Source: Chitinivibrionales bacterium | GTDB lineage: Bacteria; Fibrobacterota; Chitinivibrionia; Chitinivibrionales; WJMI01 | Length of the DNA: 64,000 nucleotides | Assembly: GCA_014728015.1 (NCBI GenBank) | Contig: WJMI01000305.1 | Span: 6,192-70,191 of the forward strand | Direction: 5' to 3' | Shown here: positions 1 through 64,000 of the stretch, piece by piece | Layout of the letters: every line of letters starts with the position of its first letter | Position numbering within the stretch: the stretch's first letter is position 1 | Notes under the pieces: model-generated | What the model was told of the DNA's origin: nothing | What the model saw: the letters and a program-made list of their open reading frames with translations, nothing else | The model's database searches: none | Translations under genes and position numbers: made by a program

Positions 1-640
1 GAATAGTGACATCCTTGATAAGGATGCCGTGCGCATAACAGGCGACCAGCGCGTGCGAGTACAGATCTTCAAAGAGGCAGTCGCGCACGACACATTTGTG
101 CCCCCTGATATTGAGCGCGAGATATACCCGGTTGAATGTACACGCCTCGACCACCCATCCAGTCGATGTGTTAAGAACCACTTTGTGTTCGATTGAGTCC
201 CCTTCATTCCAGGTGAGCTCTTCGAACGCGAACCCGCGGATAGTGACCCAGTGGTTCCCGCTCTTGGCGCCGTTGTCATCGACACCGGCCCAGTCTGCCG
301 GAACAAAACCGATTTCCCTGATACCCGAGCCGTTGAGCACCGCGCCGTGCGGCTCTTCGGATTCGAAGACAATTGGAGCTTCCGGTGTGCCTTCACCGTG
401 GACCCGTACCCGTTCCTGGTAGACACCGGGCTTGACTGTCACGATGTCGCCGGGATTCAACGCGACCTCACCGGCTTTGCGAATCGTCTTGAGCGGCGCG
501 CCCAGGCTTCCGTCAGCTCCATCGTCGCCGTCCGGTGACACCCAGTAGTGAGCCGCGTGAACGGATGCGAGAACGCAGACCACCCACAAACCTGCCAGCC
601 CGACATATCTGCACAGAGAATTTCGCGTACACGGATTCAT
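1..640 (-). CDS. Secreted right-handed parallel beta-helix protein, type 1 (DUF1565-like N-terminus); 3' part lies outside the window
   Basis: Absent from the ORF track because it runs off the left edge. My translation of the reverse strand from the ATG at 640-638 gives MNPCTRNSLCRYVGLAGLWVVCVLASVHAAHYWVSPDGDDGADGSLGAPLKTIRKAGEVALNPGDIVTVKPGVYQERV... This is a signal peptide followed by the Y.VS..G.D...GS...P..TI..A...PGD.I.V..G.Y start shared with the 5423-7711 protein. A G-run SD (AAAGGGGGGAAAC) lies directly upstream. Confidence 0.7.
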   Translation of the reverse strand, partial: MNPCTRNSLCRYVGLAGLWVVCVLASVHAAHYWVSPDGDDGADGSLGAPLKTIRKAGEVALNPGDIVTVKPGVYQERVRVHGEGTPEAPIVFESEEPHGAVLNGSGIREIGFVPADWAGVDDNGAKSGNHWVTIRGFAFEELTWNEGDSIEHKVVLNTSTGWVVEACTFNRVYLALNIRGHKCVVRDCLFEDLYSHALVACYAHGILIKDVTI

Positions 641-774
641 GTTTCCCCCCTTTGGCGGTAGTTTTGGTTCTAGGCAGAAGATAGGCATAAGGGTTGCATT
701 TCTCAGATATTCATGATATCTTAGAACCGCAGAAATGCACATCTGTCAGCCCATGTGTTGAAAGGAGGCTGGTC

Positions 775-2295
775 TTGGGGCATGCCACAAATGCAGCAGA
801 GGCAGCGGAACGGCTTCGGGCGCGGCTTGGGCCGGGCAACGCGGGGCGTATTCCGACAGCTCGAGAACTCGCCAGGGAGTTCCATATTGCCGAGCGGACG
901 GCGCTGAAGGCACTCCGGCAGTTGCGCGACGAAGGCCTGCTTGAGTTTTCCCGCGGCAAGCGGCCGCGCGCGGCCGGGACACGCAGTGCGCACAAAGATA
1001 CCGCTGCCGGCCGGTTGTTCGAGGACCTGAAACAGGCCATTGTGAAAGGCGCGTACCGTGCCGGTCATATCATGCCTAAGCTTGACTACTTTGTCATCGG
1101 CGAGCATGCTTCGCGCAGCACGGTATCCGAAGCATTCAGAATGCTTGAGCGTGAAGCTCTGGCGCACAAGCGGGGGCGCCAGTGGGTGGTGGGGCCGGGA
1201 CCTGATCATAGGGCATCGCCGTTCGATGCGGCACAACCCAGAGGGGATCGGCCGGTTGTCGTGATGCTCGTTCCGGTACAGAAGGTATGGGAAGACCTGC
1301 TCAACGAGCACCTTCGGCCGTTTCTCTCCGAGTTTCTGGCGGAGCTCGGGCGCCGCCGCCTGGATTTCGTGCTGTGCCAGCGAGAGAACCCCTTGCCGCA
1401 CCGAAGCATTTTCCCGACGGGCCGGGATGAGACCGCGGCCTTGATTCGCGAGCTTGGCAGGCGGTATGCGGGAACGCTTATTGTGACCCAGCCATACAGA
1501 TTTCCCGATCTTGGGGACTGGATTGAGCAGCTTGCCGGGTTCGGACGTCCGGTGCTCTGGTTTGACTATGACGATTCCGGGCCGGCAATGGACCGCCGCG
1601 CCGTCGGCTTCGATCAGTTTTACAGGTGTTTCTGCAATGAATCCCGATGTGTGTCGCTGGCGCTTGAGTCGCTCTCCCGGTTCGGGCATGCCAGGGTGGC
1701 CGTGCCCGTATGCGAAACGCTCGCGCGCGACGAATGGTACACGCATCGGGTTGATCTTCTGCGCGAGATGAGCGGGCATCTCGAGAAGCCGGTTGACATC
1801 ATCACGGTCGATCAGGATGAGCCCGTGTGGGAGAGCATACGCACGCTTGAGGGCCACTATGTGACGTCACGGCGAATAGACGATCTGTACGTTGAGCGGC
1901 GGAAATCGAACGTAAAGCTCAGTGATGCGGCAATCGGCCGTCTCGTACGAGATGCTCTTCTCGAGGAGTTCCCTTCACTTGCATCGCTGCCAGAGCTGGA
2001 TGAGATAACCGCGGTGTTTGCCGCCAACCAGTCGCTTGCGGTCAATTATGTCATATGGTTCGATGCCGTGGGTGTCAGGATCCCGCGCGATATATCGCTT
2101 CTGGCGATAGACAATTACCTGCGCGCTGCCGTGTTTCCGGTTTCGACAATCGCGCAGAATTTCGAAGGGCTTGCCTACAGCATGTCCCACGTGTTCATCG
2201 GTGATATCCCGGTAAACGCGGACAAGCGGGGCAACATGCCGAGCGAGCCGGAATTCGTTGATCGCGGGTCGCTCGGCCGGCCGCCGCGCGGCTAG
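775..2295 (+). CDS. Transcriptional regulator, paralog 1: two tandem GntR-type winged-helix domains plus LacI/PBP1-like sensor domain
   Basis: ORF 694-2295. wHTH1: IPTARELAREFHIAERTALKALRQLRDEGLLEFSRGKRP. wHTH2: MPKLDYFVIGEHASRSTVSEAFRMLEREALAHKRGRQWVVG. C-terminal LacI-like signature: AANQSLAVNYVIWFDAVGVRIPRDISLLAIDNY. I prefer the in-frame TTG at 775, preceded by AAAGGAGG, over the TTG at 694; the start is uncertain. Confidence 0.75.
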   Translation: MGHATNAAEAAERLRARLGPGNAGRIPTARELAREFHIAERTALKALRQLRDEGLLEFSRGKRPRAAGTRSAHKDTAAGRLFEDLKQAIVKGAYRAGHIMPKLDYFVIGEHASRSTVSEAFRMLEREALAHKRGRQWVVGPGPDHRASPFDAAQPRGDRPVVVMLVPVQKVWEDLLNEHLRPFLSEFLAELGRRRLDFVLCQRENPLPHRSIFPTGRDETAALIRELGRRYAGTLIVTQPYRFPDLGDWIEQLAGFGRPVLWFDYDDSGPAMDRRAVGFDQFYRCFCNESRCVSLALESLSRFGHARVAVPVCETLARDEWYTHRVDLLREMSGHLEKPVDIITVDQDEPVWESIRTLEGHYVTSRRIDDLYVERRKSNVKLSDAAIGRLVRDALLEEFPSLASLPELDEITAVFAANQSLAVNYVIWFDAVGVRIPRDISLLAIDNYLRAAVFPVSTIAQNFEGLAYSMSHVFIGDIPVNADKRGNMPSEPEFVDRGSLGRPPRG

Positions 2296-5177
2296 GGCCA
2301 CACGATTCGCTTCACCACCTGCCGCGTGGCAGACCGTGCTCGGACCACGTAGGTGCCTGCGGCGATACCCCGGGAGTGCATATCCAGCGCCGCTGTCCCG
2401 GCACGCGGCAGGAGTTCCAAATCGAGCAACCTTTTTCCTGCAAGTGAATAGACGTTCACCCGCACGCGCCGCGTGCTGTTTGACTTCAGAACAAGCCTGC
2501 CGTTTACAACTCCTATCACGAGCCCTTCTGTGCCCGTCCGGGGGGCCGGTCCGAGCCCGTATCGGGAGGCGTTCTGGGTTTTGTCGTATCCTGCGGGCAG
2601 AGGATAGTCCAGCTCCACGCCTGTGGGATTGCCTGGCGTGGCATCGAGATCGGGCCAGACCAGCGTGCCCAGCTTCTCCTGGTCCTGTTTGTCAAAATTG
2701 TACACGCCATGTTCGTTTGCGTTGGCATCCAGCCACAGCGTGACCTTGCGCAGCTCCTCGCCGGTAAGCGTACAATCATGGTGGCTGCCGTCGACATTCT
2801 GATACAATGGGGAACAATAGGTCCCGAATTTGTAGGGCACCGTGCGCGAGCCGCCATACCAGGGGATCACGAAGTTGAACCGCTGGCTTCCGTGGTAGAA
2901 GAACAGGTACGACGACCGTTTGTCGGGCATGGTGCCGATGGGACAGGCGATTTCCTTTCCAGCCCAATATGAACTGGTGACATTTCCCCACTCTTCGTAG
3001 CCGTTGAGTGCATACCAGTAGTGGATCTCATGTCCGTTGTTGGGACCGCCGCCGGTCGAGCTGTGGCACGGATCGCATTTGGCCTCGAAAATAGGCTGGA
3101 CGGTCCGATAGAATGAGAGCGGCTCCTGGCTTCCGGGCTCCTTCTCCAGCGGTGACGGCGCTCTTCGGAAGGCCAGGGGGTTGGAGCCCATGGGCGGGGG
3201 CGCTTCCCATTTACTCTCGTGACACCCGACACAGGTCAACTGCTCGCCCGGGTGCACGTATGTAATCGATCGCATGGAGTGAATGGCAATGCCGTTTTCG
3301 TCGAGGAGTTGGAAATATATCGGCTTGCCGACGGGCGCCTCGCAGTACACGCTGCCGTCTTCCTCGACCGGTACGACGCCCATTGACATGCGGCACAAGC
3401 TTTCGTGGCCGGCGCCGGTGCGCGGGCTGTCCTTGCCGAATGTCGACTTCGCGAAGAACTGGAGAATCCGCATCCATTTCGCCCTGGCGCCTTCGGGAAG
3501 GGGCATGTCCGAGACATACACGTTCTGCACGGCAATGGTGGCGCGCTTGTGGTCGGCGTGATCGGCCCGATCGCCCTGAAACGTACGGGTGGGGATCGCG
3601 GGTGGTTTCTGGCGCGCCCGCAGCGGGATCGGATCGAGCGGTCTGGTGCCGAGCGAAATATCGATACGGACCTCGTTGCCGAACTTGTCGAGCAGTTCGA
3701 GGTCGTCGTAGTGATTGCACAGGTAGAATTCCTCGGAGAGCGGCCACAGGGTGGCCCAGCCCGGCCACCGGTCGCCGCCGAGCCATTCGGCCTCGGGGAA
3801 CCAGGCCCCGGTCATGCGCTTGACCTGCGACATGCGGTCGTCATCCTTGATTGTCACATCGATAAGTATCGGCGCGCCGTATGCCTGGCCGTGATGCGGG
3901 CCGGCGGTGGCCGTATACTTGCCGCTCGTGCCGGGTATCGCGCGGATGTTGAACTCGGCGAACGGACGCTCCTGCCTTCCGTCAATCCATATCTCGCCGT
4001 CGATATCGTTGTTGGCGGCGAACACGGTGTCGGTGGTGGTCCAGGGGTGGGGGTAGTTGCCGTGCGGCGCGCGCGGATCGCGGCCGTCGGGATAGCAGGT
4101 CCACATGTGGTGAGCAATGCAGTCTTCGCGGTCAACATAGTCCCATCGCGAATACACGATCATACCGTCATTGTCGACCGATGGGTGCCATTCGTTAGTT
4201 TCGTGGAAGCTCAAGCAGATGATATCAGAGCCGTCATCTTTCATGGAGTACAGCGAGTAGGTGGGGTACGGCTCGCTGTGGCACCGGCCGAACCCGCCGC
4301 GCCGCGTGGTATTGAACACGATGCGGCCATTGGGGAGAAAGCACGGGTCGAAGTCATCATACGGGCCGTCGGTGAGCATCATCAGATTGGATCCGTCAAT
4401 GCCGCACTTGAAGAGGTGATAACAGTCGTTTTCGTTCCACCCCGAGCCGCCGCCGCGCGCCCAGGCAAACACAATGGTCTCTCCGTCATACGAAAGATCC
4501 GGTGACAGAAATGCGCCGCCGTTGAGAGACTGGCCGGCCAGCCGTCCGTTCTGGACCGTGGCGCCTTCGAGGACATTGTCCACGCGGGGATTGTCGGCAA
4601 AAGCATTGCGAAGGATGTACAGCCCTCCGCCGCCCGTGCTCTTGTAGCCGTAATACTGCGGGCACATGTGGCCGCACTCGGTCGCGGTTGACACAAAAAG
4701 AAGATCGTCGAAATCGAGAAGCGGATTGGAAACGGCGATCCGGCGCCGCAGGGCGCAGGCCTCCGCGAACAGGTTCCGTTCGACTGCGGTGCCTGTTTTG
4801 GCGAGGCCGAGCCGGTCTCGCGCGGCGCGCAATTCGGCCAGGCGACTACGAAAGGTATCCGCCCTCTTGCGCAGGCCGTCTGTTGACTGAAGGTGTCTGA
4901 GCAGTGCATCGGTGCGCCTCAAGACGACATCAACCGGAGTTCGGTCCGTCTCATGAAGCAGGGCGTGGGGGTCGAGAATGTCCCGTTCGACTTTCCATCG
5001 ATGGGGCGACTTCCCGAGCTTGTGGAGACTTTCGAGCCGTCCGGAAAGCTCAGCATACTCGGTATCCCACCGGGCCCGCACCGACTTGCTGTAGTTGGTT
5101 GATGTGCGTGACCCGGCGAATGGCAGAGATGCGGCTATTATGGTCAGATAGAGCGATATGACAACAGCCAATCGCAT
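2292..5177 (-). CDS. HzsA-related / PD40-like beta-propeller protein with two CxxCH haem c motifs and a T9SS C-terminal domain
   Basis: 961-aa ORF with signal peptide. Propeller motifs: FLSPDLSYDGETIVF, DFDPCFLPNGRIVF, HETNEWHPSVDNDGMIVYSRWDY. Haem motifs: LTCVGCHESKWE and a PSCyt1-like VQPIFEAKCDPCHSS. Tail: VYSLAGKRLLDLEL...GIAAGTYVVRARSATRQVVKRIVWP. Paralog of 54211-56934. SD: AAAAGGGGGAATGCGC. Confidence 0.65.
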   Translation of the reverse strand: MRLAVVISLYLTIIAASLPFAGSRTSTNYSKSVRARWDTEYAELSGRLESLHKLGKSPHRWKVERDILDPHALLHETDRTPVDVVLRRTDALLRHLQSTDGLRKRADTFRSRLAELRAARDRLGLAKTGTAVERNLFAEACALRRRIAVSNPLLDFDDLLFVSTATECGHMCPQYYGYKSTGGGGLYILRNAFADNPRVDNVLEGATVQNGRLAGQSLNGGAFLSPDLSYDGETIVFAWARGGGSGWNENDCYHLFKCGIDGSNLMMLTDGPYDDFDPCFLPNGRIVFNTTRRGGFGRCHSEPYPTYSLYSMKDDGSDIICLSFHETNEWHPSVDNDGMIVYSRWDYVDREDCIAHHMWTCYPDGRDPRAPHGNYPHPWTTTDTVFAANNDIDGEIWIDGRQERPFAEFNIRAIPGTSGKYTATAGPHHGQAYGAPILIDVTIKDDDRMSQVKRMTGAWFPEAEWLGGDRWPGWATLWPLSEEFYLCNHYDDLELLDKFGNEVRIDISLGTRPLDPIPLRARQKPPAIPTRTFQGDRADHADHKRATIAVQNVYVSDMPLPEGARAKWMRILQFFAKSTFGKDSPRTGAGHESLCRMSMGVVPVEEDGSVYCEAPVGKPIYFQLLDENGIAIHSMRSITYVHPGEQLTCVGCHESKWEAPPPMGSNPLAFRRAPSPLEKEPGSQEPLSFYRTVQPIFEAKCDPCHSSTGGGPNNGHEIHYWYALNGYEEWGNVTSSYWAGKEIACPIGTMPDKRSSYLFFYHGSQRFNFVIPWYGGSRTVPYKFGTYCSPLYQNVDGSHHDCTLTGEELRKVTLWLDANANEHGVYNFDKQDQEKLGTLVWPDLDATPGNPTGVELDYPLPAGYDKTQNASRYGLGPAPRTGTEGLVIGVVNGRLVLKSNSTRRVRVNVYSLAGKRLLDLELLPRAGTAALDMHSRGIAAGTYVVRARSATRQVVKRIVWP

Positions 5178-5258
5178 GGCGCATTCCCCCTTTTTGCCAG
5201 GTTATGGAACGGATCTCGGGGTCGCGGCATCTTTCTTGCGGCATGCCCGGGACCATTC

Positions 5259-5268
5259 AATATAGGGG
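5259..5268 (-). promoter_or_regulatory. CCCCTATATT promoter-like (-10-like) motif upstream of 2292-5177
   Basis: Exact 10-mer on the minus strand. Its 3' end is 81 nt upstream of the ATG at 5177. One of four exact copies, all in promoter position. Confidence 0.4.
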
Positions 5269-5355
5269 CATAGGCTGGTGAAGCGCCCCTTGTTCAGAGC
5301 GGAAAACGGCGTTCACTGGACAGAGAGGACAGTACTGGTGCCAGAAGTCAGAGAC

Positions 5356-5411
5356 CAGAGGCCAGAGATCTGTCCTTTCGAATAGTCGCGCTCTTTGACC
5401 TCTGGCCTCTG
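5356..5411 (-). terminator. Terminator-like hairpin after the 5423-7711 gene (no clear U-tract)
   Basis: CAGAGGCCAGAGATC (5356-5370) pairs with GACCTCTGGCCTCTG (5397-5411): a 15-bp stem with one mismatch and a 26-nt loop. It starts 12 nt past the stop at 5423 in minus-strand reading. Confidence 0.35.
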
Positions 5412-5422
5412 AGCTCCGCCTT

Positions 5423-7711
5423 CTACCGGCAGATCATTACACGCCGGCAAACGGTATATGCACCTGCGGCGACTGACACCAGGTAGTACCCGGTAGGCAC
5501 CATGGTACGATTCACGAGGTACCGCCGGGAGCCGCTCCCGCGGACACGGTGCACAAGCCGTCCATTCAGGGAGAACAGGTCGACCCGGTGTGCCCCTTCG
5601 GCAGCTACGTTGACCAGCGCGCGTCCGGCCACTGCGCTCACGTGAAGCGGCATGGCGGTTCGCAGAAGGACCGGTGACAGGGCCACGGCATTGCCGCTCG
5701 AAGGACCTTCGTAGAATTCTATTTCGGCGACATTGAGATAGCCGCACTCGCCGCCGGCATTGCTGTTGTACCGGACATAGGCGGCTTCAAGCGGATCGTC
5801 GATGGTAACCGTGGTCATCTCGCCGTCGGCAGGCACGGATTCGATCGTATAGATGCTGGTCCAGTCGGTGCCGTTGGCCGAGACCTCGAATGTCCTTCCG
5901 ACCATGCGCTCACCGAAGCCGTCGCGTGGGCAGAACGAGATTTCAACAATGGTCTTGGGCTGGTCGAACCGGAACCCCGCCCAGAGCTCGTCGGCTTCAT
6001 GGCAATCGGGGTAGGTGGTGATGTCGCCGTCGAATGCGGCCCAGGGTCCTTCGCAGAAGTCGAGCGGTTCGCCTTCGGAGATAAAATGGCCGGTAGCCTT
6101 GCGCTTTGCTACAATCTCAATCTGCGTGGATGCGCTTTTGGCCGTGCCGTCCATACTGGCATCCGCGGTGACCGTAACCGTTCCCTCGGTGTTTCCCGCG
6201 GTAAACATTCCGTCGTTATCCACTTCGCCGTCAGCGCCGGTTGCCGACCAGGTGAACGCGGGCTGCGTTGGCATGGCAAGGAAATACTGGTCGCGCGCCG
6301 TTGCCCACAACTGAAGTGTCTCGCCGTAAAGGAGCGTGCGGCCGGCCGGAGTGACAGTCATCGAGGTAAACACCGGGGGCTCGGGGTCGCCGGTTTCCCA
6401 GCTTGACGATATAGAACCGGAGTGCGTGCTGTTGAGCTCCACGTTGAAATCGCTCTGGATGCTTGCCAGGCCGGTGCGACTGTTGGGACCCCAGGTAACC
6501 GTGGGCTCGCTGCCCTCCCAGGTGTTATAGTCCCAATCGAAGCTTCGCGTGCTTGCCATGCTGGTTGTCCAGGTCTCGGCTCCCAGGGACGTTCGAATCT
6601 CGCCATTCTGGTAGACGTTATGCTTCAGTGTCAGGTTCTCGATATCGCTGTTGAGCGCGGGTTCGCCGTCACGGACAGGCGCCTCGCGCTCCATGTCCCG
6701 AAGCTCGAACGATCCGTTGATCAGCGTATGCATAATAGTGACATTCTTGCTTTCGCACACCGCAATCTCGGAGCCGTCATTGTCGTGGGAGTAACAGTAT
6801 TCGAGTGTCAGCGGGCCGGTGGGATTGACTTCCCAGAACACCCCTGAGCCTTCCCAGTTGTAGGCCATGCCCTTGTTGTTGCGAAACTCGCTGTTGCGTA
6901 CGACCACGTTGCGGTTGTCCCAGTCGAACCACAGGCCGGGCCCGTGGTTGTCGTAGGCCTGGTGGTTTTCTATGAGGAGCGGGCCTTCATAGTTATTGCA
7001 CCATTTGCCGCCGCCGCCGGAGAACCCGCCCGGTACGTGGTATTTTCCGCCGATATTGTGGAAAGAGCCTTCCTTTTCCGGAAAGGGATTGTAGTCCCAG
7101 CCGCAGTTGTTGTTGCGGGAGATACAGTTCCGCACGACCACATCGCGGCATTTTCCGCCACCGATACCGCCGGCGAAGTTGTACTCGGTGATAACATCTT
7201 CGACAAGGCAATGATCGACGTCCTCGAGCACAATGCCGTCCCAGTGCGATTCCTTGGTGAGGATATTGCGCACGGTCCACCCGCGGCTTCCGCCGGCAAT
7301 GCGTACTTGCGAGTTGTTGAAAAAGCACGCGCCGCGGCGAAATGTCATGTCTTCGAGGGTAACATAGCTTGCGCCCCATGATGCGAACAGGTGACGCATG
7401 GTGGTATCGAATTCGCCGTCGATAATGACCCCGGCGCGGCTTTCGCCCTTGATCACGATCGGATTGTCGGCAGTACCCGAATTGGCCGACCAGAAGATAA
7501 TGGTCTGGTTGTAGGTGCCGGTACGAACCGTGATGACATCCCCGGGCTTGGCCAGGTCCACCGCTTTCTGGATGGTAGCGAATGGCGCGCCGGAGCTGCC
7601 GTCGTTGGTGTCGTCGCCGGATGTTGCTATGAAATAGTCGGCCGCGAATGTGCCGGCAGCGAGAAATACGCATGCCAGCGCGGCATGGATAGTTGCGCGA
7701 AGCGTTCTCAT
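5423..7711 (-). CDS. Secreted beta-helix protein type 1 with Big_2, F5/8 type C (discoidin) and T9SS C-terminal domains
   Basis: 762 aa. Signal peptide, then ADYFIATSGDDTNDGSSGAPFATIQKAVDLAKPGDVITVRTGTYNQ and beta-helix repeats (NCISRNNNCGW, HQAYDNHGPGLWFDWDN). Big_2-like: VTPAGRTLLYGETLQLWATARDQ... Discoidin-like: AAFDGDITTY...VSANGTDWTSIY...AEIEFY. Tail: LFSLNGRLVHRV...TGYYLVSVAAGAYTVCRRVMICR. Confidence 0.75.
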   Translation of the reverse strand: MRTLRATIHAALACVFLAAGTFAADYFIATSGDDTNDGSSGAPFATIQKAVDLAKPGDVITVRTGTYNQTIIFWSANSGTADNPIVIKGESRAGVIIDGEFDTTMRHLFASWGASYVTLEDMTFRRGACFFNNSQVRIAGGSRGWTVRNILTKESHWDGIVLEDVDHCLVEDVITEYNFAGGIGGGKCRDVVVRNCISRNNNCGWDYNPFPEKEGSFHNIGGKYHVPGGFSGGGGKWCNNYEGPLLIENHQAYDNHGPGLWFDWDNRNVVVRNSEFRNNKGMAYNWEGSGVFWEVNPTGPLTLEYCYSHDNDGSEIAVCESKNVTIMHTLINGSFELRDMEREAPVRDGEPALNSDIENLTLKHNVYQNGEIRTSLGAETWTTSMASTRSFDWDYNTWEGSEPTVTWGPNSRTGLASIQSDFNVELNSTHSGSISSSWETGDPEPPVFTSMTVTPAGRTLLYGETLQLWATARDQYFLAMPTQPAFTWSATGADGEVDNDGMFTAGNTEGTVTVTADASMDGTAKSASTQIEIVAKRKATGHFISEGEPLDFCEGPWAAFDGDITTYPDCHEADELWAGFRFDQPKTIVEISFCPRDGFGERMVGRTFEVSANGTDWTSIYTIESVPADGEMTTVTIDDPLEAAYVRYNSNAGGECGYLNVAEIEFYEGPSSGNAVALSPVLLRTAMPLHVSAVAGRALVNVAAEGAHRVDLFSLNGRLVHRVRGSGSRRYLVNRTMVPTGYYLVSVAAGAYTVCRRVMICR

Positions 7712-7784
7712 GGATCCCTCCCCCCCTTAGGGAATGATTTTGCGGAACTGATGCGGCTGAATTGCTCTCCTGCCCTGTTCGGTA

Positions 7785-7794
7785 AATATAGGGG
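7785..7794 (-). promoter_or_regulatory. CCCCTATATT promoter-like motif upstream of 5423-7711
   Basis: Exact 10-mer on the minus strand, 73 nt upstream of the ATG at 7711. Confidence 0.4.
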
Positions 7795-8036
7795 CCATCG
7801 CCCGCTATTCTTGTTTAAATGGTTCTAGAGTGCCATGGGTGTTATAGAATAGGTGCGGAGTCAGAATGAGGAACGCTGAGACAAGAGAATAGTCAAACCG
7901 TCACTGATAGCAGAAATCTGACAAAAATACATCGTTTTCTGTAGTTTTCTCGTGCCATCCAGTCTTAGATTACTATCGTGTTACGCTTTGCGGATCCTGA
8001 GAAGTCTTTGCCGTACATGCGCGACAGTGAAGGGCG

Positions 8037-8063
8037 GACTCAGGTCCACAACCATCCTGAGTC
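8037..8063 (-). terminator. Hairpin downstream of 8085-9335 (terminator-like, no U-tract)
   Basis: GACTCAGG (8037-8044) and CCTGAGTC (8056-8063) form an 8-bp stem with an 11-nt loop, 22 nt past the stop. Confidence 0.25.
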
Positions 8064-8084
8064 AATAGCTACCTGACACGTAGT

Positions 8085-9335
8085 TCAGTGAATGGTCCCC
8101 ACGGCTCTGGCGGCCAAATTCTCCTCCGCTCGATAGCGATATATGTGAACTGCGCTCGGCATGCGGGTGCCGGGATGTAAGGAGTAGAAACAGGCTCTAT
8201 CGGTCCCACGTGTTATCAGCCTTCCTGTCGCGTCGAACACTCCAAAGGAGCCGTTCGGCCCAAGGGGAAGCCGGTGCTGTGCTTGTGATGCTGCTACTGG
8301 AGTTTTGTACGGTTCTCCCTCTCCTGGGGGCTGCGTCAGAAGGCCATCCAGGATGTCCTTCATTTCGCTGGTCGATTTGAGCTGTTTCAAATACGCATGT
8401 TGTTTGTCGGGCGAAGCCTGCCATGCGTTGGAGCCGTCTGCGGCAATCTCGTTGCACCCGTTCGTTTCCGCAGCCCAGTAGTCGGCAAGGCCCCGCACGG
8501 CATACAATACGGCGGTCAGATCCCAGCTTTCCCGGTTTTTGCCCTCACCGCACAGGTAGATATCATACGCCCTGCGTATCGGATTGTCATACGGTGTTTC
8601 TTCTGCCAGGGTCGAACCAGTCAGGATAGCGCTGCCGATTTCGTACCCGGAAAAGGTGACCGGTCGGGGCCAATTATCAACAGCGAACTTGGTGGCCGGC
8701 CCCATATTCAATGCCCAGAAGTTCCACTCACGGCCCTCGGGATAGGCACCTCCCATGCACGACCATGCCTTGACTTTCTTTGCAACAAGGTCCCTGCCGC
8801 ACAGATCGCTGTATTCGTCGGGTGGCGACTGCAGAAGGTGGGCAATGTTTATCAGGTAACCGACCGTGACAATGGTGACGCTGGTGTCGGGTCGTGACGC
8901 AAGTATCTGACGGTATAGGTTTGTCGACAACGGCAATTCATCGCTGGTAGCCACGTCGTGGGGATAGTTGTCCGCGAGATACTCGGCATACGAGCCGCAG
9001 GCCATGACCTTCTGTGACTTGGGAAGCGAAAACGTCCGGTCCTCAAAGATGTCGCGATGAGCCACGCCAATGGGAAGGTCGGGACGGCTGTAAAACGTGT
9101 TTACCACGTCCACCGCTGGCCCGCTCAGATAGTCGGGCACGCTTAACATCACTGCAAGGATATTGCATTCGCCGTTGTCCGCGAGGGCATGAAGCACTGC
9201 AAGTGCACCGCAGTCGTCCACGTCGCCGCCAAAGTCCGTATCGAGAATGATATTCGGCACTGCGCAGGCGGCAAATGCCAAAACCACGATCAGCCTTGCT
9301 GTGTTGAGAATAGTCGCAACGAGTCCACAGTTCAT
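8085..9335 (-). CDS. Secreted inosine-uridine nucleoside hydrolase (IUNH)-fold protein with T9SS-like tail
   Basis: N-terminal Asp cluster ILDTDFGGDVDDCGALAVLHALADNGECNILAVM (the D.D...DD Ca-binding signature of the IUNH fold) follows a signal peptide, MNCGLVATILNTARLIVVLAFAACA. Start moved to the ATG at 9335, preceded by AGGAAGGGGGGATCCT. Paralog of 31014-32210. Confidence 0.7.
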   Translation of the reverse strand: MNCGLVATILNTARLIVVLAFAACAVPNIILDTDFGGDVDDCGALAVLHALADNGECNILAVMLSVPDYLSGPAVDVVNTFYSRPDLPIGVAHRDIFEDRTFSLPKSQKVMACGSYAEYLADNYPHDVATSDELPLSTNLYRQILASRPDTSVTIVTVGYLINIAHLLQSPPDEYSDLCGRDLVAKKVKAWSCMGGAYPEGREWNFWALNMGPATKFAVDNWPRPVTFSGYEIGSAILTGSTLAEETPYDNPIRRAYDIYLCGEGKNRESWDLTAVLYAVRGLADYWAAETNGCNEIAADGSNAWQASPDKQHAYLKQLKSTSEMKDILDGLLTQPPGEGEPYKTPVAASQAQHRLPLGPNGSFGVFDATGRLITRGTDRACFYSLHPGTRMPSAVHIYRYRAEENLAARAVGTIH

Positions 9336-9469
9336 AGGATCCCCCCTTCCTGTTGGTCTGCTGTTGCCGGGAAGTGTACCCCAAATCGTCTGTCCAGACA
9401 ACCTACCGAGCGGACCATGTTGTTGCACTTTTCGGACAATCTGCCGCAAGAATGGGTATATTAGTTTGC

Positions 9470-10252
9470 ATGAAGCTTGAATTCGCCCTTGTGGTGACCC
9501 ATTCCGCCGGATACAGTGTCAGCGACCACACGCATGATGCCCTCGAAATCGTATGCTTTATTACTGGCAGCGGGAGCGTGGCCCTGAAAGGAAAACGGTA
9601 CTGCTACGGACCGGGAAGGTTTGCCATCATTCCTGCCGACATTTCGCATGACCAGCAGTATGGAGAAGAGACGCAGACCGCCTGCATCGGCATTTCCGGA
9701 AGCGGCCTCGAGGAATACCGCGGCGTATGGGATGACCCGGACGCGCAGGTGCGCACGGCCGCCTTGCGATTGATCGAGGAAACCAACGGGAAAAGGGAGG
9801 CCTACCTTCTTGTTTGCCACGGCCTCGCGTATGTCGTGGCCGGCCTGGCCCAGAGGGCCGTCAAAAAGCAGAACCCTTCGGTCGGCCGGCAGCGGCTCGT
9901 TGACGAAGCCATCGACATGATCGTTGCATGCGAAGGAGATACGTCTGTTGGAGAACTGGCCGACAGCCTCTTTGTCAGCAAAGGCTATCTTCGCCATCTG
10001 TTCGGCGATCACGCCCCGTATTCTCCGGTGAAGATGATCCTCCATGCGCGCATTGCCAAGGCAAAAAGCCTTTTGCAGGGCACGGCGCGGGCTCTGTCCG
10101 ATATCGCGTATGCGTGTGGCTTCGAGACCCCCCAGTATTTCTCGCGCGTATTCCGCAAGGCTGTCGGGCGTTCGCCGAGCCAGTATCGCAAGGAGGGCGG
10201 AGAAAGACTCAACAGGCCCGACACCCTTCACTGGCAGGGCCCCCCGACCTAG
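9470..10252 (+). CDS. AraC-family transcriptional regulator (cupin sensor plus AraC HTH)
   Basis: C-terminus: GYLRHLFGDHAPYSPVKMILHARIAKAKSLLQGTARALSDIAYACGFETPQYFSRVFRKAVGRSPSQYR. N-terminal cupin-like: HTHDALEIVCFITGSG...GRFAIIPADISH. Start taken at the ATG at 9470 (MKLEFALV), only 7 nt after a TATATT box. Confidence 0.85.
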   Translation: MKLEFALVVTHSAGYSVSDHTHDALEIVCFITGSGSVALKGKRYCYGPGRFAIIPADISHDQQYGEETQTACIGISGSGLEEYRGVWDDPDAQVRTAALRLIEETNGKREAYLLVCHGLAYVVAGLAQRAVKKQNPSVGRQRLVDEAIDMIVACEGDTSVGELADSLFVSKGYLRHLFGDHAPYSPVKMILHARIAKAKSLLQGTARALSDIAYACGFETPQYFSRVFRKAVGRSPSQYRKEGGERLNRPDTLHWQGPPT

Positions 10253-10417
10253 GATTGGGCGACCATTGGGATGGAGTCAGGCTCGCGCGGCGGCGCTCTT
10301 GCTGCTGGCTCAATCCTCAGCCCGGCGGCCGACATCCGCATTCGTATGAGGCTTGTATTCCGCCGCTCGATGAATTCCGCAACCTTTGTCTGCGCCCCGC
10401 ACTTCGCTGCTTCATTG

Positions 10418-10449
10418 GAATCAGCCCTTCTTGTCAGTCAGGCTGATTC
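10418..10449. repeat. Third, shorter copy of the GAATCAGCC...GGCTGATTC hairpin
   Basis: GAATCAGCC / GGCTGATTC form a 9-bp stem with a 14-nt loop. Same stem sequence family as the terminator hairpins at 10532-10567 and 12727-12762. Confidence 0.45.
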
Positions 10450-10524
10450 GTCATCGTAATGTGAGAAAGACCAAGACTGACTGTATGCAAAATGTTTTCG
10501 AACCAGTTTCGCTATCTCCGGGCC

Positions 10525-10597
10525 AAAAAAACCGAATCAGCCCTCGTTGCTACTCAGGCTGATCCGGCGTGCGAGAAAAGGGGGAACCTTCTCGTTT
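10525..10597 (-). terminator. Rho-independent terminator plus upstream hairpin (73-nt conserved element, copy 1) behind 10643-12193
   Basis: Minus-strand reading: CGAGAA-loop-TTCTCG, then CCGGATCAGCC-loop-GGCTGATTCGG followed by U7. 71 of 73 nt are identical to 12720-12792. Confidence 0.75.
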
Positions 10598-10642
10598 CGG
10601 CAACGGGATGCGTCCTGCAAAGCCGCTGCCGGTATCGGTGGC

Positions 10643-12193
10643 CTACTTCTTCAGGACCTTTCCGTTGAGCAGGCGCTGAACGGTGCCGTCGGTGTAGCGG
10701 ATGATGACCACGCCCGCAGGCATTGCTTTCAGTGAGCCTGTCGTGATGGCGCTCTTGGCAAGCGCCGCGCCCTTGACCGAGTAGACCGCTTCGATCTGGT
10801 TTGCCCGCGGGCGGATGCTGTAGCGTACCGGGCGCCGCGCGTTATCCACCGCGCCGCCGCTTTCCACCACGCTGAATGTGCGCGATGCTTCGCCGCCGTT
10901 GCCGTTGAGAAAGATCGTTATGAGCATGGGGCCGGTGATATTGTCCGGCACGGTGAAATCGACTTCGGCGCCCGAGCCGATACCGACCACGCCTTCGCCG
11001 TCGGAGTCGGCATCATAGCTCCACATCAGGTTGTCGCCGGTCCCGGCAAGCGTCACTGTAGTGCCCATCTCCAGCGTGCTGCCTTCGCCGGGCGACACGA
11101 ACACGGTGGGCGTGAGGTCGCCGCCGCCTTCACACTGCGCATCGGTGGGCGAGACCGCGAGATCGGGGTCGTCTTCGCGATTGGCGAACAGAGGAAGCCC
11201 TTTTTTGTAAAGCACAAGCTTGTCTATTGCGAAATCAAACGAGCGGGGCTGGATTTTTATCGTATGCACGCCTGCGCTCAGGTCGAACTCGCCCGTGCAC
11301 CAGCAGCCTTCCATGGTGCTCTCCCAGTTCCATGCATTTGTCAAATGGGAGAAGGTTTTTTCGAAATGATGCCCGGCGACCGATACCCAGTGGTCGTTAT
11401 GCTGGGTATGGTCGTCCCAGTCGTGATAGTTGCGGTATCTGAACACAAAGGTGCCGGGGTTGCAGACATATACATTGTATACGAGTTCGTTTGAGCCGGG
11501 AGGCGAGCCGAAAAAGTCGGCGCCAAGCCACCGCAGGTACCCGTCGCCGGAATATCCCGCCCAGTTCGTTTCCAACGCCCAGTCGCCGGAGTACTCGGCG
11601 CTTTCGCATTCCACCACGATCATGCCGTCTTTCTCGTAGTAGAGGTCGCCAGCCGCCGGCGGCGGTGGTGGCGGGGGCGGCGGCGTGACACTACCGCCGG
11701 TGGACACGAACTTGATATAGCTGAACCGGCTGTATTGACCGTGACTGGCGCCGCAGGGATAGACCGAGCGCGCCCAGTAGGTAATCTTGTCGCCGTTGTT
11801 TATCGTGTGATTGCCGAGGTCGAGCTCTTCGAGCCGGTATGTGCTTCCGCTGCAGTTGAGGTTGCCGTCGGCGTACGGGAAATTCCCCGTGGCCACGATA
11901 GCGCCGGCGATTGACAGTTCGTACGGCGAGTTGCCATCGGATTCCAGCACGGCGCCGAGAAGGACATTATAGGTGCCGTCATCGCCGGGAAACGCATCCC
12001 ACCACACATCGCCGTCAAGCGACGACCCGGTACCGTCGATACCAAGGCAGCTGATACCGTTGATCGAGCGGTCCTTCCACACACCGTCCTTGCCGCTGCA
12101 TTCCAGGGCATTGAGCTGGACTTCGGCGGCGAATGCGGACACTGCCATGGCGAGAACGGTCATGGCCGTTGTGACTCTGAGAGTCGTACGCAT
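10643..12193 (-). CDS. Secreted two-module carbohydrate-binding-like protein with poly-Pro linker and T9SS-like tail (paralog A)
   Basis: 516 aa with signal peptide. Module 1: GIDGTGSSLDGDVWWDAFPGDDGTYNV...SVYPCGASHGQYSRFSYIKF. PPPPPPPPP linker. Module 2: ECESAEYSGDWALETNWAGYSGDGYLRWLG...HTIKIQPRSFDFAIDKLVLYK. No catalytic motif recognised. SD: ACAGGAGGGGGGCTCTC. Confidence 0.55.
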   Translation of the reverse strand: MRTTLRVTTAMTVLAMAVSAFAAEVQLNALECSGKDGVWKDRSINGISCLGIDGTGSSLDGDVWWDAFPGDDGTYNVLLGAVLESDGNSPYELSIAGAIVATGNFPYADGNLNCSGSTYRLEELDLGNHTINNGDKITYWARSVYPCGASHGQYSRFSYIKFVSTGGSVTPPPPPPPPPAAGDLYYEKDGMIVVECESAEYSGDWALETNWAGYSGDGYLRWLGADFFGSPPGSNELVYNVYVCNPGTFVFRYRNYHDWDDHTQHNDHWVSVAGHHFEKTFSHLTNAWNWESTMEGCWCTGEFDLSAGVHTIKIQPRSFDFAIDKLVLYKKGLPLFANREDDPDLAVSPTDAQCEGGGDLTPTVFVSPGEGSTLEMGTTVTLAGTGDNLMWSYDADSDGEGVVGIGSGAEVDFTVPDNITGPMLITIFLNGNGGEASRTFSVVESGGAVDNARRPVRYSIRPRANQIEAVYSVKGAALAKSAITTGSLKAMPAGVVIIRYTDGTVQRLLNGKVLKK

Positions 12194-12259
12194 GAGAGCC
12201 CCCCTCCTGTGTTCATTGCTTGGAAATTGATGGAATTGGCTTTCCGGACTGCTAAGCAG

Positions 12260-12270
12260 AATATAGAGGG
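12260..12270 (-). promoter_or_regulatory. CCCTCTATATT variant of the promoter-like motif upstream of 10643-12193
   Basis: One-base-insertion variant on the minus strand, 66 nt upstream of the ATG at 12193. Confidence 0.3.
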
Positions 12271-12359
12271 CCAGGGGGGAGGGGATTGTAGGTTTGGCCG
12301 CCTATAGATGTTTTCGATAGGACAGATAGGATAGGCATGCACGCAGGCGTTGGGAAAAT

Positions 12360-12413
12360 GGGACGGAGTTATATTTTTATATTAATCCTAACTTAAAATC
12401 ATAACTCCGTCCC
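12360..12413. repeat. Perfect 13-bp inverted repeat with AT-rich 28-nt loop (intergenic IR element A)
   Basis: GGGACGGAGTTAT (12360-12372) and ATAACTCCGTCCC (12401-12413). The loop ATTTTTATATTAATCCTAACTTAAAATC shares TAATCCTA with element B at 24171. Confidence 0.5.
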
Positions 12414-12719
12414 CAGCTACGCACCTCCCGGCGAGCGCCGCCGATGCTCGGTCCGCTAGACCAGAGGAACGGCGTATGTGAAGTATTTGCCCGAGTTGCC
12501 CGGGAGAACCATACTGAGTCCGGCCCCATCAACTCAGAATGCACACAGCCCCCTTGGGGGCATTACAGGAAGGACAAGCTGGACGCGGGGGGAATATTCA
12601 TTTGTATTTTCGGTGGGCGTTTTGGCGGGCGCGGAAACGGCCCCTGCCATACGCTGCCCTTCGTAGAAATCATGCCGGAGCCGGCAGCCAGGCGCCAAAC
12701 CTGCCAAAAGCATATAAAG

Positions 12720-12792
12720 AAAAAAACCGGATCAGCCCTCGTTGTTACTCAGGCTGATCCGGCGTGCGAGAAAAGGGGGAACCTTCTCGTTT
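12720..12792 (-). terminator. Rho-independent terminator plus upstream hairpin (73-nt conserved element, copy 2) behind 12837-14132
   Basis: Minus-strand reading: CCGGATCAGCC-TGAGTAACAACGAGG-GGCTGATCCGG followed by U7-8. Preceded by the CGAGAA...TTCTCG hairpin. Confidence 0.8.
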
Positions 12793-12836
12793 TTGCCGTC
12801 GGGCTGACGTGTCACGCTGCCGCCGGCAAATTCATG

Positions 12837-14132
12837 TTACCGCTTCACGACCTTCCCGTTGACCATCCGGGAAACGCTGCCGTCGGTGTAGCGGACCACC
12901 ACGACTCCGGCCGGCAGGGCCTTCACCGCGGCGCCTGCGATCATGTTTTTATCGAGTCGTCTGCCGTCTATGGTGTAGGCGGCTTCGACCGCGGCCCTGG
13001 CGCGCGGCTTGTACCGCACCGCGGCGGACTTGTGCGCAATCACGGACCCGTCGCACGTGTTGGCGGTCGGCGTGACCGCGTGATCAGGATCGCTCTCGTT
13101 GGTGTCGAAGCCCTGCTCAGACCAGGCCTTGTACACGATGAACTTGTCGATACAGAAATCGCTGGAGCGCGGCTGGATCTTCACGGTGTGCTCGCCTTCG
13201 TCGAGATTGAAATCGCCCGAGCACCAGCACGGGTCGAAGATCGTGTACCACGACCACTGGTTCTTGATATGTGACATGGTCTTGCGGAACGAATAATCGT
13301 CGATAGACACGAAGTAGTCGTTGTTCTCCTCGTGGTTGTCGTGGATCAGGTGGTTGCGGTACTTGAACCAGTACTGCCCGGCCTCACAGATGTAAATCTT
13401 GTAGGTGAGCTGCTTGTCGGCGCCCGGAGGCGAGCCGAATGACTGCGGGCCCCGCCAGACATAGTACCCGTCGCCGGAATAGCCCGCGTATTCTGTTTCC
13501 AGGTGCCAGTCGCTGTGCGGGATCGGGCAGCTTTCGATTTCAACCACGATTTTTTCACCGATCGCATCAGGATAGTAGACCTCATCACCGGTCACTACCT
13601 GTTCATCGCCCGGGTTCGGGGTAACTTCATCGGTGGTAGGCTCGAACCTGATGCCGGTGAACCGCGCATACTGACCATGATCGCTTCCGCACGGATACAC
13701 CGACTGCGCCCACATGCGTATCTCATCGCCCTGGCTGATTTCTTTCACGCCGCAATCGAGATCTGATTCCTCGTAGGCGGTCGCGCCGCAGTCTTTGTCG
13801 CCGCCGCCGTAAAAGGGATAACTGCTCGAAGCCACCAGGGTGCCGCCGACAAAGATTTTGTATGGCGAGTTGCCGTCCGTCTCAAGGATGGCCTGCAGAT
13901 AGATGCGGTAGCGGCCGGTTTCGCCGGGAAACGAATTCCACCAGATGTCGCCATCAATGGAGCTTCCCGTGCCGTTCAGGCCCATACATGTGTATGGAGT
14001 ACCGCCCGACCGGTCTGTCCACTCACTGTCTTTGCCGTCGAAATCCATCGCACCCAGAGTAACCTGGGCTGAGGCCGCCGTGCCGAGACACAGGATAAGC
14101 GCGGCCGCGGTCAGTTTGATTGTGTTACTCAT
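12837..14132 (-). CDS. Secreted two-module carbohydrate-binding-like protein with T9SS-like tail (paralog B)
   Basis: Start moved to the ATG at 14132 (MSNTIKLTAAALILCLGTAASAQV), preceded by GGAAAAGGGGGGTCTC. Collinear with 10643-12193; by eye roughly half of the residues are identical. Confidence 0.55.
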   Translation of the reverse strand: MSNTIKLTAAALILCLGTAASAQVTLGAMDFDGKDSEWTDRSGGTPYTCMGLNGTGSSIDGDIWWNSFPGETGRYRIYLQAILETDGNSPYKIFVGGTLVASSSYPFYGGGDKDCGATAYEESDLDCGVKEISQGDEIRMWAQSVYPCGSDHGQYARFTGIRFEPTTDEVTPNPGDEQVVTGDEVYYPDAIGEKIVVEIESCPIPHSDWHLETEYAGYSGDGYYVWRGPQSFGSPPGADKQLTYKIYICEAGQYWFKYRNHLIHDNHEENNDYFVSIDDYSFRKTMSHIKNQWSWYTIFDPCWCSGDFNLDEGEHTVKIQPRSSDFCIDKFIVYKAWSEQGFDTNESDPDHAVTPTANTCDGSVIAHKSAAVRYKPRARAAVEAAYTIDGRRLDKNMIAGAAVKALPAGVVVVRYTDGSVSRMVNGKVVKR

Positions 14133-14193
14133 GAGACCCCCCTTTTCCTTTGAGCTTGCAAGGGTTGCACCCTCTCGCCAAAACATGGATGAA

Positions 14194-14203
14194 AATATAG
14201 GGG
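14194..14203 (-). promoter_or_regulatory. CCCCTATATT promoter-like motif upstream of 12837-14132
   Basis: Exact 10-mer on the minus strand, 61 nt upstream of the ATG at 14132. Confidence 0.4.
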
Positions 14204-14594
14204 TGATTTTGGCTCGAATAGATAGACTTTGCCTGGCCCTAAGCGTTCCTGTTAGGCCAGAATGGACAGGGAGTAACCATGCATGGTTTTCTGGCAGGCG
14301 CATCAAAGGTCCCGAAAACGCCATCCAAGTGGACATCAGACCGTTCTTCATATATACTATGGTAGGAACTGCTTCATACCGGACAGAGAGGACAGGGCTA
14401 TAAGAAGGAAAGGATCATCGGGGCGAACCCAGCCTGACCTGGCGCTTTGGCAGCCAGCCGGTCCGCATGTTGGTGGGTTTCGGCGAGGCAAGCTGTTCTC
14501 CCAAGTGCACCGTAGCTGACAGGTGAAGGCGGCTGATTTCCGGACTCTGATCTCTGACCTGTGACTTCTGATCTCTGCCAATAGGGAGATTTTC

Positions 14595-16073
14595 TTGAGC
14601 AGGCATGATTTCCGCACGTGGTTGACGGACTACCTGGACAAACTGGAACCGGGCAGATGGCTGCCCCCGGATGCAGAGCTTGGCAGGAAATGGGACCTCT
14701 CAGCCAGGACGGTGCGCCGCGTGATGGCACAGATGGCCAGAGAGGGCCTGGTCGAGCGGGTCCAGGGCAAAGGCACGAGAAAGCCCGGGGCCGGAGAGAA
14801 TCGAGAGCTTGAAACATTCGAAGAATCCCGGTCGTCATCCCAGCGACTGGCCGAGGCGCTGACCGAGTCGATTTCCAGCGGCCAGATTCGCCGGGGGGAT
14901 GCGCTCCCGCAGCTCAAATATATCTGCCTTCGGTACCACGTGTCCGATAAGACGGTCATTGCCGCATACGAACTTCTGCAGAAAAAAGGGCTGGTGAAAA
15001 AGATCGGGCGCTACTATCGCGTGGGCGGGTTCGAGCCGCTGGAGCGCCGCCCGATTACTCGCGCGGCGTATCTTGTGACCGGCAGCCAGGACGAGTTGTC
15101 ACTCGTTTTCGCCGGCGACCAGCTCGCCCAGGCATATATCAAGCTTGATCGCGAGCTTCGTTCCTGCGGCATACTTCTTACCTGCATGGACACGGCGGAA
15201 TTCCTCGAAGCCCAGCGCCAGTGGGCGGGCGCCGATTCGTATCCGGCGGGCGTATACCTGTGGCGGGTTGACGGCCGCGATTTTGACGAGCGCGTGAAAC
15301 TGGTCTCACCGCTCTTGAGACGGACGCGTCGCCAGCGGATTCCGGTTGTCGTGGATCTGGGTTCGCACGACGGGGTCGGCGAGGTTCCCAAGGGGCTGAT
15401 GATTGTCTCGCGCGGGAACCTCAGCACGACCCTTTCGCGGACCATCGCGGAATTTCTCACGTCGCGCATACGGCGCCGGATCGTGCTTGTCCTCGATGCG
15501 AAAAGCATTATTGCGGATGCGCGCCAGGGATTGCTCAAGTACCAGAAAACCGTGTATGAGGTCCTGCAGCACGCGGCCGAAAAAGTTGCCATACACCAGG
15601 CAGTGCTCAGCGGCGATAGTGCGCTCTCTGTCGAGTCAATTGTCGAGCGTGCCTCCGAGAAAGAGGCCGGCTACATCAAGTACCTGCACGAGAAATACGA
15701 AAGCGTGGTCCGGGCGCAGAGCCGCGACGTGTTCACCGGCCTTTCGGTATACAATGATTTCGCGGATGTGATTCGCGCATTCGGGAAGAATACCTTGTGG
15801 TTGTGTCCTTCAGACGTGCAGGCCAGAAGCGCGCTGGATGCATTGAAGCGCGCGGGGATCAGGGTGCCGGATGACATCGCCTTGATGACCCTTCAGAGCG
15901 TTCCCGAGTATTACCACCTGGGCGTATCATCGTGCACGCCCGACTACGAGCTGGTTGGGTATATCATGGCCCACGCGATAATCGGCGATATTCCCCTGAA
16001 AAAGTCCCACCACGGGTATCTGCGGATACCGTGTCCGGTTGTGGAACGGGCGACCACGCCGCGGGTGCGGTAG
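14595..16073 (+). CDS. Transcriptional regulator, paralog 2: tandem GntR-type wHTH x2 plus LacI/PBP1-like sensor
   Basis: wHTH1: LPPDAELGRKWDLSARTVRRVMAQMAREGLVERVQGKG. wHTH2: LPQLKYICLRYHVSDKTVIAAYELLQKKGLVKKIGRYYRVGG. C-terminus: CPSDVQARSALDALKRAGIRVPDDIALMTLQS. TTG start preceded by AGGGAGA. Confidence 0.75.
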   Translation: MSRHDFRTWLTDYLDKLEPGRWLPPDAELGRKWDLSARTVRRVMAQMAREGLVERVQGKGTRKPGAGENRELETFEESRSSSQRLAEALTESISSGQIRRGDALPQLKYICLRYHVSDKTVIAAYELLQKKGLVKKIGRYYRVGGFEPLERRPITRAAYLVTGSQDELSLVFAGDQLAQAYIKLDRELRSCGILLTCMDTAEFLEAQRQWAGADSYPAGVYLWRVDGRDFDERVKLVSPLLRRTRRQRIPVVVDLGSHDGVGEVPKGLMIVSRGNLSTTLSRTIAEFLTSRIRRRIVLVLDAKSIIADARQGLLKYQKTVYEVLQHAAEKVAIHQAVLSGDSALSVESIVERASEKEAGYIKYLHEKYESVVRAQSRDVFTGLSVYNDFADVIRAFGKNTLWLCPSDVQARSALDALKRAGIRVPDDIALMTLQSVPEYYHLGVSSCTPDYELVGYIMAHAIIGDIPLKKSHHGYLRIPCPVVERATTPRVR

Positions 16074-16135
16074 GGGCTCTGATCGCAGTCCGCCTGCCGG
16101 CAACTGTATTTCAATCCTGAGAGTATTTTAGAGAT

Positions 16136-17581
16136 ATGCGTTCACTGTTCCATGCCCTCCTGGCGCTTTTTCTTGCTGTCTCCTGCGCGAATATCCAGGA
16201 TACGAGCGCGGGCCCGAAAGCCGGCGGTGTTGTGGTCGACAAGGATGGCGATCCGGTCAAGAACGCCGCGGTATATGCGTATGACTTGGAGCATGTTCCC
16301 TGGGTGGGCGATACCGGCATCGCGCGGGTCCAGGCGTGGGATATTACCGGCGGGGACGGGAGGTATACCCTGGAATTCTCGCTGGCCGGGCTGAGCAATA
16401 TTCTTATCACAGCTCCCGACGGAAAGACAGTGTTGGTTGACAGCGTAGTAATTGGCCGTGACGGTACCACGCAGGTCCCGGATGCGGTGGTCGGGAAGCC
16501 GGGCTCGATCGCGGGAACGGTCGTGCTTGCCGGCAAAAGCGATACGGTACGCCCGCAGATCACGGCGTATCTTCCGGGGACCAACCTCGCGGTCCCGGTC
16601 GACACGGGCAGCGGTTCATATGAGATATCCGGCGTGCCGGCCGGCACCTATCGTGTCGTGTTCACTCCCGGCCGGCCGGAGTTTACGGGCGCGACGCTGT
16701 TCGCATCGGTGGCCGCGGATTCGACGGCGGTCTTAGACACGTTTGTCATGTACAGTTCTTTTGTTACCGGGGTGCCCGAGGTGGATGCGGGCCCGGACAC
16801 GCTGGTCCCGCCCGGCGGTACGATACTTCTCCACCCGACTGTCCGGGATACCTTCGGATCGATCGCGGACTACGCGTGGGCATTTGACGACGCCGTGTTC
16901 TATTCGGTCGCGGTTGACTCCACCATGGCCGATACCATGCTCGATGCGCCGTCGAAGCCTGATTCGCAGTTTCTGTGCATCCTGCGGGTGACCGACAACG
17001 ACAGCAACCAGGTATTCGATACCGTGAAAGTCACGGTCGGGACCGTGTCGCAGGCATCGCTCGACTCTCTGTGCCTGCGCGACGGGGCCGTCGGCGGATG
17101 GCTTCGGGACGGTGATTGCGCGGCATACGACCGCGACTCTGTTAGCGACAGCATTGTGGCGGGGAGCGACGTGTGGAAGGAGTTCGGCATGCAGCGGCTG
17201 CTTGCGCAGCAGTTGTACCGCCCGGTCGACAGTCTGCTCGCCGACAGCGTGGCCGGGGACACGGTCGAAATTCGCGCGATGGATTTCGCCGTTCCCGAGA
17301 GCGCATCCGCGATGTTTGCTCACGCGGACACGACCTGGGTTACCGACTCTCTCGCGATCGTATTGAGCGGCTATCCCGACAGTCTTGCGGTCATCATGCC
17401 GCTTACCGGAGACACTATCGTGGATACGGCCGCACAGGACACCACGGTGGAGATATATTACGTGCTTCGCGCGCGCCTGAACCGGTTCTATTTCAAGATG
17501 ACATTCTTTGGCCTTGCCGACAGCGCCGATATCGACACTACCGTGGGCGCGCTCCTGCTCGGCTACGAGCGACGGCTCTAG
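16136..17581 (+). CDS. Lipoprotein with carboxypeptidase-regulatory-like and PKD-like domains, unknown function
   Basis: Lipobox: LALFLAVSC. CarboxypepD_reg-like: GGVVVDKDGDPVKNAAVYAYD and GSIAGTVVL...SGSYEISGVPAGTYRVVFTP. PKD-like: DAGPDTLVPPGGTILL...LRVTDNDSNQVFDTVKVTV. Confidence 0.6.
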   Translation: MRSLFHALLALFLAVSCANIQDTSAGPKAGGVVVDKDGDPVKNAAVYAYDLEHVPWVGDTGIARVQAWDITGGDGRYTLEFSLAGLSNILITAPDGKTVLVDSVVIGRDGTTQVPDAVVGKPGSIAGTVVLAGKSDTVRPQITAYLPGTNLAVPVDTGSGSYEISGVPAGTYRVVFTPGRPEFTGATLFASVAADSTAVLDTFVMYSSFVTGVPEVDAGPDTLVPPGGTILLHPTVRDTFGSIADYAWAFDDAVFYSVAVDSTMADTMLDAPSKPDSQFLCILRVTDNDSNQVFDTVKVTVGTVSQASLDSLCLRDGAVGGWLRDGDCAAYDRDSVSDSIVAGSDVWKEFGMQRLLAQQLYRPVDSLLADSVAGDTVEIRAMDFAVPESASAMFAHADTTWVTDSLAIVLSGYPDSLAVIMPLTGDTIVDTAAQDTTVEIYYVLRARLNRFYFKMTFFGLADSADIDTTVGALLLGYERRL

Positions 17582-18345
17582 CGCCGCTTCCCCAGGCCCC
17601 GTTGCTCGGCCTGCTGGTACCCCCAGTTCCAGCTCAGGTCCCTGAGCTTTGACGGGCAGTATTCCATGACCAGATCGAACAGGTAGTCATCGAGCTTGCA
17701 GTTGTACAGGCAGTTTACCAACCTGATAGCATCGAGGTCGAGACCGCGCACGTTGGTGAGATTCGCCCCGACAATGTAGGCGCCCTTGAGACTCGCGCCG
17801 GTAAGGTCGGCGTTGGAGAGGTCGGCGTTCTTGAGATAGGCGTCCTCAAAGCTTGCGTTGCGGCAGTCGGCGAACCGCAAGTCGACGCTGCGCATATCGG
17901 CGCGCACAAATTTCGATTCCTTGAGGTTCGCGAATTTGAGATCCATCCCATACATGTCACCATCGGTGAAATCGGACTGGGCAAGCTGTTTGCGCGCGGG
18001 ATCCACCGGCCGTCGATACGCATCCTGCGGCGTGGGCGGCGGGGGCACCGGCGCGGCCGACCGGAACCGTTTCATGAACTGATCTTCTGTCATGCACTCG
18101 GTACGCGATCCATCGACATACGTGTAGACCATCTTGGGGAAGTGCCCGTTACCACCGTTACCGCCGGACGGCTGCATGTAGGCGGGGTCCACACAGAGGT
18201 ACATGGGAAACGCTTCGGCAGGGGCGCCGGCGAGCTGCAGCTCAACACTGATGCCGCCGTTGCCGTTGTCGCCGGCAAAACCAGGGGAGAATGAAATGAT
18301 TAACAGAAGGGGAACAATCCCACTACGAACTGCGAGAAAATTCAT
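17578..18345 (-). CDS. Exported pentapeptide-repeat protein
   Basis: C-terminal half: MYGMDLKFANLKESKFVRADMRSVDLRFADCRNASFEDAYLKNADLSNADLTGASLKGAYIVGANLTNVRGLDL. Start moved to the ATG at 18345 (MNFLAVRSGIVPLLLIISFSPGFA). Confidence 0.8.
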   Translation of the reverse strand: MNFLAVRSGIVPLLLIISFSPGFAGDNGNGGISVELQLAGAPAEAFPMYLCVDPAYMQPSGGNGGNGHFPKMVYTYVDGSRTECMTEDQFMKRFRSAAPVPPPPTPQDAYRRPVDPARKQLAQSDFTDGDMYGMDLKFANLKESKFVRADMRSVDLRFADCRNASFEDAYLKNADLSNADLTGASLKGAYIVGANLTNVRGLDLDAIRLVNCLYNCKLDDYLFDLVMEYCPSKLRDLSWNWGYQQAEQRGLGKRR

Positions 18346-18744
18346 TATTACCCCGCGGATGCACGCACCACATGCGGAACACGTCCATAGACACGATTCA
18401 TGTGTTATGAGCCCATGATGCTGGGGATCGGGAGAGAACCCGGATCTACATATTGTACCCAAACTGGCGCCAAAGTTCAACAAATTTTTAGTATCACGGT
18501 ATTCAGGATTGCACAGACCGGCATTTTCCCCGGTCCATGCCGGCAGCGAGGAAATTGCGGCCATGTGTCTCTCTTCAAGCAGGCACGACACTATATATGG
18601 GGGGGGCATTGCACTGTAACAGTATAACACAGTAGTACCATATTGTCCTGGAACCTGTTCCCGGCTCTGTCTATTATTGAGGATACTGTGCGGGAAGAAG
18701 AGGGGATGATTAACCCTTATTCAGAGAAAGAGGGAGACGGCGTC

Positions 18745-20640
18745 ATGAGTACAATTCGGCCTGCATGTAATTTTGCTGGCGCGCTCGCGCTTGCCGCGCT
18801 CGCAACCGTCCTCGTGTCGGATATCCTGGCCAATGAAACTATTACGGTGACCGCAACAGGCGGCGCGCTTCAGGAGTTCGACGGTTTCGGGGTGCATCCC
18901 ACGCGCACCAAGTACAAGCAGAGTGTCCGGGACACCCTGGCCAAGCTGATTATCGGCGATCTGAAGATGACCAACATCAGGATTTATCACAATGCATACG
19001 CCACGGAAGATTCGCTCTTGGAGTACTGGGTGAAAGGCTGGGATGCGTTCGACGAAAGCAAGCCGGGGTTCGAGTTCGGCTATGCCTACCCGGACTGCAC
19101 GTCGATGCTTGACGACTGGATGGCGGTAAATCCCGACCTGTTTTTCGTGGTGGGCGGGGGGGAGCAGATAACCGACCAGAGCAGGATCTACCCCTTCTGC
19201 ACGAAGCAGGCGACGCTTATCAAGTTCTTGCGAGACAACCGGGGACTGCCCATTACCTGGACCACGCTGGTCAACGAGCCGAACGACTACGGAAAGCCCT
19301 GGCAGGGACAGGATCCCGACGTTCGCATGGTGCCGACCGATCTGTATCCCGCGCTCACCAGAACCATGCGCCACGTGCTGGATTCATTCGGCCTTGACAT
19401 GGTGAAAATCTATGTCCCCGAGGTGTCAAGCGTTGACAGCATGTGCCACGCCTACATCGATCTCGTGCGCAATGATCCCGATGCCTGGGCCGCCACGGAG
19501 GGGTTTTTTACAAAAGCGTATAACATGTGCGCCGACTGGGAGATGAAGGAGCTCTGCGAGGAGACGGGGCTGCCGTATTTCACGGCCGCGGGCGCCAACC
19601 TCGTGGACCAAGACATCGTATACGCGAACGATCCAAACAAGTGGTCCCGCTTCGTGGACTATGAGAACACCAACGATGACGATCATTGGGCCGCCGAGAT
19701 GGCGGGACGGGTTTTCAATGATTTCAATCACATGGTGACGTGCTGGCAGACGTATCTCGGCGTGTGCGTGCACGACTGGCGTTTCGGACCGCACCGGCTG
19801 ATTGTGTACTTCGAAAGCGCATCTGATTCGGCACAGGCGGTAAACGACTGGGGATATCCTCCGGACGATATCGAGCCGCTCGCCGACGGCACCTATATCT
19901 GCTACACGCTGAAATACTGGTATCTGAAACAGATCGCCCATGCGTTCGATGTCGGCTGCGCGTTCAGATATTGCGAAACCGATAAGGAGCTTCCGCATAG
20001 AGACATGTGGATGACCTACGGCCAGAAGCCGGCTATTGTGGCGAGCACGGCGCAAAACCCGGACGAGAGCTGGACTATCGGCGTAGTGAATATAACGGGC
20101 TGCCAGTCGGATACGTTCGAGATAAACTCCAACCACCCTGCATCCATTTTCCAGTATTATGACCCAGCCGCCTACGATGTCACGGTCAGGGTGGAGGAGC
20201 TTGCCGGCAATGACCAGCTCAAGTTCCAGTTGATAAGAAGCAATAAGACCGACTGGGTGGAGCCGCAGGCCGATTCAGTGACCATGACCAACGGAGAAAT
20301 AACGCTTACGGTGGGGCCCAAGGAGCTGATCACGCTTCGCGGCGCCAAGGGGGCCGATGTCAGCGTCAAAGCGTTTTCCCGGGATGCCACGCCGCTTCTG
20401 GCAAGGTCTCCCTACCTGCGGGGTTCGCATACACTGGTCGTGCCGCTTGCTGACAACGGCATCTACGGAGTAGAGTTGGTTGATTTATCGGGAAAGAAGA
20501 TCTTTGCGGTACGCTCCGCCGGCGATGCCGCGCGCGGCGAGTACCGGATACCTGTCGCCGGTCTTGGCGCCGGGGCGTTTCTCCTTCGGGTGATGCGTGA
20601 CGGTTCGCCATCTGTTATCAGAAGAATCGTAATTCGTTAG
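18745..20640 (+). CDS. GH30-like (clan GH-A) glycoside hydrolase with T9SS C-terminal domain, paralog 1
   Basis: LQEFDGFGVHP near the N-terminus. Candidate acid/base TTLVNEPND; candidate nucleophile IYVPEVSSVDS. Tail: VELVDLSGKKIFAV...GAGAFLLRVMRDGSPSVIRRIVIR. Start at the ATG at 18745, after AGAGGGAGA. Confidence 0.6.
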   Translation: MSTIRPACNFAGALALAALATVLVSDILANETITVTATGGALQEFDGFGVHPTRTKYKQSVRDTLAKLIIGDLKMTNIRIYHNAYATEDSLLEYWVKGWDAFDESKPGFEFGYAYPDCTSMLDDWMAVNPDLFFVVGGGEQITDQSRIYPFCTKQATLIKFLRDNRGLPITWTTLVNEPNDYGKPWQGQDPDVRMVPTDLYPALTRTMRHVLDSFGLDMVKIYVPEVSSVDSMCHAYIDLVRNDPDAWAATEGFFTKAYNMCADWEMKELCEETGLPYFTAAGANLVDQDIVYANDPNKWSRFVDYENTNDDDHWAAEMAGRVFNDFNHMVTCWQTYLGVCVHDWRFGPHRLIVYFESASDSAQAVNDWGYPPDDIEPLADGTYICYTLKYWYLKQIAHAFDVGCAFRYCETDKELPHRDMWMTYGQKPAIVASTAQNPDESWTIGVVNITGCQSDTFEINSNHPASIFQYYDPAAYDVTVRVEELAGNDQLKFQLIRSNKTDWVEPQADSVTMTNGEITLTVGPKELITLRGAKGADVSVKAFSRDATPLLARSPYLRGSHTLVVPLADNGIYGVELVDLSGKKIFAVRSAGDAARGEYRIPVAGLGAGAFLLRVMRDGSPSVIRRIVIR

Positions 20641-20669
20641 TACGCTCAATGCAAGGAGGCCGGGCGAAC

Positions 20670-22103
20670 ATGCTTAGGCGAACAGCCTGTATTATGATCA
20701 TTATTGCCGGAGCGGCCGGGATGTCGCGCGCGGAGTGCCCGTCGTACGTCAAGAAAGATCAGTCCTCGGTCGGTGAACAGTCGAGCGTGCCTGAGGGGTG
20801 GTTCGCCTATGTTGGGCGCACCGCGGACAACCGCATTCCGGGCGTCGTGATTTCCCCTACCACGACGTATTCGCCGGTCACAGTACCGAACACCGAGGCG
20901 GATACGTGTCTCATGGTCCAGATGACCGACGATGCCTCCTGGCTTCTGTACATGACCACCAGTCAGGAGGTGTTTCTCATTCGCCCTGATGGTTCGTCGA
21001 AGACGGCGGTTCCCACGCCCAACTGCGAGGTGTCGCAGAACAACCAGTTCCCGCGCACCGCGGGCGTGTACCGCAACGCGCCGGGCGGGGATGCAATCGT
21101 GTACACTTCGGCCTATGATAAAATGCGCGCGATGGACGTAGACCTGTCTGGCGAAACACCGTCGTTCGGGAGCGATCGCAGTCTCATCGATTTGGGCGGA
21201 TCTGGAATCCGTTTCGGTGAAATGGCCATGGAGGGGCGGATCCGGTCGATCAACGGGAACCACTATCTGGGGCAGCGTGTTGACGAGAGCGGGTGGTTGT
21301 TGTCAACGCTGTTCATCACTATCCCGGATGGCGGCGCGGGGACCGCCGGTACCGGGGACATATGGTGGTACACCAATCTCACCTGGAAAACATTCGGATG
21401 CGGATACACGCTTTCGCCTGACGGTTCCATTGCGCTATTCAACACGGGCGACCAGGGCAACGATGCCGAGTGCCACCCGTCACACGCATCGGGAATGGAC
21501 CACAAGGGATTTCTCGTGGCGGAGTTCCCGGAGCCGGGCACCGCGCAGTGCGGGGCGCACGAATTCGTGACCGAGCATGCCATAAGCATCAACTGGGCTC
21601 CGGAGCAATACCGTTTCGGGGCATACTACGAAGTCGACTTCACCGACTGGTCATATGCGAATACCGGCAACTATATCATCGGCGTACTCCGGGGGAGCCT
21701 GGCGCCCGATCCGGGCGTGTGGCTCGTGAACTGGGGCACCAACGAGTGGACGCACTTGACCGACGGCAGCACTTATGCCGGCAGTCCCGATGTGTTTTTC
21801 GGCGAGAGCCCGGTGGGTCTCACGAACCGGATGCCGACCGTGCGGCCGCAGCATGCACAGAGCAGGCTGGCCGGGACCCCGCATATCCGCGAGGCCGGCC
21901 GGCTGGTTGTGCCGATTGCATCGGCGGGAATCTATACCGCGGCATTGACCGATCCGGGCGGCAGGACCGTGCATGTGTCCACTTTCCGGTGCGCGGGCCC
22001 GACCGAGAAGGTCCTTTTTCTCTCGGATTATGCAGCCGGAGTATACCTGCTTCGTTTGTCGGACAACAGTGCCACCTCTGTGGAGCGGGTTTTCGTTCGG
22101 TAG
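20670..22103 (+). CDS. Secreted TolB/PD40-like beta-propeller protein with T9SS C-terminal domain (propeller family P, copy 1)
   Basis: FLIRPDGSSKTAV, YTLSPDGSIALFNTGDQ. Tail: ALTDPGGRTVHVSTF...AAGVYLLRLSDNSATSVERVFVR. Start at the ATG at 20670, after AAGGAGG. Confidence 0.5.
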   Translation: MLRRTACIMIIIAGAAGMSRAECPSYVKKDQSSVGEQSSVPEGWFAYVGRTADNRIPGVVISPTTTYSPVTVPNTEADTCLMVQMTDDASWLLYMTTSQEVFLIRPDGSSKTAVPTPNCEVSQNNQFPRTAGVYRNAPGGDAIVYTSAYDKMRAMDVDLSGETPSFGSDRSLIDLGGSGIRFGEMAMEGRIRSINGNHYLGQRVDESGWLLSTLFITIPDGGAGTAGTGDIWWYTNLTWKTFGCGYTLSPDGSIALFNTGDQGNDAECHPSHASGMDHKGFLVAEFPEPGTAQCGAHEFVTEHAISINWAPEQYRFGAYYEVDFTDWSYANTGNYIIGVLRGSLAPDPGVWLVNWGTNEWTHLTDGSTYAGSPDVFFGESPVGLTNRMPTVRPQHAQSRLAGTPHIREAGRLVVPIASAGIYTAALTDPGGRTVHVSTFRCAGPTEKVLFLSDYAAGVYLLRLSDNSATSVERVFVR

Positions 22104-22129
22104 CGATCGTGGGTCTTCCCGCAAATCCC

Positions 22130-22163
22130 AGCCCCGGTTTTCGCACGATGGCCGGGGCTTTTG
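22130..22163 (+). terminator. Putative rho-independent terminator after 20670-22103
   Basis: AGCCCCGG / CCGGGGCT stem with a 14-nt loop, followed by TTTG. Confidence 0.4.
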
Positions 22164-22308
22164 CATGCTTGTGTTGTGCTTGTGGTAAGGATATGATACC
22201 AATTGACGCTTTCTCCGCGCTCTCTCTTTCCATATCTTGTGAAGAATCGTATCGCTGCCGCACGCGGGGGAGGGGCGGCCGCTGTTCCCACAGTCACTGG
22301 AGCATAAA

Positions 22309-24162
22309 ATGGGAAAAAGATCTCTCTTCCGAAACCGTGCGGGTGTATGCGCCTGTGTGCTTGCCGTAAGCCTGACCTGTGGGATTTCCGCTGAGAAAAC
22401 GGTGACCATCCAGGTTGAATCGCCTCCCCTCCAGACCTTCGAGGGGTTCGGGCTTCACGACGGGTGCACGTACCTCGAGCGCTATCGCGACACGGTCAAT
22501 TCCTTTTTTGTCAAACCGCTTCGGGCAACGCACGCGCGGTTCTATATCGCCGGCCCGCATGTCGATTCTATCAAGGCCGCCTTTCTTTCCCGGTTCGGGT
22601 ACAGCGACGGCACGACCTTTTTTCACGATTATCTGAAACAGGATCCCGACCTGTATTTCCTCATTGCCGGCGGCGAGCAGATGACCAGTCTCGCGGCCCT
22701 CGAGCCGTTTTGCACGAAATGGGCCGAAGCGGTGAAATGGCTGAAAGAGGACCAGGGCCTGGACATTCGCTGGACAACCTTGACCAACGAGCCCAACGAC
22801 TACGGGTTCGAATGGCAGGGACAGGATCCCACGAAGCGCAAGTGCGCCCCGGAGTTTTACGCGCCGTTCGCAAAGACCATGCGCTCGGTGCTCGACAGCT
22901 ACGGGCTTACTGATGTCAAGATATTTGCGCCCGAAGTGTCCAGTGTCGACAGCATGTGTCACGTGTATATCAACCTGCTGAAGGACGATCCGGAGGCGTG
23001 GCCGATTGTCGAGGGGCTCTTTACCAAGGCGTACAACATGTGCGCCGACTGGACCATGAAAGAGCTGTGCGAGGAATCCGGCAAGCCGTATTTCACGGCG
23101 GCCGGATCCAATCTGATTGACTGGCACAACTATCGCGACCACGGTATCGGCAAGGACGATGTCGAGCAGGAGTATTTCAATGACAACGACCACTGGGGCG
23201 CGGACATGTGCGGCCGGGTATTTAACGATTTCAACCACATGGTCACGCACTGGGGCTGGTATCTCACGGCGCACCGGCCGGATGGCTTTCCCTACAGCGA
23301 TCCGCGGTTCAACCCGCATCGCCTGGCCTACTATGTCGACACATCCATGATAGCAGGCACCGATCTCCTGGGCGAGCTTTCCAGCTTGGGCTACAACACG
23401 TCCCAGTGGTTCGATCTCGGTGACGGGACCGCGTACATGATGATTACACTCAAGTACTACTATCTCAAGCAGCTCGCCCACATGTTCGATGTCGGATGCG
23501 TGTTCCGGTACTGCGAGTCGGACCCCGCCCTCCCGCACGCGGACATGTGGTATACCTACGGCCAGAAACCCGCGGTCTCGGCATCGGCCGCGCGGAATCC
23601 CGACGGGTCGTTCACCATCGGCGTGGTCAATCTCACCGGGTGCACCAGTGACGGGTTCCCTGTTGCGGGCTGGCATGCGACGCCCTATTTCGAGTACTAT
23701 GATGCCGAAAGGTATGATGTTACTATCCGCATGCACGAATTGATCGACAGCGGGCCGCGGCGGTTCGCGATGTATCGCAGTTCCAGGACAGAGCGGTTCG
23801 AGTTTGTTGATTCGGTGACCATGACCGGCGGCGAAATGACCATCTCCGTCGACCCGAAAGCGTTGGTGACACTTCGGGGGTCGGGAGGCTCAGCTGTGGT
23901 CGCGGCGAGTGCTTCCCGGTTTCAACGCGGGAGCTTGGGTGATGTGCGGGCGCACAAAGGAATGATAGATATTGCCTTTGCCAATGCCGGCAGCTATTCG
24001 ATCAAGCTCGCCGGTCTTTCGGGCAGAATCGTTTACACACACAGGAAATTCTGCTGCTCCGCCCCGGCGCAGTATCGAATTCCTGCATTGGTGCCGGGAT
24101 GTTATGTGCTTCGGGTCTCGGGACGCTATCGCTCGATGGCACGGAGAATTGTTGTGCAGTAG
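22309..24162 (+). CDS. GH30-like (clan GH-A) glycoside hydrolase with T9SS C-terminal domain, paralog 2
   Basis: LQTFEGFGLHD, TTLTNEPND, IFAPEVSSVDS. Collinear with 18745-20640. Tail: IKLAGLSGRIVYTH...VPGCYVLRVSGRYRSMARRIVVQ. Confidence 0.6.
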   Translation: MGKRSLFRNRAGVCACVLAVSLTCGISAEKTVTIQVESPPLQTFEGFGLHDGCTYLERYRDTVNSFFVKPLRATHARFYIAGPHVDSIKAAFLSRFGYSDGTTFFHDYLKQDPDLYFLIAGGEQMTSLAALEPFCTKWAEAVKWLKEDQGLDIRWTTLTNEPNDYGFEWQGQDPTKRKCAPEFYAPFAKTMRSVLDSYGLTDVKIFAPEVSSVDSMCHVYINLLKDDPEAWPIVEGLFTKAYNMCADWTMKELCEESGKPYFTAAGSNLIDWHNYRDHGIGKDDVEQEYFNDNDHWGADMCGRVFNDFNHMVTHWGWYLTAHRPDGFPYSDPRFNPHRLAYYVDTSMIAGTDLLGELSSLGYNTSQWFDLGDGTAYMMITLKYYYLKQLAHMFDVGCVFRYCESDPALPHADMWYTYGQKPAVSASAARNPDGSFTIGVVNLTGCTSDGFPVAGWHATPYFEYYDAERYDVTIRMHELIDSGPRRFAMYRSSRTERFEFVDSVTMTGGEMTISVDPKALVTLRGSGGSAVVAASASRFQRGSLGDVRAHKGMIDIAFANAGSYSIKLAGLSGRIVYTHRKFCCSAPAQYRIPALVPGCYVLRVSGRYRSMARRIVVQ

Positions 24163-24170
24163 TATGGCTG

Positions 24171-24268
24171 TTGGGGACGGACTAATCCTATTGTTTTGAG
24201 CCCGCATTTCTGGCGCTTCTAGGCATATTCGCCCTTTATCATTTACGCAACACAATTCGCCCGTCCCC
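24171..24268. repeat. Intergenic IR element B (TTGGGGACGGACTAATCCTA ... CCGTCCCC)
   Basis: GGGGACGG (24173-24180) and CCGTCCCC (24261-24268), 80 nt apart, starting 9 nt after the stop at 24162. The left arm closely resembles that of element D at 38511. Confidence 0.35.
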
Positions 24269-24284
24269 ATACACAATGCTGTGA

Positions 24285-24587
24285 TCAGCACCCCTTGTAT
24301 TCGATCTCGGCCTTTGCCTTGTCCGGGTTCTCGTCGGCCCATTCCTTCCGGTCTTCGCGCTCTTCTTCGACATCATCCGCATCGAGGTTCTCGATACCCC
24401 TTGCCGGGTTGATGCGCGTGTACGTGAAATTGCCCTTTTCCTGCTCCAGTTTCGCGGCAGCTTCCTCACAGGGCATGAGGGTCAGGGATGTGGTGATACC
24501 AACCATGGGGACCGGGTAGACCGCCTGGATCAGGTAGTATATCTTGCCCGCTTCGAACGTGAGCCTGGCTTTGGCTATGTAACACAA
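24285..24587 (-). pseudogene. Possible 5'-truncated gene remnant (small acidic C-terminal fragment)
   Basis: 100-aa ORF with GC3-rich codons, a TTG 'start', no signal peptide and no SD. An in-frame stop lies only 8 codons upstream. The sequence ...ARLTFEAGKIYYLIQ...EEREDRKEWADENPDKAKAEIEYKGC reads like the C-terminal part of a larger protein. Confidence 0.25.
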
Positions 24588-24657
24588 ATCCTTTGTCGTG
24601 GAAGCACCAATCTATAGTACTCCTGATACCAAGTATCCGTCTCAGAGCTTGCCAGTT

Positions 24658-24667
24658 CCCCTATATT
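24658..24667 (+). promoter_or_regulatory. CCCCTATATT promoter-like motif upstream of 24810-26015
   Basis: Exact 10-mer on the plus strand, 142 nt upstream of the ATG at 24810. Confidence 0.4.
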
Positions 24668-24809
24668 GGCTGCCAGGGACGAAGAACACATGCAGGAGGA
24701 GCGAATCCTGGGCACTCAGCCGCTAGACAACGGTTAATCGGTTTAACGACCCAAGGCCTTTCCTGCCCTGACCTCGCTTGTTCGAAATGCCAACTCAAGG
24801 AGTCTTGCC

Positions 24810-26015
24810 ATGTCTCAAAGACTCGAATTCTTTTCGGCTGGAGAGCCCCTTCCAAAAGCCCGAACTCCAGTACTCCGCATTGCTGCCCGCTTTTTCCCAA
24901 GGCGTTGTTCGAAGGCTCTGGCGGCAGTCATTGCCGCCGCAGCGATGAGCGCATTCGGCGAATTCTCGGCTACCGTTTCCGAGGTAGACGGCGACATTGA
25001 TGTGGTACTCGAGAATGCCGTGTTCAAATGCACATACGGGCCGGTGTCGAAATTCTATACCGACCAAGACGAGACCTGTATCAAGGAGCTGGTTGTCAAC
25101 GGCGGGAACGATGTTGTCGGCCGGTTCTACATGGATGCCATGGTCAAAAACGAGGAACACGATCGCGGCGCGCTCAACCACGCGGAAGTCGTTGTCGATG
25201 ATGCATCGGAAAAAACGGTCCAGCTCGAGTGGGACGGGAGCGCGGTGGTGCAGCGGGTGACAATGTATCCCCACAAACCGTATCTCAAGATCGATTACTA
25301 CCGCTACTACATGTATGTGCGGGACTTCCCCGAGAAAACAGGGGGAACGCCCATTGTATATGGGGCGAATGACTGGTGCCGGGTTGACGGAAGCAATCCT
25401 TTCGGCGAGGGCATTTTTCCACGGAGCTACTACCGTCCGGAGATGGGCGATCCGGCTGATGGAGGTTCGTTGAACTATGCCGGATGGTTTATCATGGGGA
25501 CGCTTTCGGGCAGCGCCGGGTTCGGACGTCTACTCCCTGTCAAGCACATGAGCGTTATCAAGCTGCTCGATCCGCACAAAGGGTATGAGTTCTATCCGCA
25601 CTGGGTAACGAAAGGGTCCCGCCAGCCGTTTACGTCTATCCTGTACATCATTACGGGCGGAGAGGATGAGCTTTTCACGCAGGGCATGCTTCTTGCCGAA
25701 AACACCGAGGCCGATCCGCCGGCTATTGACCTTCCGGAGGTGGGCGCCATCGGCAGGGCGCCTGCGCACAAAGCCCGGCCAACCGCGATAGCGGCGACAT
25801 ACAAGTCCGGAGCGGTGCTGGTGAAGGTTGTATCACCCGGGCCGCACAGCATTCGCCTGGTTGATCTCAAGGGGGCGACGATTATGCATCGAACCACACA
25901 GGGTAACCATACCTATCGGGTTTCGCTCGACAATGTTGCAGCCGGCATGTACTTGATGCGCGTCAAAGCCACGGACAAAGTCGTGAACAAGATAATCGTG
26001 CATCACGGAAGGTAG
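24810..26015 (+). CDS. Secreted protein of unknown function (family U, copy 1) with T9SS C-terminal domain
   Basis: 401 aa. Paralog of 42353-43540, sharing VLEN..FKCTYG.V.K.YTD..ET.I.E, YMDA.V...E.DRG, DGG.L.Y.GWFI.G, PVKH.SVIK.L. Tail: IRLVDLKGATIMHR...AAGMYLMRVKATDKVVNKIIV. No motif I can assign. Confidence 0.5.
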   Translation: MSQRLEFFSAGEPLPKARTPVLRIAARFFPRRCSKALAAVIAAAAMSAFGEFSATVSEVDGDIDVVLENAVFKCTYGPVSKFYTDQDETCIKELVVNGGNDVVGRFYMDAMVKNEEHDRGALNHAEVVVDDASEKTVQLEWDGSAVVQRVTMYPHKPYLKIDYYRYYMYVRDFPEKTGGTPIVYGANDWCRVDGSNPFGEGIFPRSYYRPEMGDPADGGSLNYAGWFIMGTLSGSAGFGRLLPVKHMSVIKLLDPHKGYEFYPHWVTKGSRQPFTSILYIITGGEDELFTQGMLLAENTEADPPAIDLPEVGAIGRAPAHKARPTAIAATYKSGAVLVKVVSPGPHSIRLVDLKGATIMHRTTQGNHTYRVSLDNVAAGMYLMRVKATDKVVNKIIVHHGR

Positions 26016-26124
26016 GAGTTGCTGCAAACCGGAGCAATGTCTCCGCAAATGTGAGGGTAGTAACCGACATATGGTCAAGCACGCGAATACCGGCTATATA
26101 GTCCGTGTTTGCAGGGAGGAAACA

Positions 26125-28134
26125 ATGGACGCTGCTCGCATGACACTTTGCATGATTGTATTTGCCCTGGTTCCCTGCCTTGCGGAACCTGTCCTTACAG
26201 AGTTTTCCCGGACCGGGTACGAGGCTTGGGACGGTATTACCGACAAATCGAGTGCCCCTTATACCGAACGGGCCCTCCATTATGACATCGACTGGCAGCC
26301 CACGCAACTATGGGACGGGTACAATCAGGATGAATTCATGTATGTCCGGACCTTCTGGTGTGACGGCGGCTATAACCGCGATGATTTCTTGTCGTTCAAG
26401 ACTTCGCGCGACATCACCGTATACCTCTCGTTTCCCCGGTATGATCCTCGCGACCATGGTCCTTGGAACCCCGATCCTATCGTGAGCGAGAACGCGTCGG
26501 AGCATCTCGCTACGCATCCGGTCTGGCTTGTACAGCGCGGATTTGAAAAAAGAGGCAAGATGCTCCATATCGTGGAAGTCGAACACGATGTGTACGAACG
26601 AACGTACACGGCAGGGGAAACCGTCCGGCTTGGAGGGTGCGGGGGAAGGACCGAAATGTACCACATATTCGTGAAGACCGGCGCGCATGACCCCAAGCCT
26701 TGGACGCCTGCAAAGACGCCCGACAACTGGCAAGAGAACCTTCCCGAACCGGTCCTCTCGGAGCATCAGGGATGGATTGATTTCTATTACCACTGCTGGG
26801 AAATGGCTGAAAGCAAAAAGGTGCGGCGTCCGGGTGTCGGCACCGAAGGCATGGTATTCTGCTTCGATGATGCGCACAGCGGGCAGTTCACGTGGACCTG
26901 GGACCAGGTTTGGGTGAGCACGTTTGCCAAATACTGGCAGGGCGCTCATGATGTAATCGGCCATTATATGAATGGTATCGACGTGCTATACAGCGTGCAG
27001 TATGACGACGGATACATCCCGTACATGTGGGGCACGTGGGGAGACCCAACGAGGGTTCAGGCGCCCATCCTGAGCCTGGCGGAATGGGTTTGCTACCAAC
27101 ACACGGCTGATACCGCGCGGCTTCATCGTGTGCTTCCTGTACTGCGTAAATACTTCTTCAATGTAAGACGCTTGCACGGGCAGTACTATGACGGACCATA
27201 CAGCGCCAGTTTCATCGGCAACGGCATGGACAACCGGTATAACGGACGGCGGATTATCGATTTGACCGGGCAGCAGGCAATGAATGCCCTGCTGCTCTCA
27301 CGGCTGTACGGGGTCATCAGTGACAGCGAGAATTCCGAGTTGTTTCACCGGGAATGGGAATTCCTGCGTGAGATTATCAACGACAAGATGTGGCACGAGG
27401 AAAACCGATTCTATGAAGACCTGGCCAATTTGACAGGTGACGGCTTGCGGACAACCTGGACGCTGGCATCATACTGGCCGCTCATTGCCGAGGTTGCTCC
27501 GCCCGAACGCGCCGCGGCAATGAAAGACCATTTGTTCGACCCTGATAACTTTGCCACGCCCCATATGCCGCCATCATCAGGTAAAAAATGCCCGAACTAC
27601 GATCCCAACGGTTGCTATTGGCAGGGCTCTGTATGGGTACCGACGGCTACCATGGTAATTCGCGGACTGATTGTGTGCGGATTCGAAGATGCAGCGCGAG
27701 AGATAGCCTTGAACCATCATGGAGCCCTCTACCGTACCTGGCTAAGTGATCATACAGTGTATGAAAACTACTGGCAGGGCGGCGATGGTCCGGCGACCGG
27801 CGTGAACCCGAAACCCGGATTCGCGGGATGGAGTGCGGTAACGCCTATTGCCACGCTTATCGAAGTGATCATCGGCATCCGAACCAATGCGCCGGAAAAC
27901 AGAATGTTCTGGCGGCCTCGATTGACCGAAGAGAACGGCATCCGCAACCTCAAATGGGGACCCGGCTATTCGCGGGTGGTGGACATGATCGCGGCCGAGC
28001 GATCCAGCGCAAGCGACCCGATCACGATTACGATCAACAGCAATCATGCATTTACGTTGGAGGTCGATGCGGGATTTGCGACGAAAACGATCGATGTCGC
28101 CGCCGCCGATGGTCAGGTGTTTACGATTGAATGA
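26125..28134 (+). CDS. GH63-like (alpha/alpha)6-barrel glycoside hydrolase, no T9SS tail (copy 1)
   Basis: DDGYIPYMWG, QAPILSLAEW, IDLTGQQAMNALLLSRL. CYWQGSVWVPTATMVIRGL resembles the W(R/Q)G(P/S)(I/V)W motif of GH63/MOGS-type enzymes. Also VYENYWQ and FAGWSAVTPIATLIE. Start at the ATG at 26125, after AGGGAGGAAACA. Confidence 0.7.
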   Translation: MDAARMTLCMIVFALVPCLAEPVLTEFSRTGYEAWDGITDKSSAPYTERALHYDIDWQPTQLWDGYNQDEFMYVRTFWCDGGYNRDDFLSFKTSRDITVYLSFPRYDPRDHGPWNPDPIVSENASEHLATHPVWLVQRGFEKRGKMLHIVEVEHDVYERTYTAGETVRLGGCGGRTEMYHIFVKTGAHDPKPWTPAKTPDNWQENLPEPVLSEHQGWIDFYYHCWEMAESKKVRRPGVGTEGMVFCFDDAHSGQFTWTWDQVWVSTFAKYWQGAHDVIGHYMNGIDVLYSVQYDDGYIPYMWGTWGDPTRVQAPILSLAEWVCYQHTADTARLHRVLPVLRKYFFNVRRLHGQYYDGPYSASFIGNGMDNRYNGRRIIDLTGQQAMNALLLSRLYGVISDSENSELFHREWEFLREIINDKMWHEENRFYEDLANLTGDGLRTTWTLASYWPLIAEVAPPERAAAMKDHLFDPDNFATPHMPPSSGKKCPNYDPNGCYWQGSVWVPTATMVIRGLIVCGFEDAAREIALNHHGALYRTWLSDHTVYENYWQGGDGPATGVNPKPGFAGWSAVTPIATLIEVIIGIRTNAPENRMFWRPRLTEENGIRNLKWGPGYSRVVDMIAAERSSASDPITITINSNHAFTLEVDAGFATKTIDVAAADGQVFTIE

Positions 28135-28198
28135 CAAAACGATCGCACAACCCCGCAGGGGCACGACGTCGTCATGCCCCGACGGGGAATCCGCAACG

Positions 28199-30943
28199 AT
28201 GGGACCACTGATGAAACAAATCATGCTCCCCGCAATCCTGATGGCGACAATCGGCGCAACGCATGCAGACACTGTCTACGTGGCCCCCGGCCACGACCTC
28301 GGCGATGCTATCGGCAAAAACCCCCCTCACACCACGTTCATAATCAGGCGCGGGGTGCACAAAAACGCGAAAATTCACGGGCCAAAAACCGGACAGGCGT
28401 TCATCGGGGAGGACGGCGCCGTACTCGAGGGCGACACGGGCATCATGTACTGCGTCAACGGGTGGCGGCAGAACGGCGAAGGCGACAGTGTGACTGTCCG
28501 TAATCTGGAAATACGCGGGTACTGGTACGAAGACTGTGGTGGCGCGGCCGTCCTGATGGAGCCCTTCAGCAAGGGATGGGTGTTCGAAGACAACGAGGTG
28601 CACCACAACGGCGGCGTGGGTGTGATATTCGGCAGTCATTGCGTCATCCGTAATAACTACATCCATCACAACACCATGCAGGGCGTGGGATGCGGCGGCA
28701 ACTGCGGCGAGGGGTACAAGGGCAATCTTAGCCCGTGCAGCAAACACGCGGTATTCGAAAACAACGAAGTGGCCTGGAACAACTGGGACGCGGAGCGTGA
28801 TACGAATTTCTGCGAATGGGGGCACACGGGAGGCGGCAGCAAGTTCGCGGTTGCGTTGGGGCTCGTGGTGAAAAACAACTGGTCGCATCACAACTGGGGA
28901 CCGGGATTCTGGACCGATGTGGCGAACGACAGCATCGTATACGAAGGCAATCTCGTGGAGCACAATATTGCCATGGGCATTTTCCACGAGATCAGCTGGG
29001 GTGTTGAAATCCGATGCAATATCTCGCGGCAGAACGGCGTATGGGTGGATTTCGGCGGGGACCAGCAGATCCTGCTTACTTCGGCCGGGCCCGCCGAGGT
29101 CTGGGGGAATATCGTCGAAGTCAACGCGCTTCACGGCGGCGGCATAACCTGGGGAGAAAACCGGCGGCTTCCGTTCCGGTCGCAGGATATCAGCGTGCAT
29201 CACAATACGATCATTTTTCCCGGCGAAGTCGGCACGGCCATCGGCGCGGGGTGCCAGTGGTATGATTCGTGCGCCATGTTTTACGAAACAAACTGCTGGA
29301 ACCATTCGATAGACTACAACACATATTATGTACCGAGCAAAGACTGCAGACTGTGGCGGTTCAATGGACCGTCCTACCACGGCCTTACATGGGATGATTT
29401 CACGGCGCTTCACGAACTGGGCGCACATGGGACGGTCATCGAAACTGATGATTTCCCTTCGGCGGACGATATCGAATGTCCGGACGGTTGTGAAGACATT
29501 CTGTCGCCCAGCATGATCATGTCGCCGCGGCGGCTTACGGTGCGCGCCGCCGCGGGCGGCGGCAATCCCGTGCCGCACACCATGACGATCAGAAACAAAG
29601 CCAAGGGGCGACTCGATCGCATTGAGACAAACGTGGTGTATCATGACGGCGACGGGTGGCTCGGCATTTCTACACCGGACGGCGCCGGCAATATGCAGCG
29701 AATTGTCAACAGCGTTGATGTGTCCGGCCTTGCAACCGGGGAGTATCTGGCGCGCGTGGAAATCACGTGCGACAACGCAACACCGTCCTACATGAAATAC
29801 CTCGTGTGGCTGTATGTGGAAGACGGTGGATCATCGGCAGGACATGTCGTGGTGACACCGGATAATGCAACCGTCTCACCGGGTCAGACGGTTCGCTTCG
29901 ATGCCGTTGTTGTTGACCGGCTCGGCAATCCGCTTTCTGTCCAGCCAGCTGTCACGTGGACTGTGGATGGCGAAGGGAGCGTGGCCGCCGGCCTGTATAC
30001 CCCGCCCTCGACGCTGGGAGGGCCGTATACGATTACCGCATCGGCGGGTTCTGCCGGCGGCTCGGCTGAGGTTGCGGTGATGCGCGCCCTGCCGCTGGTG
30101 CAGGACGGGAGTTTTACTGATATTCAAGGCACGAGCCAAACCGGATTCATCAAGAAACTCCTTACAATACGCGGTTCGGATGACATGCCGGTTGCGGTTG
30201 TAGGTGACGGCAATACGGGAGTTGACAATGTGCTCGTGCCCGGCATCGGAGGCCTGTGGCCGATTCCGGGAGACAAGATCGCCATTCTCGGCACTGATTA
30301 CACATGGAGCATCGAATACGAAGATGATGCCTTCTGGAATGACAACGTCCGTGAAAAGGCTCATTACTGGGTAGATTACTTTTTCATTGCGCTGGTGAGC
30401 CCCGTCGAACGGCAGGTACGGATCGGCACCCGTCACATGGGGGGAATCAAGATATGGCTCAATGGTAATCCCGTACATCAGAACGGCTGGTGGGACGGAT
30501 GGGGAACCGAGGCTACCGTACCGGTGACGTTGAAGAAAGGCCACAACCGCCTAATGCTGAAACTCACCGCCGGTGACGGCGATAGCTATTTCGCGGTGCA
30601 GGTTGCTGAAGAGAACGGAAGGCTGCTTACGGATCTCCAGTACTCTCTTGGCGGTGACAACGAGCAGGACCTCGTTGCGCGCGCATCGGCTCGCGTTCCT
30701 CGGAATCGTTTGGCAGGGCTTATGGTGCGACGCGCAGCGGGGCGATTCCTTGTTGACGTTTCTGGCGCCGGAGGGGGCCACGAGCTGCAACTGTTGACAT
30801 TGAGCGGACGGACCATCATGAAACGCCGGGGCGCAGGCAATGCCGTGTATTCGGTCCCGCGCGCCGTTTTGGCGCGGGGTGTGTATCTGGTGTCTTTGCG
30901 AAGCAGCACGGGCGTGATTCGCACGAAGCTGGTCGCGTATTGA
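28199..30943 (+). CDS. Secreted beta-helix protein type 2 with Big_2, beta-sandwich and T9SS C-terminal domains (copy 1)
   Basis: FIGEDGAVLEGD, NLEIRGY, VHHNGGVGVIFG, IRNNYIHHNTMQGVG, NNWSHHNWGPGFWTDVANDSIVYEGNLVEHNIAMGIFHEISWGVEIRCNISRQNG. Big_2-like: VVVTPDNATVSPGQTVRFDAVVVDRLGNPL. Tail: LLTLSGRTIMKRR...ARGVYLVSLRSSTGVIRTKLVAY. Start is either 28199 or 28211. Confidence 0.7.
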   Translation: MGPLMKQIMLPAILMATIGATHADTVYVAPGHDLGDAIGKNPPHTTFIIRRGVHKNAKIHGPKTGQAFIGEDGAVLEGDTGIMYCVNGWRQNGEGDSVTVRNLEIRGYWYEDCGGAAVLMEPFSKGWVFEDNEVHHNGGVGVIFGSHCVIRNNYIHHNTMQGVGCGGNCGEGYKGNLSPCSKHAVFENNEVAWNNWDAERDTNFCEWGHTGGGSKFAVALGLVVKNNWSHHNWGPGFWTDVANDSIVYEGNLVEHNIAMGIFHEISWGVEIRCNISRQNGVWVDFGGDQQILLTSAGPAEVWGNIVEVNALHGGGITWGENRRLPFRSQDISVHHNTIIFPGEVGTAIGAGCQWYDSCAMFYETNCWNHSIDYNTYYVPSKDCRLWRFNGPSYHGLTWDDFTALHELGAHGTVIETDDFPSADDIECPDGCEDILSPSMIMSPRRLTVRAAAGGGNPVPHTMTIRNKAKGRLDRIETNVVYHDGDGWLGISTPDGAGNMQRIVNSVDVSGLATGEYLARVEITCDNATPSYMKYLVWLYVEDGGSSAGHVVVTPDNATVSPGQTVRFDAVVVDRLGNPLSVQPAVTWTVDGEGSVAAGLYTPPSTLGGPYTITASAGSAGGSAEVAVMRALPLVQDGSFTDIQGTSQTGFIKKLLTIRGSDDMPVAVVGDGNTGVDNVLVPGIGGLWPIPGDKIAILGTDYTWSIEYEDDAFWNDNVREKAHYWVDYFFIALVSPVERQVRIGTRHMGGIKIWLNGNPVHQNGWWDGWGTEATVPVTLKKGHNRLMLKLTAGDGDSYFAVQVAEENGRLLTDLQYSLGGDNEQDLVARASARVPRNRLAGLMVRRAAGRFLVDVSGAGGGHELQLLTLSGRTIMKRRGAGNAVYSVPRAVLARGVYLVSLRSSTGVIRTKLVAY

Positions 30944-31013
30944 CGGTGGACGGCGTTGCGGACGGGGGGAAATTGCCGGAAGCAATCGTCTTGTTTTTCG
31001 GGGGGGAGGAAAC

Positions 31014-32210
31014 ATGCGAACAGGTCTTGCGGCAATCGCCATGCTCATAGCTGCCGCCATATGCCGTGCCGATGCGCCGCGCATCATCTTCGATACCGAC
31101 ATGTGCTCGGATATCGACGATATCGCGGCCCTGGGCATGCTCCACGCGCTTGCAGACAACGGCGAGTGCATCCCGCTGGGCATGATGCTTTCAAGCGGCA
31201 ATGATGACGGCATCGCCGCGATCAGCGCGATGAACCACTACCATAACCGTCCAGACCTTCCGATCGGTTCATTCAAGGGCGCGGGAAAGAGCTCGCCCAA
31301 CTACTACGGCGCAATCCCGGATCGATTTCCCTGCGCCGTGCGCACCCGCGATGATGTTCCCGATGCCGTGTCGGTCTATCGCCGGATACTCGCGTCCCAG
31401 CCGGATGCCAGTGTTACCATTGTCACAGTGGGCTACCTGCACAACATTCGGGACCTTCTGCAATCCGGGGCGGACCAGCACAGCGATCTTAGCGGTGTCC
31501 AGTTGGTCGCGGCAAAAGTCAAGGAGTGGTCGTGCATGGGAGGCAGTTTCTGGGATGCCAACAACTGGAGTTTCGAATGGAACCTGTGCGAGGACGGTGC
31601 AGCAAGCAAGTATGCAATCGATCATTTCCCGTCGGCGATCGTGTTCAGCGGGTATGAAATCGGTGATCCCGTGAAGACCGGCGTGGGGTACGGTGACCGC
31701 ACGCCGGCGGAAAATCCCGCCCGCGCCGTATACGATCCGAATTACCCGGACTGGCCCCGGCAGGAGGGGCACTGCAGTTTCGATCAGACCGCGGTGTTGC
31801 ATGCGGCGCGCGGCATTCGTAACTACTGGGATGCCAACACGACCGGCTATTGCGAAGTCAACGATGCAGGATACGTGTTCTGGCACGATTCGCCGGACAA
31901 AGAGCACGGATATCTGATTCGCAAAATGGACAACAACGAGCTTGCGGGGATTATCAACGAACTCATGTTTCAGCAGCCGTTTGAGGGCGAAAGCGACCCG
32001 GTCCCGGTGGTGAGGTATGGCGGGCCGAATGACGGCTCACGCCGGGATGCCGCGCTTGTCTCGCCTGCCCGAGTATTCGACCTGCGGGGACGGGCTCTCG
32101 GCGGTGTCCCAACGGTTCGAGGGGACAAGCAGGCTCTTGGGTTTGGGGTGTACGTCGCGGATGCCTTTTCAGGGAATGCAAAAGCAGCACGGGAATTGGT
32201 GCTTCGTTGA
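31014..32210 (+). CDS. Secreted IUNH (nucleoside hydrolase)-fold protein with T9SS-like tail, copy 2
   Basis: APRIIFDTDMCSDIDDIAALGMLHALADNGECIPLGMM. Collinear with 8085-9335 (VTIVTVGYL.NI..LLQS, VKEWSCMGG, FSGYEIG). SD: GGGGGGGAGGAAAC. Confidence 0.7.
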   Translation: MRTGLAAIAMLIAAAICRADAPRIIFDTDMCSDIDDIAALGMLHALADNGECIPLGMMLSSGNDDGIAAISAMNHYHNRPDLPIGSFKGAGKSSPNYYGAIPDRFPCAVRTRDDVPDAVSVYRRILASQPDASVTIVTVGYLHNIRDLLQSGADQHSDLSGVQLVAAKVKEWSCMGGSFWDANNWSFEWNLCEDGAASKYAIDHFPSAIVFSGYEIGDPVKTGVGYGDRTPAENPARAVYDPNYPDWPRQEGHCSFDQTAVLHAARGIRNYWDANTTGYCEVNDAGYVFWHDSPDKEHGYLIRKMDNNELAGIINELMFQQPFEGESDPVPVVRYGGPNDGSRRDAALVSPARVFDLRGRALGGVPTVRGDKQALGFGVYVADAFSGNAKAARELVLR

Positions 32211-32326
32211 AGGGGGGCAACCGGGCGAATAGGGAGGGACCAAGTCTATCGTCATAATCGCTGAAGAGACTACGATCCGCTTAGGGTCATAAAATCTGTC
32301 CGTCCCCCCAATCTACGCATTGAACT

Positions 32327-32336
32327 ATAGTACTAT
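32327..32336. promoter_or_regulatory. Perfect 10-bp palindrome ATAGTACTAT upstream of the PA14-GH63 gene (candidate operator)
   Basis: Self-complementary 10-mer 78 nt upstream of the ATG at 32414. It shares the ATAGTA/TACTAT half-site with the 50093-50114 palindrome. Confidence 0.3.
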
Positions 32337-32413
32337 GTTAACCAATCAAAACTGACTTCGCGCTCCGTTCCCCTTATTATCTCTGACAGCACTATCAGGC
32401 CAAGGGGGAAACC

Positions 32414-34774
32414 ATGACCGCAATCATCGCCAGTCCGCAGCATCTCCTTTCACAGATTGTTTCACTGTTGCTCGCGCTCGCGCTTCTGGCCCGGGCCGCC
32501 ACCGATCCAGGCGCACCGGTCAATCCCGACGGCATCGTAAACGGCCTGAAATACAAGTACTATGAAGGGGATTGGCCGGACGGTATTCCCGACCTGAGCG
32601 GGGTTTCCCCGGACAAGGTGGGCTGGTGCCGCAACCTGGACATCAGCTACGCCGATCGCGGGGACAACTACATCATTACCTGGCATGGCTATCTCAAGGT
32701 TCCCGCGGCAAAAGACTACTGGTTTACGCTTCGTTCCGATGACGGCAGCAGGTTGTATCTCAACGACCAGTGCATTATCAAGAACGACGGCGCCGACTAT
32801 GTGGGGTGGGATCATGATAACCACCGGCCCCATGATGCGGGCAGCGGCGCAGTCAGTCTCTCGGCAGGCATATACAAGGCCACCATCATGTTTCATGAGG
32901 TCTCGGGAGGCGAACAGATGAGTCTTGTGTGGACCGCCGACGGCATGGACCCGCATGCGGTCCCTGACAGCGCCTGGTTTCAGGATTCAACCGGCACGGG
33001 CATTGTGCCCCGCAGGGGCATCACCGACTGGCGCGCAAAGCTTCCCGAGCCAATCATGGCCGGTCATGACGGGTGGGTGGATTTCTATTATGATGCATGG
33101 CGTATAGGCGACAAGCGAAAGTATCGCTCACCCAAGGGATGGATCTGGGACTGCGCCCATAGTACCGGGAGCCAGTGGCAATGGGACATGACGTTCGTTA
33201 CCACATGGGCGAAGTACTGCCGTGATGCGCATCCCGATGTCACCTCACACCTGACCGGCCTGGACCTTTTCTACGAGGAACAAAAGTATCATGATGACGG
33301 GTTCATCCCGTTCATGTGGGGACCGTGTCTGGGCGGATGCTCCAACCGCAACGTCCAGAACCCAATCTTTACCCTTGCCGAATGGGACAACTACCTGTTC
33401 ACCGCCGACACCGCGCGTCTCGAGGAAGTGCTTCCGATCCTCGATGATTTCTTTTTCTGCGTAAAGGAACACTGGGCGGCGCCGTGCGGGGTATACAAGG
33501 CCGGCTACCTTCACAACGGCATGGACAACCGCCCGGTATTCAATCATCAGGCGATAATCGATTTGACCGGCCAGCAGGCCATGAACGCACTTACCCTCAT
33601 GCGTATGGCACAGGTGACAGGTGACAGCGAGCGTGAAGCAAAATTCCAGAGCGAGTACAACCAGCTCAAGGAGCTGATCAACACATCGATGTGGGACGAC
33701 GCCACCAATTTCTACTGTGACGTTCTGGGGGATACGCCTGATACGACGCAGATCACGAACTGGTGTGACTCAAAGCTGCAGACCTGGAGCGTGGCGAGCT
33801 TCTGGCCGCTTATCGCCGAGGTTGCTGATGAGACCAAGGCCGAATATTGCGTGCAGCATCTCGAAGACCCGGACAATTTCAAGACCCACCACCGGGTGCC
33901 CTCGCTGGGCAAGCGCAACCTCGAGTGCTCGAACAGCCAGGCGCGTCAATACAAGGAAGGCGGCAACTACTGGCAGGGAAGCGTGTGGATCCCCACGAAC
34001 ACCATGGTCATCAAGGGCCTTCGCAAGTACGGCTACGGCGATGTCGCTCTTGATATCGCCATGAACCACATGGAGTCGATGTACCAGACCTGGCTGAAGC
34101 GCGGCACCATTTACGAATGCTACTGGCAGAACGGCGATGATTACCCGCAGGAGGGCGGACGGCTGCCGGATTTCGTAGGGTGGAGCGGCACCACGCCTAT
34201 CGCGACATTCATCGAGCAGATCATCGGGATAACGGTCAACGCGCCAAAGAACATGATCACCTGGCGCGTGCGCACGACCGAGCAGCACGGCCTGCGGGAC
34301 CTGCGCTGGGGCAGGGACCTAAAAAATTCCGTAAGCCTGGTCGCGGCCGAACGTGATGCCGGGACCGACGATATCATCATCAATGTTACATCCAACCGTG
34401 CGTTCACGCTTAAAGTGGATGCGCCGGTGGGTGTCCATGAGGCCGATGTTGTGGCCGGCACGCAGTCATTTCGGGTGACAAGCGAAGGCATCGAGATCAG
34501 CGACGTGGTCGCGCGCATCGACGGGCGCCGGGCCAGGACTTCCTCCCGCATGGGCGTGCAGCGAACAGCCGACCGGTATCTGGTACATGTTGCCGGCATG
34601 TCAGGCTCCCATACGCTCCGGGTGCTGACACTGGGCGGACGGACCGTGGCGCATCAGCGGGCAACGGGCGGCGCGACATACAACATCCCGCGCGCTATGC
34701 TTTCGCCGGGCGTGTACCTTCTGTCGGTCAAGGGGCGCGGCACGGTTCTGCGTACGCGGCTGGTCGCGTACTAG
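32414..34774 (+). CDS. PA14-domain / GH63-like (alpha/alpha)6 glycoside hydrolase fusion with T9SS C-terminal domain (copy 2)
   Basis: PA14: GLKYKYYEGDW...YIITWHGYLKVPAAKDYWFTLRSDDGSRLYLND...SLVW. Catalytic part is collinear with 26125-28134 (DDGFIPFMWG, IDLTGQQAMNAL, NYWQGSVWIPTNTMVIKGL, YECYWQ). Tail: LRVLTLGGRTVAHQR...SPGVYLLSVKGRGTVLRTRLVAY. Confidence 0.7.
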   Translation: MTAIIASPQHLLSQIVSLLLALALLARAATDPGAPVNPDGIVNGLKYKYYEGDWPDGIPDLSGVSPDKVGWCRNLDISYADRGDNYIITWHGYLKVPAAKDYWFTLRSDDGSRLYLNDQCIIKNDGADYVGWDHDNHRPHDAGSGAVSLSAGIYKATIMFHEVSGGEQMSLVWTADGMDPHAVPDSAWFQDSTGTGIVPRRGITDWRAKLPEPIMAGHDGWVDFYYDAWRIGDKRKYRSPKGWIWDCAHSTGSQWQWDMTFVTTWAKYCRDAHPDVTSHLTGLDLFYEEQKYHDDGFIPFMWGPCLGGCSNRNVQNPIFTLAEWDNYLFTADTARLEEVLPILDDFFFCVKEHWAAPCGVYKAGYLHNGMDNRPVFNHQAIIDLTGQQAMNALTLMRMAQVTGDSEREAKFQSEYNQLKELINTSMWDDATNFYCDVLGDTPDTTQITNWCDSKLQTWSVASFWPLIAEVADETKAEYCVQHLEDPDNFKTHHRVPSLGKRNLECSNSQARQYKEGGNYWQGSVWIPTNTMVIKGLRKYGYGDVALDIAMNHMESMYQTWLKRGTIYECYWQNGDDYPQEGGRLPDFVGWSGTTPIATFIEQIIGITVNAPKNMITWRVRTTEQHGLRDLRWGRDLKNSVSLVAAERDAGTDDIIINVTSNRAFTLKVDAPVGVHEADVVAGTQSFRVTSEGIEISDVVARIDGRRARTSSRMGVQRTADRYLVHVAGMSGSHTLRVLTLGGRTVAHQRATGGATYNIPRAMLSPGVYLLSVKGRGTVLRTRLVAY

Positions 34775-34886
34775 GCGGCATCGGGGACCGCTTCGGCAAA
34801 CGCCGCCTGCATCGCGGCCTGGCGTATCACATGCAGGCGGAATGAGGAATTCTCCGCCTACGGCGCAGCAGAAGGGGGCCGACGCT

Positions 34887-35883
34887 ATGCGGAAACAGCA
34901 TCAGACGGATCACTCCCTGTTCCTGGCATTCATAATCATCTCGCATGTCGCCTCTCTCAGCTTCGCCCTCGATAACGGCCTGTGCCTGACCCCGCCCATG
35001 GGCTGGAACTCGTGGAATTGTTTCGGCTGGCACGGACACGATCAGGACAAGTGCCTTGCCGTTGCCGACAGTATGGTGTGCTTCGGGTTGCTGGATGCTG
35101 GTTATGAGTACTTCTGCCTGGACGACGGGTGGCAGGATTCCAACAACGACACGGATACACTGCGCCCCAACTCGCGATATTCGCGGGGGATGAAGGCATT
35201 CGGCGATTCGCTGCACGCACGCGGGTTCCAATTCGGTATCTACACCACATGCGGCATGAGCCGCGGCCGCGAGAGCGCGCATTGCTGGAAACGACATTCG
35301 CAACATGTCTCAGCAGACCGTGGAAATCCTGACCAACAGGGATCTCATTGCCATTAACCAGGATTCGCTGGGACTGCAGTGCTATCCGGTGAGCGGTGAG
35401 AAGGGGCAGCAGCAGGTGTTTGTCAAGCCACTCATGAAGGGCGATTGCGCGATTGCGTTCTTCAACCCGACCGACGGCTCACAGAGCATGAGCGTGAACT
35501 GGAGTGAATTCGATTGGCCCGAAAACGGCGCGCGGGTGAGAGACCTGTGGGCCGGGCAGGAGCTTGGCATCATTGAAGGCGGGTATTCTGTGACGGTTGA
35601 AGCTCACGGTACGGTTGTGCTGAGGCTGTCGCCGACGAGCCCCCAACAGACCATTTCATCCAAGAGACATGTCCCGCGGTCGAGCCGTTTCAAGGCCACG
35701 GCAGCATCGTTTCCCGCCTCTGGCGAATGCCAGATCAGCCTCACCGACCTGTCAGGACGCACGGTTTACACAGCAGAGAACGTTCACGCCCAGCACATGT
35801 TCCGTCCCCACTCCTCCGGAGTGTACGTACTTTGCGTGACCGGCTCGAATGGCTCGTTCAGCAAGAGAATCGTTATCAGGTAG
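34887..35883 (+). pseudogene. GH27 alpha-galactosidase pseudogene: internal out-of-frame deletion removing the catalytic core; T9SS tail retained
   Basis: 5' ORF: LDNGLCLTPPMGWNSWNCFG...YEYFCLDDGWQ...GFQFGIYTTCGM, then nonsense. 3' ORF, in another frame: (IAGNDIRN)MSQQTVEILTNRDLIAINQDSLG... plus the tail. The segment that would carry the YLKYDNC nucleophile and the acid/base Asp is absent. Junction is near 35255-35280. Confidence 0.75.
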
Positions 35884-35917
35884 GCCGAAAGGCCCACGGG
35901 GGGGCCTGATAAGAGGG

Positions 35918-35953
35918 GCCCACGGTTCGAGAGAGCCGTGGGCTTTCTTTCTT
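35918..35953 (+). terminator. Rho-independent terminator after the GH27 pseudogene
   Basis: GCCCACGG / CCGTGGGC 8-bp stem with a 10-nt loop, followed by TTTCTTTCTT. Confidence 0.65.
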
Positions 35954-35957
35954 GGAT

Positions 35958-36980
35958 CTACAGAGGCTTGACCGGGATGCAGATGTCGACCTTGTGGATG
36001 ACATCCGGCCCGCAGTCATCGTCGGCACAGTCGCCGCAGGCACGCTCGAAGCTCGGCGCGTCGTCGGGCTGATATCCGCTCTTGGGCAGCCACTCGCCGA
36101 ACACGTAGTTCCACGCATCCGGGTACTGGCTGGGATAAATCTCGAAGTGCGCAACAGCGTACTTCCCGCCCTTCACCTTCATCTTCCCGATTTCCCCGTC
36201 AACCTTGGTGTCTTCGGGCACCGTGATACACACGCTCGTGCGAAGCTTGCTCTCATCGGTGATCTCCGGGCTGTCGTGGTAGATATTGAAACACTGAAGG
36301 TCGGGTTGCTGCATGAGACCGCGCGGGCCGGCCCACGTACCGAGTTTCTCCCAGAGCCTCTTGAACAGCTCGGCATCGCCCTTGTACGGGCCGACATGCC
36401 GCACGTATGCAACGGTCAGCTCAGGGAACGTCTCGACCTTGACATCAGCCGTAACAGTGGATGGACCTTTCATGTTGCTCCTCCGTTGAGTTGTGGTTGT
36501 AGGTGACAGTGTGGCGCCATCACGTACTGTGCCATCAATATACCCGGAGGAGGCTTCGGTGTCTTTCCGATCCTTGCTGACCGTTTTGCTCCCGTTGCTT
36601 TCGGCTTTGCGATTCTTGCTGAATGTGGCATACCCGCCAGCTCGCCAGTCGGACGCGCTCATGCCGAACGTGTCGCGGAAGGCACGGGCGAAGGTCGCCG
36701 AGCTCGAGAACCCGCAGTCGAGTGCAATCTTTGTGACTGAACTCTTTGGATTGCCGACAAGCATGGATGCGGCCTTTTCTATGCGCACGCGGGCGATGAA
36801 TTGGTTGAGAGTCTCTCCGGTCATCGCGCCGAATATCCGGTGGAAATGAAACGGCGAGAAATGCGCGACCGAAGCGAGCTCGGCGAGGGGGAGCGGGCGG
36901 TGGATATTCTTCTCGACGAAATCGATGACCCGGTTGATCCGCGCCCGGTATTCTTCGAGCTGGTATTGCGACGTTGGCAT
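35958..36980 (-). CDS. AraC-family regulator with GyrI-like effector-binding domain
   Basis: LAELASVAHFSPFHFHRIFGAMTGETLNQFIARVRIEKAASML...IALDCGFSSSATFARAFRDTFGMSASDWR. GyrI-like: FPELTVAYVRHVGPYKG...GGKYAVAHFEIYPSQYPDAWNYVFGEWLPKSGY. Start taken at the ATG at 36980. Confidence 0.85.
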   Translation of the reverse strand: MPTSQYQLEEYRARINRVIDFVEKNIHRPLPLAELASVAHFSPFHFHRIFGAMTGETLNQFIARVRIEKAASMLVGNPKSSVTKIALDCGFSSSATFARAFRDTFGMSASDWRAGGYATFSKNRKAESNGSKTVSKDRKDTEASSGYIDGTVRDGATLSPTTTTQRRSNMKGPSTVTADVKVETFPELTVAYVRHVGPYKGDAELFKRLWEKLGTWAGPRGLMQQPDLQCFNIYHDSPEITDESKLRTSVCITVPEDTKVDGEIGKMKVKGGKYAVAHFEIYPSQYPDAWNYVFGEWLPKSGYQPDDAPSFERACGDCADDDCGPDVIHKVDICIPVKPL

Positions 36981-37169
36981 GGGCGTAAAATAGAACAAGC
37001 AAGGGCGCTACGTCTTCGGGCCAATCGGCAAGATGACTGTGGAGAGATCCCGCTCGCTTCTTCCCCTGGCCAATCTGTCCTATCTGCAGTCCGGCCGGGC
37101 TGCGCATTCCGTGCACCCGTCGCAGGTTTCCTATTACTTTGGAATACAAGCGGCAACTCAGGGGGGGCC

Positions 37170-38471
37170 ATGCGAACAGTGCCAGCCTTGTCGGCAGTCT
37201 GCTTGTTTCTGGTCGTCGGTGTGTCTCACACCGAGTACCGCCGTCCGTACGGGCCTACCGCTCCGTGGAACGTCCCGGTGGCTGGCCTGCCACTGCATCC
37301 CGAGTCAGACACCTATGCCTCACGGCTCTACAACGACGCAACAGCGTCGCGCCCCGGCAATTTCAACCTGAGCTTCGACGGGTATACCTACCCGGTGTAC
37401 CATGCCTCCGATGCGACAGGGGAGTATCCGGTCGAGACGACGTGGTCGACCAATATCGATGGCACCAGCATCCCGTGGAACCCCGCGTGGGAAGCGGCGT
37501 CCGGCACCGATGGGCAGGTGATCATTCTCGATTCGGCGACCGGCCGCGAGTGGAACCTGTGGCAGGTGAGCCTCGACGGCGGCACGGTGACGGCGACGAA
37601 CGGGAACCTTGTTCAGGCCGGGGAAGAACGGGGCGACGGTTCCCAGCCTGCCAATTACTGGACAAAAGAAAACGGATACAAACCTTCCCGCGGCTGCGGC
37701 ATTCAGTACTTCGCCATGCTGGTGGTGCCCGCGGAAATCGAGCAGGGCGCTATTGAGCACGCGCTTTCGGTGCCGATCATTAATACCGACGGCGATATGT
37801 TTGTGGCGCCGGCAACCAAGCTGGAATACCCAGACCATCCCTCGAACGGCATCCCCGAGGGCATGCGTTTTGCGCTCGATATCACCGACGAGGACATCGA
37901 TGACTGGATCACTTCGCTGCCCGCTGCTCTGCCGGATGCGACAAGAACCGCGGCGCGGGTTATCGCGGTGGCGCTGCGGGACTACGGATGGTTCATTACC
38001 GACAGCTCGGGGGGGGCGCATTTCCAGTTCGAAGACCGCGCAAGCGCCGGGGCGGAGTGGGAGGCCCTCGGCCTTGCCGATCAGGAAATCGGCGGCAAGA
38101 CATATCCGCGCGACCTTCTTGACGGGCTTATCACCCAAGACAACATCTACGCGATAGTGCCCAGCGACGAGTATGGCACGACAATACGCGATCGGGATGG
38201 CGCGCTTCCGGCCCCCACGGGCATCGGCCTGCAGGTGACGCGGCTGGGCCGCGGCCGCGTGGCTTTCACGGTGAGCGGCACGACCGGAAGCCCCATGAGA
38301 CTGGCGGTCTACAATCTCTCAGGCTCCAGCCTTCTTCGGCGTACTATGTGGCGGAACAATGAAGCGTTTGTGCTGCATTGTCCTGACAACTCCCCGGTTG
38401 CATTGGGCGTGTGCGTGGCGGTCATTGAGCACAGCGGCCGGCGCGTTGCACGCGCGATACCGTCGTTCTGA
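37170..38471 (+). CDS. Secreted protein of unknown function with T9SS C-terminal domain
   Basis: Start at the ATG at 37170, after CAGGGGGGGCC. Signal peptide: MRTVPALSAVCLFLVVGVSHT. Conserved-looking core: SRGCGIQYFAMLVVPAEIEQGAIEHALSVPIINTDGDMFVAPATKLEYPD. Tail: LAVYNLSGSSLLRR. Confidence 0.5.
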   Translation: MRTVPALSAVCLFLVVGVSHTEYRRPYGPTAPWNVPVAGLPLHPESDTYASRLYNDATASRPGNFNLSFDGYTYPVYHASDATGEYPVETTWSTNIDGTSIPWNPAWEAASGTDGQVIILDSATGREWNLWQVSLDGGTVTATNGNLVQAGEERGDGSQPANYWTKENGYKPSRGCGIQYFAMLVVPAEIEQGAIEHALSVPIINTDGDMFVAPATKLEYPDHPSNGIPEGMRFALDITDEDIDDWITSLPAALPDATRTAARVIAVALRDYGWFITDSSGGAHFQFEDRASAGAEWEALGLADQEIGGKTYPRDLLDGLITQDNIYAIVPSDEYGTTIRDRDGALPAPTGIGLQVTRLGRGRVAFTVSGTTGSPMRLAVYNLSGSSLLRRTMWRNNEAFVLHCPDNSPVALGVCVAVIEHSGRRVARAIPSF

Positions 38472-38510
38472 GAGCTGCTTTGTGCGTGCTAATGATGTTG
38501 TTGGGTCAGA

Positions 38511-38604
38511 TTGGGGTCGGACTACTTTTACGCTGACATTTGCATCGTCACAGAACGCCGCGACAAAGGCCGCAAAAAAAATAAAAAAAGTTCGTCCCCA
38601 TATT
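38511..38604. repeat. Intergenic IR element D (TTGGGGTCGGACTAC ... TTCGTCCCCATATT)
   Basis: The left arm at 38511-38525 pairs imperfectly with 38591-38600. An A-rich spacer lies between them. The right arm continues into a CCCCATATT promoter-like box 70 nt upstream of the ATG at 38675. Confidence 0.35.
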
Positions 38605-38674
38605 CATGCATTGAGCCGCACTTGAGGCAATACTATGTGCCAGGGGCAGTAATTCATATCCGTTGGGGGCTCTT

Positions 38675-40498
38675 ATGCGTATATCAAATGCCGCAGCTTT
38701 GGTTTTTGTTCTGTTCTTTAGCTTAATCGCTTCAGCCGCGAATCCGGGCGGCTGGGCCTGCTTTGCCGGGAACAATCGAGTGTATCGCGTTCAGATGAAC
38801 GGTGATCTCGAGGATCTCACCGGCGATGTCAACGCCAAGCATGCCCGGTGGTCGGCGGATGGCCGTCAGATTTTCTATATCCGCGGGAACAACGAGATAT
38901 GGGCCATGCACAACAACGGCGACAACAACCGCAAGATCGGCAGCGGCAATATTGCATCAGGGAGCTCCATCGCGGCGTACCGACCCGATGCAGACTACGT
39001 GCTCAGCGTTGAAGGAGGAGACTTCTACAAGCTCAACTCCAGGACACCCGGCAAGACCCTGATCTGCGCCAGCGGAAGCTCTGTTTATGGCGAGATTGCC
39101 ATTAGCCAGGCAGGCAACAGAATCGCGTTTCGCAATGGTGGCCTGTATGTGATCGATTTCAATCCCGCCACTGCGGATGTTACCGCATCTGACCGGTATG
39201 CTGATGCGTGCTCGGCCGGCCTGTCACCCGACGGGCTCTGGATGATTCGCAACGGCGGCTCGCACACGGTCCTCGAAATACACAGCTACACGAGCGGCAA
39301 TCTGGATCATACAATCGGGAGCGGCACAATAGGAGGCACCTGGGACAACCAGGCCTTCGCGGTCAACTCCAACGACTGGATCTGCTGCCTGATGGATAAC
39401 GGCGTGGGATCGAACAGTGGCAGCCGTGTCGCTGTCGTGCACCGAACCGATGAAAGCCAGCAGTACGAAGTTGTCGACTGGAGCGGATTCAATACGATGT
39501 ATCCTGATTTTTTCGTCGGCGATCTGCCGAGCCCGGTCATGGATGATCCCACCAGCCCCTCGGCCCCGACAAACCTCGCGGTAACGGGCACGTCAAACAC
39601 GAGCGTGACGCTCGGCTGGGATGCGGGAGCCGATGCCGAATCCGGGATCAAGCATTACATCGTGTACTTTGAAGATGCGCTTCACTCTACGGTCAGCTCG
39701 ACGTCCGCCACGATAACGGGATTGACAAGGGCCACTATATACGAGAATATCTACGTGAAAGCGGTCAACGGCGTGGATTCGGTGTCGGCCGCCAGCAATA
39801 CGGTGAGCGCTACGACCGCGGACAACGCATTCAACGACGGAACGTTCTATGTGGAAGCCGCGAGCGGCGCGTTGTCCAACGGTATGACCGCCACGACGCA
39901 GGACGGCTCGCAGGCGGCCGAAGTAATCTACGGCACGACCGGCGACCTCGGGGCCGCGGGCGGCTCGTTGTCCAAGGCGGAGTATACCGTGGACCTGGCA
40001 GCGGGCGATTGGTATGCGTGGGGCCGCTTCTATTTCGGCGGCTCCGCGAACTCGTTCTGGATTCAGGTAGATGGCGGCACTGCCGAGCGTTTCGGCAACG
40101 GCGAAGAATCGACCGCTTCGTGGCACTGGGAAGGGGAACAGGGCGCGAAGCTTTCCCTGGGCACGCTGGGCGAGGGAACGCATACCATCACTATCAGCGG
40201 CAGGGAAGTGGCGGACAACTGCCTGCTTGACATGATCTGCCTGACAACCGATGCAGCGTTTGTGCCTGATGACGGCGCAACAATCGGTGCGCCCCCTCGA
40301 GAAACGGCGTACCGTCATGACGGTCTTCGCCGGTCAGGACGGGTGACGCTGTATACGCTTTCGGGCAAAAAGGTCGGGACATATTCCCTTGTGGCGGGAA
40401 AGATACAGGCGGCTGCCCTGGCCGGAAGGCCGGCAGGAACGTATATCGCGCATCAGACCGCAACGGGCAGAACATTCAGCGTGAAGGTTGGCAGATAG
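38675..40498 (+). CDS. Secreted TolB/PD40-like propeller / FN3 / CBM-like protein with T9SS-like tail (propeller family P, copy 2)
   Basis: HARWSADGRQIFYIRGNNEIWAM. FN3: PSAPTNLAVTGTSNTSVTLGWDAG...YIVYF. CBM-like: FYVEAASGAL...FWIQVDGG...GTHTITISGRE. Tail: VTLYTLSGKKVGTY. Confidence 0.55.
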   Translation: MRISNAAALVFVLFFSLIASAANPGGWACFAGNNRVYRVQMNGDLEDLTGDVNAKHARWSADGRQIFYIRGNNEIWAMHNNGDNNRKIGSGNIASGSSIAAYRPDADYVLSVEGGDFYKLNSRTPGKTLICASGSSVYGEIAISQAGNRIAFRNGGLYVIDFNPATADVTASDRYADACSAGLSPDGLWMIRNGGSHTVLEIHSYTSGNLDHTIGSGTIGGTWDNQAFAVNSNDWICCLMDNGVGSNSGSRVAVVHRTDESQQYEVVDWSGFNTMYPDFFVGDLPSPVMDDPTSPSAPTNLAVTGTSNTSVTLGWDAGADAESGIKHYIVYFEDALHSTVSSTSATITGLTRATIYENIYVKAVNGVDSVSAASNTVSATTADNAFNDGTFYVEAASGALSNGMTATTQDGSQAAEVIYGTTGDLGAAGGSLSKAEYTVDLAAGDWYAWGRFYFGGSANSFWIQVDGGTAERFGNGEESTASWHWEGEQGAKLSLGTLGEGTHTITISGREVADNCLLDMICLTTDAAFVPDDGATIGAPPRETAYRHDGLRRSGRVTLYTLSGKKVGTYSLVAGKIQAAALAGRPAGTYIAHQTATGRTFSVKVGR

Positions 40499-40587
40499 CC
40501 TTAGTACCGGCATTTGCGTGCAAACCTGGACCCCGTCTCCGGCCGGCGCAGAGGCGGGGTTTCCTGTATGTCTGCCGAGGCCGTCCT

Positions 40588-42114
40588 CTACCGTTCCCTG
40601 CGCGGACGGCCCACCGAGCCGCGATCCACAAGCACGGGAGTGCAGCGCACGTTGCCCCGGCGGTCGCTTCCCACCGGGATATCGCCCACAAAGACGTGGG
40701 CCGCCTTATAGCCGAGGTCCTCCAGACGCAGGTCGAGCGTAGTGATCGGATACAGGCTCAGGGGAGAGTAGTTGTCGAACGCGATAAGTGACATGTCCCG
40801 GGGTACATTCATGCCCGTCATGGTCAGCCACGTATAGTAGTGCATGGCCAGCCACTGGTTCGCCGCGATAATTGCCGTTGCCGGGCCGTCGACTATCGCG
40901 CGCATGGAGGCAAACTCGCGGTGCAGAAACGAGCGTACGTCTCCTGAAGAGCCGCCGGCATGCGGACCGGCGATTCTCGCGAACATGAGATTGTACGCGA
41001 CAAACCACTTCACTCGCGGGTCCTCATCCGCCTCAAGGCCTTCCATCCAGTGCGTTTCGTTCTGCGCCACGGTATCGACCCGTATCGGGGAGGGGAGCGC
41101 GCCCGCCGCATCGGTTATCTTGCGCAACCGGTCCTGTTCCCAGTCAAACCTTCCAAACCTGACACAGCGCGGGTAGACTATCCGGCGATGCCCCAGTGTG
41201 GCGAGATGGGATACTGCAAGACGAACCATCTGGTTTTCGTCGGGCGAACACCGGTAGTACGTGCGGCGGCCGATGGTTCCGCGATCGTAGTCCGGGTGCG
41301 CGTTATCGAAATCGATCCAGACCACCGGGCCGTTGAACTGCGCGAGCCAGTCGATCCAGTCTTTGAGGTCGGGAGAGAGTTCATAATGCTGGGCAATGCA
41401 GGTGCCGCGATAGTATGACCCGAGCGAATTGATGAGATCCAGAATGCCCGCCCTGCCGGTGGGAAAGCAGGTCTGCACCGGGCTGTCTGATCCATGCCCG
41501 AACACCGGTATGACGCGCATGCCCGCGCGATAGAGCTGCCCGGTGAATTCGTCAAGCATGGGAAACAGGTGCTCGGAGAAAAGGTTCTTCCAGCGGTCAT
41601 AATGGCCTACCAGAAGCAGAACTGACGGCATGTTTGCCGAGGGGGTTTCTCGTACCCGTACTCTTCGCTCGCGCAGCGGCGCGCCGACAACCCAGTGCTT
41701 GCCGCGCTTGTGCAACAGGCCTTTCGCGGCAAGTAAACGCATCGCCGCACATACCGTGTTGTATGAAACAGCCTGGGTGGTCGAGAAATAGCGCGCCTTG
41801 GGGAGGGGGTCTCCCACGCGATACCGGCCCTCGCGCATGCCCTGCTCAATCAGGAGCGCAAGCGACCCGGCCGAGCCCCGGCCTGCATGCGGCGAGACCA
41901 GCGAGGCATTCGCGCCGAGTACCTGCATCCGCTGTCCGGGGGAGACCCGCAGTTTCCCCTGATCGCGAAGCAGATGCACTGCTCTGAGCATGGTGGCGGT
42001 TGACACTCCCTCTCGCGCGCACAGGATCGCAACCGGATCGAGAAATGCCAGGCCGTTCTCACGGGCGGATTCATACACGCGCTTAGCGACTTCTCTAAAC
42101 AGGATTCTGGACAT
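40588..42114 (-). CDS. Transcriptional regulator, paralog 3: tandem GntR-type wHTH x2 plus LacI/PBP1-like sensor
   Basis: wHTH1: LDPVAILCAREGVSTATMLRAVHLLRDQGKLRVSPGQR. wHTH2: LPKARYFSTTQAVSYNTVCAAMRLLAAKGLLHKRGKHWVVG. C-terminus: AANQWLAMHYYTWLTMTGMNVPRDMSLIAFDNY. Start at the ATG at 42114 (MSRILFREV). Confidence 0.75.
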   Translation of the reverse strand: MSRILFREVAKRVYESARENGLAFLDPVAILCAREGVSTATMLRAVHLLRDQGKLRVSPGQRMQVLGANASLVSPHAGRGSAGSLALLIEQGMREGRYRVGDPLPKARYFSTTQAVSYNTVCAAMRLLAAKGLLHKRGKHWVVGAPLRERRVRVRETPSANMPSVLLLVGHYDRWKNLFSEHLFPMLDEFTGQLYRAGMRVIPVFGHGSDSPVQTCFPTGRAGILDLINSLGSYYRGTCIAQHYELSPDLKDWIDWLAQFNGPVVWIDFDNAHPDYDRGTIGRRTYYRCSPDENQMVRLAVSHLATLGHRRIVYPRCVRFGRFDWEQDRLRKITDAAGALPSPIRVDTVAQNETHWMEGLEADEDPRVKWFVAYNLMFARIAGPHAGGSSGDVRSFLHREFASMRAIVDGPATAIIAANQWLAMHYYTWLTMTGMNVPRDMSLIAFDNYSPLSLYPITTLDLRLEDLGYKAAHVFVGDIPVGSDRRGNVRCTPVLVDRGSVGRPRRER

Positions 42115-42352
42115 GTATTTCCCTTTTGAGCTGGTTTCCGAGATTTGAAAGGGACGCATACCGGCGCCCGGCTCTTGTCTCTTACTGCCTTTCGCAAGGC
42201 TCCTGCGTGCAATATACAGTAAATAGAACGGAATAGTAGCACAATAATCAGAAGCAGGCCATCTATTTCTATAACTTCGCTCATGGGGAGGTTCAGGGCA
42301 TTCTGAATCAGCCGGTTCTTACAGGTCGATTAATACCGAAGGAGTCTCTTCC

Positions 42353-43540
42353 ATGTCTTCACAAACCTTCAATACCGCGTACTTCAAAGCCGCACTGTGC
42401 GCAGCGGCCCTTCTGGCGGCCTTGTTCGCAGTGCCATCTCACGGGGAGTGGGGCTCAATATCTGTCAGCAAGGATGCTTCGGACAATTTTCAGGTGGTGC
42501 TCGAGAACAGCAAATTCAAATGCACCTACGGCACGGTCACCAAACCCTACACCGACATCAAGGAAACCACAATCAGGGAATTCTCGGTGAAAGCCGCGGG
42601 CGGAGCAGACCAGGTAGGCGCTCCCGGGTATATGGATGCACAGGTCATGTCCATGGAAAAGGACCGCGGGGTGTGTATCTACGCGGATGTTGTCAGGGAT
42701 GGCGCTGACACAAAGACCGTACGCATGGTATGGGACAACGGCCAGGTGTTTCAGGATATCACTATGACCAAGGACTCTCCTGTTCTCAAGATGGACTACT
42801 ATAACTACGGGATTACGATCCGCGATTTTGTCATGCCCGGCGGAAACGAGTGGGGCGAGTATTCGATTTACGGCGGCGGATCGTACACGCGCAAGGAAGG
42901 CATTCTGACCCTGTCCGGATATCAGTATCCCGCATCGTACTATCGTGATGCCGACGGCACCAATGACCCGGCCGACGGCGGCGCTCTCAGCTACAACGGA
43001 TGGTTCATCATCGGCGTGTACGCCGACAACGGCCAGGGGTACGTGCGAGTGATGCCGGTGAAACATATCAGTGTGATAAAGGCGCTCTACGGCCGCGGCT
43101 GGGAGTGGGCCCCGCACTACGGCACCAAAGGCGACCCGGTTGCGTTTACCGGCTACCTTGGGATCGTTTCCGGCGGCGGCGGCGAGATCCAGTCACTTGG
43201 CAAGTCTGCTGCCGACAATGCGCCGGGTATGGAGCCGGCAACCGTACCCCCGCTTCCGATAACGCCTACTATTGGAAGTACCATGCTCCAGAAGAAACGC
43301 GCGCCAGCCATGCGCATACAGCGTACCGGCGGGTATGTCGCCGTATCTGTCGCCGCTCTGTCAAAGCATCAGCTTCGGGTATTCACCCCGAACGGCAGAA
43401 CGGTCTACGCGGCACATGCACAGGGGACCACGACGTATCGGGTACCGGTACGGACGATGGCAAACGGGCTGTATGTATTCCAGGTCAAAACAGAAGCGAA
43501 GGTGTTCAACAAGACCCATGTCATGCTTCACTACAGATAG
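42353..43540 (+). CDS. Secreted protein of unknown function (family U, copy 2) with T9SS C-terminal domain
   Basis: 395 aa, collinear with 24810-26015. Tail: LRVFTPNGRTVYAAH...ANGLYVFQVKTEAKVFNKTHVM. SD: GAAGGAG. Confidence 0.5.
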   Translation: MSSQTFNTAYFKAALCAAALLAALFAVPSHGEWGSISVSKDASDNFQVVLENSKFKCTYGTVTKPYTDIKETTIREFSVKAAGGADQVGAPGYMDAQVMSMEKDRGVCIYADVVRDGADTKTVRMVWDNGQVFQDITMTKDSPVLKMDYYNYGITIRDFVMPGGNEWGEYSIYGGGSYTRKEGILTLSGYQYPASYYRDADGTNDPADGGALSYNGWFIIGVYADNGQGYVRVMPVKHISVIKALYGRGWEWAPHYGTKGDPVAFTGYLGIVSGGGGEIQSLGKSAADNAPGMEPATVPPLPITPTIGSTMLQKKRAPAMRIQRTGGYVAVSVAALSKHQLRVFTPNGRTVYAAHAQGTTTYRVPVRTMANGLYVFQVKTEAKVFNKTHVMLHYR

Positions 43541-43561
43541 AAACCATAAGAGAGTTTTATC

Positions 43562-45481
43562 ATGAAATCGAAAAGCATACTTACAGCCGTTGTTGCGGCG
43601 CTTTGTCTGTGCTCCACCGCGCTGGCGGAGGAAATATTCACCGACTTCAACCGCAACGGGTACCGCGCATACGATGGTCTTCAGGTCGGGGACTGGCTCT
43701 ACGTTGACCTGAGCTACGGGGTTACCGATATGTGGAGCGGGTATGCCCCCGACAATTACATGTGCATCAAGACATATTTCTCCGACAAGTTTTACTGGGA
43801 CAAGGATTTTCTGATCTTCACCGTGCACCGCGATGTGACCGTGCTGATCGGCTGGCCGCAGGCCAGCAAGCACATGCCGGACTGGCTCCAGGACGGGTGG
43901 GTGGACAACGGCAAGCGAGGGGCTACAGGCTCATATACGCTCACATTCTACGAGAAGGAGTTCTCATCGGGTGATCGCGTGCAGCTCGGGGGCAATGAAG
44001 AGGCGTCGTTTATCATGTATACGATTCAGGTCGAGACCGGGCCGCACGATCCCGCGCCGTGGGTGCAGGAGAACGTGGTGCCCGACACATGGCTCGACGG
44101 CCTTCCGGAGCCGGTGCTGTCCGAGCATACGGGCTGGATAGATTTCTACTACTTCGCATGGGACATGGCCGACACCAAGAAGGTGCACCGTCCTCTGGGA
44201 TGGACTTTCGACGAGGCGCATGGGAGCGACGTGTCGTACCTGTGGGACTATGTCTGGATGACCTATTTCACCAAGTATGTGCAGGATGCCCATCCGCTCA
44301 TCACTGATTTCATGCTCGGTATCGACCAGATGTATGCCGACATGTATCCCGATGGATACGCGCCGTTCAAGTGGGGCTACCGCCGCGATCCGTTCTGGAC
44401 CCAGGCGCCCATTTTCCCCATGGCCGAATGGCAGTGCTACATTCACACGGCCGATACCGATCGTGTCAAACGGGTCCTTCCGTACCTCGAGAAGAACTTC
44501 TGGAATGTAAAGCGGTTCTGGGCAACGTACTGGGGGCCGCAGTATTTCGATGCCATGATCGGCAACGGCATGGACAATCGTCCCAACGGTGCGCGCATCA
44601 TCGATCTCACGGGGCAGCAGGCAATCAATGCCCTGATAATTTCGCGTCTTGCCGAGGCTGCCGGCGATACCGACCGAGAGTACAAGTTCAACAAGGAATA
44701 CAATTTCATCAAGGATGTTATCAACAATAAGATGTGGCATGACGGTGATAAGTTCTACACCGACATGAAGAACCGTACCGGCGACGAGCTGAAATCGGGT
44801 GACTGGACACTGGCATCCTACTGGCCGCTCATTGCTGAAGTTGCGCCGCAGGATCGTGTCGACCATATGGTGGCGCACCTCAACGATCCGGACAATTTCA
44901 AAACCGCGCATCGCCCGCCCTCAACCGGCAAGAAGAGCTGGGCCTACGATCCCGGAGGTAAGTACTGGCAGGGGAGTGTGTGGGTACCGACGGCCACCAT
45001 GGTGATCCACGGCCTGACCGCGTGCGGCGAGCATGATCTCGCGCGCGAGATCGCGGTCAATCACCACTACTACACCTACGAGACCTACCTGCAGACAGGC
45101 ACGATTCTCGAGAACTACTGGCAGGAAGGCGTGGGCAAGCCCACGGCCGGAAGCTCGATGACCGACTTCGTCGGCTGGAGCGGCATTACGCCGACCGGCA
45201 CGCTTATCGAATACGTGATCGGTATAAAGGTCAATGCACCCGAGAATACTGTCACCTGGCGCCTTCGGCTGACAGAACAGAACGGCATGCGAAACCTGAA
45301 ATGGGGTCCCGGCTTTGCGCATGTAATGGATCTGGTTGCTGACGCCAGAAGCAGTGAGAGCGACCCTGTGACTGTTAGAGCAAACAGCAATCATGCATTC
45401 AAACTTGTAGTTGATGCCGGCTTCAAAACAAAGACGTTTGATGTGGCAGCGGCCAATGATCAGGTATTCGTGGTTCAATAG
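43562..45481 (+). CDS. GH63-like (alpha/alpha)6-barrel glycoside hydrolase, no T9SS tail (copy 3)
   Basis: Collinear with 26125-28134: LPEPVLSEHTGWIDFYYFAWDMADTKKV, IDLTGQQAINALIISRL, KYWQGSVWVPTATMVIHGL, LENYWQ, FVGWSGITPTGTLIE. Confidence 0.7.
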   Translation: MKSKSILTAVVAALCLCSTALAEEIFTDFNRNGYRAYDGLQVGDWLYVDLSYGVTDMWSGYAPDNYMCIKTYFSDKFYWDKDFLIFTVHRDVTVLIGWPQASKHMPDWLQDGWVDNGKRGATGSYTLTFYEKEFSSGDRVQLGGNEEASFIMYTIQVETGPHDPAPWVQENVVPDTWLDGLPEPVLSEHTGWIDFYYFAWDMADTKKVHRPLGWTFDEAHGSDVSYLWDYVWMTYFTKYVQDAHPLITDFMLGIDQMYADMYPDGYAPFKWGYRRDPFWTQAPIFPMAEWQCYIHTADTDRVKRVLPYLEKNFWNVKRFWATYWGPQYFDAMIGNGMDNRPNGARIIDLTGQQAINALIISRLAEAAGDTDREYKFNKEYNFIKDVINNKMWHDGDKFYTDMKNRTGDELKSGDWTLASYWPLIAEVAPQDRVDHMVAHLNDPDNFKTAHRPPSTGKKSWAYDPGGKYWQGSVWVPTATMVIHGLTACGEHDLAREIAVNHHYYTYETYLQTGTILENYWQEGVGKPTAGSSMTDFVGWSGITPTGTLIEYVIGIKVNAPENTVTWRLRLTEQNGMRNLKWGPGFAHVMDLVADARSSESDPVTVRANSNHAFKLVVDAGFKTKTFDVAAANDQVFVVQ

Positions 45482-45737
45482 TCCTATGGACGATGAAGCT
45501 CGAAATTCAGAACATGATAGGGGCACGTGTGCGGATTGCGGATCGGGGAGCCGCACACGGGCCCTTCCATGTCTTTGAGCGGCAGCGACTTGTGTCCTAA
45601 TTGGCCGAGCAACAACAGCCACAACAACCTTCTGGAGACGTTCTACACAGATGTGGACCGATATATTGCTTTGAGAGGCATTTCACAATCTGCCTGCCGT
45701 CTTCTTGCGGCAAAATTATTGACCGGGGGGAACTCGT

Positions 45738-48386
45738 ATGAGACTGAATCTTTCCATACTGCTGACCGCTTTTGCCACAGTATCGACACTGTTGGCCGCC
45801 GAAGTTGTCATCAATCCGGGCGACGACTGGGGTGCGGCCATCTCCAACAACCCCGCCGGCACGGTATTCATTATCAAGGCCGGTATCCATCCTGACCCGG
45901 AAATCAGCGATGCCAAAAACGGCATGCAGTTCATCGGAGAGGACGGTGCCATTGCGCAGGGCGACACCAGCGGCATGTATTTCGCCACCGGCTACGGACC
46001 CAACGGCAAGATTGAAGATGTTGTTATCAAGAACATCGAGATTCGCGGCTATGGTCTTGACAGAGACGGCAACGTTGGGTATTGCGACGGCGGCCCGCTT
46101 TCGGTGCATGACAGCAAGAACTGGCTTCTCGAAGAACTCGAGGTCCATCACTGCGGCGGAACCGGGATTACCACCGGTGAAGGCACCATCGTCAGGAACT
46201 GCTGGGTGCATCATAATTTTCAGCAGGGATTCGGCGGCAAGTTCAGCGGCGCCACTGTCGAGGGGTGCGAGAACGGGTACAACAATGTTGTCATCGACGG
46301 CGTCGACAGCAACTACTGCGCGTGGGAGCATTCAGCCGGCGGCAGCAAGTGGGCCATCTGTTCCACCCTGGTGGTCAAGAATTGCTGGACTCACCATAAC
46401 TACGGGCCCGGCTGGTGGACCGATATCTCGAACGAGGACATCACCTATACCGGCTGTCTGGTCGAAGAGAACGTTTCCATGGGGATATTCCATGAAATAA
46501 GCGGCAACGCCACTATCAACTGTAATATCTCGCGCAACAACGGTATCGGTCCCAACTCAGGATCCAATTTTCAACTTCACGTAGTGTCTTCGGGTCCCAC
46601 GGAGTTATGGGGCAATATCATGGATGTGCATGCATCGGGCGGCGCCGGATACCAGGTGACCGAGAACGGCCGCGAGTACCTGGCCCAGGATGTCGATTTT
46701 CATCACAATATCATTGTATATCGCCATACCACCGGCCCGGCAGTCGGCATGGGCTGCCAGATAGGCGGCGGGTGCGATGCCGTGTACAACGACAACGCGC
46801 AAAACATCGATTTTCACGACAACACCTACTACGTTCCCGATGCCAGCGCCGAGCTCTGGCAGTGGGACGTGGGCGACTGCGTGGACTTCACTACCTTCAA
46901 GACATATCACAGTTTCGGGCGCGGCAGCGAGGTGATCGAAACCGGCGATTTTCCGGATATCGAGGATCTCGATTGCCCGACCGGGTGCGAGGACGTGCTC
47001 GCGCCTGAGATTATCCTGAGGAACCGGCGCATGCATTTCGAGATCGGCCAGGGCGGCAGCGCATCGCCGCAGGTCGTTTCGGTCGGCAACATGACCATGG
47101 GCACGCTTGCCGATGTGGAAACCGATATCTCGTACGTGAACGGCAGCGGATGGCTCAATGTCGCGCGAAGCGGCTCGGGAAACACCCAGAAACTGACTAA
47201 TACGATCGACGTTTCCGGCGTGAGCGCGGGAGACTACAGCGCCAAGGTGCGCGTGTCGGCATCGAATGCCGACTACGTTCCGTGGTACTGGGTGCATATG
47301 AAGGTGACCGGCGAATCACCGGCACTTACCTCGTTTGACATCGTTCCGTCAAACGCGGTCTGTTCTCCCGAACAGAGCATCAAATTCATCGCCACGGCCC
47401 TTGACCAGTGGGACAATCCCCTGGCCGATCAGCCGTCGGATATCTCATGGTCGGTGACCGGCGACGGGTCCGTATCGAACGGCACGTATACGGCGGGCAC
47501 GGAAATCGGCGCCCATACCCTGACCGTTTCATCGGGAGGTGTATCCACCGAGCAGCCGGTGCGCGTGCTTAAGGCCGACCCGCTGGACATGTCGGAGAAT
47601 ATCAAGGACTTTCTGGTGCTGTGCGCGCCGGGCGGCTCGCCCAAGCTGAATGTGAGCAATTACGCGGGATCGAGCACGCATGTCATGGACGATGAGCACC
47701 TCCTGACACCTGCGCCGGGCGACAAGGTGACGGTTGGCGGCACGGACTACACCTGGACAATCATGCACGACGATGACGGTCAGTGGCATGATGATGCCGG
47801 CGGCGGCGAGTGGATAGCGTACTTCGCGATAACGGTCTTGAGCACAAAGGACCAGTGGGTCAGGTATAATGTCAGGCACGCGGGCGGCATGCGGATCTAC
47901 TCGAACGGCCTGAAGGTGTACGGGTATAATTCGTGGGACAATCGCCGGGCTGTCGCGAGCGATCCCGCGCTGCTCGAGCGGGGCGCCAACCAGGTCATAT
48001 TCAAGCTGGCAAGCAATACGTACCCCCGGTTCTCCGCGCACATTGATGATGCCCAATCCGGCGGGCTTCTCACCGATCTGTACTACACGCTCGACGATGC
48101 CGCGGGCGGCGACCTGACAATCAGCGGGCCGATGCTCAGCCGCGCGATGCGTCCCCTGGGCATCAGTGTCCGGCGGAGCGCCGGCAGGTATGTTCTCGAT
48201 GTCGCGGGCGTGGAAGGGTCTCACGAAGTGCGCGTGCTGAGTCTCAATGGACGGACCGTGTTCGTGCGACGCGGCATGGGTGAAGCGGCCTACATGATCC
48301 CGCGGAGCAAAATGGCATCCAGCGTATACGTGGTGTCGGTCAGGGCCGGCGAAAAGGTCCTGCGCAAGCGGTTCATCGGTTACTGA
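45738..48386 (+). CDS. Secreted beta-helix protein type 2 with Big_2, beta-sandwich and T9SS C-terminal domains (copy 2)
   Basis: Collinear with 28199-30943: FIGEDGAIAQGD, NIEIRGY, KNCWTHHNYGPGWWTDISNEDITYTGCLVEENVSMGIFHEISGNATINCNISRNNG. Tail: VLSLNGRTVFVRR...SSVYVVSVRAGEKVLRKRFIGY. SD: GGGGGGAACTCGT. Confidence 0.7.
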   Translation: MRLNLSILLTAFATVSTLLAAEVVINPGDDWGAAISNNPAGTVFIIKAGIHPDPEISDAKNGMQFIGEDGAIAQGDTSGMYFATGYGPNGKIEDVVIKNIEIRGYGLDRDGNVGYCDGGPLSVHDSKNWLLEELEVHHCGGTGITTGEGTIVRNCWVHHNFQQGFGGKFSGATVEGCENGYNNVVIDGVDSNYCAWEHSAGGSKWAICSTLVVKNCWTHHNYGPGWWTDISNEDITYTGCLVEENVSMGIFHEISGNATINCNISRNNGIGPNSGSNFQLHVVSSGPTELWGNIMDVHASGGAGYQVTENGREYLAQDVDFHHNIIVYRHTTGPAVGMGCQIGGGCDAVYNDNAQNIDFHDNTYYVPDASAELWQWDVGDCVDFTTFKTYHSFGRGSEVIETGDFPDIEDLDCPTGCEDVLAPEIILRNRRMHFEIGQGGSASPQVVSVGNMTMGTLADVETDISYVNGSGWLNVARSGSGNTQKLTNTIDVSGVSAGDYSAKVRVSASNADYVPWYWVHMKVTGESPALTSFDIVPSNAVCSPEQSIKFIATALDQWDNPLADQPSDISWSVTGDGSVSNGTYTAGTEIGAHTLTVSSGGVSTEQPVRVLKADPLDMSENIKDFLVLCAPGGSPKLNVSNYAGSSTHVMDDEHLLTPAPGDKVTVGGTDYTWTIMHDDDGQWHDDAGGGEWIAYFAITVLSTKDQWVRYNVRHAGGMRIYSNGLKVYGYNSWDNRRAVASDPALLERGANQVIFKLASNTYPRFSAHIDDAQSGGLLTDLYYTLDDAAGGDLTISGPMLSRAMRPLGISVRRSAGRYVLDVAGVEGSHEVRVLSLNGRTVFVRRGMGEAAYMIPRSKMASSVYVVSVRAGEKVLRKRFIGY

Positions 48387-48442
48387 AAACGAGCACTAAC
48401 GCTACCCCGCCCGGCCGGCCGAAGCCGCGGGGCCCTCAGCAT

Positions 48443-48480
48443 TGATTTGTCCCGGAGATTATTTACTAGTTTACCTCCGG
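48443..48480 (+). repeat. Exact 38-bp repeat, copy 1 (TGATTTGTCCCGGAGATTATTTACTAGTTTACCTCCGG)
   Basis: Identical to 53928-53965 in the same orientation. It contains the CCGGAG-N17-CTCCGG inverted repeat. Lies between the stop of 45738-48386 and the stop of the regulator 48502-50061. Confidence 0.9.
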
Positions 48481-48501
48481 AGTAAATATGGAGTACGACA
48501 G

Positions 48502-50061
48502 TTACAAGCGTGCTACACCGGCAATGGAGCCGCGGTCTATCAATTCCGGAACCGTGGCGATATTCCCCCGCCGGTCCGCCCGGATCGGGATGTCGCCCAC
48601 AAAAATGTGCGCCGCCTTATAGGCAATATCCTCGAGCTTCTGATCCACGGTAGTGACCGGCTCCCTGCTGAAATAGAGGTAGTTGTCGAACGCGACAAGC
48701 GACAGGTCCTTCGGTACTGCAATGCCCACATTTTTCAGCCAGTAGAGGTAGTTCACCGCAGCCCACTGGTTGGCGGCGATGAGAGCAGTCGCGCGGTTTG
48801 GTTTCAACAGGGGTGTCAGCGAGGGAACCGTGCGGGCGAGTTCCTGAGACAGGAGTTTTTCCCGGCGCGCGCGTGTTGCTTTCGGGTGTGCCGCCCGAAT
48901 AGATTCCCGAATCGAATCCACGTGATTGAACATGGGGTTGATGCCCATGTAGTCGTAGAGAAGGTTGTATTCGGGTTCTCTGCCGATAAGCCACAGGCGC
49001 TCGTTGTGTTCCCACACGGTCAAATCAAGGCGTGCCTGGCGGCACAGGTCGGCAATCAGCTCGCGGCGGTTTATCAACCAGTCTTCCCGGGCAAACCTGT
49101 TGGGAACAATCAACGCGGCGCTCCGGTGCCCTCGGTCCGCCAATGCTGATACTGCGAGTCTCACCAAGGCGCGCTCTTCACTGTAGCACCGGAAGAACGC
49201 CCGGCGGCCGACTGTCCTGCGGTCGAGATGCGGCAGGCGGTTTTCGATGTCGAGAAATACCACCGGCCTGTCGAACTGGCCCAGCCACGAGACCCAGTCA
49301 CGCATGTCGTCCAAATCCTTTTGGTGGACCACGACAAACGTACCCCGGTATCGATCGCCCAGCTTCTGGATTGTTTTCAGGATGTCGGCCCGTCCCGCCG
49401 CGAAGAAATCTCGGCTGGTGGCCCGGCGATCCGCATGCACCACAGTCGGTGCCTGAGCGATTTCCTTCTGCACCACCAGGTACTCGTGACCGAATCGTTT
49501 GAGCTCGGTACAGAAGGTGGAGATCATGAGATTGGAGTGCATGGTAAACAGGTCACGCCAGAAATCATATCCCTGCACCAGAATGAGAACGACCGGCTTT
49601 TCTTCTCGGGCCTTGTATCCAGGAGCGGGCGCCGCGGGCTGGGGACCCACAGCCCATCTTTTGCCCTGCCGGTGAATAAGACCTTCTGAAGAGAGAATCG
49701 ACATGGCCCGGCTCACAGTGCTGCCGGAGACATGATCGGTCAGGATGTAGTGGAGCTGCTTGGGGAGCGTGTCGCCCGCCCGAAGAATGCCATCGTCAAT
49801 TTTGTCCCTGACATTTCTGGCAAACCGTCCTGCCGAAGTATGATCGGAGAAGCTTTCACCAGGGATATCGAGCCGTACAGGCCTCCGCCTGTTGCGCAGT
49901 TTCACCAGGCCGCGACTCGACAGGATCCGCAGAGCCGCAACGGCGGTGTTCTTGGCCACTTCGGATTCGCGGACGATTTCACGCACAGATGGCACAGGCA
50001 AACCGGGATTGGCGCGGAGTGTTTCTTCGATTGTGGCGGCAATACGCTCTGCAAGCGGCAC
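48502..50061 (-). CDS. Transcriptional regulator, paralog 4: tandem GntR-type wHTH x2 plus LacI/PBP1-like sensor
   Basis: wHTH1: VPSVREIVRESEVAKNTAVAALRILSSRGLVKLRNRR. wHTH2: LPKQLHYILTDHVSGSTVSRAMSILSSEGLIHRQGKRWAVG. C-terminus: AANQWAAVNYLYWLKNVGIAVPKDLSLVAFDNY. GTG start preceded by AGGAGA. Confidence 0.75.
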   Translation of the reverse strand: MPLAERIAATIEETLRANPGLPVPSVREIVRESEVAKNTAVAALRILSSRGLVKLRNRRRPVRLDIPGESFSDHTSAGRFARNVRDKIDDGILRAGDTLPKQLHYILTDHVSGSTVSRAMSILSSEGLIHRQGKRWAVGPQPAAPAPGYKAREEKPVVLILVQGYDFWRDLFTMHSNLMISTFCTELKRFGHEYLVVQKEIAQAPTVVHADRRATSRDFFAAGRADILKTIQKLGDRYRGTFVVVHQKDLDDMRDWVSWLGQFDRPVVFLDIENRLPHLDRRTVGRRAFFRCYSEERALVRLAVSALADRGHRSAALIVPNRFAREDWLINRRELIADLCRQARLDLTVWEHNERLWLIGREPEYNLLYDYMGINPMFNHVDSIRESIRAAHPKATRARREKLLSQELARTVPSLTPLLKPNRATALIAANQWAAVNYLYWLKNVGIAVPKDLSLVAFDNYLYFSREPVTTVDQKLEDIAYKAAHIFVGDIPIRADRRGNIATVPELIDRGSIAGVARL

Positions 50062-50092
50062 GGGGACTCTCCTGTGTAGTACAGAAGGACTG

Positions 50093-50114
50093 AATAGTAT
50101 TATAATGTACTATT
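50093..50114. promoter_or_regulatory. 22-bp palindrome AATAGTA-N8-TACTATT containing overlapping TATAAT boxes on both strands (candidate divergent promoter plus operator)
   Basis: AATAGTATTATAATGTACTATT. TATAAT sits on the plus strand at 50101-50106 and on the minus strand at 50099-50104. It lies in the 140-bp gap between regulator 48502-50061 (minus) and the beta-helix gene 50202-51746 (plus). Confidence 0.45.
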
Positions 50115-50201
50115 TCAAGACTCCTTCTGCACATACTTTCTGCGCAAGTGGCACAGCCGATAGCCAAAGCATTTGGACAGCACAGATTGAAAGGTCGTGT
50201 A

Positions 50202-51746
50202 ATGCGCATACGACTCAATTTCGCCGCGTTGTCAATACTGCTCGTCGTGTCAGGTATCTTGGCAAGGGACACTGTGTATCTCTATCCTGGCAATCCGTTT
50301 CGCGATTCGGTTCAGGCATATCCCGAGAGCACAACGTTCATTGTCAAGGAAGGCACCCATTACCAGCCCCGCATATGGCCAAAGACCGGTGATCATTTCA
50401 TCGGGGAGGACGGTGCTGTCATGGATGGTGGAGACACCGCCTATCATGCGATAGTCGGCAACCAGACCGTCGATGACATTGTCATCCGTAATATCCGGTT
50501 CCTCAACTACGGCTCCGCTCCGCGGCTGTGTGTTATCACTGCCCGGGCCGATGCGTACAACGGCGCCCGCTGGACCATTGAAAACTGCGAGTTTGGATAC
50601 TGCAACGGCGGTGCCATCATGATAGGCGACAGTTTCGAGGTTCGCGGCAATTACATACATCACATGGGCCAGATTGGGCTTCTGGGGGGCGCAACCGGCT
50701 CGCTGGTCGAGAACAACGAGATTGCTTTCTGCAACTATGAAATGGAGAACTCGTTCATTTTCGAGGCAGGGGGCGCGAAATTTGCGTATGCGACCAATCT
50801 GATCGTACGCGGTAACTATGTCCACGACAATTTCGGCCCTGGTTTGTGGACCGATATCGACAACATGAATATCCTGTACGAGGGCAATATCATCGAGGAC
50901 AACCTGCAGTTCGGCATCTTTCACGAAATCAGCTATGATGCAGTCATCCGATGCAATGTGATTCGTAACAACGGTGCGGCGCATGACTCACTCGTGTGGT
51001 GGATGAAGCCCGGGCAGATAAAGATCGCCAACTCCCAAAACACCGAAATCTGTCATAATATCATCGAAGTGCATCCGAGCTTTGGCGATGGGATTGCCTT
51101 GTCAAATGCGGTTCGCGGAGAAGACTGGTACTGCAGAGATAATAGCGTGCACCACAACCATATCATCCACAAGGGAAAAAACGCGTCGTACAGCGGCATC
51201 AACGGCGTGGAGTCCGAATGGCACGAGGAGTTCGAGAACCTGTATACCCAGGCCGATAACCGGTTCGATGCCAACTATTATCATGTGCCTGATGACACCA
51301 CCCGCTACTGGTTCTGGCGCGGGACACGCTGGGACCATACGGGCAACGGGTTTCGCACATTCGAGGAATTCCAGGCGATGGGCCAGGAGCAACACGGCAT
51401 TATTGACCACGACACGGGCGGCAGTTACGCCTGCGCGCCGTGCCAGGACCTCGTTGACCGGATAGAAACGGCGCGCAAGATTTGCCCGGGAAGGATCGCG
51501 CAGCAGGGTTTGCGTGTCGGCGCGACCGCGCGGGACGGAAACTGTGTTGTTAAAATAACCGGCAACTGCGCGCCGCCGGTCGAAATCTGCATTCACGATG
51601 CCCGGGGAAGGCGCGTATCGCGAATTCTTGTCGGCCATGAGGTACAACGCATCGTGGTTCCGACATCATCTTTGGGCCGGGGCATGTACCTGGTCCGCGC
51701 GCATGCATCGGGAATGACTGCTGTCACCACGTTCGTGGTGCGGTAA
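50202..51746 (+). CDS. Secreted beta-helix protein type 2, minimal form (catalytic core plus T9SS C-terminal domain; copy 3)
   Basis: FIGEDGAVMDGGD, NIRFLNY, VRGNYIHHMGQIG, VRGNYVHDNFGPGLWTDIDNMNILYEGNIIEDNLQFGIFHEISYDAVIRCNVIRNNG. Tail: IHDARGRRVSRIL...GRGMYLVRAHASGMTAVTTFVVR. Start at the ATG at 50202. Confidence 0.7.
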   Translation: MRIRLNFAALSILLVVSGILARDTVYLYPGNPFRDSVQAYPESTTFIVKEGTHYQPRIWPKTGDHFIGEDGAVMDGGDTAYHAIVGNQTVDDIVIRNIRFLNYGSAPRLCVITARADAYNGARWTIENCEFGYCNGGAIMIGDSFEVRGNYIHHMGQIGLLGGATGSLVENNEIAFCNYEMENSFIFEAGGAKFAYATNLIVRGNYVHDNFGPGLWTDIDNMNILYEGNIIEDNLQFGIFHEISYDAVIRCNVIRNNGAAHDSLVWWMKPGQIKIANSQNTEICHNIIEVHPSFGDGIALSNAVRGEDWYCRDNSVHHNHIIHKGKNASYSGINGVESEWHEEFENLYTQADNRFDANYYHVPDDTTRYWFWRGTRWDHTGNGFRTFEEFQAMGQEQHGIIDHDTGGSYACAPCQDLVDRIETARKICPGRIAQQGLRVGATARDGNCVVKITGNCAPPVEICIHDARGRRVSRILVGHEVQRIVVPTSSLGRGMYLVRAHASGMTAVTTFVVR

Positions 51747-51781
51747 TACCAAACAAGCAACGGCCGTTCAGGGAGGACGCA

Positions 51782-53803
51782 ATGTACTGGACAGGCAACG
51801 CACTGGTATTGACAGCTCTTGCGCTTTTCTGGCTCGCGTGGGGAGCACAGGGGCTGGAAGGTATGCTCTTGGGATATTATCCCGACACCGATCAGGACGG
51901 CGTTGTCGATACCAATGCCTGCCCCGGCTATATCAGCCAGGAGAACGCGGGGGCGTTGTTCGTGTATTTCCTGGGCACGGGACACAAGGTGTATGTCGAG
52001 GAGGACGGCGTTCTCAGCGGTAGTTTTTCCCCCGACGGCAGCCGGATTGCATACCAGAAAGCGAACCAGGTGTGGGTATGCGACGTTGACGGGAACAACA
52101 GGCAGGCGGTGACAGCGTGCGGCACCGGCGATGCGGTCACCTGGGGAAGCGACTACATTTACTGGAGCGAGTTGACCAGTGCTGTGTACCAGGTCAAGGA
52201 GGACGGCAGCGAGCGGGGCGTGCTCCACGATTTCGGCCAAACCGTGTACAAGGCCGGCGTTTCGCAGGATGGCACCCATGTGTCGGGGTTTGCCATGCCC
52301 GGCCCCTGGATAATTGCGTGGGACAGCGCCACGAATACGACATCGAATGTGGCCTGCTGCAATTTCGGCGGGGGGTGCCGGGGGACATTTTCCCCTGACG
52401 GGTCGATGGTTACGCGTAACCGGTCGAACCACAACGACTGGGACATCATCGCCTATTCGCCCGGCGATCCTATCAACGGGTGGCCCGGCATCCAGCACAT
52501 CGATAACATCAATTGGGAGCCGTGCGCCGGCCGTACGGACGGCAAGGCGACATTCAACATGCATCGCTTTTCGACCAAGTCGAATGATTTCGTTGTGTTA
52601 ACGGGCGAAGGGGCCAACAGCGCATACGTATACCAGCTGTCCACACGGCAGTTTCACTATATCTGCCGCGGCATCGCGCTCGATTTCTGTCCGTTTTCCC
52701 CGTTCAACTCCGTTCCTGCGCCCGCCTTTGCGCCGCAGCAGGGGACTTTTGCCGATGCGATTGATGTGACGATTACCGGGACCGGCACGATTCGCTATAC
52801 CACCGATGCCAGCGATCCGACTGACATGTCGCTGCCGTACGCCGGGCCTGTTCATCTGACTGCAACCACCACGATCAAGGCGCGGTGTTTCAGCGGTGAT
52901 GACCAAAGCTCTATCGCATCGAAGACCTATACCAAAGCCGCTGCCGGCGCGCAATTGACTGCTATCCAGCTTGCGCCCGCGACAATGGATGTGGCAGGCG
53001 GCGGGCGGGTGCATTATACAGCAACCGCACTCGATCAGAATGGCGCGGAAATGCAGGATGTGTCTTTCACGTGGAGTGTCGATGGCGGGGGGACTATTGA
53101 TACCGCCGGTCTGCTGAAGGCCGGTATGATGGAAGGCGGTCCGTATACGGTACGTGTCTCTTCGGGCGGGGTTCACGCATCCGCGACATTCTCGGTGCAG
53201 GGCACTATCTGTCTTATTGAGCCGCAGGCGGCCGCACGCTATCGCGAGGGTGACACGATGCATGTCCGCTGGGAATGGACCGGCGCGGATACATATCCCG
53301 GCGGCGTGGTGGTGAGCTTCTCAAATGACGGCGGCTTGAGCCTGCACGATATCACGGGGACCAACAGCATTGCTTCCGGCGATGCGGCCTGGGGAGATCT
53401 GACCTGGGTGATAGGCCAGGGGCTTCCCGATGGTGTGTCCGTGCAAACACAAAAAGGTGTTGTGCAAATCGGCCGGTATGCCGCAACCGGCCTTGCATGG
53501 AACGGAACCACAAGCGAGCCGTTCACAGTACTGGCCAAGGATGCCGCAACGATCCCCTCCCCGCCCAGCAAATCCAGCCGCGCGGCCATACGAGCGGTTC
53601 GTGATGCGTTGCTGGTGACGATACCCTATCGAGGCTATTTGGAAATCGAGGTGAATGATACAAGGGGTCGTCGGGTCTTTTGCGAGGCCGTACGAGGCGC
53701 GGGAACGCGGCGCATTGAGAAGCGGTTGGCCCCGGGCGCATGGATGGTGTGTGTGCGCATCGACGGCCGATGCCTGACGAGCGCGCTCATAACCGCGCGA
53801 TAG
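51782..53803 (+). CDS. Secreted TolB/PD40-like propeller / CHB_HEX_C-like / Big_2 protein with T9SS C-terminal domain (propeller family P, copy 3)
   Basis: GSFSPDGSRIAYQKANQVWVCDVDGNNRQAVT. CHB_HEX_C-like: FAPQQGTFADAIDVTITGTGTIRYTTDASDPT...TTIKARCF. Big_2-like: TATALDQNGAEMQDVSFTWSV. Tail: IEVNDTRGRRVFCE...PGAWMVCVRIDGRCLTSALITAR. Confidence 0.55.
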   Translation: MYWTGNALVLTALALFWLAWGAQGLEGMLLGYYPDTDQDGVVDTNACPGYISQENAGALFVYFLGTGHKVYVEEDGVLSGSFSPDGSRIAYQKANQVWVCDVDGNNRQAVTACGTGDAVTWGSDYIYWSELTSAVYQVKEDGSERGVLHDFGQTVYKAGVSQDGTHVSGFAMPGPWIIAWDSATNTTSNVACCNFGGGCRGTFSPDGSMVTRNRSNHNDWDIIAYSPGDPINGWPGIQHIDNINWEPCAGRTDGKATFNMHRFSTKSNDFVVLTGEGANSAYVYQLSTRQFHYICRGIALDFCPFSPFNSVPAPAFAPQQGTFADAIDVTITGTGTIRYTTDASDPTDMSLPYAGPVHLTATTTIKARCFSGDDQSSIASKTYTKAAAGAQLTAIQLAPATMDVAGGGRVHYTATALDQNGAEMQDVSFTWSVDGGGTIDTAGLLKAGMMEGGPYTVRVSSGGVHASATFSVQGTICLIEPQAAARYREGDTMHVRWEWTGADTYPGGVVVSFSNDGGLSLHDITGTNSIASGDAAWGDLTWVIGQGLPDGVSVQTQKGVVQIGRYAATGLAWNGTTSEPFTVLAKDAATIPSPPSKSSRAAIRAVRDALLVTIPYRGYLEIEVNDTRGRRVFCEAVRGAGTRRIEKRLAPGAWMVCVRIDGRCLTSALITAR

Positions 53804-53927
53804 GTGCAGCCCAACGCCGACCTCAAATGAATACAGTATCTCCGGCGTCAATAACCTGATTGTCCCCCGGTGATTCCCCAGGGCAGTTTGCCGTCTCCAG
53901 CGAACTGCGGAAACGGGCCGAAACTAC

Positions 53928-53965
53928 TGATTTGTCCCGGAGATTATTTACTAGTTTACCTCCGG
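53928..53965 (+). repeat. Exact 38-bp repeat, copy 2
   Basis: Identical to 48443-48480. A degenerate partial copy (CTGATTGTCCCCCGGTGATT) lies 70 nt upstream at 53856-53875. Confidence 0.9.
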
Positions 53966-54210
53966 TTTAAATTCCCGCCCCAAAAAAATAGGACTTCTCT
54001 GAAGTTCCATACTCCGCCCGACTCCATGAGAAAATTGTATAATTCGATCAGAGGATCATATCTGCTTGATACGCCCGAATCCCAGTATATTGGGTTCTTG
54101 GGGAGACCGGTATTGACAAGAATTTCTCCGACAGGGGGTGCTTCGGAGTAACAACTGAAATAGCAACATAAGTTATGCGCTTAAATCGCGAGGTAAGAAG
54201 GGGGAACTTC

Positions 54211-56934
54211 ATGACCAAGTCGAACAGCGCTATATTTCTCATTTCAGTGCTTGCATTGAATATGGCGGCATCGGGTGGCTTGTGCCGTCGTGCTTCGTCG
54301 TTTCCGCAAAATGTTGTTCAGAAGTGGCAGGAGCAGTACAGCGACATTGATGGGCAGATTGCCGCCACGAACAGCCTGGGCAAAAGACGTGACAATGCTT
54401 TCGGCAAAATGGCAAGCCGGCATGCGCTGGTCCTTGCCGGGGATCGCGATCCCGCCGATGTAGTCCTTCGCCGCACCGGGGCCCTCATGGAGAGCCTCAA
54501 GCGCCTTGAGGACTGTCCTGATCTTTCGGCGTTTGAATCCCGCCTCGAGCAGCTCCGCAGTCAGAACCGCGGCGGTCTCGCCAAGGCTTCGGCGGCCGCG
54601 CGTGAGGCATTGTACCTCGAGGCATGCGCCCTTCGGCGGCAGATTGCCATCTCCAATCCGCTCCTCGATTTCAACGATGTGCTGTATGTCGAGCGGGCGC
54701 TGTGCGGCAACTGGGAAGAGACAGGCCATCACTGCTGCGACCAGTTCCACAATTTCACCAATGCGCCGGGCGGATGGGTGTACATCATGAAAGATGCGTT
54801 CAGTGACAATCCCCAGCGCGCAAACCTTCTTCAAAACGCGGTCGTCGAAAACGGGCAGTTTGAGGGGCAGAGGCTGGTCGACCTGACAGGCAAGTGCCTG
54901 AGCCCGGAGCTGTCCTTTGACGGCCAGACCGTGCTGTTCGCATTTGCGGAGGGCGGCTGCAAGAACAACAATCACATCAAATTCGGGCTGCCGCCGCACG
55001 AGCATTTCTGGAATGACCAGAACTGCTGGCACATTTTCAAAATCAACATTGACGGCACCGGTCTGCGTCAGTTGACATTCGGCCCGTATGACGATTTCGA
55101 CCCGTGTTTTCTTCCCAACGGCCGCATCACGTTCATATCAAACCGTCGCGAAGGGTATGGCCGCTGCCACTTCCGTCTGGTGCCTACCTATACCCTGTAT
55201 TCCATGAAAGACGACGGCAGTGATATCATCTGCCTGAGCTTCCATGAAACCAACGAGTGGCATCCCTCGGTGAACAACGACGGCATGATTGTGTATACGA
55301 GATGGGATTATATCGATCGCCCGGATTTGGCCTCGCACCATATCTGGACCTGTTACCCTGACGGGCGCGATCCGCGGGCCCCGCACGGCAACTACCCCGA
55401 GCCGTATGCCACGCATGTCGACGGCGGGTGGGGTGACACGTTCCGGAAACGGCCCAATGGGGAATACAATATCAAGGCCATTCCCGGGACCGCGAGCAAG
55501 TATACGGCTACCGCCGGACCGCACCACGGCGAGTCGTACGGATGTCCTGTCATACTCGATATTGCTATCGAAGATGACAATTGTATGTCGCAGATCACCA
55601 AGATAGTCGACGTTGGTTTTCCCGAATCGGAAGTGGGGGGAACGGTCGGCGGAAGCTACGGGACCGTTTGGCCGTTGTCCGAAGAGTTTTTCCTGTGCAA
55701 CAGGGACGGCGGGCTGGCGCTTCTGGACATTCACGGTAATGTAGAATACTTCGGCGGCGGCCATACCATGCGGCCGGTCGATCCTATTCCGGTCAAGGCG
55801 CGCACCAAGCCGCCCGTCATACCCGTGCAGACCTGGCAGGGGGAACGGGAAGGCGCTCCGGACCACCAGCGCGCCGTCATCAGCGTCATGAATATCAATG
55901 TCGCCGATTACCCGCTTCCGGACAATGCGGAGATCACACACATGCGCATCATCCAGGCCTTTCCGCATTCGCAGCCGTTCAGTGTGTATGCGGGACATGG
56001 GGAGCACTCGCAGGGGCGCATGCCGATTGGCACGGTGCCGGTCGAGGAAGACGGGAGCGTGTATTGCGAAGCGCCGGTGGGCAAACAGATATACTTCCAG
56101 CTTCTGGATGAAAAAGGCCATGCGATCGCATCCATGCGTTCCGGCACGTATGTGCATCCCGGCGAGCATCTGACGTGCGTTGGCTGTCACGAAAGCAAGT
56201 GGGAATCACCTCCGCCCATGACATCGACCCCGCTTGCGCTCCGCCGCGAGCCGTCGCCTATTGAGCCCGAAGTCGGTGGCGTGAATCCGATCGGGTTCGA
56301 CCTGGTCCAGCCGATTATTCAGAGCAAGCTTTCGGGAACGTTTTCCTCAAACTATCATGATCTGGAGCCCATAATATTCTATCTCGAAAGCGGCATCTAC
56401 TGGATGCAGTACCAGCACGGCGGGTCGCGCACGATCCCGGGTCGTTTCGGCGCCCTCGAATCCGGCATGCTTAAGACGATAAACGGCATGAACCACAATC
56501 TCACCGACGAGGAATACCGCAAGATTGTGCTGTGGCTCGACTGTAATTCCAACGAGTTCGGTCTGGCACGCAACGGGGGCTATCACCCGCAGGCCTATCT
56601 TATGGACTACGACGAGAATAATCCCTCGGGAGTCGAGTATGACCGGCCCGCGCGCGGCTCAACGACCATCAAGCTCCAGCGCTTCGCGCCATCCGGGGAA
56701 CCGCATATTCGAGTAACAAACCGAATGCTCACGGTGAACAGCGGAGCGAATGAAGGGGCGGATCTGGCGGTCTACGATCTGAGCGGGCGCGTGGTGTTGC
56801 GGCGCCGGCTGGGACACGGTACCTCTTGCATCGATCTCGGGGCGCAGGGAGTTGCCGCGGGAAGCTACGTGGTCAGGCTTACGGATGCCAAGCAGCGGAC
56901 CCTGCAAAGCAGGCGGATTGTTGCGGCGCGTTAG
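54211..56934 (+). CDS. HzsA-related / PD40-like beta-propeller protein with one CxxCH motif and a T9SS C-terminal domain (paralog 2)
   Basis: Collinear with 2292-5177: DFDPCFLPNGRITF, HETNEWHPSVNNDGMIVYTRWDY, VPVEEDGSVYCEAPVGKQIYFQLLDEKG, LTCVGCHESKWESPPP. Tail: LAVYDLSGRVVLRRR...AAGSYVVRLTDAKQRTLQSRRIVAAR. Start at the ATG at 54211, after GAAGGGGGAACTTC. Confidence 0.65.
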   Translation: MTKSNSAIFLISVLALNMAASGGLCRRASSFPQNVVQKWQEQYSDIDGQIAATNSLGKRRDNAFGKMASRHALVLAGDRDPADVVLRRTGALMESLKRLEDCPDLSAFESRLEQLRSQNRGGLAKASAAAREALYLEACALRRQIAISNPLLDFNDVLYVERALCGNWEETGHHCCDQFHNFTNAPGGWVYIMKDAFSDNPQRANLLQNAVVENGQFEGQRLVDLTGKCLSPELSFDGQTVLFAFAEGGCKNNNHIKFGLPPHEHFWNDQNCWHIFKINIDGTGLRQLTFGPYDDFDPCFLPNGRITFISNRREGYGRCHFRLVPTYTLYSMKDDGSDIICLSFHETNEWHPSVNNDGMIVYTRWDYIDRPDLASHHIWTCYPDGRDPRAPHGNYPEPYATHVDGGWGDTFRKRPNGEYNIKAIPGTASKYTATAGPHHGESYGCPVILDIAIEDDNCMSQITKIVDVGFPESEVGGTVGGSYGTVWPLSEEFFLCNRDGGLALLDIHGNVEYFGGGHTMRPVDPIPVKARTKPPVIPVQTWQGEREGAPDHQRAVISVMNINVADYPLPDNAEITHMRIIQAFPHSQPFSVYAGHGEHSQGRMPIGTVPVEEDGSVYCEAPVGKQIYFQLLDEKGHAIASMRSGTYVHPGEHLTCVGCHESKWESPPPMTSTPLALRREPSPIEPEVGGVNPIGFDLVQPIIQSKLSGTFSSNYHDLEPIIFYLESGIYWMQYQHGGSRTIPGRFGALESGMLKTINGMNHNLTDEEYRKIVLWLDCNSNEFGLARNGGYHPQAYLMDYDENNPSGVEYDRPARGSTTIKLQRFAPSGEPHIRVTNRMLTVNSGANEGADLAVYDLSGRVVLRRRLGHGTSCIDLGAQGVAAGSYVVRLTDAKQRTLQSRRIVAAR

Positions 56935-57076
56935 GTTGTGACTGCAAAACACTGCCGGGCTTTGCAGCCGGGGAAACCTGACCGGCGGATTGAACCTGCG
57001 TGCCGGTAATTGCCTGCATGCGCGTTTTCCTCTTTCTTCCAGGCGCGAGAAAATGCTCCATTTTAAGGAGAAGATT

Positions 57077-57130
57077 ATGACTCTGGGTGAAGCTGCCCCT
57101 TATGTATTATGGAGACAGAGGGAACCATGA
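57077..57130 (+). CDS. Candidate 17-codon small ORF with strong SD
   Basis: My own reading: TAAGGAGAAGATT-ATG, encoding MTLGEAAPYVLWRQREP. Its stop overlaps the next ATG (ATGA at 57127-57130). Too short for the ORF track. Confidence 0.25.
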   Translation: MTLGEAAPYVLWRQREP

Positions 57131-57249
57131 AGCATGGCATGATTTCGCCCGTCGAGTTTAACCGGTTAAGATGCCTCGTGAAATCATGCGTAATAGCCGC
57201 TGGGATTGATGGAAGCCGGGAACGATTGTACAATGAAGTGATCCCATAG
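57127..57249 (+). CDS. Candidate 40-codon small ORF, coupled to the preceding sORF
   Basis: MKHGMISPVEFNRLRCLVKSCVIAAGIDGSRERLYNEVIP. Ends 13 nt before the GTG of 57263-58057. Confidence 0.25.
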   Translation: MKHGMISPVEFNRLRCLVKSCVIAAGIDGSRERLYNEVIP

Positions 57250-57262
57250 GCTGGAGAGAACC

Positions 57263-58057
57263 GTGAAACTTCTCAAGACCGCCCCCCAAGCTCTGTGCAT
57301 GGCATTGGCTGCTGTGTCCTGCCTGCGGGCCGCCAACGCGGTGCAGGAGCTCAGGTTCTTCGATGCCGCCGGCAACATGCTCTTCAAGGTAGCCTACGAG
57401 TACGACAACAACGGAAACAACACCACGCGCACGGTCTATGACCGGGGCGACTATGTGCTGAAACGGATTACGTTTAACGCCGACACCAACCGCTATTTCG
57501 ATCCGTTCGACAACCTTCTGTTCCGCGCAGGCTACACTGCCGCCTCCGGCGGTGAGAGCTTCGCATTCCACGATCGCTACCAGAAAGGAAGCCTGGTGCA
57601 CAGCGGCTCGTATTCCGGGTCGCCGGGGAGTTATGAATTTTCCGATGCCGGCGGCGGCAAGACGCACAGCCTGAGCTACCAGTATGACAGTGACAACCGG
57701 ATAACGCAGATTGATGTCAAGGATGCCGGCGGCGCGCTCACGCACTATGTCATGGTATACTACGTGGGCGATCAGCCGATCCGCCATGCAGCAGGCCCGC
57801 GGGCGAGCATTTCCTCCCTGCGGGTAGCCGGCGATCGTGTGCGCATGGCCGTCTCGCTCACCGGCAAGCAGCGAGTGCAGGCGCAGTTTTTCGATGTTCT
57901 CGGCAAGCTTGTTCATACCGCCCTGGACAGGAACATGCCCGGCGGATATCACACCGCCAGTCTTTCGCCCGGGCCCGCGCAGAGCGTCGGCGTGTACCTG
58001 CTCCGGGTGACTGCCGGTGACGTGCGCGTGGTCAAGAAGGTGCAGGTCGTCAGATGA
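57263..58057 (+). CDS. Small secreted YD-repeat-like protein with T9SS C-terminal domain
   Basis: GTG start after GGAGAGAACC. Signal peptide: MKLLKTAPQALCMALAAVSCLRAANA. YD-like: YEYDNNGNNTTRTVYD and YQYDSDNRITQIDVKD. Tail: AQFFDVLGKLVHTA...SVGVYLLRVTAGDVRVVKKVQVVR. Confidence 0.6.
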   Translation: MKLLKTAPQALCMALAAVSCLRAANAVQELRFFDAAGNMLFKVAYEYDNNGNNTTRTVYDRGDYVLKRITFNADTNRYFDPFDNLLFRAGYTAASGGESFAFHDRYQKGSLVHSGSYSGSPGSYEFSDAGGGKTHSLSYQYDSDNRITQIDVKDAGGALTHYVMVYYVGDQPIRHAAGPRASISSLRVAGDRVRMAVSLTGKQRVQAQFFDVLGKLVHTALDRNMPGGYHTASLSPGPAQSVGVYLLRVTAGDVRVVKKVQVVR

Positions 58058-59949
58058 GCGCGGTCAAACAACGCCATATCACGAGCATTGCGGCCGCGTG
58101 TGTTGTGGCGCTGGGCGCGCTGCGAGTGACGGCCGAGGATGTCGATCCCGGGTTTGTCACCGAGCTTCTCTATCTGTTCGACGAACTTCCGGGCGTGAAC
58201 AAGTCGGAATATCTCTCGCCGGATGCGTTCGCGGTTTCGCCGGACGGGAAAACACTGTACGTTGCCGAGAAAACATCGCGGCAGGTGGCGTATGTGGATA
58301 TCGCAAGCGGCGAAGTCACCAATGAGGTGCTCTTTCCCAACGAGGTGACCGGCATTGCGGTTGCTCCCGACGGGGCCCGCCTGTATGTGACCTGTTCTTC
58401 CGGCAAGCGCCCGCAGGGCGTGGTATGTGTCGTGAATGCATCATCGGGCGCCATCGAGACCACCATTCTGGCCGGGCATTCGACACGCGAGCCGGTGGTC
58501 AGCCCTGACGGCGCCGAGCTGTATGTGTGCAACCGGTTCGACAATGAGGTCGCCGTTATCGACTTGGCATCGAACAGCGTGGCGGCGCGCATTCCCGTGG
58601 TGCGCGAGGCGACCGGCGCGGCGATCACCGACGACGGCTCGCGGCTGGTGGTCACCAACTACCTGCCGATCGGCAGGGCGGACCTTGACACGGTCCAGTG
58701 TCCGGTCAGTATTATCGATACCGACACGCGCGCCGTGGTAGCCAATGTTCTCCTTGCCAACGGCGCCCACAGCCTTCAGGACGTCGCCGTTTCGCCTAAA
58801 CGCGGCGACGGCAAGTACTATGCGTATGTCACGCATCCGATCGCGCGGTTCCAGATACCGCCCAACGAAATCCAGCGCGGGTGGATAACGTCGAACGCGC
58901 TCAGCGTTATCAACGTGACCGATGCCGAATATGTCAACGTCGTGCCGCTCGATGACAACCAGCGCGGCGTGGCCAATCCGTGGGGCATCGCGTGCACCGG
59001 TGACGGTGCCTCTATCGTGATCAGCCATGCGGGCAGTCACGATGCCGTGGTCATCGATGCCGACGATATGCACGCCAAACTCGATACCGCGACCCAGGAC
59101 CTGTCGTACAACCTTCTGTTCTCCCAGAGTTTCCGTACCCGGCTGGCGCTCGACGTGCTTGGTCCGCGGCCCGTGGCGATTGTCGGCACCACGGCCTATA
59201 TCGGCGGGTACTTCTCCGATGATATCCAGATTGTCGATCTGTCGTCCGGCACGCCGTCTACGAGCGGCAGCATCGCGCTGGGCCCTTCGAAGGAAATGGA
59301 CCAGATACGGTTCGGCGAGCTCCGGTTCTTTGATGCGCGGATATGTTTCCAGCGGTGGCAGAGCTGTCATTCGTGTCATCCCAACACGCGCACCGACATG
59401 CTCAACTGGGATTTGCTCAATGACGGTATCGGCAATCCGAAAAGCGACAAGAGCATGCTGCTCGCGCACATCACACCGCCGGCGATGATCTCCGGGGTAC
59501 GGGACAGCGCTGAGGTGGCCGTTCGCGCCGGGGTATTATATATCCTGTTTGCCGAACCGGTCGAAACGGATGCGCTGGCCATGGATGAATATCTCAAGTC
59601 TCTGCGGCCGGTGCCGAGCCCGTACCTGGTGAAAGGCATGATGAGCGATGCGGCGAAGCGGGGCAAGGGGTTGTTCTACGACAAGTTCCAGTGCCAGCAG
59701 TGTCATCCCGAGCCGCTGTACACCGATCTGCGGTTTCACAACGTGGGCACGCAGGGCCCGCTCGATACCGACGGCCGGAGCGAGTTCGATACGCCGACGC
59801 TTATCGAGAACTGGCGCACGGCGCCGTACCTGCATGACGGGCGCTACCCGGAAATGAAAGACGTGTATTCGCCCGGCAGGCACGGGCTGATTGTCAATGC
59901 CACGGACCAGGAGATACAGGACCTCGTTGAATTTGTCAACTCGCTGTAG
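58054..59949 (+). CDS. YVTN-type beta-propeller fused to a di-haem cytochrome c peroxidase (CCP/MauG family) domain
   Basis: Propeller: VSPDGKTLYVAE, VAPDGARLYVTC, VSPDGAELYVCNRFDNEVAVIDL. CCP: WQSCHSCHP and FQCQQCHPEPLYTD (two CxxCH), plus FDTPTLIENWRTAPYLHDG. ATGA overlap with the upstream gene. Confidence 0.85.
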   Translation: MSAVKQRHITSIAAACVVALGALRVTAEDVDPGFVTELLYLFDELPGVNKSEYLSPDAFAVSPDGKTLYVAEKTSRQVAYVDIASGEVTNEVLFPNEVTGIAVAPDGARLYVTCSSGKRPQGVVCVVNASSGAIETTILAGHSTREPVVSPDGAELYVCNRFDNEVAVIDLASNSVAARIPVVREATGAAITDDGSRLVVTNYLPIGRADLDTVQCPVSIIDTDTRAVVANVLLANGAHSLQDVAVSPKRGDGKYYAYVTHPIARFQIPPNEIQRGWITSNALSVINVTDAEYVNVVPLDDNQRGVANPWGIACTGDGASIVISHAGSHDAVVIDADDMHAKLDTATQDLSYNLLFSQSFRTRLALDVLGPRPVAIVGTTAYIGGYFSDDIQIVDLSSGTPSTSGSIALGPSKEMDQIRFGELRFFDARICFQRWQSCHSCHPNTRTDMLNWDLLNDGIGNPKSDKSMLLAHITPPAMISGVRDSAEVAVRAGVLYILFAEPVETDALAMDEYLKSLRPVPSPYLVKGMMSDAAKRGKGLFYDKFQCQQCHPEPLYTDLRFHNVGTQGPLDTDGRSEFDTPTLIENWRTAPYLHDGRYPEMKDVYSPGRHGLIVNATDQEIQDLVEFVNSL

Positions 59950-59958
59950 GAGCACGGC

Positions 59959-61308
59959 ATGCGCGCGGAGAAGATGCTGAAGGTAATCGCTAGTGCACTT
60001 CTTGTATCACTTGCAGTGTCCGCCGCTGAAAGCGACGCGGACAGGAAGGTCGATTTCGGCGGATGGGGCTGGCTGACATTCGGCCGGGTGACCGAGAGCT
60101 ACTACGAACCGGTCCGGCACGCCCGGTATGACCATACCGCCAAGTGGCTTACCGATGTCGAGACCGGGTTGTGGGTCAAGGCCATGCCCAGGGACTGGGC
60201 GGACATCTACCTTCACTGGGAGTTTCTCTATGTCCGGCCTATCATCAACGAGACCAGAAAAAGCGCGGCCTCGCTCGCCAAAACATTCAATCTCAGGGTG
60301 CTGGAGGCATACGCGCGCGCCCGGGCCATAGAAACCGACCGGATCAAGCTCAACGCCCGGCTCGGGTATTTCAATGTCAAGTACAACCCCGAGGTGAGGA
60401 ACCTCGGAGAGTACCTGCTGCGGAGTTTTACCTACCCCCAGTATCTCGTGTCGGGATTCGAGATTGCCGACAAGGTGAAGAACCGGGGCCTGCAGATCCG
60501 GCTTCAGGTGCTTGACGGCATGTGGACCAACGATGTCCTCGTGAACAGCGAGATCGAGACATACCCGATCAACGACCTGTCGTTTTCGTATATCACCTCG
60601 GTGAAACCCGTTGGGGCGTTTCTGGATATCGGGGCGGGGATCAGTTTCTCGCATCTGGTTTCGTTCGACCCTGAGCTTACCACGCCCGGCCTGGACACCG
60701 CCGCTTTCTCGACACGGCTCGATCGGGTATACAACACGTACTACGATCCGGAAACGGGTGATTCCACGTTGTTTACCTTTCGCGGCGAGAAGGTGATGGG
60801 GCGGCTGACCATCGATCCCAAGGAATTCATTCCGCTGAGGATCCTCGGGGAGAACGATCTAAAACTGTATACCGAAGCGGCGATCATCGGCCTGAAGGAT
60901 TACCCCGAATGGTACGAAAATATCCGGGAGCGTGTGCCGATCATGGTCGGGTTCAACGTGCCCGCGTTCAAGCTTCTGGATGTGCTTGCCGTTGAAGTCG
61001 AGCGGTTCCAGTCGCCGTATACGAATTCCACGAAAGACGTTTGGGGTTTCAGATCTCCTATCCCCTACACCGGCCAGTCGGTCCCGTACCGCAAGGAAGA
61101 GGACCTGTATGCCAACGGTGATATCGACGACTGGCGGTGGTCGGTCTACGCCAGCCGCCGGATAGCCGATTTCATCCGGGTCAGCGGCCAGGTTGCGCGC
61201 GACCACGCATCCCGCGCCTGGTATACCGGAGGGGCGGGAGGCTACGAAGATATCACCCAGGTGCCGGGCGACTGGTACTGGATGGCCCGCGTGATGTTTT
61301 ACTTCTGA
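59959..61308 (+). CDS. Outer-membrane beta-barrel (porin-like) protein
   Basis: Signal peptide: MLKVIASALLVSLAVSAA. Alternating amphipathic segments throughout. C-terminus WYWMARVMFYF ends in an aromatic residue, as in OM beta-barrels. Confidence 0.5.
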   Translation: MRAEKMLKVIASALLVSLAVSAAESDADRKVDFGGWGWLTFGRVTESYYEPVRHARYDHTAKWLTDVETGLWVKAMPRDWADIYLHWEFLYVRPIINETRKSAASLAKTFNLRVLEAYARARAIETDRIKLNARLGYFNVKYNPEVRNLGEYLLRSFTYPQYLVSGFEIADKVKNRGLQIRLQVLDGMWTNDVLVNSEIETYPINDLSFSYITSVKPVGAFLDIGAGISFSHLVSFDPELTTPGLDTAAFSTRLDRVYNTYYDPETGDSTLFTFRGEKVMGRLTIDPKEFIPLRILGENDLKLYTEAAIIGLKDYPEWYENIRERVPIMVGFNVPAFKLLDVLAVEVERFQSPYTNSTKDVWGFRSPIPYTGQSVPYRKEEDLYANGDIDDWRWSVYASRRIADFIRVSGQVARDHASRAWYTGGAGGYEDITQVPGDWYWMARVMFYF

Positions 61309-61354
61309 GTTATGCCCTCATGCGGGCAGTACGACGCGAAAGGACTGTCATACC

Positions 61355-62536
61355 ATGGTTAAACAGGTTGTTGTCGAGGAACCGGTCGTGCACTCATCGT
61401 TTGCCACCGATACCGGGGCGCGAGAGTCGTATCTGATTGTCGGCACCGAGGCGCACGCGACATTCGCTGCGGCGCTCGAGGAGCTGGATCGCAATTACGC
61501 GCGCGCGCTCGAGCAGCAGGACCTGACTGATGATACGCTGGTTTTCACCCGCGTGTTTCTCAGCGATATCCAGAACCAGAAAGACGAATTCCGCTCGTCG
61601 AAGATATACACGCATATCAAAAGCGGCGCGGTCTCAATTATCGAACAAACGCCGCTGCAAGGGGGCGCGGTCAGCCTGCTGTGCTATCATATCTCCGATG
61701 ACCGCCCGGTCTCCGGCAAGGCGGTCCTCAACCACAGTATCGACGGCTGGCGCAACGGCCTGGTGTATACCGGCATGCATTACGCGGCGGTCTGGACCGG
61801 CAGCTATGCCGGGTACGGCGATTTTGATGCAAAGCTGCAGACCCAGGAGCTCCTGACCGCCTATTCCCGCGAGCTCGAGCGCCAGGGGATGAGCCTGCTT
61901 CAAAACGGCGTGCGCACGTGGATTTACGTGCGCGACATCGACAATCACTACGGCGGCATGGTGCGCGCCCGCCGGGAATTTTTCGAGCATCAGGGACTGA
62001 CCACCCGCTCGCGGTTTCTGGCATCGACCGGCATCGAGGGGAAAAGCAAGGAGATTGATTCCCTGGTGACCATGGATGCCTTGTCCTATTCCAACCTGCA
62101 GGAGGGACAGATTGAAAGAATGGAGGCGCTCGACAACATGTCGCCCACCATCCGCTACGGGGTAACATTCGAGCGGGGGCTGCGCGTGAAGTTCGGCGAT
62201 CGCTCGCACCTCTACGTGTCGGGAACCGCCAGTATCGACCGCCACGGCGACGTGCTCCATATCGGGGATATCCGCAAGCAGACCGAGCGCGCGATAGACA
62301 ATGTCAGGGCGTTGCTGTCGCCGCACAACGCGACCCTCAATGATATGGCCTACCTTATCGTGTACCTCAGAGACCCGAAATTCCTTTCCGGCGTGATGGA
62401 AATCGCGGAGCGCGAAGTGCCTGCCGGCATTCCACTCATTGCCGTGCGGGGGTCGGTGTGCCGGCCCACCTGGCTTGTCGAATTCGAAGGCGTCGGTATA
62501 GTCAAAGACTCGAACCCGTACCCCCCGTTCATCTGA
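61355..62536 (+). CDS. RidA/YjgF-fold protein, chorismatase (FkbO/Hyg5/XanB2)-like
   Basis: RFLASTGIEG and HLYVSGTASIDRHGDVLHIGDIRKQTERAIDNVRALL resemble the chorismatase signature as I recall it. Repeated RidA-like lobes (TRVFLSDIQN, TWIYVRDIDN, LIVYLRD). Confidence 0.45.
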   Translation: MVKQVVVEEPVVHSSFATDTGARESYLIVGTEAHATFAAALEELDRNYARALEQQDLTDDTLVFTRVFLSDIQNQKDEFRSSKIYTHIKSGAVSIIEQTPLQGGAVSLLCYHISDDRPVSGKAVLNHSIDGWRNGLVYTGMHYAAVWTGSYAGYGDFDAKLQTQELLTAYSRELERQGMSLLQNGVRTWIYVRDIDNHYGGMVRARREFFEHQGLTTRSRFLASTGIEGKSKEIDSLVTMDALSYSNLQEGQIERMEALDNMSPTIRYGVTFERGLRVKFGDRSHLYVSGTASIDRHGDVLHIGDIRKQTERAIDNVRALLSPHNATLNDMAYLIVYLRDPKFLSGVMEIAEREVPAGIPLIAVRGSVCRPTWLVEFEGVGIVKDSNPYPPFI

Positions 62537-62626
62537 GCCGCGCCGCGCTTGACTCTGCGGAGCGGGTTCACCTAGTTTACCAGTGATCCCTTTTCTCGCG
62601 CGTATCGCAGTGGGCAGGGCTGTCCG

Positions 62627-63739
62627 GTGAACACTACCCGCATTCAAAATCTTCCCGCAGTACGGCTGCTTTTGTCGCTTCGCACGACAGTGGCATGCCT
62701 GTTTTTGCTTGCCGTTCTCGTGCTATGGGGCACGTTCTACCAGGTTGATCACGGGCTGTATGCGGCGCAGGAGCGGTTCTTTCATTCGTGGATCCTGCTC
62801 GTCTGGGGCGTGGTGCCGTTTCCCGGCGCGAAACTGGTGGTGGCGGTGCTCTCGGCAAACCTGATGCTGTCGATTCTGTTCAGGTTTGTCCGCGACTACC
62901 GGCTCGCCGGACTGCTGGTCGTGCACCTGGGCATTGCGCTTCTGTTCGCATCGTCGGCGTTCACCTACTACTTTGCCGAAGAATCCTTTGTTACGCTGGC
63001 CGAGGGCGGGGTGACAAGCTCGGCGCTCAGCTATCACGATTGGGAGCTGGCTGCTCTGTCGAGCGCGCATCCGCGCGCGATTGATGAACCCGATGCGGAA
63101 ACCGTCACACTCGCGGGCGCACGAAGCGGATCGCGGCTGGTACTGCAAAACGAGAACCTCGAAGTCCGGGTGCTGGAATTCCATGCCAACTGCGAAGCGC
63201 TCGGGCGGGGGAGCGTGGATTCGCTCGTGCCGAAGCGGCCTTTGGCGCAGCCCGCCGAGAACATTCCGTGCCTGGCCGCCGAAGTGCGCGCGCTCGGCGA
63301 TGCAGCCGGAAGCACGCGTACGGTCAGGCTGCACGGCGCGGACCCGCGTCCGGCGCCGGTGGTGGCGGGCGGCAAGGTCACCTACCTGGCGCTTCGCAGA
63401 CGGCGCATACCGCTTCCCGCACGTGTCCGCCTGGTCGACTTTACCCGCACCCGGCATCCGGGCACCAGCATTGCGAAGAGCTTCGAGAGCCGCCTGCGCA
63501 TCACGGGCGAGGGTATCGACCGCGAAGTGGCCGTTTCGATGAACCGCCCGTTTCGTCACGGGGCATTCACCTTTTTTCAAACGTCGTATGCGGAGACCGA
63601 GGCGGGCGAGATGTCCACGCTTGCCGTGGTGAAGAACACCGGGAGGCTTCTTCCGTATATCGCAAGCATTGCCATCGCCCTGGGCATGCTTCTGCATTAC
63701 CTGTTTCGCGCCATGACAAGAAAAAGGAAGAAGGATTGA
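62627..63739 (+). CDS. resB: Cytochrome c biogenesis protein ResB/Ccs1 (system II)
   Basis: GTG start. N-terminal TM segment followed by WGTFYQ. Large loop, then VSMNRPFRHGAFTFFQTSY and a final TM segment, LPYIASIAIALGMLLHY. Immediately followed by a CcsA-like gene. Confidence 0.75.
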   Translation: MNTTRIQNLPAVRLLLSLRTTVACLFLLAVLVLWGTFYQVDHGLYAAQERFFHSWILLVWGVVPFPGAKLVVAVLSANLMLSILFRFVRDYRLAGLLVVHLGIALLFASSAFTYYFAEESFVTLAEGGVTSSALSYHDWELAALSSAHPRAIDEPDAETVTLAGARSGSRLVLQNENLEVRVLEFHANCEALGRGSVDSLVPKRPLAQPAENIPCLAAEVRALGDAAGSTRTVRLHGADPRPAPVVAGGKVTYLALRRRRIPLPARVRLVDFTRTRHPGTSIAKSFESRLRITGEGIDREVAVSMNRPFRHGAFTFFQTSYAETEAGEMSTLAVVKNTGRLLPYIASIAIALGMLLHYLFRAMTRKRKKD

Positions 63740-63743
63740 GGCG

Positions 63744-64000
63744 ATGAGCAACCGGCGCGCACTGCCGCGAACGCTTCGGGGCGTCATTGGCGCAGTCCTT
63801 GTCGTGACATGCACGGCGGGCGTTGTCTTGGGCGCTGACAGGCCCGTAGATGTCGATGCTCTTGCGCGGATTGTTGTGCTTGACGGGGGGCGGCAGAAGC
63901 CGCTCGACACCTATGCCCGCGCGCGCCTGCTGCAGCTCTCGGGGCGCAAGACCGTGGCCGGTACGCCGGCCATCGCGTGGCTCGCCGCGCTGCTGTTCGA
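63744..64000 (+). CDS. ccsA: Cytochrome c assembly protein CcsA/ResC-like, N-terminal part (runs off the right edge)
   Basis: My translation from the ATG at 63744: MSNRRALPRTLRGVIGAVLVVTCTAGVVLG...GGRQKPLDTYARARLLQLSGRKTV... The PLDT(F/Y)AR motif and the position directly after resB fit CcsA-type proteins. Confidence 0.55.
   Translation, partial: MSNRRALPRTLRGVIGAVLVVTCTAGVVLGADRPVDVDALARIVVLDGGRQKPLDTYARARLLQLSGRKTVAGTPAIAWLAALLF

Follow-up and report, generated by a model that had tools for sequence, protein, structure and literature searches.

We find that the first ~54 kb of a 64,000-nucleotide stretch of DNA (the window) from an uncultured Chitinivibrionales bacterium are a CAZyme-rich stretch that has arisen by old duplications of genes and segments. 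The contig annotation at NCBI identifies the source as Chitinivibrionales, that is, as a MAG of the phylum Fibrobacterota; three window proteins are listed there under 'Chitinivibrionales bacterium', with GF418 locus tags. On balance the window is probably best read as a paralog- and CAZyme-rich region of T9SS cargo under several regulons, with a separate hydrazine-synthase-like (HZS-like) module at its right end. Such a region is ordinary in kind for Fibrobacterota, although some of the enzyme families in it have yet to be characterised.

Table 1. Genes and gene remnants in the window, named in the text by their lower coordinate.
Position	Strand	Feature	Evidence
2-745	-	DUF1565-type right-handed beta-helix, N-terminal part; runs off the window	PF07602 E 1.3e-3
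694-2295	+	Regulator 1: tandem GntR-type winged HTH + LacI-type PBP	PF00392 (2 stretches), PF13377; 34-36% identical to regulators 3 and 4
2292-5177	-	HZS-alpha-like: PD40 propeller, HZS_alpha middle domain, signal peptide, T9SS CTD	PF18582 E 1e-19
5423-7711	-	DUF1565 beta-helix + Big_2 + CBM62-like F5/8-type-C + T9SS CTD	Pfam; tail E 2e-13
8085-9335	-	Nucleoside-hydrolase-fold secreted protein	PF01156 31.9 bits (below cut-off); signal peptide; basic tail E 2.7, CTD unsupported
9353-10252	+	AraC-family regulator, cupin-type effector domain	PF12833, PF02311
10643-12193	-	'CBM-like' paralog A, secreted, variant basic tail	Tail E 6.2, CTD unsupported
12837-14132	-	'CBM-like' paralog B, secreted	46% identical to paralog A; CTD unsupported
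14595-16073	+	Regulator 2: tandem GntR winged HTH + PBP domain	PF00392 (2 stretches), PF13377
16136-17581	+	Putative lipoprotein, CarboxypepD_reg-like + PKD-like, without CTD	Sub-threshold Pfam
18745-20640	+	GH30-like paralog 1 + T9SS CTD	Tail E 2.5e-8
20649-22103	+	Secreted protein + T9SS CTD	TIGR04183 17 bits; leave-one-out tail E 7e-13
22309-24162	+	GH30-like paralog 2 + T9SS CTD	Profile, AF2 model, Foldseek
24810-26015	+	Triad 1 beta-supersandwich family protein + CTD	41% identical to triad 2 counterpart
26125-28134	+	Triad 1 GH63/MGH1-like enzyme, predicted periplasmic, without CTD	Pfam; 50% identical to triad 2 counterpart
28199-30943	+	Triad 1 beta-helix type 2 + CTD	Pfam; 38% identical to triad 2 counterpart
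31014-32210	+	Nucleoside-hydrolase-fold secreted protein, marginal CTD	PF01156 36.3 bits; tail E 0.028
32414-34774	+	PA14 + GH63/MGH1-like catalytic domain + T9SS CTD	PF07691, PF22422, PF03200; tail E 2e-13
34842-35883	+	GH27 alpha-galactosidase pseudogene	Three-frame reading
35958-36998	-	AraC-family regulator, GyrI-like effector; divergent from 37170-40498	PF06445 E 2e-36, PF12833
37170-38471	+	Secreted protein, marginal CTD	Start and signal peptide; tail E 0.068
38675-40498	+	TolB/PD40-like propeller + fn3, marginal CTD	fn3 E 4e-10; tail E 0.007
40588-42159	-	Regulator 3 (GntR + PBP); divergent from triad 2	PF13377 E 6e-19, PF00392
42353-43540	+	Triad 2 beta-supersandwich family protein + CTD	AF2, Foldseek
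43562-45481	+	Triad 2 GH63/MGH1-like enzyme, predicted periplasmic	Pfam
45738-48386	+	Triad 2 beta-helix type 2 + CTD	Pfam
48502-50061	-	Regulator 4 (tandem GntR winged HTH + PBP); divergent from 50202-53803	PF13377 E 4e-21, PF00392
50202-51746	+	Beta-helix type 2, short form, + T9SS CTD	PF13229 E 3e-17; tail E 9e-7
51782-53803	+	TolB/PD40-like propeller + CHB_HEX_C/Fn3_assoc + T9SS CTD	Pfam; TIGR02800 22 bits; tail E 4e-5
54175-56934	+	HZS-alpha-like haem protein + T9SS CTD	PF18582 E 5e-20; PDB 5c2v_A
57263-58057	+	Small secreted protein + T9SS CTD	PF18962 18.7 bits; leave-one-out tail E 1e-7
58054-59949	+	Fused HZS beta (propeller) + gamma (di-haem CCP/MauG-like) homolog	PDB 5c2v_B, 5c2v_C

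A first-pass annotation of positions 1-56934 had counted 11 repeated protein families, nine of which were confirmed by all-vs-all BLASTP of the window proteins. The two DUF1565 beta-helix proteins are 28% identical (2 and 5423; E 4e-15), and the three type 2 beta-helices match one another at E 1e-53 to 0, with the short form (50202) 31% identical to the other two. Identities are 43-50% among the three GH63/MGH1-like proteins, 46% for each of the GH30-like, HzsA-like and 'CBM-like' pairs, 45% for the nucleoside-hydrolase-fold pair, and 41% for the two members of a 400-aa family (24810 and 42353). Three of the four GntR+GntR+LacI-type PBP regulators are mutually related, while the fourth (14595) matches the others over its two ends only. 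The remaining two families were weaker: in the supposed TolB-like trio 38675 is related to 51782 (E 1e-8 over ~430 aa), but other members are marginal, with 20649 and 37170 reaching only E 0.007-0.09; and the two AraC regulators share their HTH domain but differ in effector domain (cupin/AraC_binding versus GyrI-like). A three-gene cassette encoding a beta-supersandwich, a GH63-like and a beta-helix protein occurs twice on the forward strand (triad 1, 24810-30943; triad 2, 42353-48386), with gene-by-gene identities of 41%, 50% and 38%. On a smaller scale, a 73-nt terminator module after 10643 (10525-10597) has a 97% identical copy by 12837 (12720-12792).

Pfam, PDB and fold matches bear out the earlier statement that secreted carbohydrate-active enzymes are abundant here. 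The GH30-like assignment was correct: a profile of 22309 homologs matches the GH30 structures 7n6h (1.2e-4) and 24td (3e-4), the top 45 Foldseek matches to its AF2 model (pLDDT 81.8) all belong to GH30/GH59 (E 3.5e-23), and the family conserves an NEP motif and an invariant Glu. The PA14-bearing GH63-like protein (32414) matches a YgjK-type alpha-glucosidase model at 63.8 bits. The adjacent GH27 pseudogene is disrupted by a frameshift and has lost ~150 aa internally. Only Melibiase_2 positions 1-101 are matched; its Melibiase_C domain and CTD (Por tail) remain readable. In 5423, the CBM domain matches PDB 2yb7/5g56 at E 3e-18, and N-terminal matches to GH120 and PL9 are weak.

Other families have no assignable activity, namely the beta-supersandwich family, the type 2 beta-helices, the nucleoside-hydrolase-fold proteins, the 10643/12837 pair, and the 20649 and 37170 proteins. 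The 400-aa family is a rare beta-supersandwich family: the model of the triad 2 member (aa 30-305, pLDDT 90.9) leads in Foldseek to galactose-mutarotase-like supersandwiches, and 225 representative relatives were found among 1.84 billion proteins. 'CBM-like' as a label for 10643/12837 rests only on sub-threshold GH115_C/Golvesin_C matches, although the paralogy is real. Sequence searches of the PDB gave no match for this pair or for 31014; 20649 has no Pfam match, and 37170 none in Pfam or NCBIfam. The N-terminus of 16136 (LAVSC) suggests a lipobox.

Some of the families without assignable activity could be adhesins or scavenging enzymes instead of glycanases. Extended to much of the region, this idea would replace polysaccharide degradation by tasks at the cell surface and in scavenging, in a bacterium that lives in a mat. 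The beta-helix and propeller proteins would then be adhesins or resemble surface-layer proteins, the nucleoside hydrolases would act outside the cell, and the GH63/MGH1-like enzymes of the periplasm would process small glycosides such as compatible solutes (glucosylglycerate or mannosylglycerate, trehalose). The GH63-like proteins do match mannosylglycerate-hydrolase-like and trehalase models, a nucleoside-hydrolase fold is present, the type 2 beta-helices lack a family-level match, and supersandwich relatives occur in tandem within a glycosyltransferase/ABC-2 exopolysaccharide-type biosynthesis cluster, fused to InlB B-repeats, FG-GAP and Ig-like domains. Nonetheless, we consider so broad a reinterpretation unlikely. 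The GH30 fold with its conserved catalytic Glu residues, the CBM62-like galactose-type module, PA14, CHB_HEX_C, the GH27 remnant, and the fusion of a supersandwich relative to CBM6/35 point to polymer binding and cleavage, and the PBP regulators, being of sugar type, are in keeping with induction by carbohydrates. As stated in the first-pass annotation, the target glycan cannot be deduced, and no substrate can be named.

The absence of transporters had also been reported, and it held: a Pfam scan of all GC3-supported ORFs in 1-56934, where called genes cover 91% of the sequence and gaps measure at most 647 nt, found no TonB-dependent receptor, SusD, ABC, MFS or PTS family. We regard SusC/SusD loci as a Bacteroidota trait and therefore read their absence here as unremarkable. 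The stretch had further been treated as one locus, which was not borne out. Six local regulators, one of which (48502) carries the NCBI name 'GntR family transcriptional regulator', each stand next to cargo genes or diverge from them, and they indicate several small independent regulons instead of a single system. Promoter and terminator scans of the region stayed at background level.

These observations bear on the earlier proposal of one dedicated, undescribed glycan system, in which T9SS cargo would carry out all depolymerisation extracellularly with no dedicated uptake, a logic unlike that of PULs or Gram-positive clusters. In its favour, ~18 CTD-bearing proteins and the 11 repeated families lie within 57 kb without a transporter, and for several families no match exists in Pfam, NCBIfam or the PDB. 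We nevertheless regard it as very unlikely, given the six separate regulators, the age of the paralogs (38-50% aa identity), which look like family expansion and not a designed multi-part machine, and the fact that the proposed locus takes in part of a conserved haem-protein module unrelated to it. The architecture is moreover the published norm for Fibrobacterota. A basic terminal domain (BTD) is the T9SS signal on Fibrobacter CAZymes (PMC6851124) and is widespread across all Fibrobacteres (PMC4704652), and in Chitinispirillum, where CAZyme paralogs are expanded, enzymes with a signal peptide and Por domain go to the surface and those with a signal peptide alone to the periplasm (PMC4814513). 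The window likewise combines Por/CTD-tailed enzymes, signal-peptide-only enzymes and expanded CAZyme paralogs. Since the same design is already in print for Fibrobacterota, we do not regard the region as an undescribed type of system.

The secretion signals themselves were examined at the C-termini, 21 of which align as a basic tail of ~85 aa with one invariant Gly in 'L.G(R/K)' and a 'G.Y..R' motif; a six-frame translation yielded no additional tails. With a pI of 10-12, these tails are basic like the Fibrobacter BTD. PF18962 matches 14 and TIGR04183 15 of the 21 at E<=1, with 9e-8 as the best value; most of these scores fall short of the curated cut-offs. A profile of the tails finds the solved T9SS CTDs of NucA (6.5e-5), RgpB (1.8e-3), RemA, mirolase and PorZ. 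The invariant Gly falls at the position of the Gly in the L-beta3-beta4 motif of RgpB that is essential for function (PMC11285876), and in the model of the 22309 protein the C-terminus forms a seven-stranded sandwich. The first-pass count of ~21 type A tails was partly upheld by leave-one-paralog-group-out HMMs: 15 are solid T9SS type A CTDs (E<1e-4; 5e-15 and 3e-15 in triad 1), three are marginal (31014, 37170 and 38675), and three are unsupported (8085, 10643 and 12837); one of the 21 (57263) lies beyond 56934. Similarly, the description of the enzymes as "almost all" T9SS cargo is right for most of them, but two GH63-like enzymes lack a CTD. That the tails are instead an Ig-like or basic anchoring domain peculiar to the lineage, on proteins that are periplasmic or otherwise released, is hardly credible: sub-cut-off scores, the three leave-one-out failures and the poor interchangeability of CTDs between species (PMC11285876) count in its favour, but the profile matches solved, experimentally validated CTDs and nothing else consistent, the tails occur only at the C-terminus of proteins with a signal peptide, their Gly motif and C-terminal basic strand are conserved, NCBI names a homolog 'T9SS type A sorting domain-containing protein', and tail removal has been seen in Fibrobacter proteomics (PMC6851124).

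T9SS occurs in phyla of the FCB superphylum including Fibrobacterota (PMC11285876, PMC11205867), and we infer the following route. Most enzymes, which bear a signal peptide for Sec and a basic type A CTD, would cross the inner membrane by Sec, fold in the periplasm and be exported by T9SS to the surface or medium. There one or more complex glycans would be cleaved by the GH30-like and PA14-GH63-like enzymes and by five beta-helix enzymes, of which one has the galactose-type CBM62-like module, while the two GH63-like enzymes with a signal peptide only may finish imported oligosaccharides in the periplasm. Released sugars would be sensed by the four tandem-GntR/LacI-PBP hybrids and the two AraC regulators, each small regulon adjoining its local sugar-type regulator, and uptake genes for the outer and inner membrane presumably lie elsewhere in the genome.

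The right end of the window (54-62.5 kb) holds a separate module with wide conservation, made up of an HZS-like alpha protein and a fused beta-gamma haem protein. The HzsA-related propellers had been included in the glycan system, but they are not evident glycan enzymes and keep CXXCH of the HZS-alpha haem domain (aa 649 and 701 in 2292, leave-one-out tail E 1e-8; aa 668 in 54175, whose TIGR04183 score of 27.1 bits exceeds the cut-off). In 58054, aa 52-394 match 5c2v_B (E 2.6e-25) and aa 415-569 match 5c2v_C (E 1.3e-15), with CXXCH at aa 438 and 547 and a signal peptide without CTD; 57263 is placed between the alpha-like and beta-gamma-like genes. The alpha-like haem proteins thus carry CTDs and their presumed beta-gamma partner does not, which our model leaves unexplained. 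Of 80 loci from other phyla, 31 have a homolog of 54175 next to a homolog of 58054; the pairing of alpha with a fused beta-gamma HZS-like protein was published in 2025 (PMC12758564). As 54175 is the first gene of this conserved pair, which reaches past 56934, the right edge drawn at that position is not a natural boundary and cuts through the module.

The concentration of repeated, exported glycan-degradation proteins that the first-pass annotation described at positions 1-56934 is largely real and goes far beyond chance; its interpretation as an undescribed system is not supported, since T9SS-tagged CAZymes have already been published for Fibrobacterota (PMC6851124, PMC4704652, PMC4814513). 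Given the Fibrobacterota lineage and its published precedents, T9SS cargo CAZymes without SusC/SusD are the expected state here and not an anomaly. The region is most likely a further example of the known deployment of CAZymes via T9SS in this phylum, joined on its right to an unrelated conserved module.

We mapped genes in the window (G + C ~59%) using third-position G + C excess as a filter for ORFs, since high G + C yields many spurious ones, and several start codons were moved to the first Met ahead of a signal peptide. The resulting gene calls account for 91% of 1-56934, with a widest gap of 647 nt. Pfam searches on all supported ORFs of this stretch detected no TonB-dependent receptor (TonB_dep_Rec, Plug), SusD, ABC, MFS or PTS component, and a transporter is unlikely to have been overlooked because the gaps are too small for one; the earlier claim that the locus encodes no transporter therefore stands. 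Scans of the window for tRNA genes and Rfam families gave no match, and consensus promoter and terminator scans remained at background level and were not used to define operons.

Positions of the main features in the window, with strand where assigned, and their placement or tail status
Position	Feature	Remarks
694-2295	Regulator 1	Divergent from left-edge β-helix gene
2292-5177(-)	HzsA-like gene	
5423-7711(-)	DUF1565 β-helix gene	Further domain matches C. thermocellum CBM62 structures (3e-18)
8085-9335	Tail protein gene	Tail fails in leave-one-out
10525-10597; 12720-12792	73-nt element	
10643-12193	Tail protein gene	Tail fails in leave-one-out
12837-14132	Tail protein gene	Tail fails in leave-one-out
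14595-16073	Regulator 2	Divergent from 12837-14132
17578-18630(-)	Pentapeptide-repeat protein gene	
22309-24162	GH30-like gene	
24810-30943	Cassette 1	
31014-32210	Tail protein gene	Tail marginal in leave-one-out
34842-35883(+)	GH27 α-galactosidase gene	
37170-38471	Tail protein gene	Tail marginal in leave-one-out
38675-40498	TolB/PD40-like propeller gene	Tail marginal in leave-one-out
	AraC/GyrI regulator	Divergent from 37170-40498
40588-42159	Regulator 3	Divergent from cassette 2
42353-48386	Cassette 2	
48430-48487; 53915-53972	58-nt repeat	
48502-50061	Regulator 4	Divergent from 50202-53803
51782-53803	TolB/PD40-like propeller gene	
54175-56934(+)	HzsA-like (α-like) gene	
54175-62536(+)	Hydrazine-synthase-like module	Order: α-like haem protein with CTD; small CTD protein; fused β-γ-like di-haem protein; 449-aa protein; RidA-like; ResB
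58054-59949(+)	β-γ-like gene	
59959-61308(+)	449-aa protein gene	

All-vs-all BLASTP upheld nine of the 11 repeated families initially listed: the DUF1565-type β-helix (two copies), β-helix type 2 (three), GH63/MGH1-like (three), GH30-like, HzsA-like, nucleoside-hydrolase-fold, “CBM-like” and 400-aa unknown families (two each), and four regulators in which two GntR-type winged helices are followed by a LacI-type periplasmic-binding domain. The remaining two families are weaker. Only two of the TolB-like candidates are related TolB/PD40-like propellers (E 1e-8), with other candidates at E 0.007-0.09, and the two AraC proteins have a common HTH domain and, by Pfam and BLASTP, nothing else in common. 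A pattern absent from the initial list is a three-gene cassette that occurs twice in the same order, comprising a 400-aa unknown, a tail-less GH63-like enzyme and a β-helix type 2 protein. The duplications are old, because paralogs have protein identities of 31-50% and patchy nucleotide identities of 60-83%; recent duplication as the source of the paralogy was rejected on the same nucleotide values, which are limited to short patches.

Twenty-one proteins end in an alignable C-terminal tail of ~85 aa, read as a T9SS type A C-terminal domain (CTD), and a tail HMM found no further copies in the six-frame translation of the window. Every tail protein starts with a signal peptide (a basic n-region and then a hydrophobic h-region at the ORF start), identified by eye and with a hydropathy scan, not with SignalP. 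In the tail alignment (n = 21), one Gly, within an “L.G(R/K)” motif, is invariant; a “G.Y..R” motif is also present, and the last strand is basic (R/K). With one exception, the tails are strongly basic overall (pI 10-12). Searched alone, 15 of the 21 match TIGR04183 and 14 match PF18962 (E <= 1; best 9e-8), most of them under the curated cut-offs: the TIGR04183 cut-off of 23 bits is passed by few (the tail of 28199-30943 at 23.7, the 24810 gene at 25.1 and the 54175 gene at 27.1), and the PF18962 cut-off of 27 bits is reached by no tail protein in whole-protein scans. When compared to all PDB sequences, the tail profile recovered solved T9SS CTDs at 6.5e-5 to 0.05, namely F. johnsoniae NucA (6.5e-5) and RemA, P. 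gingivalis RgpB (1.8e-3), mirolase, PorZ and HBP35; its best-scoring match was an NHL repeat protein, solely via a short repeated “v.d..G” strand motif. Such CTDs are defined as a seven-strand Ig-like β-sandwich in which β4 begins with a conserved Gly and the last strand has a basic residue, and secretion depends on the Gly in the “FDMNGRR” loop of RgpB (PMC11285876); in the alignment, the invariant tail Gly corresponds to that Gly. For the 22309 protein, whose tail is the sole one modelled, AF2 places seven strands in aa 512-585, and a homolog of this protein is named “T9SS type A sorting domain-containing protein” by NCBI. Lastly, we removed circularity by rebuilding the HMM without each tail and its paralogs, which left 15 tails at E < 1e-4, three marginal and three failing. 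Because of this leave-one-out result, the “about 21” T9SS tails first counted are better put as 15 solid, three probable and three doubtful.

Chitinivibrionales belong to the Fibrobacterota, within the FCB superphylum, and we know of no SusC/SusD loci in the T9SS CAZyme systems of this phylum. Most lignocellulose enzymes of Fibrobacter succinogenes carry a basic C-terminal domain (BTD/Fpm-1) that overlaps TIGR04183, is missing from the mature proteins and has been proposed as a T9SS signal (PMC6851124), and a basic terminal domain of ~80 aa is reported to occur widely among the cellulases of all Fibrobacteres (PMC4704652). In Chitinispirillum, hydrolases that have a Por sorting domain as well as a signal peptide are assigned to the cell surface, those that have a signal peptide only are assigned to the periplasm, and CAZyme paralogs are expanded (PMC4814513); recent reviews list T9SS for Fibrobacterota (PMC11285876, PMC11205867). 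The phylum, the putative periplasmic partners lacking the domain, and the expanded paralogs are common to the window and to the T9SS CAZymes of Fibrobacter, Chitinispirillum and Chitinivibrio (PMC6851124, PMC4704652, PMC4814513). These precedents are cellulases and chitinases of GH5, GH9, GH18, GH19 and GH20, whereas the window holds GH30-like and GH63-like enzymes, two β-helix families, a new β-supersandwich family and nucleoside-hydrolase-fold proteins, tightly clustered with tandem-GntR/PBP regulators in an arrangement not described in the Fibrobacterota literature cited.

SusC/SusD loci are a feature of Bacteroidota. Like the PULs of that phylum, the window combines CAZyme clusters, local sugar-responsive regulators, and a split of enzymes between surface and periplasm, but it lies in another phylum and has no SusC/SusD pair (Pfam, all ORFs of 1-56934), its predicted route to the surface is a T9SS CTD where PULs use lipoproteins, and its regulators are GntR/LacI hybrids and AraC proteins, with none of the HTCS, SusR or ECF/anti-sigma types seen. 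Read as a PUL of Bacteroidota, the locus looks odd; it follows the way in which Fibrobacterota normally arrange their secreted CAZymes, and the “missing” SusC/SusD reflects lineage and is no discovery. To our knowledge, the T9SS cellulase systems of Cytophaga hutchinsonii and ‘Ca. Paraporphyromonas polyenzymogenes’ also lie outside SusC/SusD loci. According to the available portions of the reports on them, these systems resemble the window in tying polysaccharide-degrading enzymes, there cellulolytic ones, to T9SS (PMC11611037, PMC5831590). They are unlike it in belonging to Bacteroidota, in their enzyme families, and in having cellulose as target.

The GH30-like paralogs gave no match in Pfam, NCBIfam or single-sequence PDB searches. 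A profile built from 11 homologs matched AcXbh30A (1.2e-4) and an endo-β-1,6-galactanase (3e-4) in the PDB, and distant homologs have a weak match to PF02057 (GH59). We applied the clan GH-A criterion of an acid/base Glu in an NEP motif after β4 and a nucleophile after β7: in the alignment of the 11 homologs “NEPN” is kept (E130, at least 90%) and “PE” is invariant (E178), making these two residues the putative catalytic positions. The AF2 model of 22309-24162 (pLDDT 81.8) has a (β/α)8 barrel with a β-sandwich side domain, and Foldseek places only GH30 and GH59 structures among its best 45 matches (E 3.5e-23, target TM 0.70-0.78). The initial label “GH30-like” is right at fold level on both profile and AlphaFold/Foldseek evidence; because there is no family-level sequence match and the profile-to-PDB E-value is only 1e-4, the pair is best described, on its predicted structure, as having a GH30-like fold and not as a demonstrated family member.

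The GH63-like trio matches MGH1-like, trehalase and GH63 models in Pfam, with PF22422 at 85.7, 103.5 and 92.1 bits (cut-off 27), PF03200 in two of the three (53 and 29.4 bits), and a weak match to the YgjK α-glucosidase model; a metagenome scan with the alignment of the trio found nothing. Two of these enzymes are predicted to be periplasmic, since they have a signal peptide and no CTD, and the third carries PA14 and a CTD. PDB sequence searches returned no usable match for the GH63-like, β-helix type 2, 10643 or nucleoside-hydrolase-like proteins, or for the GH30-like single sequence. The searches assigned no activity to β-helix type 2, the nucleoside-hydrolase-fold pair, the 10643/12837 pair, or the proteins at 20649 and 37170. 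As a hint to the target glycan, the GH30/GH59-like fold, the GH27 remnant and the CBM62-like module may point to galactose-containing material. The GH27 gene itself is broken: “GFQFGIYTTCG” and “VEILTNRDLIAINQD” lie ~25 codons apart in different frames, so that a stretch of ~150 aa, with the catalytic region in it, is lost, and its Melibiase_C domain and CTD are still readable. It is either a pseudogene or the product of an assembly error.

With its tail removed, the 400-aa unknown has 225 representative relatives among 1.84 billion proteins (exhaustive HMMER search), often N-terminal in large secreted proteins and fused to CBM6/35, InlB B-repeats, FG-GAP, Ig-like or laminin-G domains; a homology search with this protein or with regulator 4 returned the query only, and as it missed the in-window paralogs too, it says nothing on rarity. 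The family tends towards multiple copies and a link to glycan metabolism. In the AlphaFold model (pLDDT 90.9), the best structural matches in the PDB are galactose-mutarotase-like β-supersandwich domains at a modest TM of ~0.45-0.5, among GH38, aldose-epimerase-like proteins, and PL4 and PL26 rhamnogalacturonan lyases, and the family has conserved charged residues. Binding or cleavage of carbohydrate is a plausible role for the family. Elsewhere, one relative directly adjoins an MGH1-like GH gene (JGI 3300042731 contig), and relatives occur in tandem at two loci (L083, 10001-15819; L084, 1159-2705), one set having three genes and one having two; the three-gene set lies inside a glycosyltransferase/ABC-2/NDP-sugar cluster.

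The right end of the locus, initially placed at 56934, is not a natural boundary. We compared all window proteins by tblastn to 80 loci retrieved with the β-γ-like protein, whose best relatives in a contig scan of genomes are ~50% identical and come from many phyla. In 31 of the 80 loci (Planctomycetota, Verrucomicrobiota, Kiritimatiellales, Lentisphaerae, Hydrogenedentota, Armatimonadota, Omnitrophota and Terriglobales), the homolog has an HzsA-like gene on its own strand within a few kb, and 14 of these 31 also have a RidA-like gene directly downstream. By this synteny the 54175-56934 gene belongs with the β-γ-like gene, which is 1.1 kb away in the window. The β-γ-like protein matches hydrazine synthase β (5c2v_B) over aa 52-394 (2.6e-25) and γ (5c2v_C) over aa 415-569 (1.3e-15), and it carries CXXCH twice. 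In both HzsA-like proteins the haem-binding middle domain retains its CXXCH, which reads CVGCH at aa 668 in the 54175-56934 protein (PF18582, E 5e-20), and a ResB cytochrome c biogenesis gene adjoins the module. Because of the α/β-γ synteny, the hydrazine synthase matches and a published pair of this kind, the 54175-56934 gene is better taken to open a haem-protein module that reaches ~62.5 kb, and it does not clearly encode a glycan enzyme. The α-like proteins have good T9SS CTDs (27.1 bits, above cut-off) and the β-γ-like protein has none. The 449-aa protein, which has no Pfam or NCBIfam match, has a signal peptide and the terminus “...ARVMFYF”; outer-membrane β-barrels typically end in an aromatic residue, and this protein could be a channel. 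The two HZS-α-like paralogs (3117-4439 versus 55009-56292) are inverted and ~50 kb apart, have stretches of 72-82% nucleotide identity, and bracket nearly the entire CAZyme region.

Co-localised α and fused β-γ homologs, with α upstream, were reported from non-anammox bacteria in December 2025 (Hagglund et al. 2025, PMC12758564); according to that study, the α Tyr591/Cys303 zinc site, γ His144 and γ Cys165 are not conserved in these homologs. The published pair shares with the window an HZS_alpha-haem-domain gene upstream of a fused propeller/di-haem gene with one gene between them, and its clade II shares with the window β-γ-like protein two CXXCH motifs and no extra haems. The window pair differs in coming from Fibrobacterota, a phylum not named in the available text of that study, in the T9SS CTD of its α-like protein, in having a small CTD protein in place of an FG-GAP/CRTAC1 protein as the intervening gene product, and in a second, partnerless α-like paralog that is inverted and 50 kb off. 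Nothing in the window points to anammox.

Two readings reach further, and taken jointly we consider them rather unlikely. The repeated cassette may represent new carbohydrate-active enzyme families that act jointly on a glycan without a known enzyme set, such as a microbial-mat exopolysaccharide, the supersandwich then being a new lyase or hydrolase family; and Chitinivibrionales may export c-type-haem HZS-α-like proteins through T9SS, which, if true, would be an unusual cargo class. Of interest within the known Fibrobacterota scheme are the rare β-supersandwich family, with its high-confidence model and conserved charged residues, the unclassified β-helix family in three copies, the T9SS-tagged nucleoside-hydrolase-fold proteins, the tandem-GntR/LacI-type regulators paired with cargo, and a Fibrobacterota case of the HZS-like α/β-γ pair with a T9SS tail on the α-like subunit.

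All six regulators adjoin cargo genes, which suggests several small regulons and not a single system. The pentapeptide-repeat protein, apparently without a signal peptide, lies between the regulator 2 operon and the long plus-strand run of enzymes. We also observed two kinds of short non-coding repeat. The 58-nt AT-rich repeat has an exact 37-nt core, GATTTGTCCCGGAGATTATTTACTAGTTTACCTCCGG, and contains the palindrome CTCCGGAG; its two copies are found in a convergent intergenic region and ~210 nt upstream of an HZS-α-like gene, respectively, and both have a promoter-like minus-strand match. A structured RNA was rejected for this repeat, given fold z-scores of 0.13 and -1.5. The two copies of the 73-nt element are 97% identical and lie ~45 nt downstream of each “CBM-like” paralog, the proteins themselves being only 46% identical; the element folds into a small hairpin and a strong intrinsic terminator (z -5.3 and -4.4), and this pattern points to gene conversion or to recent copying of the 3′ end.

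Follow-up and report, generated by a model that had tools for sequence, protein, structure and literature searches.

AraR-type regulators with a duplicated GntR winged helix in glycan-associated gene modules of Chitinivibrionales

Four paralogous regulator genes

The window, meaning the whole stretch of 64,000 nucleotides that was analysed, contains four genes for large regulators, here termed R1 to R4. A sequence-only reading of the DNA had described them as collinear open reading frames of 490-520 aa, and all four are present with the size and collinearity claimed. The features are as follows, where wHTH is the winged helix-turn-helix and PBP1 the periplasmic-binding-protein type 1 fold.

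775..2295, plus strand: R1 regulator, 506 aa; unit 1 wHTH 775-972, linker 973-1002, unit 2 wHTH 1003-1194, LacI-type PBP1 1255-2265
14595..16073, plus strand: R2 regulator, 492 aa, the paralog that has diverged most; unit 1 14595-14783, unit 2 14835-15026, PBP1 15063-16049
40588..42114, minus strand: R3 regulator, 508 aa; unit 1 41920-42114, unit 2 41683-41874, PBP1 40621-41625
48502..50061, minus strand: R4 regulator, 519 aa; unit 1 49873-50061, linker 49837-49872, unit 2 49645-49836, PBP1 48532-49593

These starts are each preceded by a plausible ribosome-binding site (AGGAGG, GGGAG, AAAGGGAAA and CAGGAGAG for R1 to R4, respectively), and the start codons, including the TTG of R1 with AGGAGG upstream, match the first positions of the family profile. 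The longest open reading frames would begin at 694 for R1 and at 42159 for R3, adding 27 and 15 residues that are not found in the family; started at 42159, R3 has 523 aa, as in the database protein P0002. The proteins are paralogs, with R2, R3 and R4 sharing 25%, 36% and 36% identity with R1, respectively.

Domain architecture and predicted fold

The four proteins were proposed to contain two consecutive GntR-like wHTH units followed by a PBP1 fold, and this is borne out by Pfam, by profile searches against the PDB, by comparison of the two unit profiles with each other and by AlphaFold, which all agree. With Pfam, Peripla_BP_3 (PF13377) is found at the C-terminus of all four proteins (44-76 bits) and GntR (PF00392) in two stretches of R1, R2 and R4, so that the suggestion of two PF00392 domains per protein holds for these and falls short for R3, in which Pfam sees unit 2 only. 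The E-values for GntR and Peripla_BP_3 are 7.5e-14 and 2.8e-11 in R1, 1.8e-18 and 3.2e-12 in R2, and 1e-08 and 5.5e-19 in R3. Unit 1 of R3, which lies below the reach of Pfam, is recognised at 67.6 bits by an HMM of unit 1 made from 37 other family members. All four proteins belong to the GntR family, their whole-protein PF00392 scores being 51.6, 66.4, 35.1 and 51.1 bits (R1-R4) against a cut-off of 27, and the LacI-type HTH headpiece, PF00356, was not detected by Pfam at E<=1 in any of them.

Among solved structures, the unit-1 profile (41 sequences, the four window proteins included) matches 6sbs (1.8e-10), YvoA/NagR (2.1e-10), DasR (about 1e-08) and the N-terminal domain of AraR, 4egy (3.8e-08), and the unit-2 profile matches 3tqn (2.8e-08), YvoA (2.2e-07) and the AraR N-terminal domain (5.8e-04). 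Aligned with each other by hhalign, units 1 and 2 are related with a probability of 97.3 (E 2e-11). Thus both units, rather than only one, are genuine GntR-type wHTH domains by sequence, by profile and by predicted fold. The short motifs that had been described for the four proteins are less uniform than stated. The end of unit 2, given as K(R/I)G(K/R).W(V/R)VG, is kept in R1 (KRGRQWVVG) and R3 (KRGKHWVVG) and departs in R2 (KIGRYYRVG, with Y for W) and R4 (RQGKRWAVG); R2 lacks the LacI-like AANQ...DNY segment, which the other three proteins have; and only R3 and R4 show the C-terminal GDIP....GN motif in its exact form.

The AlphaFold model of R4 (pLDDT 91.9, pTM 0.85), made with a 114-sequence alignment, displays two alpha1-alpha2-alpha3-beta-beta units and then the PBP fold, whereas the four paralogs alone gave a poor model (pLDDT 68). 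The linker between the units is flexible, with a median of 13 aa and a pLDDT of about 71, and the PBP domain contains an additional helical stretch, ~60 residues long at the median (aa ~353-424 of R4). In a Foldseek search of the PDB the best matches of the R4 model are the effector domains of LacI, PurR and RbsR, with E-values of 1e-13 to 1e-10 (lowest 1.8e-13), and by sequence the C-terminal effector subdomain matches 9nt3 (9e-13) and PurR (2.5e-09), and the AraR effector domain 3tb6 is matched at 5.6e-05. The AraR-type arrangement that had been proposed is therefore correct, in that the effector domain is homologous to the PBP1 domain of LacI/GalR (PF13377, Foldseek and 3tb6). The architecture is two GntR wHTH units plus a LacI-type PBP1 domain, an AraR-type arrangement in which the DNA-binding domain occurs twice.

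A large family in Chitinivibrionales

A profile search with 19,770 hits in all returned a family of 575 clusters at E<=1e-30 and the 50% identity level; among the best 150 of these, most have a length of ~500 aa and align collinearly with profile positions 1-499. Both wHTH units are present in 139/154 family proteins retrieved from JGI, ENA, Logan and NCBI sources, with some family representatives (430-464 aa) appearing to have a single wHTH. The members with a named source all come from Chitinivibrionales/Fibrobacterota metagenome-assembled genomes (MAGs), several per genome, a distribution that may be biased by the genome scan having used the motif [FL]xRLGYLAAH, a subfamily motif that the window proteins lack. 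The family is represented by full-length copies at nine more loci (L001-L009), and the same lineage also contains a canonical single-wHTH relative of 352 aa (L010:3158-4216). Word-index searches were uninformative about the family: with R4 the search matched R4 itself only, and with the N-terminal double-wHTH profile it gave seven proteins, none a known family member, among which a triple-GntR protein (P0156) surfaced.

The sequence-only reading had regarded the architecture as one not known to be described. Literature and database searches indeed returned no characterised subfamily, and no paper with the arrangement, although the architecture is not confined to the window and belongs to a large family held in databases under generic names such as 'GntR family', 'LacI/PurR family', 'FadR family', 'YhcF' and 'hypothetical'. 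The duplication of a GntR wHTH in one chain is also not unique, since stand-alone proteins with two or three GntR domains exist, for instance in Streptomyces. The four genes thus encode an AraR variant with an extra N-terminal wHTH, within a large uncharacterised family associated with Chitinivibrionales.

Gene context and upstream DNA

Within the window, beta-helix, GH63/MGH1-like and melibiase proteins are among the glycan-related products of genes near the four regulators. Relatives of the regulators in other MAGs and metagenome contigs likewise adjoin carbohydrate-active enzyme genes (SASA esterase, GH38, GH2, beta-helix and GH16), and the closest relative of R2, P0021, is followed downstream by a GH16 gene in locus L012. 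From this gene context module-specific sugar sensing, as originally suggested, is plausible. The placing of one regulator per module holds approximately, R1 being convergent with the minus-strand module at 2292-14351, whose 5' end faces R2, and the long plus-strand module having an AraC/GyrI-like regulator inside it as well. The claim that two of the regulators are divergently arranged is superseded, as all four are divergent from a neighbouring gene, with gaps of 134, 243, 238 and 86 bp for R1 to R4. The upstream regions carry the following features, none with an assigned strand.

50076..50136: candidate composite operator lying between R4 and the 50148 operon, an imperfect dyad of ~62 bp with putative function
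695..739: candidate composite operator in the DNA upstream of R1, spanning ~45 bp when the outer arms are counted, likewise putative in function
14352..14594: divergent intergenic region separating R2 from the minus-strand gene at 12837-14351, with the direct repeat TCTGATCTCTG twice
42115..42352: divergent intergenic region separating R3 from the 42353 operon, with a weak inverted repeat only

In the R4 dyad the inner arms, TAGTA-N8-TACTA, surround the self-complementary ATTATAAT, which holds the -10-like hexamer TATAAT on both strands, and the outer arms are GTACAGAAGGA and TCCTTCTGCAC; its alignment with its own reverse complement scores 40, a value reached by 1/300 shuffles. Upstream of R1 an inner dyad, AGATAT-N5-ATATCT, lies within 699-726 (28 bp) and is flanked by perfect outer arms of 9 nt, TGCATTTCT and AGAAATGCA; the score of 32 is again reached by 1/300 shuffles. 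No significant dyad was found upstream of R2 in 14352..14594, where the two identical 11-nt copies of TCTGATCTCTG start 21 bp apart (14546 and 14567), and phylogenetic footprinting of this DNA against the loci of its relative (L012 and L013) gave no conserved operator and did not retain the direct repeat. The inverted repeat upstream of R3 (42182-42222, 73% complementary) does not rise above shuffles. A survey for long dyads in nine regulator-upstream regions of other loci gave nothing comparable in 8/9, some of the picks being terminator-like hairpins. With dyads lacking at R2, R3 and most other loci, the idea of a four-site operator is carried by R4 and R1.

The hexamer TAGTAC is over-represented, with 22 copies observed against 7.1 expected, and was considered as a common operator core. 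It was not adopted, because several of its intergenic copies lie within TATAGT/TATAAT-like -10 contexts and it may therefore be a promoter feature.

Proposed mechanism and alternatives

The reading that is preferred, with a probability of roughly 0.55, is that R1 to R4 are AraR-like, sugar-responsive local regulators, which act as dimers with four heads on a composite operator and are released from it by sugar. The PBP1 domains would dimerise as in LacI and AraR, with each chain contributing two positively charged wHTH units on a flexible linker of ~13 residues, both of which are predicted to bind DNA. The four heads would together cover a long composite operator, placed in the divergent promoter region that the regulator gene shares with the adjacent glycan-degrading genes. 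A substrate-derived ligand, presumably a sugar or oligosaccharide, would then enter the PBP1 cleft and lower the affinity for DNA, leading to derepression of the module and of the regulator itself, on the supposition that the proteins repress rather than activate.

Fundamental to this is whether both units can engage DNA. On average unit 1 has a net charge of +6.1 and unit 2 one of +5.5, with positive values in 99% of members, and the PBP domain is about neutral; given that both units are so strongly positive, a dimer probably offers four DNA-reading heads. Conserved basic residues lie in the recognition helix, alpha2 and the wings (K42, K/R59-60, K101, K131 and K/R134), and positions of the specificity type are variable in the alpha3 helices of both units. 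On charge and residue pattern, then, both units look DNA-competent, and the long dyads at R4 and R1 fit a dimer with four heads. It may further be, though this is put forward tentatively and is the less probable outcome, that a PBP1 dimer with two kinds of wHTH recognises a composite operator of ~45-60 bp with two half-site classes, the inner and outer arms (R4 50076-50136, R1 695-739). We know of no such recognition by two kinds of wHTH on a composite operator among GntR or LacI-type regulators.

What else might the second winged helix do? It is conceivable, if rather unlikely, that only one wHTH reads DNA specifically, probably unit 1, and that the other, probably unit 2, has turned into a conserved module with a structural role or one in non-specific DNA clamping, oligomerisation or allosteric coupling between head and sensor. 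Unit 2 is the more conserved among paralogs that would be expected to have different targets (mean column identity 51%, against 35% for unit 1) and has near-invariant, family-specific residues (K101, H130, W136 and G139, within LPK and HK.G..W.VG). It is also the less canonical of the two against solved GntR domains (AraR N-terminal domain 5.8e-04, against 3.8e-08 for unit 1), and, with a pTM of 0.85, the multidomain model seems compact and its packing confident. For this pattern a generic or structural role is no worse an explanation than one in determining specificity. However, unit 2 is still strongly positive (+5.5, in 99% of members), it has basic wing residues, its alpha3 positions 113, 114, 117 and 118 vary as in a specificity helix, and the length of the composite dyads at R4 and R1 points to more than two half-sites.

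Alternatively, both units of a chain might pair as an intramolecular pseudo-dimer on one short operator, with the PBP dimer bridging two operators by DNA looping, for which the LacI tetramer and the cooperative binding of AraR are precedents. This is improbable. The units are indeed homologous, with a short flexible linker between them (median 13 aa, pLDDT about 71), stand-alone proteins with two or three GntR domains and no dimerising effector domain indicate that tandem units can be a self-contained DNA-binding module, and two identical 11-nt direct repeats lie 21 bp apart upstream of R2. However, the analysis identified no operators that occur as separated pairs, R4 and R1 each have one continuous dyad rather than two distant sites, and the canonical head-to-head arrangement of a GntR pair may need a linker longer than 13 residues. 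Finally, that the double-wHTH form is an artefact of a fused gene call, frameshift or misassembly in one MAG, as might be asked of a window from a metagenome-assembled genome, is effectively refuted by the four independent copies in the window, by both units occurring in 139/154 retrieved proteins from JGI, ENA, Logan and NCBI, by full-length copies in nine other loci, and by every copy being one uninterrupted ORF with a ribosome-binding site.

Significance and comparison with known systems

GntR and LacI regulators are dimers with one head per chain. A two-head family with hundreds of clusters would be a natural experiment on what additional DNA-reading domains do to operator length, specificity and the insulation of paralogs. 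If the four-headed reading is true, two independent heads per chain would enlarge the specificity space and could allow dozens of paralogous sugar regulators per Chitinivibrionales genome to operate without cross-talk. Its members are also markers for glycan-utilisation modules in uncultured Chitinivibrionales (Fibrobacterota), and as these modules are rich in enzymes without a Pfam match, assigning regulator, operator and ligand could help to identify their substrates. For annotation, where the labels are generic at present, a dedicated model could easily be built from the family alignment.

The closest comparison is with AraR of B. subtilis, a chimera of a GntR N-terminal and a GalR/LacI C-terminal domain (PMC1950556), which binds palindromic operators with GTAC-type cores and exerts local control over carbohydrate-utilisation genes (PMC3592433). 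The window regulators share its N-terminal GntR wHTH and LacI/GalR-type effector, their profiles matching AraR structures 4egy and 3tb6, and, judged from their context, probably also its local control of carbohydrate genes. They differ in that AraR has one wHTH directly before the effector domain, whereas here there are two per chain of 490-520 aa, in the extra ~60-residue helical segment of the PBP domain, and in the remoteness of the sequence similarity. With the LacI/GalR repressors (LacI, PurR, RbsR and CelR) they have in common the PBP1 effector fold and a recognisable C-terminal subdomain motif; unlike these they lack the PF00356 headpiece, and DNA would be bound by GntR-type winged helices.

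The stand-alone tandem GntR proteins (148-242 aa), such as the two-domain Streptomyces protein of 148 aa and the three-domain metagenome proteins of ~224 aa, resemble the window regulators in having consecutive PF00392 domains in one chain and are likewise uncharacterised and generically annotated. They are much closer to the Pfam consensus (95-173 bits whole-protein, against 35-66), come from an unrelated lineage and have no effector domain, in contrast to the window regulators with their ~350-aa PBP1. The SarS, SarU and SarY proteins of S. aureus have two winged-helix units per chain that mimic the SarA/SarR dimer and are thereby a precedent for an intramolecular wHTH pseudo-dimer; they differ from the window regulators in belonging to the MarR/SarA wHTH family and in having no sensor domain.

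Two winged-helix heads in each regulator

The four regulator genes, R1 to R4, each encode two GntR-type winged-helix (wHTH) units, unit 1 and unit 2, ahead of a C-terminal LacI-type sensor (PBP domain):

775-2295 (+), R1
14595-16073 (+), R2
40588-42114 (-), R3
48502-50061 (-), R4

All four reading frames proposed by the sequence-only reading are present in the window (GC ~0.59), and they are collinear as claimed, with translations that align across ~500 residues at identities to R1 of 25%, 36% and 36%, R2 being the outlier. A Shine-Dalgarno-like sequence lies upstream of each proposed start codon, and these codons coincide with the start of the family profile; extending the ORFs to their longest forms, with starts at 694 and 42159, brings in residues absent from the family. 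Pfam matches PF00392 (GntR) in two stretches of R1, R2 and R4 and in one of R3, assigns PF13377 (Peripla_BP_3) to the C-terminal end of every one of these proteins and detects no LacI-type HTH in them. NCBIfam models give domain-level matches only, all equivalog cut-offs lying far above the R1-R4 scores.

A four-paralog profile matches the solved GntR-family heads DasR, NanR and PdhR at positions 10-66, separately matches the heads 6sbs, 3tqn and YydK at positions 83-144, and matches LacI/PurR/AraR effector domains at ~395-496. When profiles of each unit, made from 41 family sequences, were compared with solved structures, unit 1 matched 6sbs (1.8e-10), YvoA/NagR (2.1e-10) and the AraR N-terminal domain (3.8e-08), and unit 2 matched 3tqn (2.8e-08), YvoA (2.2e-07) and the AraR N-terminal domain (5.8e-04). 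The units also align with each other in hhalign (probability 97.3, E 2e-11 for the family; 96.4 from the four paralogs alone). HMMs made without the window sequences still scored every window unit, including unit 1 of R3, missed by Pfam, at 67.6 bits. An AlphaFold model of R4, run on a 114-sequence family alignment (pLDDT 91.9, pTM 0.85), shows two alpha1-alpha2-alpha3-beta-beta units followed by an alternating beta/alpha domain:

R4 unit 1: helices 2-17, 26-33 and 37-49, strands 53-56 and 59-63
R4 unit 2: helices 76-89, 102-109 and 113-125, strands 129-132 and 135-138

The top Foldseek PDB matches of the beta/alpha domain are LacI-family effector domains, and no solved chain found by Foldseek in the PDB spans the whole architecture. 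Because profiles, HMMs and the model agree with Pfam on both units, the alternative named in the sequence-only reading, that only one wHTH is genuine, can be set aside; the double-wHTH architecture is real and reproducible.

The LacI-type domain has a poorly conserved helical segment (R4 residues ~353-424, window ~48790-49005 (-)), of median 60 residues (range 44-84) in the family alignment, with helices at 376-391, 397-411 and 413-419 in the R4 model. Solved LacI-family domains appear to lack it: in Foldseek the R4 sensor aligns over ~370 columns with targets of ~265 residues. The segment might serve in oligomerisation or in binding a partner.

Family size and distribution

A HMMER search of 1.84 billion cluster representatives with the profile of the family (double-wHTH plus LacI-type PBP1 proteins) gave 19,770 matches at E<=1e-3, 2,373 at E<=1e-10 and 575 at E<=1e-30. 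Nearly all of the best 150 are ~490-540 aa, with one collinear stretch across profile positions 1-499. Two separate wHTH matches were found in 139 of 154 retrieved proteins, the exceptions being mostly short; five representatives of 430-464 aa start at unit 2, with a single GntR domain, and could be genuine single-head forms or reflect wrongly called starts.

The stated source organism, where one is given, is Chitinivibrionales in every case. A subfamily-motif scan of GTDB species genomes returned 11 loci, all in Chitinivibrionales/Fibrobacterota MAGs (five from one MAG, four from another), nine with full-length members. The family thus appears to be a sizeable, lineage-associated paralog expansion, although confinement to this lineage is not proven, since the scan motif is subfamily-specific.

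The other two loci hold only C-terminal family fragments (L010 6001-6258, L011 6001-6361), possibly pseudogenes. At L010:3158-4216 (-) a Chitinivibrionales MAG also encodes a canonical 352-aa single-GntR plus Peripla_BP_3 (AraR-like) protein, possibly representing the ancestral one-head form within the same lineage.

Gene neighbourhoods

Each regulator is divergent from a neighbouring gene:

1-640 (-), DUF1565-like with signal peptide, opposite R1
12837-14351 (-), opposite R2
42353-48386 (+), gene set opposite R3
50148-56934 (+), gene set opposite R4

Neighbour products include right-handed beta-helix proteins, MGH1/GH63-like hydrolases, HZS_alpha-domain and IU_nuc_hydro-like proteins and melibiase, and many have no Pfam match. 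At other loci family members adjoin a SASA esterase, GH38, GH2-malectin, a beta-helix protein and GH16. These neighbourhoods support carbohydrate-linked regulation by the family. The proposal of one regulator per module stands only roughly: R1 and the module that faces R2 at its 5' end are convergent, and an AraC HTH regulator with a GyrI-like/Cass2 effector domain lies at 35958-36998 (-) within the long plus-strand enzyme module, so the double-wHTH proteins are not the sole regulators of the region.

Several further features of the modules were seen. The alpha-galactosidase (melibiase) occupies two overlapping ORFs, 34842-35357 and 35305-35883 (+), carrying a Melibiase_2 N-terminal part and Melibiase_C, which suggests a frameshift, pseudogene or sequencing error. 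Paralogous 920-960-aa proteins in the glycan-degradation modules, at 2292-5177 (-) and 54175-56934 (+), have the hydrazine synthase alpha middle domain (HZS_alpha) as their sole Pfam match (~1e-19 to 5e-20). Many long enzyme-module ORFs (256-665 aa) lack a Pfam match at E<=1e-5 and could represent undescribed carbohydrate-active enzyme families:

9461-10231, 10643-12193 and 12837-14351 (-), no Pfam match
18643-26015, 36801-38471 and 42353-43540 (+), no Pfam match

Proposed DNA reading by the two units

Mean net charge is +6.1 for unit 1 and +5.5 for unit 2, positive in 99% of 114 members, with the PBP domain about neutral. Basic residues are conserved at DNA-facing positions of both units (K42, K/R59-60, K101, K131, K/R134), and alpha3 varies at 38 and 41 in unit 1 and at 113, 114, 117 and 118 in unit 2. 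Both linkers are short: the inter-unit one has a median of 13 residues, the one ahead of the sensor 18. We infer that both units contact DNA, and a LacI-like dimer would therefore carry four heads. A serious rival reading gives unit 2 a conserved structural or non-specific role, because this unit is more conserved (mean column identity 51% vs 35% for unit 1) and less canonical, with near-invariant family-specific residues; its strongly basic character, conserved DNA-facing basic residues and variable alpha3 positions nevertheless speak for DNA contact.

Candidate operators were sought upstream. Between R4 and 50148 lies a ~62-bp imperfect dyad (50076-50136) with inner arms TAGTA-N8-TACTA around the self-complementary ATTATAAT, where either strand reads TATAAT, a -10-like hexamer, and outer arms GTACAGAAGGA/TCCTTCTGCAC. 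The R1 region has AGATAT-N5-ATATCT nested in TGCATTTCT/AGAAATGCA. Each dyad is equalled by 1 in 300 shuffles, and both are consistent with four-head reading. Other upstream regions speak against it. No dyad above chance occurs upstream of R2 or R3; of nine further regions upstream of regulators, eight hold nothing remarkable or hairpins that follow a co-directional upstream gene, and no conserved footprint lies upstream in L012/L013, the loci of R2's closest relative. A composite operator read by four heads is thus at present suggested by two intergenic regions.

Directly upstream of the R2 ribosome-binding site (14546-14577) is a perfect 11-nt direct repeat, TCTGATCTCTG, in two copies 21 bp apart, absent upstream in L012/L013. 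TAGTAC occurs 22 times in the window against 7.1 expected (0/100 shuffles reach 22), seven copies falling within the intergenic ~10% (sites include 18633, 24615, 32328-32335, 40502, 50077 and 50107). Upstream of genes, several copies form part of cTATAGTAC or of the palindrome TAGTACTA; TAGTAC may be a promoter (-10-like) or shared operator element.

Comparison with known systems

A duplicated GntR head is not unique to this family, since stand-alone double and triple GntR proteins also occur. An N-terminal profile search found P0156 (L014:36-710), a complete 224-aa protein in which PF00392 occurs three times, with no effector domain attached. Its relatives (among P0162-P0178) include triple forms of ~222-242 aa, those of ~224 aa being metagenomic, and double forms of 148 aa, the latter annotated as Streptomyces proteins; the P0156 gene adjoins an APH-type kinase gene. 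These proteins are a separate, unrelated and likewise uncharacterised family. Full-text literature searches covering GntR domains in tandem, doubled or duplicated form, and GntR in Chitinivibrionia, returned no description of either tandem type. The window family is already in public databases under generic names ('GntR family transcriptional regulator', 'YhcF (GntR family)', 'LacI/PurR family', 'FadR family', 'hypothetical protein'), and its architecture would be a mild surprise for a transcription-factor specialist. AraR, the accepted precedent, couples a GntR head to a GalR/LacI-type sensor, represses sugar-utilisation genes via palindromic operators and contacts bases through R41, where alpha3 begins, and Q61, a wing residue (PMC1950556, PMC3592433). 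The window family departs from AraR-type regulators in its second head and shares their GntR-type winged helix and LacI/GalR-type effector domain, sugar-relieved repression through palindromic operators being a proposed further parallel; it is best classed as a double-headed AraR-like family, uncharacterised and apparently Chitinivibrionales-associated.

Follow-up and report, generated by a model that had tools for sequence, protein, structure and literature searches.

An HZS-alpha-like dihaem protein of a Chitinivibrionales bacterium: relationship to hydrazine synthase, predicted export, and a possible redox role in glycan breakdown

The closest described relative of the protein considered here is the alpha subunit of hydrazine synthase (HzsA; kuste2861 of Kuenenia stuttgartiensis, chain A of structure 5c2v), which consists of a beta-propeller, a middle beta-domain with one CxxCH motif, and a C-terminal helical domain with a second. 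In HzsA, Tyr591 is the proximal ligand of haem alpha-I, and the histidine of the corresponding CxxCH motif binds Zn together with Cys303. Homologues of the alpha and beta-gamma components also occur outside anammox bacteria: a recent study (Hagglund et al. 2025, PMC12758564) assigns them to clades I-IV in Planctomycetota, Desulfobacterota, and Acidobacteriota, and reports that they keep the haem alpha-I motif, lack key catalytic residues of hydrazine synthase (HZS), have neither the tyrosine nor a conserved Cys303, and are predicted to form a canonical haem pocket. According to the same study, alpha and beta-gamma homologues are co-located in Planctomycetota and Desulfobacterota, in clusters that also have FG-GAP/CRTAC1 genes and genes for ABC substrate-binding proteins, and whose beta-gamma proteins contain 4-8 additional haems. 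In the sections of PMC12758564 consulted, nothing was found on export by T9SS, fusions to CBMs, CAZyme neighbourhoods, or Fibrobacterota; polysaccharide is mentioned there once, in the introduction, with regard to co-cultured bacteria.

A survey of the literature on HZS_alpha/PF18582 proteins, cytochromes c in polysaccharide utilisation loci, and Chitinivibrionia cytochromes yielded no functional study. According to an earlier, sequence-only reading of this DNA, no redox step in glycan breakdown is known to have been described for the family. Here, we compare with these systems a gene located in the window, that is, the whole 64-kb stretch of DNA that was analysed, from a Chitinivibrionales (Fibrobacterota) MAG. 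The explanation that we consider best, with a probability of about one half, is that the gene encodes a secreted dihaem c-type cytochrome enzyme with a glycan-linked redox role.

Relationship to hydrazine synthase

The target gene (2292..5177, minus strand) is an open reading frame of 961 aa with an ATG start and a stop codon at 2292..2294. Its product shares the three-part architecture of HzsA and is a distant whole-length homologue of it, belonging to a non-anammox branch of the hydrazine-synthase alpha superfamily. In Foldseek, the AF2 model of the target (pLDDT 84, pTM 0.83) matches 5c2v_A best, at E 4.4e-26 across 838 aligned columns and with a TM of 0.59 when normalised to the target. 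The homology extends from the propeller through the middle domain into the C-terminal haem domain, both CxxCH motifs are aligned, and the sequence identity is 16-17%. Pfam HZS_alpha (PF18582) is matched with 71.3 bits (E 1e-19), which passes the gathering score of 26.6. The relatedness to HzsA, which had been proposed in the sequence-only reading, is upheld by profile, fold, and haem-motif alignment.

It is nevertheless extremely improbable that the target is a genuine hydrazine synthase alpha subunit performing cryptic anammox-type chemistry, a reading that has the shared fold and haem motif positions in its favour and nothing else. The NCBIfam hydrazine_alpha equivalog (NF052339) gives 46.5 bits vs a cutoff of 800 and matches only aa 588-657, while the position of the haem ligand Tyr591 is occupied by W657 (family consensus CHExKW). 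Because of this score and the absence of the tyrosine ligand, the target is not a hydrazine synthase; since Trp replaces Tyr591, canonical His ligation is expected instead. The host, the genomic context, the low identity, and a predicted T9SS export in place of an anammoxosome location all argue in the same direction, as does the absence of key residues from the non-anammox homologues described in PMC12758564. The sequence-only reading had correctly excluded an anammox context.

Beyond these points, the target differs from HzsA in having an extra helical domain at its N-terminus and a putative T9SS sorting tail, and it stands alone, with neither a beta nor a gamma gene beside it, the only beta-gamma-like gene of the window lying 53 kb away next to a paralogue. 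Moreover, the host is a polysaccharide degrader of the Fibrobacterota, and the context consists of CAZymes rather than of an anammox pathway. When counted as 50%-identity clusters at E<=1e-30, the family comprises at least 2,228 clusters from Fibrobacterota, Planctomycetota, Verrucomicrobiota, Hydrogenedentota, and other phyla. It bears on the origin of anammox hydrazine synthase and offers a tractable non-anammox study system, and without any glycan link it would still be among the larger uncharacterised groups of secreted cytochromes.

Domain architecture, haem sites, and predicted export

All features of the target lie on the minus strand, and re-translation recovered the elements listed in the sequence-only reading, i.e., the 961-aa frame, the CVGCH motif, the second haem motif, and the conserved central region. 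The protein begins with a putative Sec-type signal peptide, MRLAVVISLYLTIIAASLPFAGS (aa 1-23, 5109..5177), recognised by its single basic residue, hydrophobic core, and c-region of small residues; AF2 places a helix at residues 2-17 with a disordered stretch after it, and the cleavage site is a predicted one. The following N-terminal helical domain (aa 31-150, 4728..5087) is modelled with helices at residues 31-53, 58-66, 81-97, 103-122, and 130-149, mostly at pLDDT >85, and contains the near-invariant residues D78, P81, D83, R87, and R88 in an alignment of 72 family sequences.

A beta-propeller of approximately six blades (aa ~155-520, 3618..4715) was delimited by AF2 strands, Foldseek matches, and invariant columns. 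Six-bladed TolB propellers match the AF2 model at E ~1e-10 and PD40 is borderline in Pfam, consistent with the PD40-like blades recognised earlier. Most of the family-invariant polar residues are found here (R285, R292, R298, E326, E329, R344, D346, D349, and R350, together with W359, D364, R369, N374, Y375, H428, H429, D445, and Q451), accompanied by the near-invariant C299, H300, H325, H356, H357, C361, and H372. The motif HETNEWHPSVDNDGMIVYSRWDY (aa 325-347, 4137..4205, confirmed by re-translation) has the family consensus YHETNEWHPSVDNxGxIVYTRWDY in the 72-sequence alignment. Because the approximately 60 invariant, Arg/Asp/Glu/His-rich columns of the family are concentrated in the propeller, the target is better understood as an enzyme than as a scaffold.

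The HZS_alpha "middle" beta-domain (aa ~545-657, 3207..3545; PF18582 match at aa 593-654) aligns with residues 499-564 of the HzsA chain and includes M635, H642, and E645, all invariant in the 72 sequences. Haem site 1, CVGCH (aa 649-653, 3219..3233), aligns with CSGCH of 5c2v_A and is the equivalent of haem alpha-I; C649, G651, C652, H653, and the following E654 are invariant (72/72). The helical, cytochrome-c-like C-terminal domain (aa ~665-850, 2628..3185) was recognised from AF2 helices and a weak Cytochrome_CBB3 match (aa 691-713, E 0.02), and in homologues this region exceeds the PccH and Cytochrom_C gathering scores. Within it, haem site 2, CDPCH (aa 701-705, 3063..3077, part of VQPIFEAKCDPCHSS), aligns with CAMCH of 5c2v_A, the haem alpha-II site; it is found in 70 of the 72 sequences, with C701, C704, and H705 each at least 90% conserved. 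The resemblance of this second motif to PSCyt1, pointed out in the sequence-only reading, does exist, but it holds equally for haem alpha-II of HzsA, and PSCyt1 (PF07635) gave no match to the target at E<=0.1; membership of that family is therefore not supported. Directly after haem site 2, the target has an insertion of its own (aa 719-755, 2913..3023; pLDDT <50; columns gapped in 71/72 sequences), and at position 714 it carries Asn in place of the consensus Met.

Of the 120 best-matching homologues, which share 40-49% identity with the target, 119 carry both haem motifs approximately 51 residues apart, and exactly two CxxCH motifs are present in 113/121 full-length 50%-cluster representatives and in 78/86 genomic homologues, the chance expectation for C..CH being ~0.01 per protein of the target's size by our own estimate from rough residue frequencies. 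Strong purifying selection on both motifs is thus supported, and the conservation in orthologues whose failure would have counted against the earlier proposal is observed, being complete for motif 1 and at least 90% for motif 2. Covalent haem attachment would be consistent with this conservation, the predicted export, and ResB/CcsA genes in the same window, and the target is very probably a haem-loaded redox protein. The invariant M635 and H642 could render haem 1 six-coordinate, in which case it would carry electrons instead of serving in catalysis.

The C-terminus (aa 873-961, 2295..2561) is predicted to be a T9SS type A-like sorting domain. A profile built from 19 other tails of the window, with the target left out, matches this segment at E 6e-10, two of those tails exceed the TIGR04183 cutoff, and AF2 predicts a beta-sandwich at aa 873-949. 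TIGR04183 itself gives 18.1 bits (E 0.002), below its cutoff of 23, and PF18962, carried by many homologues, is not reported for the target. The T9SS tail proposed earlier is accordingly supported by the window profile and the model, but not by the curated cutoff, and the sequence supports the target as a probable T9SS cargo; genes for the T9SS machinery were not seen within the 64-kb window. Planctomycetota members stop at approximately residue 845-860 of the query, ahead of the sorting tail, and have no surface-export signal.

The paralogue operon

A second HZS_alpha gene, 46% identical to the target, lies 49 kb away on the plus strand (54175..56934) and is identical to GF418_13485 of a Chitinivibrionales MAG. 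Its tail scores above the TIGR04183 cutoff (27.1 bits), and its haem site 2 has been lost (SKLSGTF), indicating that haem 2 is dispensable in at least one setting. It heads a conserved plus-strand operon that contains a complete HZS-like alpha and beta-gamma set, a porin, and ResB/CcsA; this operon had gone unmentioned in the sequence-only reading. The next gene (57263..58057) encodes a 264-aa protein with a T9SS tail (TIGR04183 29.3 bits, above cutoff) that is syntenic in loci L002, L083, and L085. It is followed by an HZS beta-gamma-like gene (58054..59949) whose product combines a beta-propeller with a CCP/MauG-like dihaem domain (NCBIfam models and Pfam CCP_MauG), carries CxxCH motifs at aa 438 and 547, and has a signal peptide but no sorting tail. 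Its matches to hydrazine_BC (E 8e-35), hydrazine_beta (E 1e-26), and hydrazine_gamma (E 1.5e-15) fall far short of the equivalog cutoffs, and it also matches the MauG, MbnH, and RoxB models weakly.

Downstream are a porin-like 16-stranded outer-membrane beta-barrel (59959..61308; AF2 pLDDT 88.7; Foldseek OmpM1/OmpF, E 8e-14 to 1e-9), whose family has 168 members, all of those with an organism name being Fibrobacterota; a cytoplasmic FkbO/Hyg5-like protein with a RidA (L-PSP) domain (61355..62536; profile matches); and a ResB-like protein (62627..63739; Pfam ResB, E 4e-11) followed by the start of CcsA, the two constituting a system II cytochrome c maturation segment (62627..64000). The assignment of CcsA rests on positions 63900..64000, which encode 48% identity to the N-terminus of the Cytochrom_C_asm protein of L083; ResB and CcsA also come after the operon in L083, L084, and L085. 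The pairing of an alpha gene with a fused beta-gamma (CCP/MauG-like) gene is shared with some of the clusters described in PMC12758564. The additional genes and multihaem beta-gamma proteins of those clusters are replaced in the Fibrobacterota operon, where the alpha protein has a T9SS tail and is accompanied by a small T9SS protein, a porin, FkbO/RidA, and ResB/CcsA.

In a competing reading, the target would be a subunit, or a surplus alpha subunit, of an alpha/beta-gamma complex similar to HZS that acts on a small reactive molecule (H2O2, NO, hydroxylamine, or an imine) in detoxification or nitrogen scavenging, with the CAZyme neighbours merely mirroring CAZyme-rich genomes. A beta-gamma homologue with a CCP/MauG-like dihaem domain does exist in the window, in an operon with a paralogue, a porin, and a RidA/FkbO-like protein that resembles an outside-to-cytoplasm route for a small molecule, and CCP-like enzymes are well known to reduce peroxide; the co-location of both components in Planctomycetota and Desulfobacterota, reported in PMC12758564, points the same way. 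However, beta-gamma genes were found in just 4 of ~78 genome loci, and T9SS tails are present on the alpha-like proteins but not on the beta-gamma protein, which would therefore lie on the opposite side of the outer membrane. Fusions of the alpha-like core to CBM, NPCBM, and Laminin_G modules are hard to reconcile with a detoxifier, and sugar-type regulators control, or at least adjoin, the target. We consider such a complex unlikely as an explanation of the target.

Less probable still is a cell-surface cytochrome for extracellular electron transfer, in which a fermenter would dispose of electrons to Fe(III), humics, or O2 and the propeller would serve docking or adhesion. The target is indeed a predicted surface-exported c-type cytochrome, and the porin and periplasmic dihaem protein of the paralogue operon bear a superficial likeness to porin-cytochrome conduits. 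Known conduits, however, enclose their cytochromes in much larger barrels than an OmpF/OmpM-like one of 16 strands; in MtrCAB, MtrB has ~26 strands and MtrA and MtrC have approximately ten haems each. An MtrCAB-like conduit through the operon barrel was rejected on its general-porin fold of ~16 strands (AF2, Foldseek) and on the two haems per protein. The presence of only two haems in the target, the very strong conservation of polar propeller residues, which indicates a specific active site, the CBM fusions of family members, and the tail-less Planctomycetota members also count against this role.

A third alternative holds that the target is a non-redox glycan-binding or hydrolytic propeller (lectin, adhesin, or hydrolase) whose haems are structural relics. 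TolB/PD40-type propellers are commonly binding scaffolds, the secreted companions of the target include adhesin-like Ig and CBM proteins, and the paralogue has lost haem site 2. Nevertheless, neither haem motif 1 nor the Glu after it varies across phyla, motif 2 is found in >90% of members, and dedicated ResB/CcsA genes accompany the operon, making relic haems very improbable.

Glycan association and proposed role

The preferred reading of the target as a glycan-linked redox enzyme draws on the surroundings of the gene and its homologues. Upstream of the target on the same strand is a gene for a secreted beta-helix protein (5423..7711, minus strand; Pfam DUF1565/Chondroitinase_B/Pel9A-like N-terminus, Big_2, F5/8 type C, and a sorting tail). 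A promoter and terminator scan at the target showed nothing decisive; an inverted repeat 3' of the beta-helix gene means that the target may have its own promoter. Convergent with the target is a hybrid regulator with GntR-HTH and Peripla_BP_3 domains (694..2295, plus strand; Pfam), the stop codon of which overlaps that of the target, and regulators of this type also flank HZS_alpha genes in L082 and L003. The genes adjoining the target thus encode the beta-helix/F5-8C protein, a nucleoside-hydrolase-like protein, and regulators, with no classical GH families among them, and GH63-like genes are at least 20 kb away.

A beta-helix gene immediately preceding an HZS_alpha gene on the same strand recurs in six other loci (L002, L004, L009, L013, L083, and L085) from at least two phyla, four of which have a GH141_M/Pel9A-like match on record. 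No orthologue of the beta-helix protein next to the target was detected near other family members, where the tails alone match, and no conserved partner specific to the target was found. Among the annotated homologue loci, 7/9 have GH, PL, or CE genes within 10 kb, and recurrent neighbours of the family include GH30, GH43, GH44, GH28, PL11, SASA esterases, and GH141_M/Pel9A-like beta-helix proteins. In some members the protein also contains a fused CBM_4_9 (63 bits), NPCBM (up to 160 bits), or Laminin_G_3 module, and both haem motifs are retained in every such fusion; the target has no CBM. The close homologue P0002 is set among housekeeping genes, and the neighbourhood is poorly conserved across Planctomycetota and in a set of 80 genome loci, with sulfatase and Gfo/Idh/MocA genes present at a frequency not clearly above that expected of CAZyme-rich genomes. 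The module fusions, the CAZymes in 7/9 loci, and the recurrent upstream beta-helix genes make the glycan association stronger than the sequence-only reading could show; the link is circumstantial, but its recurrence suggests a previously undescribed redox step in plant-glycan breakdown, and for the target a glycan-processing role is about as probable as its opposite.

In the proposed scheme, the target would cross the inner membrane via Sec, receive two covalently attached haems in the periplasm from the system II (ResB/CcsA) machinery whose genes lie in this window, and pass the outer membrane through the type IX secretion system by means of its C-terminal sorting domain, a step that the sequence supports, so as to act at the cell surface or beyond. 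Haem 1 (C649/C652/H653), presumably located at the junction of propeller and middle domain like haem alpha-I of HzsA and with ordinary His ligation in place of Tyr/Zn, would be the reactive centre, facing a substrate pocket whose walls would be formed by the Arg, Asp, Glu, His, and Cys residues that are invariant in the propellers of the family. Through haem 2 (C701/C704/H705), in the cytochrome-c-like domain, electrons may be exchanged with a partner or with an oxidant or reductant in solution. The substrate would most likely be a group on, or freed from, a plant-type polysaccharide (hemicellulose or pectin), and the target may serve as a redox "auxiliary activity" that complements the beta-helix proteins and GH/PL/CE enzymes and is governed by GntR/PBP regulators that respond to sugars. 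The relatives of the host are fermentative anaerobes, which counts against a surface haem enzyme with regard to the source of its oxidant or reductant.

More tentatively, and with the odds against it, HZS-alpha-like dihaem propellers may constitute a new, widespread class of c-type-haem redox auxiliary enzymes that modify plant or algal glycans oxidatively or reductively, for example by breaking a linkage that is otherwise recalcitrant or by stripping off a blocking substituent. Such enzymes would be T9SS-secreted in Fibrobacterota, where a periplasmic CCP/MauG-like beta-gamma partner, a dedicated porin, and a dedicated haem-attachment system would accompany them, and periplasmic in tail-less phyla (e.g., Planctomycetota). 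To our knowledge, the known redox helpers of polysaccharide breakdown all use copper, flavin, PQQ, or non-covalent haem and come mostly from aerobes, whereas the present family, with its CBM-fused members, occurs within loci for hemicellulose and pectin in anaerobic degraders. If this idea is true, the covalent c-type-haem family would be a new enzyme class for carbohydrate enzymology and biomass conversion and a haem-c counterpart of copper LPMOs in largely anaerobic degraders, and anammox hydrazine synthase would have ancestry in glycan-processing enzymes.

Two described groups come close to this design. Dihaem enzymes of the CCP/MauG/RoxA type, among which the rubber oxygenase RoxA is a secreted, polymer-attacking haem-c enzyme, have two covalent c-type haems, one reactive and one a relay, as is proposed for the target. 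Unlike them, the target lacks the CCP_MauG fold and carries its haems in HZS-type domains on a propeller, and no sequence relationship to them was detected. The second group comprises propeller-type sugar dehydrogenases with a cytochrome partner domain, such as the PQQ-dependent pyranose dehydrogenases of CAZy AA12, which are fused to cytochrome domains; among the family members scanned, PQQ-/GSDH-type signal was limited to P0170, whose N-terminal extension gave a single PQQ_2 match below threshold. Dehydrogenases of this group share with the target family, by analogy only, the logic of a six-bladed propeller, a cytochrome relay, and attached carbohydrate-binding modules, but the propeller of the target family is TolB/PD40-like and its haems are of c-type, one of them being the presumed reactive centre.

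The HZS-alpha-like gene and its relation to hydrazine synthase

The gene for the HZS-alpha-like dihaem protein (the target, to which residue numbers refer) occupies 2292..5177 (-) and encodes 961 aa from an ATG start, with the purine-rich stretch AAAAAGGGGG located ~8 nt 5' of the start codon. Re-translation recovered the elements named in the sequence-only reading: the CVGCH motif (aa 649-653, haem site 1), a second haem-type motif, VQPIFEAKCDPCHSS, which holds CDPCH (aa 701-705, haem site 2), and the conserved central propeller region HETNEWHPSVDNDGMIVYSRWDY (aa 325-347). Among Pfam models, HZS_alpha (PF18582) scores 71.3 bits (gathering score 26.6), accompanied by a PD40 repeat at borderline score and, spanning the second CxxCH, a weak hit to Cytochrome_CBB3. 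The closest matches are merely 46-49% identical, and the target is therefore regarded as a divergent paralogue.

The relatedness to hydrazine synthase subunit alpha (HzsA), proposed in the sequence-only reading, is borne out by Pfam, a PDB sequence search and Foldseek. The PDB sequence search returned HzsA (5c2v_A) as its sole match, and alignment to this chain pairs CVGCH with CSGCH of haem alpha-I and CDPCH with CAMCH of haem alpha-II. The AlphaFold2 model, built from 72 homologues, is confident (pLDDT 84.1, pTM 0.83). It opens with a signal peptide and a helical domain at aa 31-150, followed by a roughly six-bladed propeller over aa ~155-520 and a beta 'middle' domain with the first CxxCH at its end. 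A helical cytochrome-like domain then carries the second CxxCH, after which come an insertion modelled with low confidence (aa 719-755) and a C-terminal beta-sandwich (aa 873-949). Because Foldseek ranks HzsA first among PDB structures (E 4.4e-26, 838 aligned columns, 16-17% identity), with TolB propellers next at ~1e-10, the target is considered homologous to HzsA over its whole length, albeit very distantly. Such homology raises the possibility of a true hydrazine synthase, which was rejected: the NCBIfam hydrazine_alpha model yields 46.5 bits, far under its equivalog cutoff of 800, and Tyr591, which ligates haem alpha-I in HzsA, corresponds to Trp in the target. In a published study of non-anammox homologues, the Tyr ligand is likewise gone and a canonical His-ligated haem pocket is predicted (PMC12758564). 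Haem 1 of the target would similarly be His-ligated and, like its HzsA counterpart, lie between the propeller and the middle domain.

Haem sites, export and sorting tails

Loss of the CxxCH motifs in orthologues had been named beforehand as the finding that would overturn the haem assignment, and conservation was observed instead. Both motifs, ~51 residues apart, occur in 119 of the 120 top-ranking homologues, which share 40-49% identity with the target, and exactly two motifs are present in 78 of 86 full-length homologue ORFs from 80 genome loci in many phyla, as well as in 113 of 121 cluster representatives at 50% identity. In the 72-sequence alignment, C649, G651, C652, H653 and the next residue, E654, are invariant, and C701, C704 and H705 are found in 70 sequences. 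The invariant M635 and H642 could act as distal ligands, and the numerous conserved His/Cys residues could bind a metal as well. After haem site 2, the target carries Asn at the consensus Met714 position, has H716 and H719, both unique to it, and contains an equally unique 37-residue insertion of low pLDDT directly after the site (aa 719-755; window 2913..3023 (-)). These changes suggest that the second haem may be ligated differently from that of the rest of the family. A system II pair for haem attachment is present in the window, consisting of a ResB-like gene (62627..63739) and a CcsA-like N-terminus crossing the window end. We estimate a probability of roughly 0.85 that the target is a haem-loaded redox protein; the rival view, that it is a non-redox binder, is considered improbable in view of the near-universal retention of both motifs.

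By its sequence, the N-terminus is a Sec-type signal peptide. The proposed C-terminal sorting domain (CTD) for type IX secretion (T9SS) holds in part: an HMM constructed from the terminal 85 residues of 19 further window proteins, with the target left out, detects the C-terminal 89 residues (E 6e-10), which are modelled as a beta-sandwich, but the NCBIfam Por_Secre_tail score (18.1 bits) falls under the curated cutoff of 23. Two of the 19 tails pass the TIGR04183 cutoff, and PF18962 is present in many target homologues. As Planctomycetota homologues stop short of this region, the tail is probably an export signal that particular lineages have appended to the conserved core. In sum, the fold of the target is of the HzsA type, both of its CxxCH sites are conserved, and it carries an export signal together with a probable sorting tail.

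Across the window, 20 proteins (the 19 profile members and the target) share one ~80-residue sorting-domain profile, examples being those at 5423, 18643, 20649, 22309, 24810, 28046, 32414, 42353, 45738, 50148, 51782 and 57263. Since most of them score under curated T9SS cutoffs, the CTD appears to have diverged in this lineage.

Genomic surroundings and a possible glycan link

Genes for secreted, tail-bearing proteins are densely packed in the window, which can fairly be called a 'CAZyme locus', although those immediately beside the target do not belong to classical GH families. It encodes five beta-helix proteins (5423, 28046, 45738, 50148; one with F5/8C), three MGH1/GH63-like hydrolases (26071, 32414, 43562), four hybrid regulators combining GntR-HTH with Peripla_BP_3, and two AraC regulators. 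A beta-helix/F5-8C gene lies directly upstream of the target on the same strand across a 245-bp gap. Convergent with the target, and overlapping it at the stop codons, is the hybrid regulator at 694..2295 (+), which has GntR-type HTH domain(s) and a LacI-type Peripla_BP_3 sugar-binding region. The other three hybrids are encoded at 14595..16073 (+), 40588..42159 (-) and 48502..50061 (-); all four are mutually paralogous, and the same type flanks HZS_alpha genes in loci L082 and L003. Just past the stop codon of the beta-helix gene, at ~5330..5420, an inverted repeat without a T-run (CAGAGGCCAGAGGTC ... GATCTCTGGCCTCTGG) may form a terminator or regulatory hairpin, in which case the target may have its own promoter.

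Several other features of the window were noted. A three-gene cassette is duplicated at 24810..30943 and 42353..48386 (+) with 38-50% protein identity, in the order ~400-aa tail-bearing protein, MGH1/GH63-like hydrolase and ~900-aa beta-helix protein, and a third gene of the GH63-like type, which encodes a PA14 domain, is located at 32414..34774. Two secreted inosine-uridine nucleoside-hydrolase-like proteins (8085..9449 (-) and 31014..32210 (+)) are 43% identical and both match the tail profile, an unusual fold among secreted glycan-active proteins. Four secreted proteins of 480-665 aa that bear the tail and lack any Pfam match are encoded at 18643..20640, 20649..22103, 22309..24162 and 36801..38471 (+), those at 18643 and 22309 being paralogues (46% identical). 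Another secreted paralogue pair (10643..12193 and 12837..14351 (-), 46% identical) shows weak GH115_C/Golvesin_C-like matches, and the 10643..12193 protein contains a poly-proline linker.

The family is large, with 2,228 cluster representatives at E<=1e-30 in a profile search of 1.84 billion representatives, and its genome loci belong to Fibrobacterota, Planctomycetota, Hydrogenedentota, Kiritimatiellia, Lentisphaerae, Verrucomicrobiota, Armatimonadota, Bacteroidota, Sumerlaeota and others. Many of these lineages are glycan degraders. Additional domains occur in many family members; those assigned above Pfam gathering scores are CBM_4_9 (P0020), NPCBM/NEW2 (P0108, P0121, P0219) and Laminin_G_3 (P0105, P0112, P0123, P0128, P0181), and all of these fused proteins keep both haem motifs. 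At least one GH/PL/CE gene lies within 8-10 kb in seven of nine homologue loci with precomputed annotation. Neighbours include DUF5060 (weak hit) and a cellulase-like gene (faint hit) in L082; GH30, GH43, SASA esterases, a Pel9A-like/GH141_M beta-helix and PL11 in L083; GH30, GH44, a weakly matched Pel9A-like/GH141_M beta-helix and a PETase-like esterase in L084; GH43 and a Pel9A-like/GH141_M beta-helix in L085; GH30 at the P0044 locus; GH30 and CBM6 in L087; and GH28, a RicinB lectin and DUF4450 in L088. The annotated neighbours of L086 contain a Laminin_G_3/DUF2341 protein and no GH/PL/CE gene, and those of L001 no CAZyme-type gene. In L002, L004, L009 (Armatimonadota) and L013, the next gene upstream, on the same strand, encodes a beta-helix protein; the gap is 54-68 bp in the first three, and the ORFs overlap in L013. 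The neighbourhood is otherwise poorly conserved across phyla. In L012, L025, L032, L036 and L061 (Hydrogenedentota, Planctomycetota, Bacteroidota), a Gfo/Idh/MocA oxidoreductase gene directly adjoins the HZS-alpha-like gene and is a possible redox partner; a twin-arginine (Tat) signal was read on one representative, from L051, outside those five loci. Counts of sulfatase and Gfo/Idh/MocA genes near family members may merely mirror genome content. The CBM/CAZyme linkage of the family is recurrent, and we consider the odds that the target acts in glycan processing to be about even.

The paralogue operon and a proposed role

A second HZS-alpha-like gene (54175..56934 (+)), 46% identical to the target at the protein level and bearing a tail above cutoff, corresponds to GF418_13485 (100% identical; 81-kb contig of a 'Chitinivibrionales bacterium' MAG). 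Together with the porin gene of the same operon, GF418_13500, this assigns the window to a Fibrobacterota (Chitinivibrionales) genome. The paralogue has kept haem site 1 and lost site 2 (SKLSGTF, paralogue aa ~715-722), with a deletion right after; operon-type homologues from other genomes (P0009, P0020, P0028) keep both motifs. This paralogue opens a conserved Fibrobacterota operon (54175..64000 (+)) that continues with a 264-aa tail-bearing protein, a 631-aa beta-propeller plus CCP/MauG-like dihaem protein (beta-gamma-like), a 449-aa protein with no Pfam match that is modelled as a 16-strand OmpM/OmpF-like porin (AlphaFold2 pLDDT 88.7, Foldseek; GF418_13500), an FkbO/RidA-like protein of the cytoplasm, ResB and the beginning of CcsA. 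Three NCBIfam hydrazine synthase models hit the 631-aa protein, all with scores far under their equivalog cutoffs: that for the beta-gamma fusion at E 8e-35, that for beta at 1e-26 and that for gamma at 1.5e-15. Gene order is conserved in L002, L083 and L085, and L084 has the same set rearranged, with a CBM_4_9 protein replacing the small T9SS protein; the ResB-CcsA pair thereby accompanies the paralogue-type operon in L083, L084 and L085. Where upstream annotation exists, a Pel9A-like/GH141_M beta-helix gene lies directly upstream of the operon (L083, L085) or nearby (L084). Around these operons lie genes for GH30, GH43, GH44, SASA esterase and PL11 proteins that bear CBMs and T9SS tails. In L088 (3488..10349), GH28 is followed by fragmented propeller, RicinB lectin and CCP_MauG/cytochrome c ORFs, HZS_alpha and DUF4450, and its beta-gamma-like gene appears split, or broken up by lectin domains.

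Sorting tails are found on the alpha-like and small proteins, and the beta-gamma protein has none, which would leave the outer membrane, and the porin in it, between the two haem proteins. Such an arrangement suggests a small-molecule route running from a surface step through the porin to a periplasmic and then a cytoplasmic step. A rival and less likely view of the target is a small-molecule peroxide or N-oxide system, with which the CBM, NPCBM and Laminin_G_3 fusions of the family fit poorly. For the target, we hypothesize a redox step on a glycan, with a glycan-borne or glycan-derived group as substrate. The substrate site would be formed by invariant propeller residues (R285, R292, R298, E326, E329, R344, D346, D349, R350, D364, R369, H428, H429), joined by the nearly invariant C299, H300, H325, H356, H357, C361 and H372. 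Haem 2 would relay electrons. Extracellular electron transfer is an unlikely rival, against which the CBM fusions of the family speak.

For the HZS_alpha family, literature searches turned up no account of secretion by T9SS, fusion to CBMs, association with CAZymes or the Fibrobacterota operon. As far as found, the target represents an undescribed variant that is secreted, recurrently linked to glycan genes and accompanied by a paralogous copy in a porin plus ResB/CcsA operon. The observation itself is solid; the family is large, recognised but functionally blank, and the functional idea proposed here is testable and would matter. Hagglund et al. 2025 (PMC12758564) report >600 'HZS_alpha domain-containing' structural hits, with HZS as the only experimentally confirmed function, and non-anammox gene clusters that encode FG-GAP/CRTAC1 and ABC substrate-binding proteins. 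The closest characterised protein to the target is HzsA, and the closest described set is the non-anammox alpha and beta-gamma homologues of that paper.
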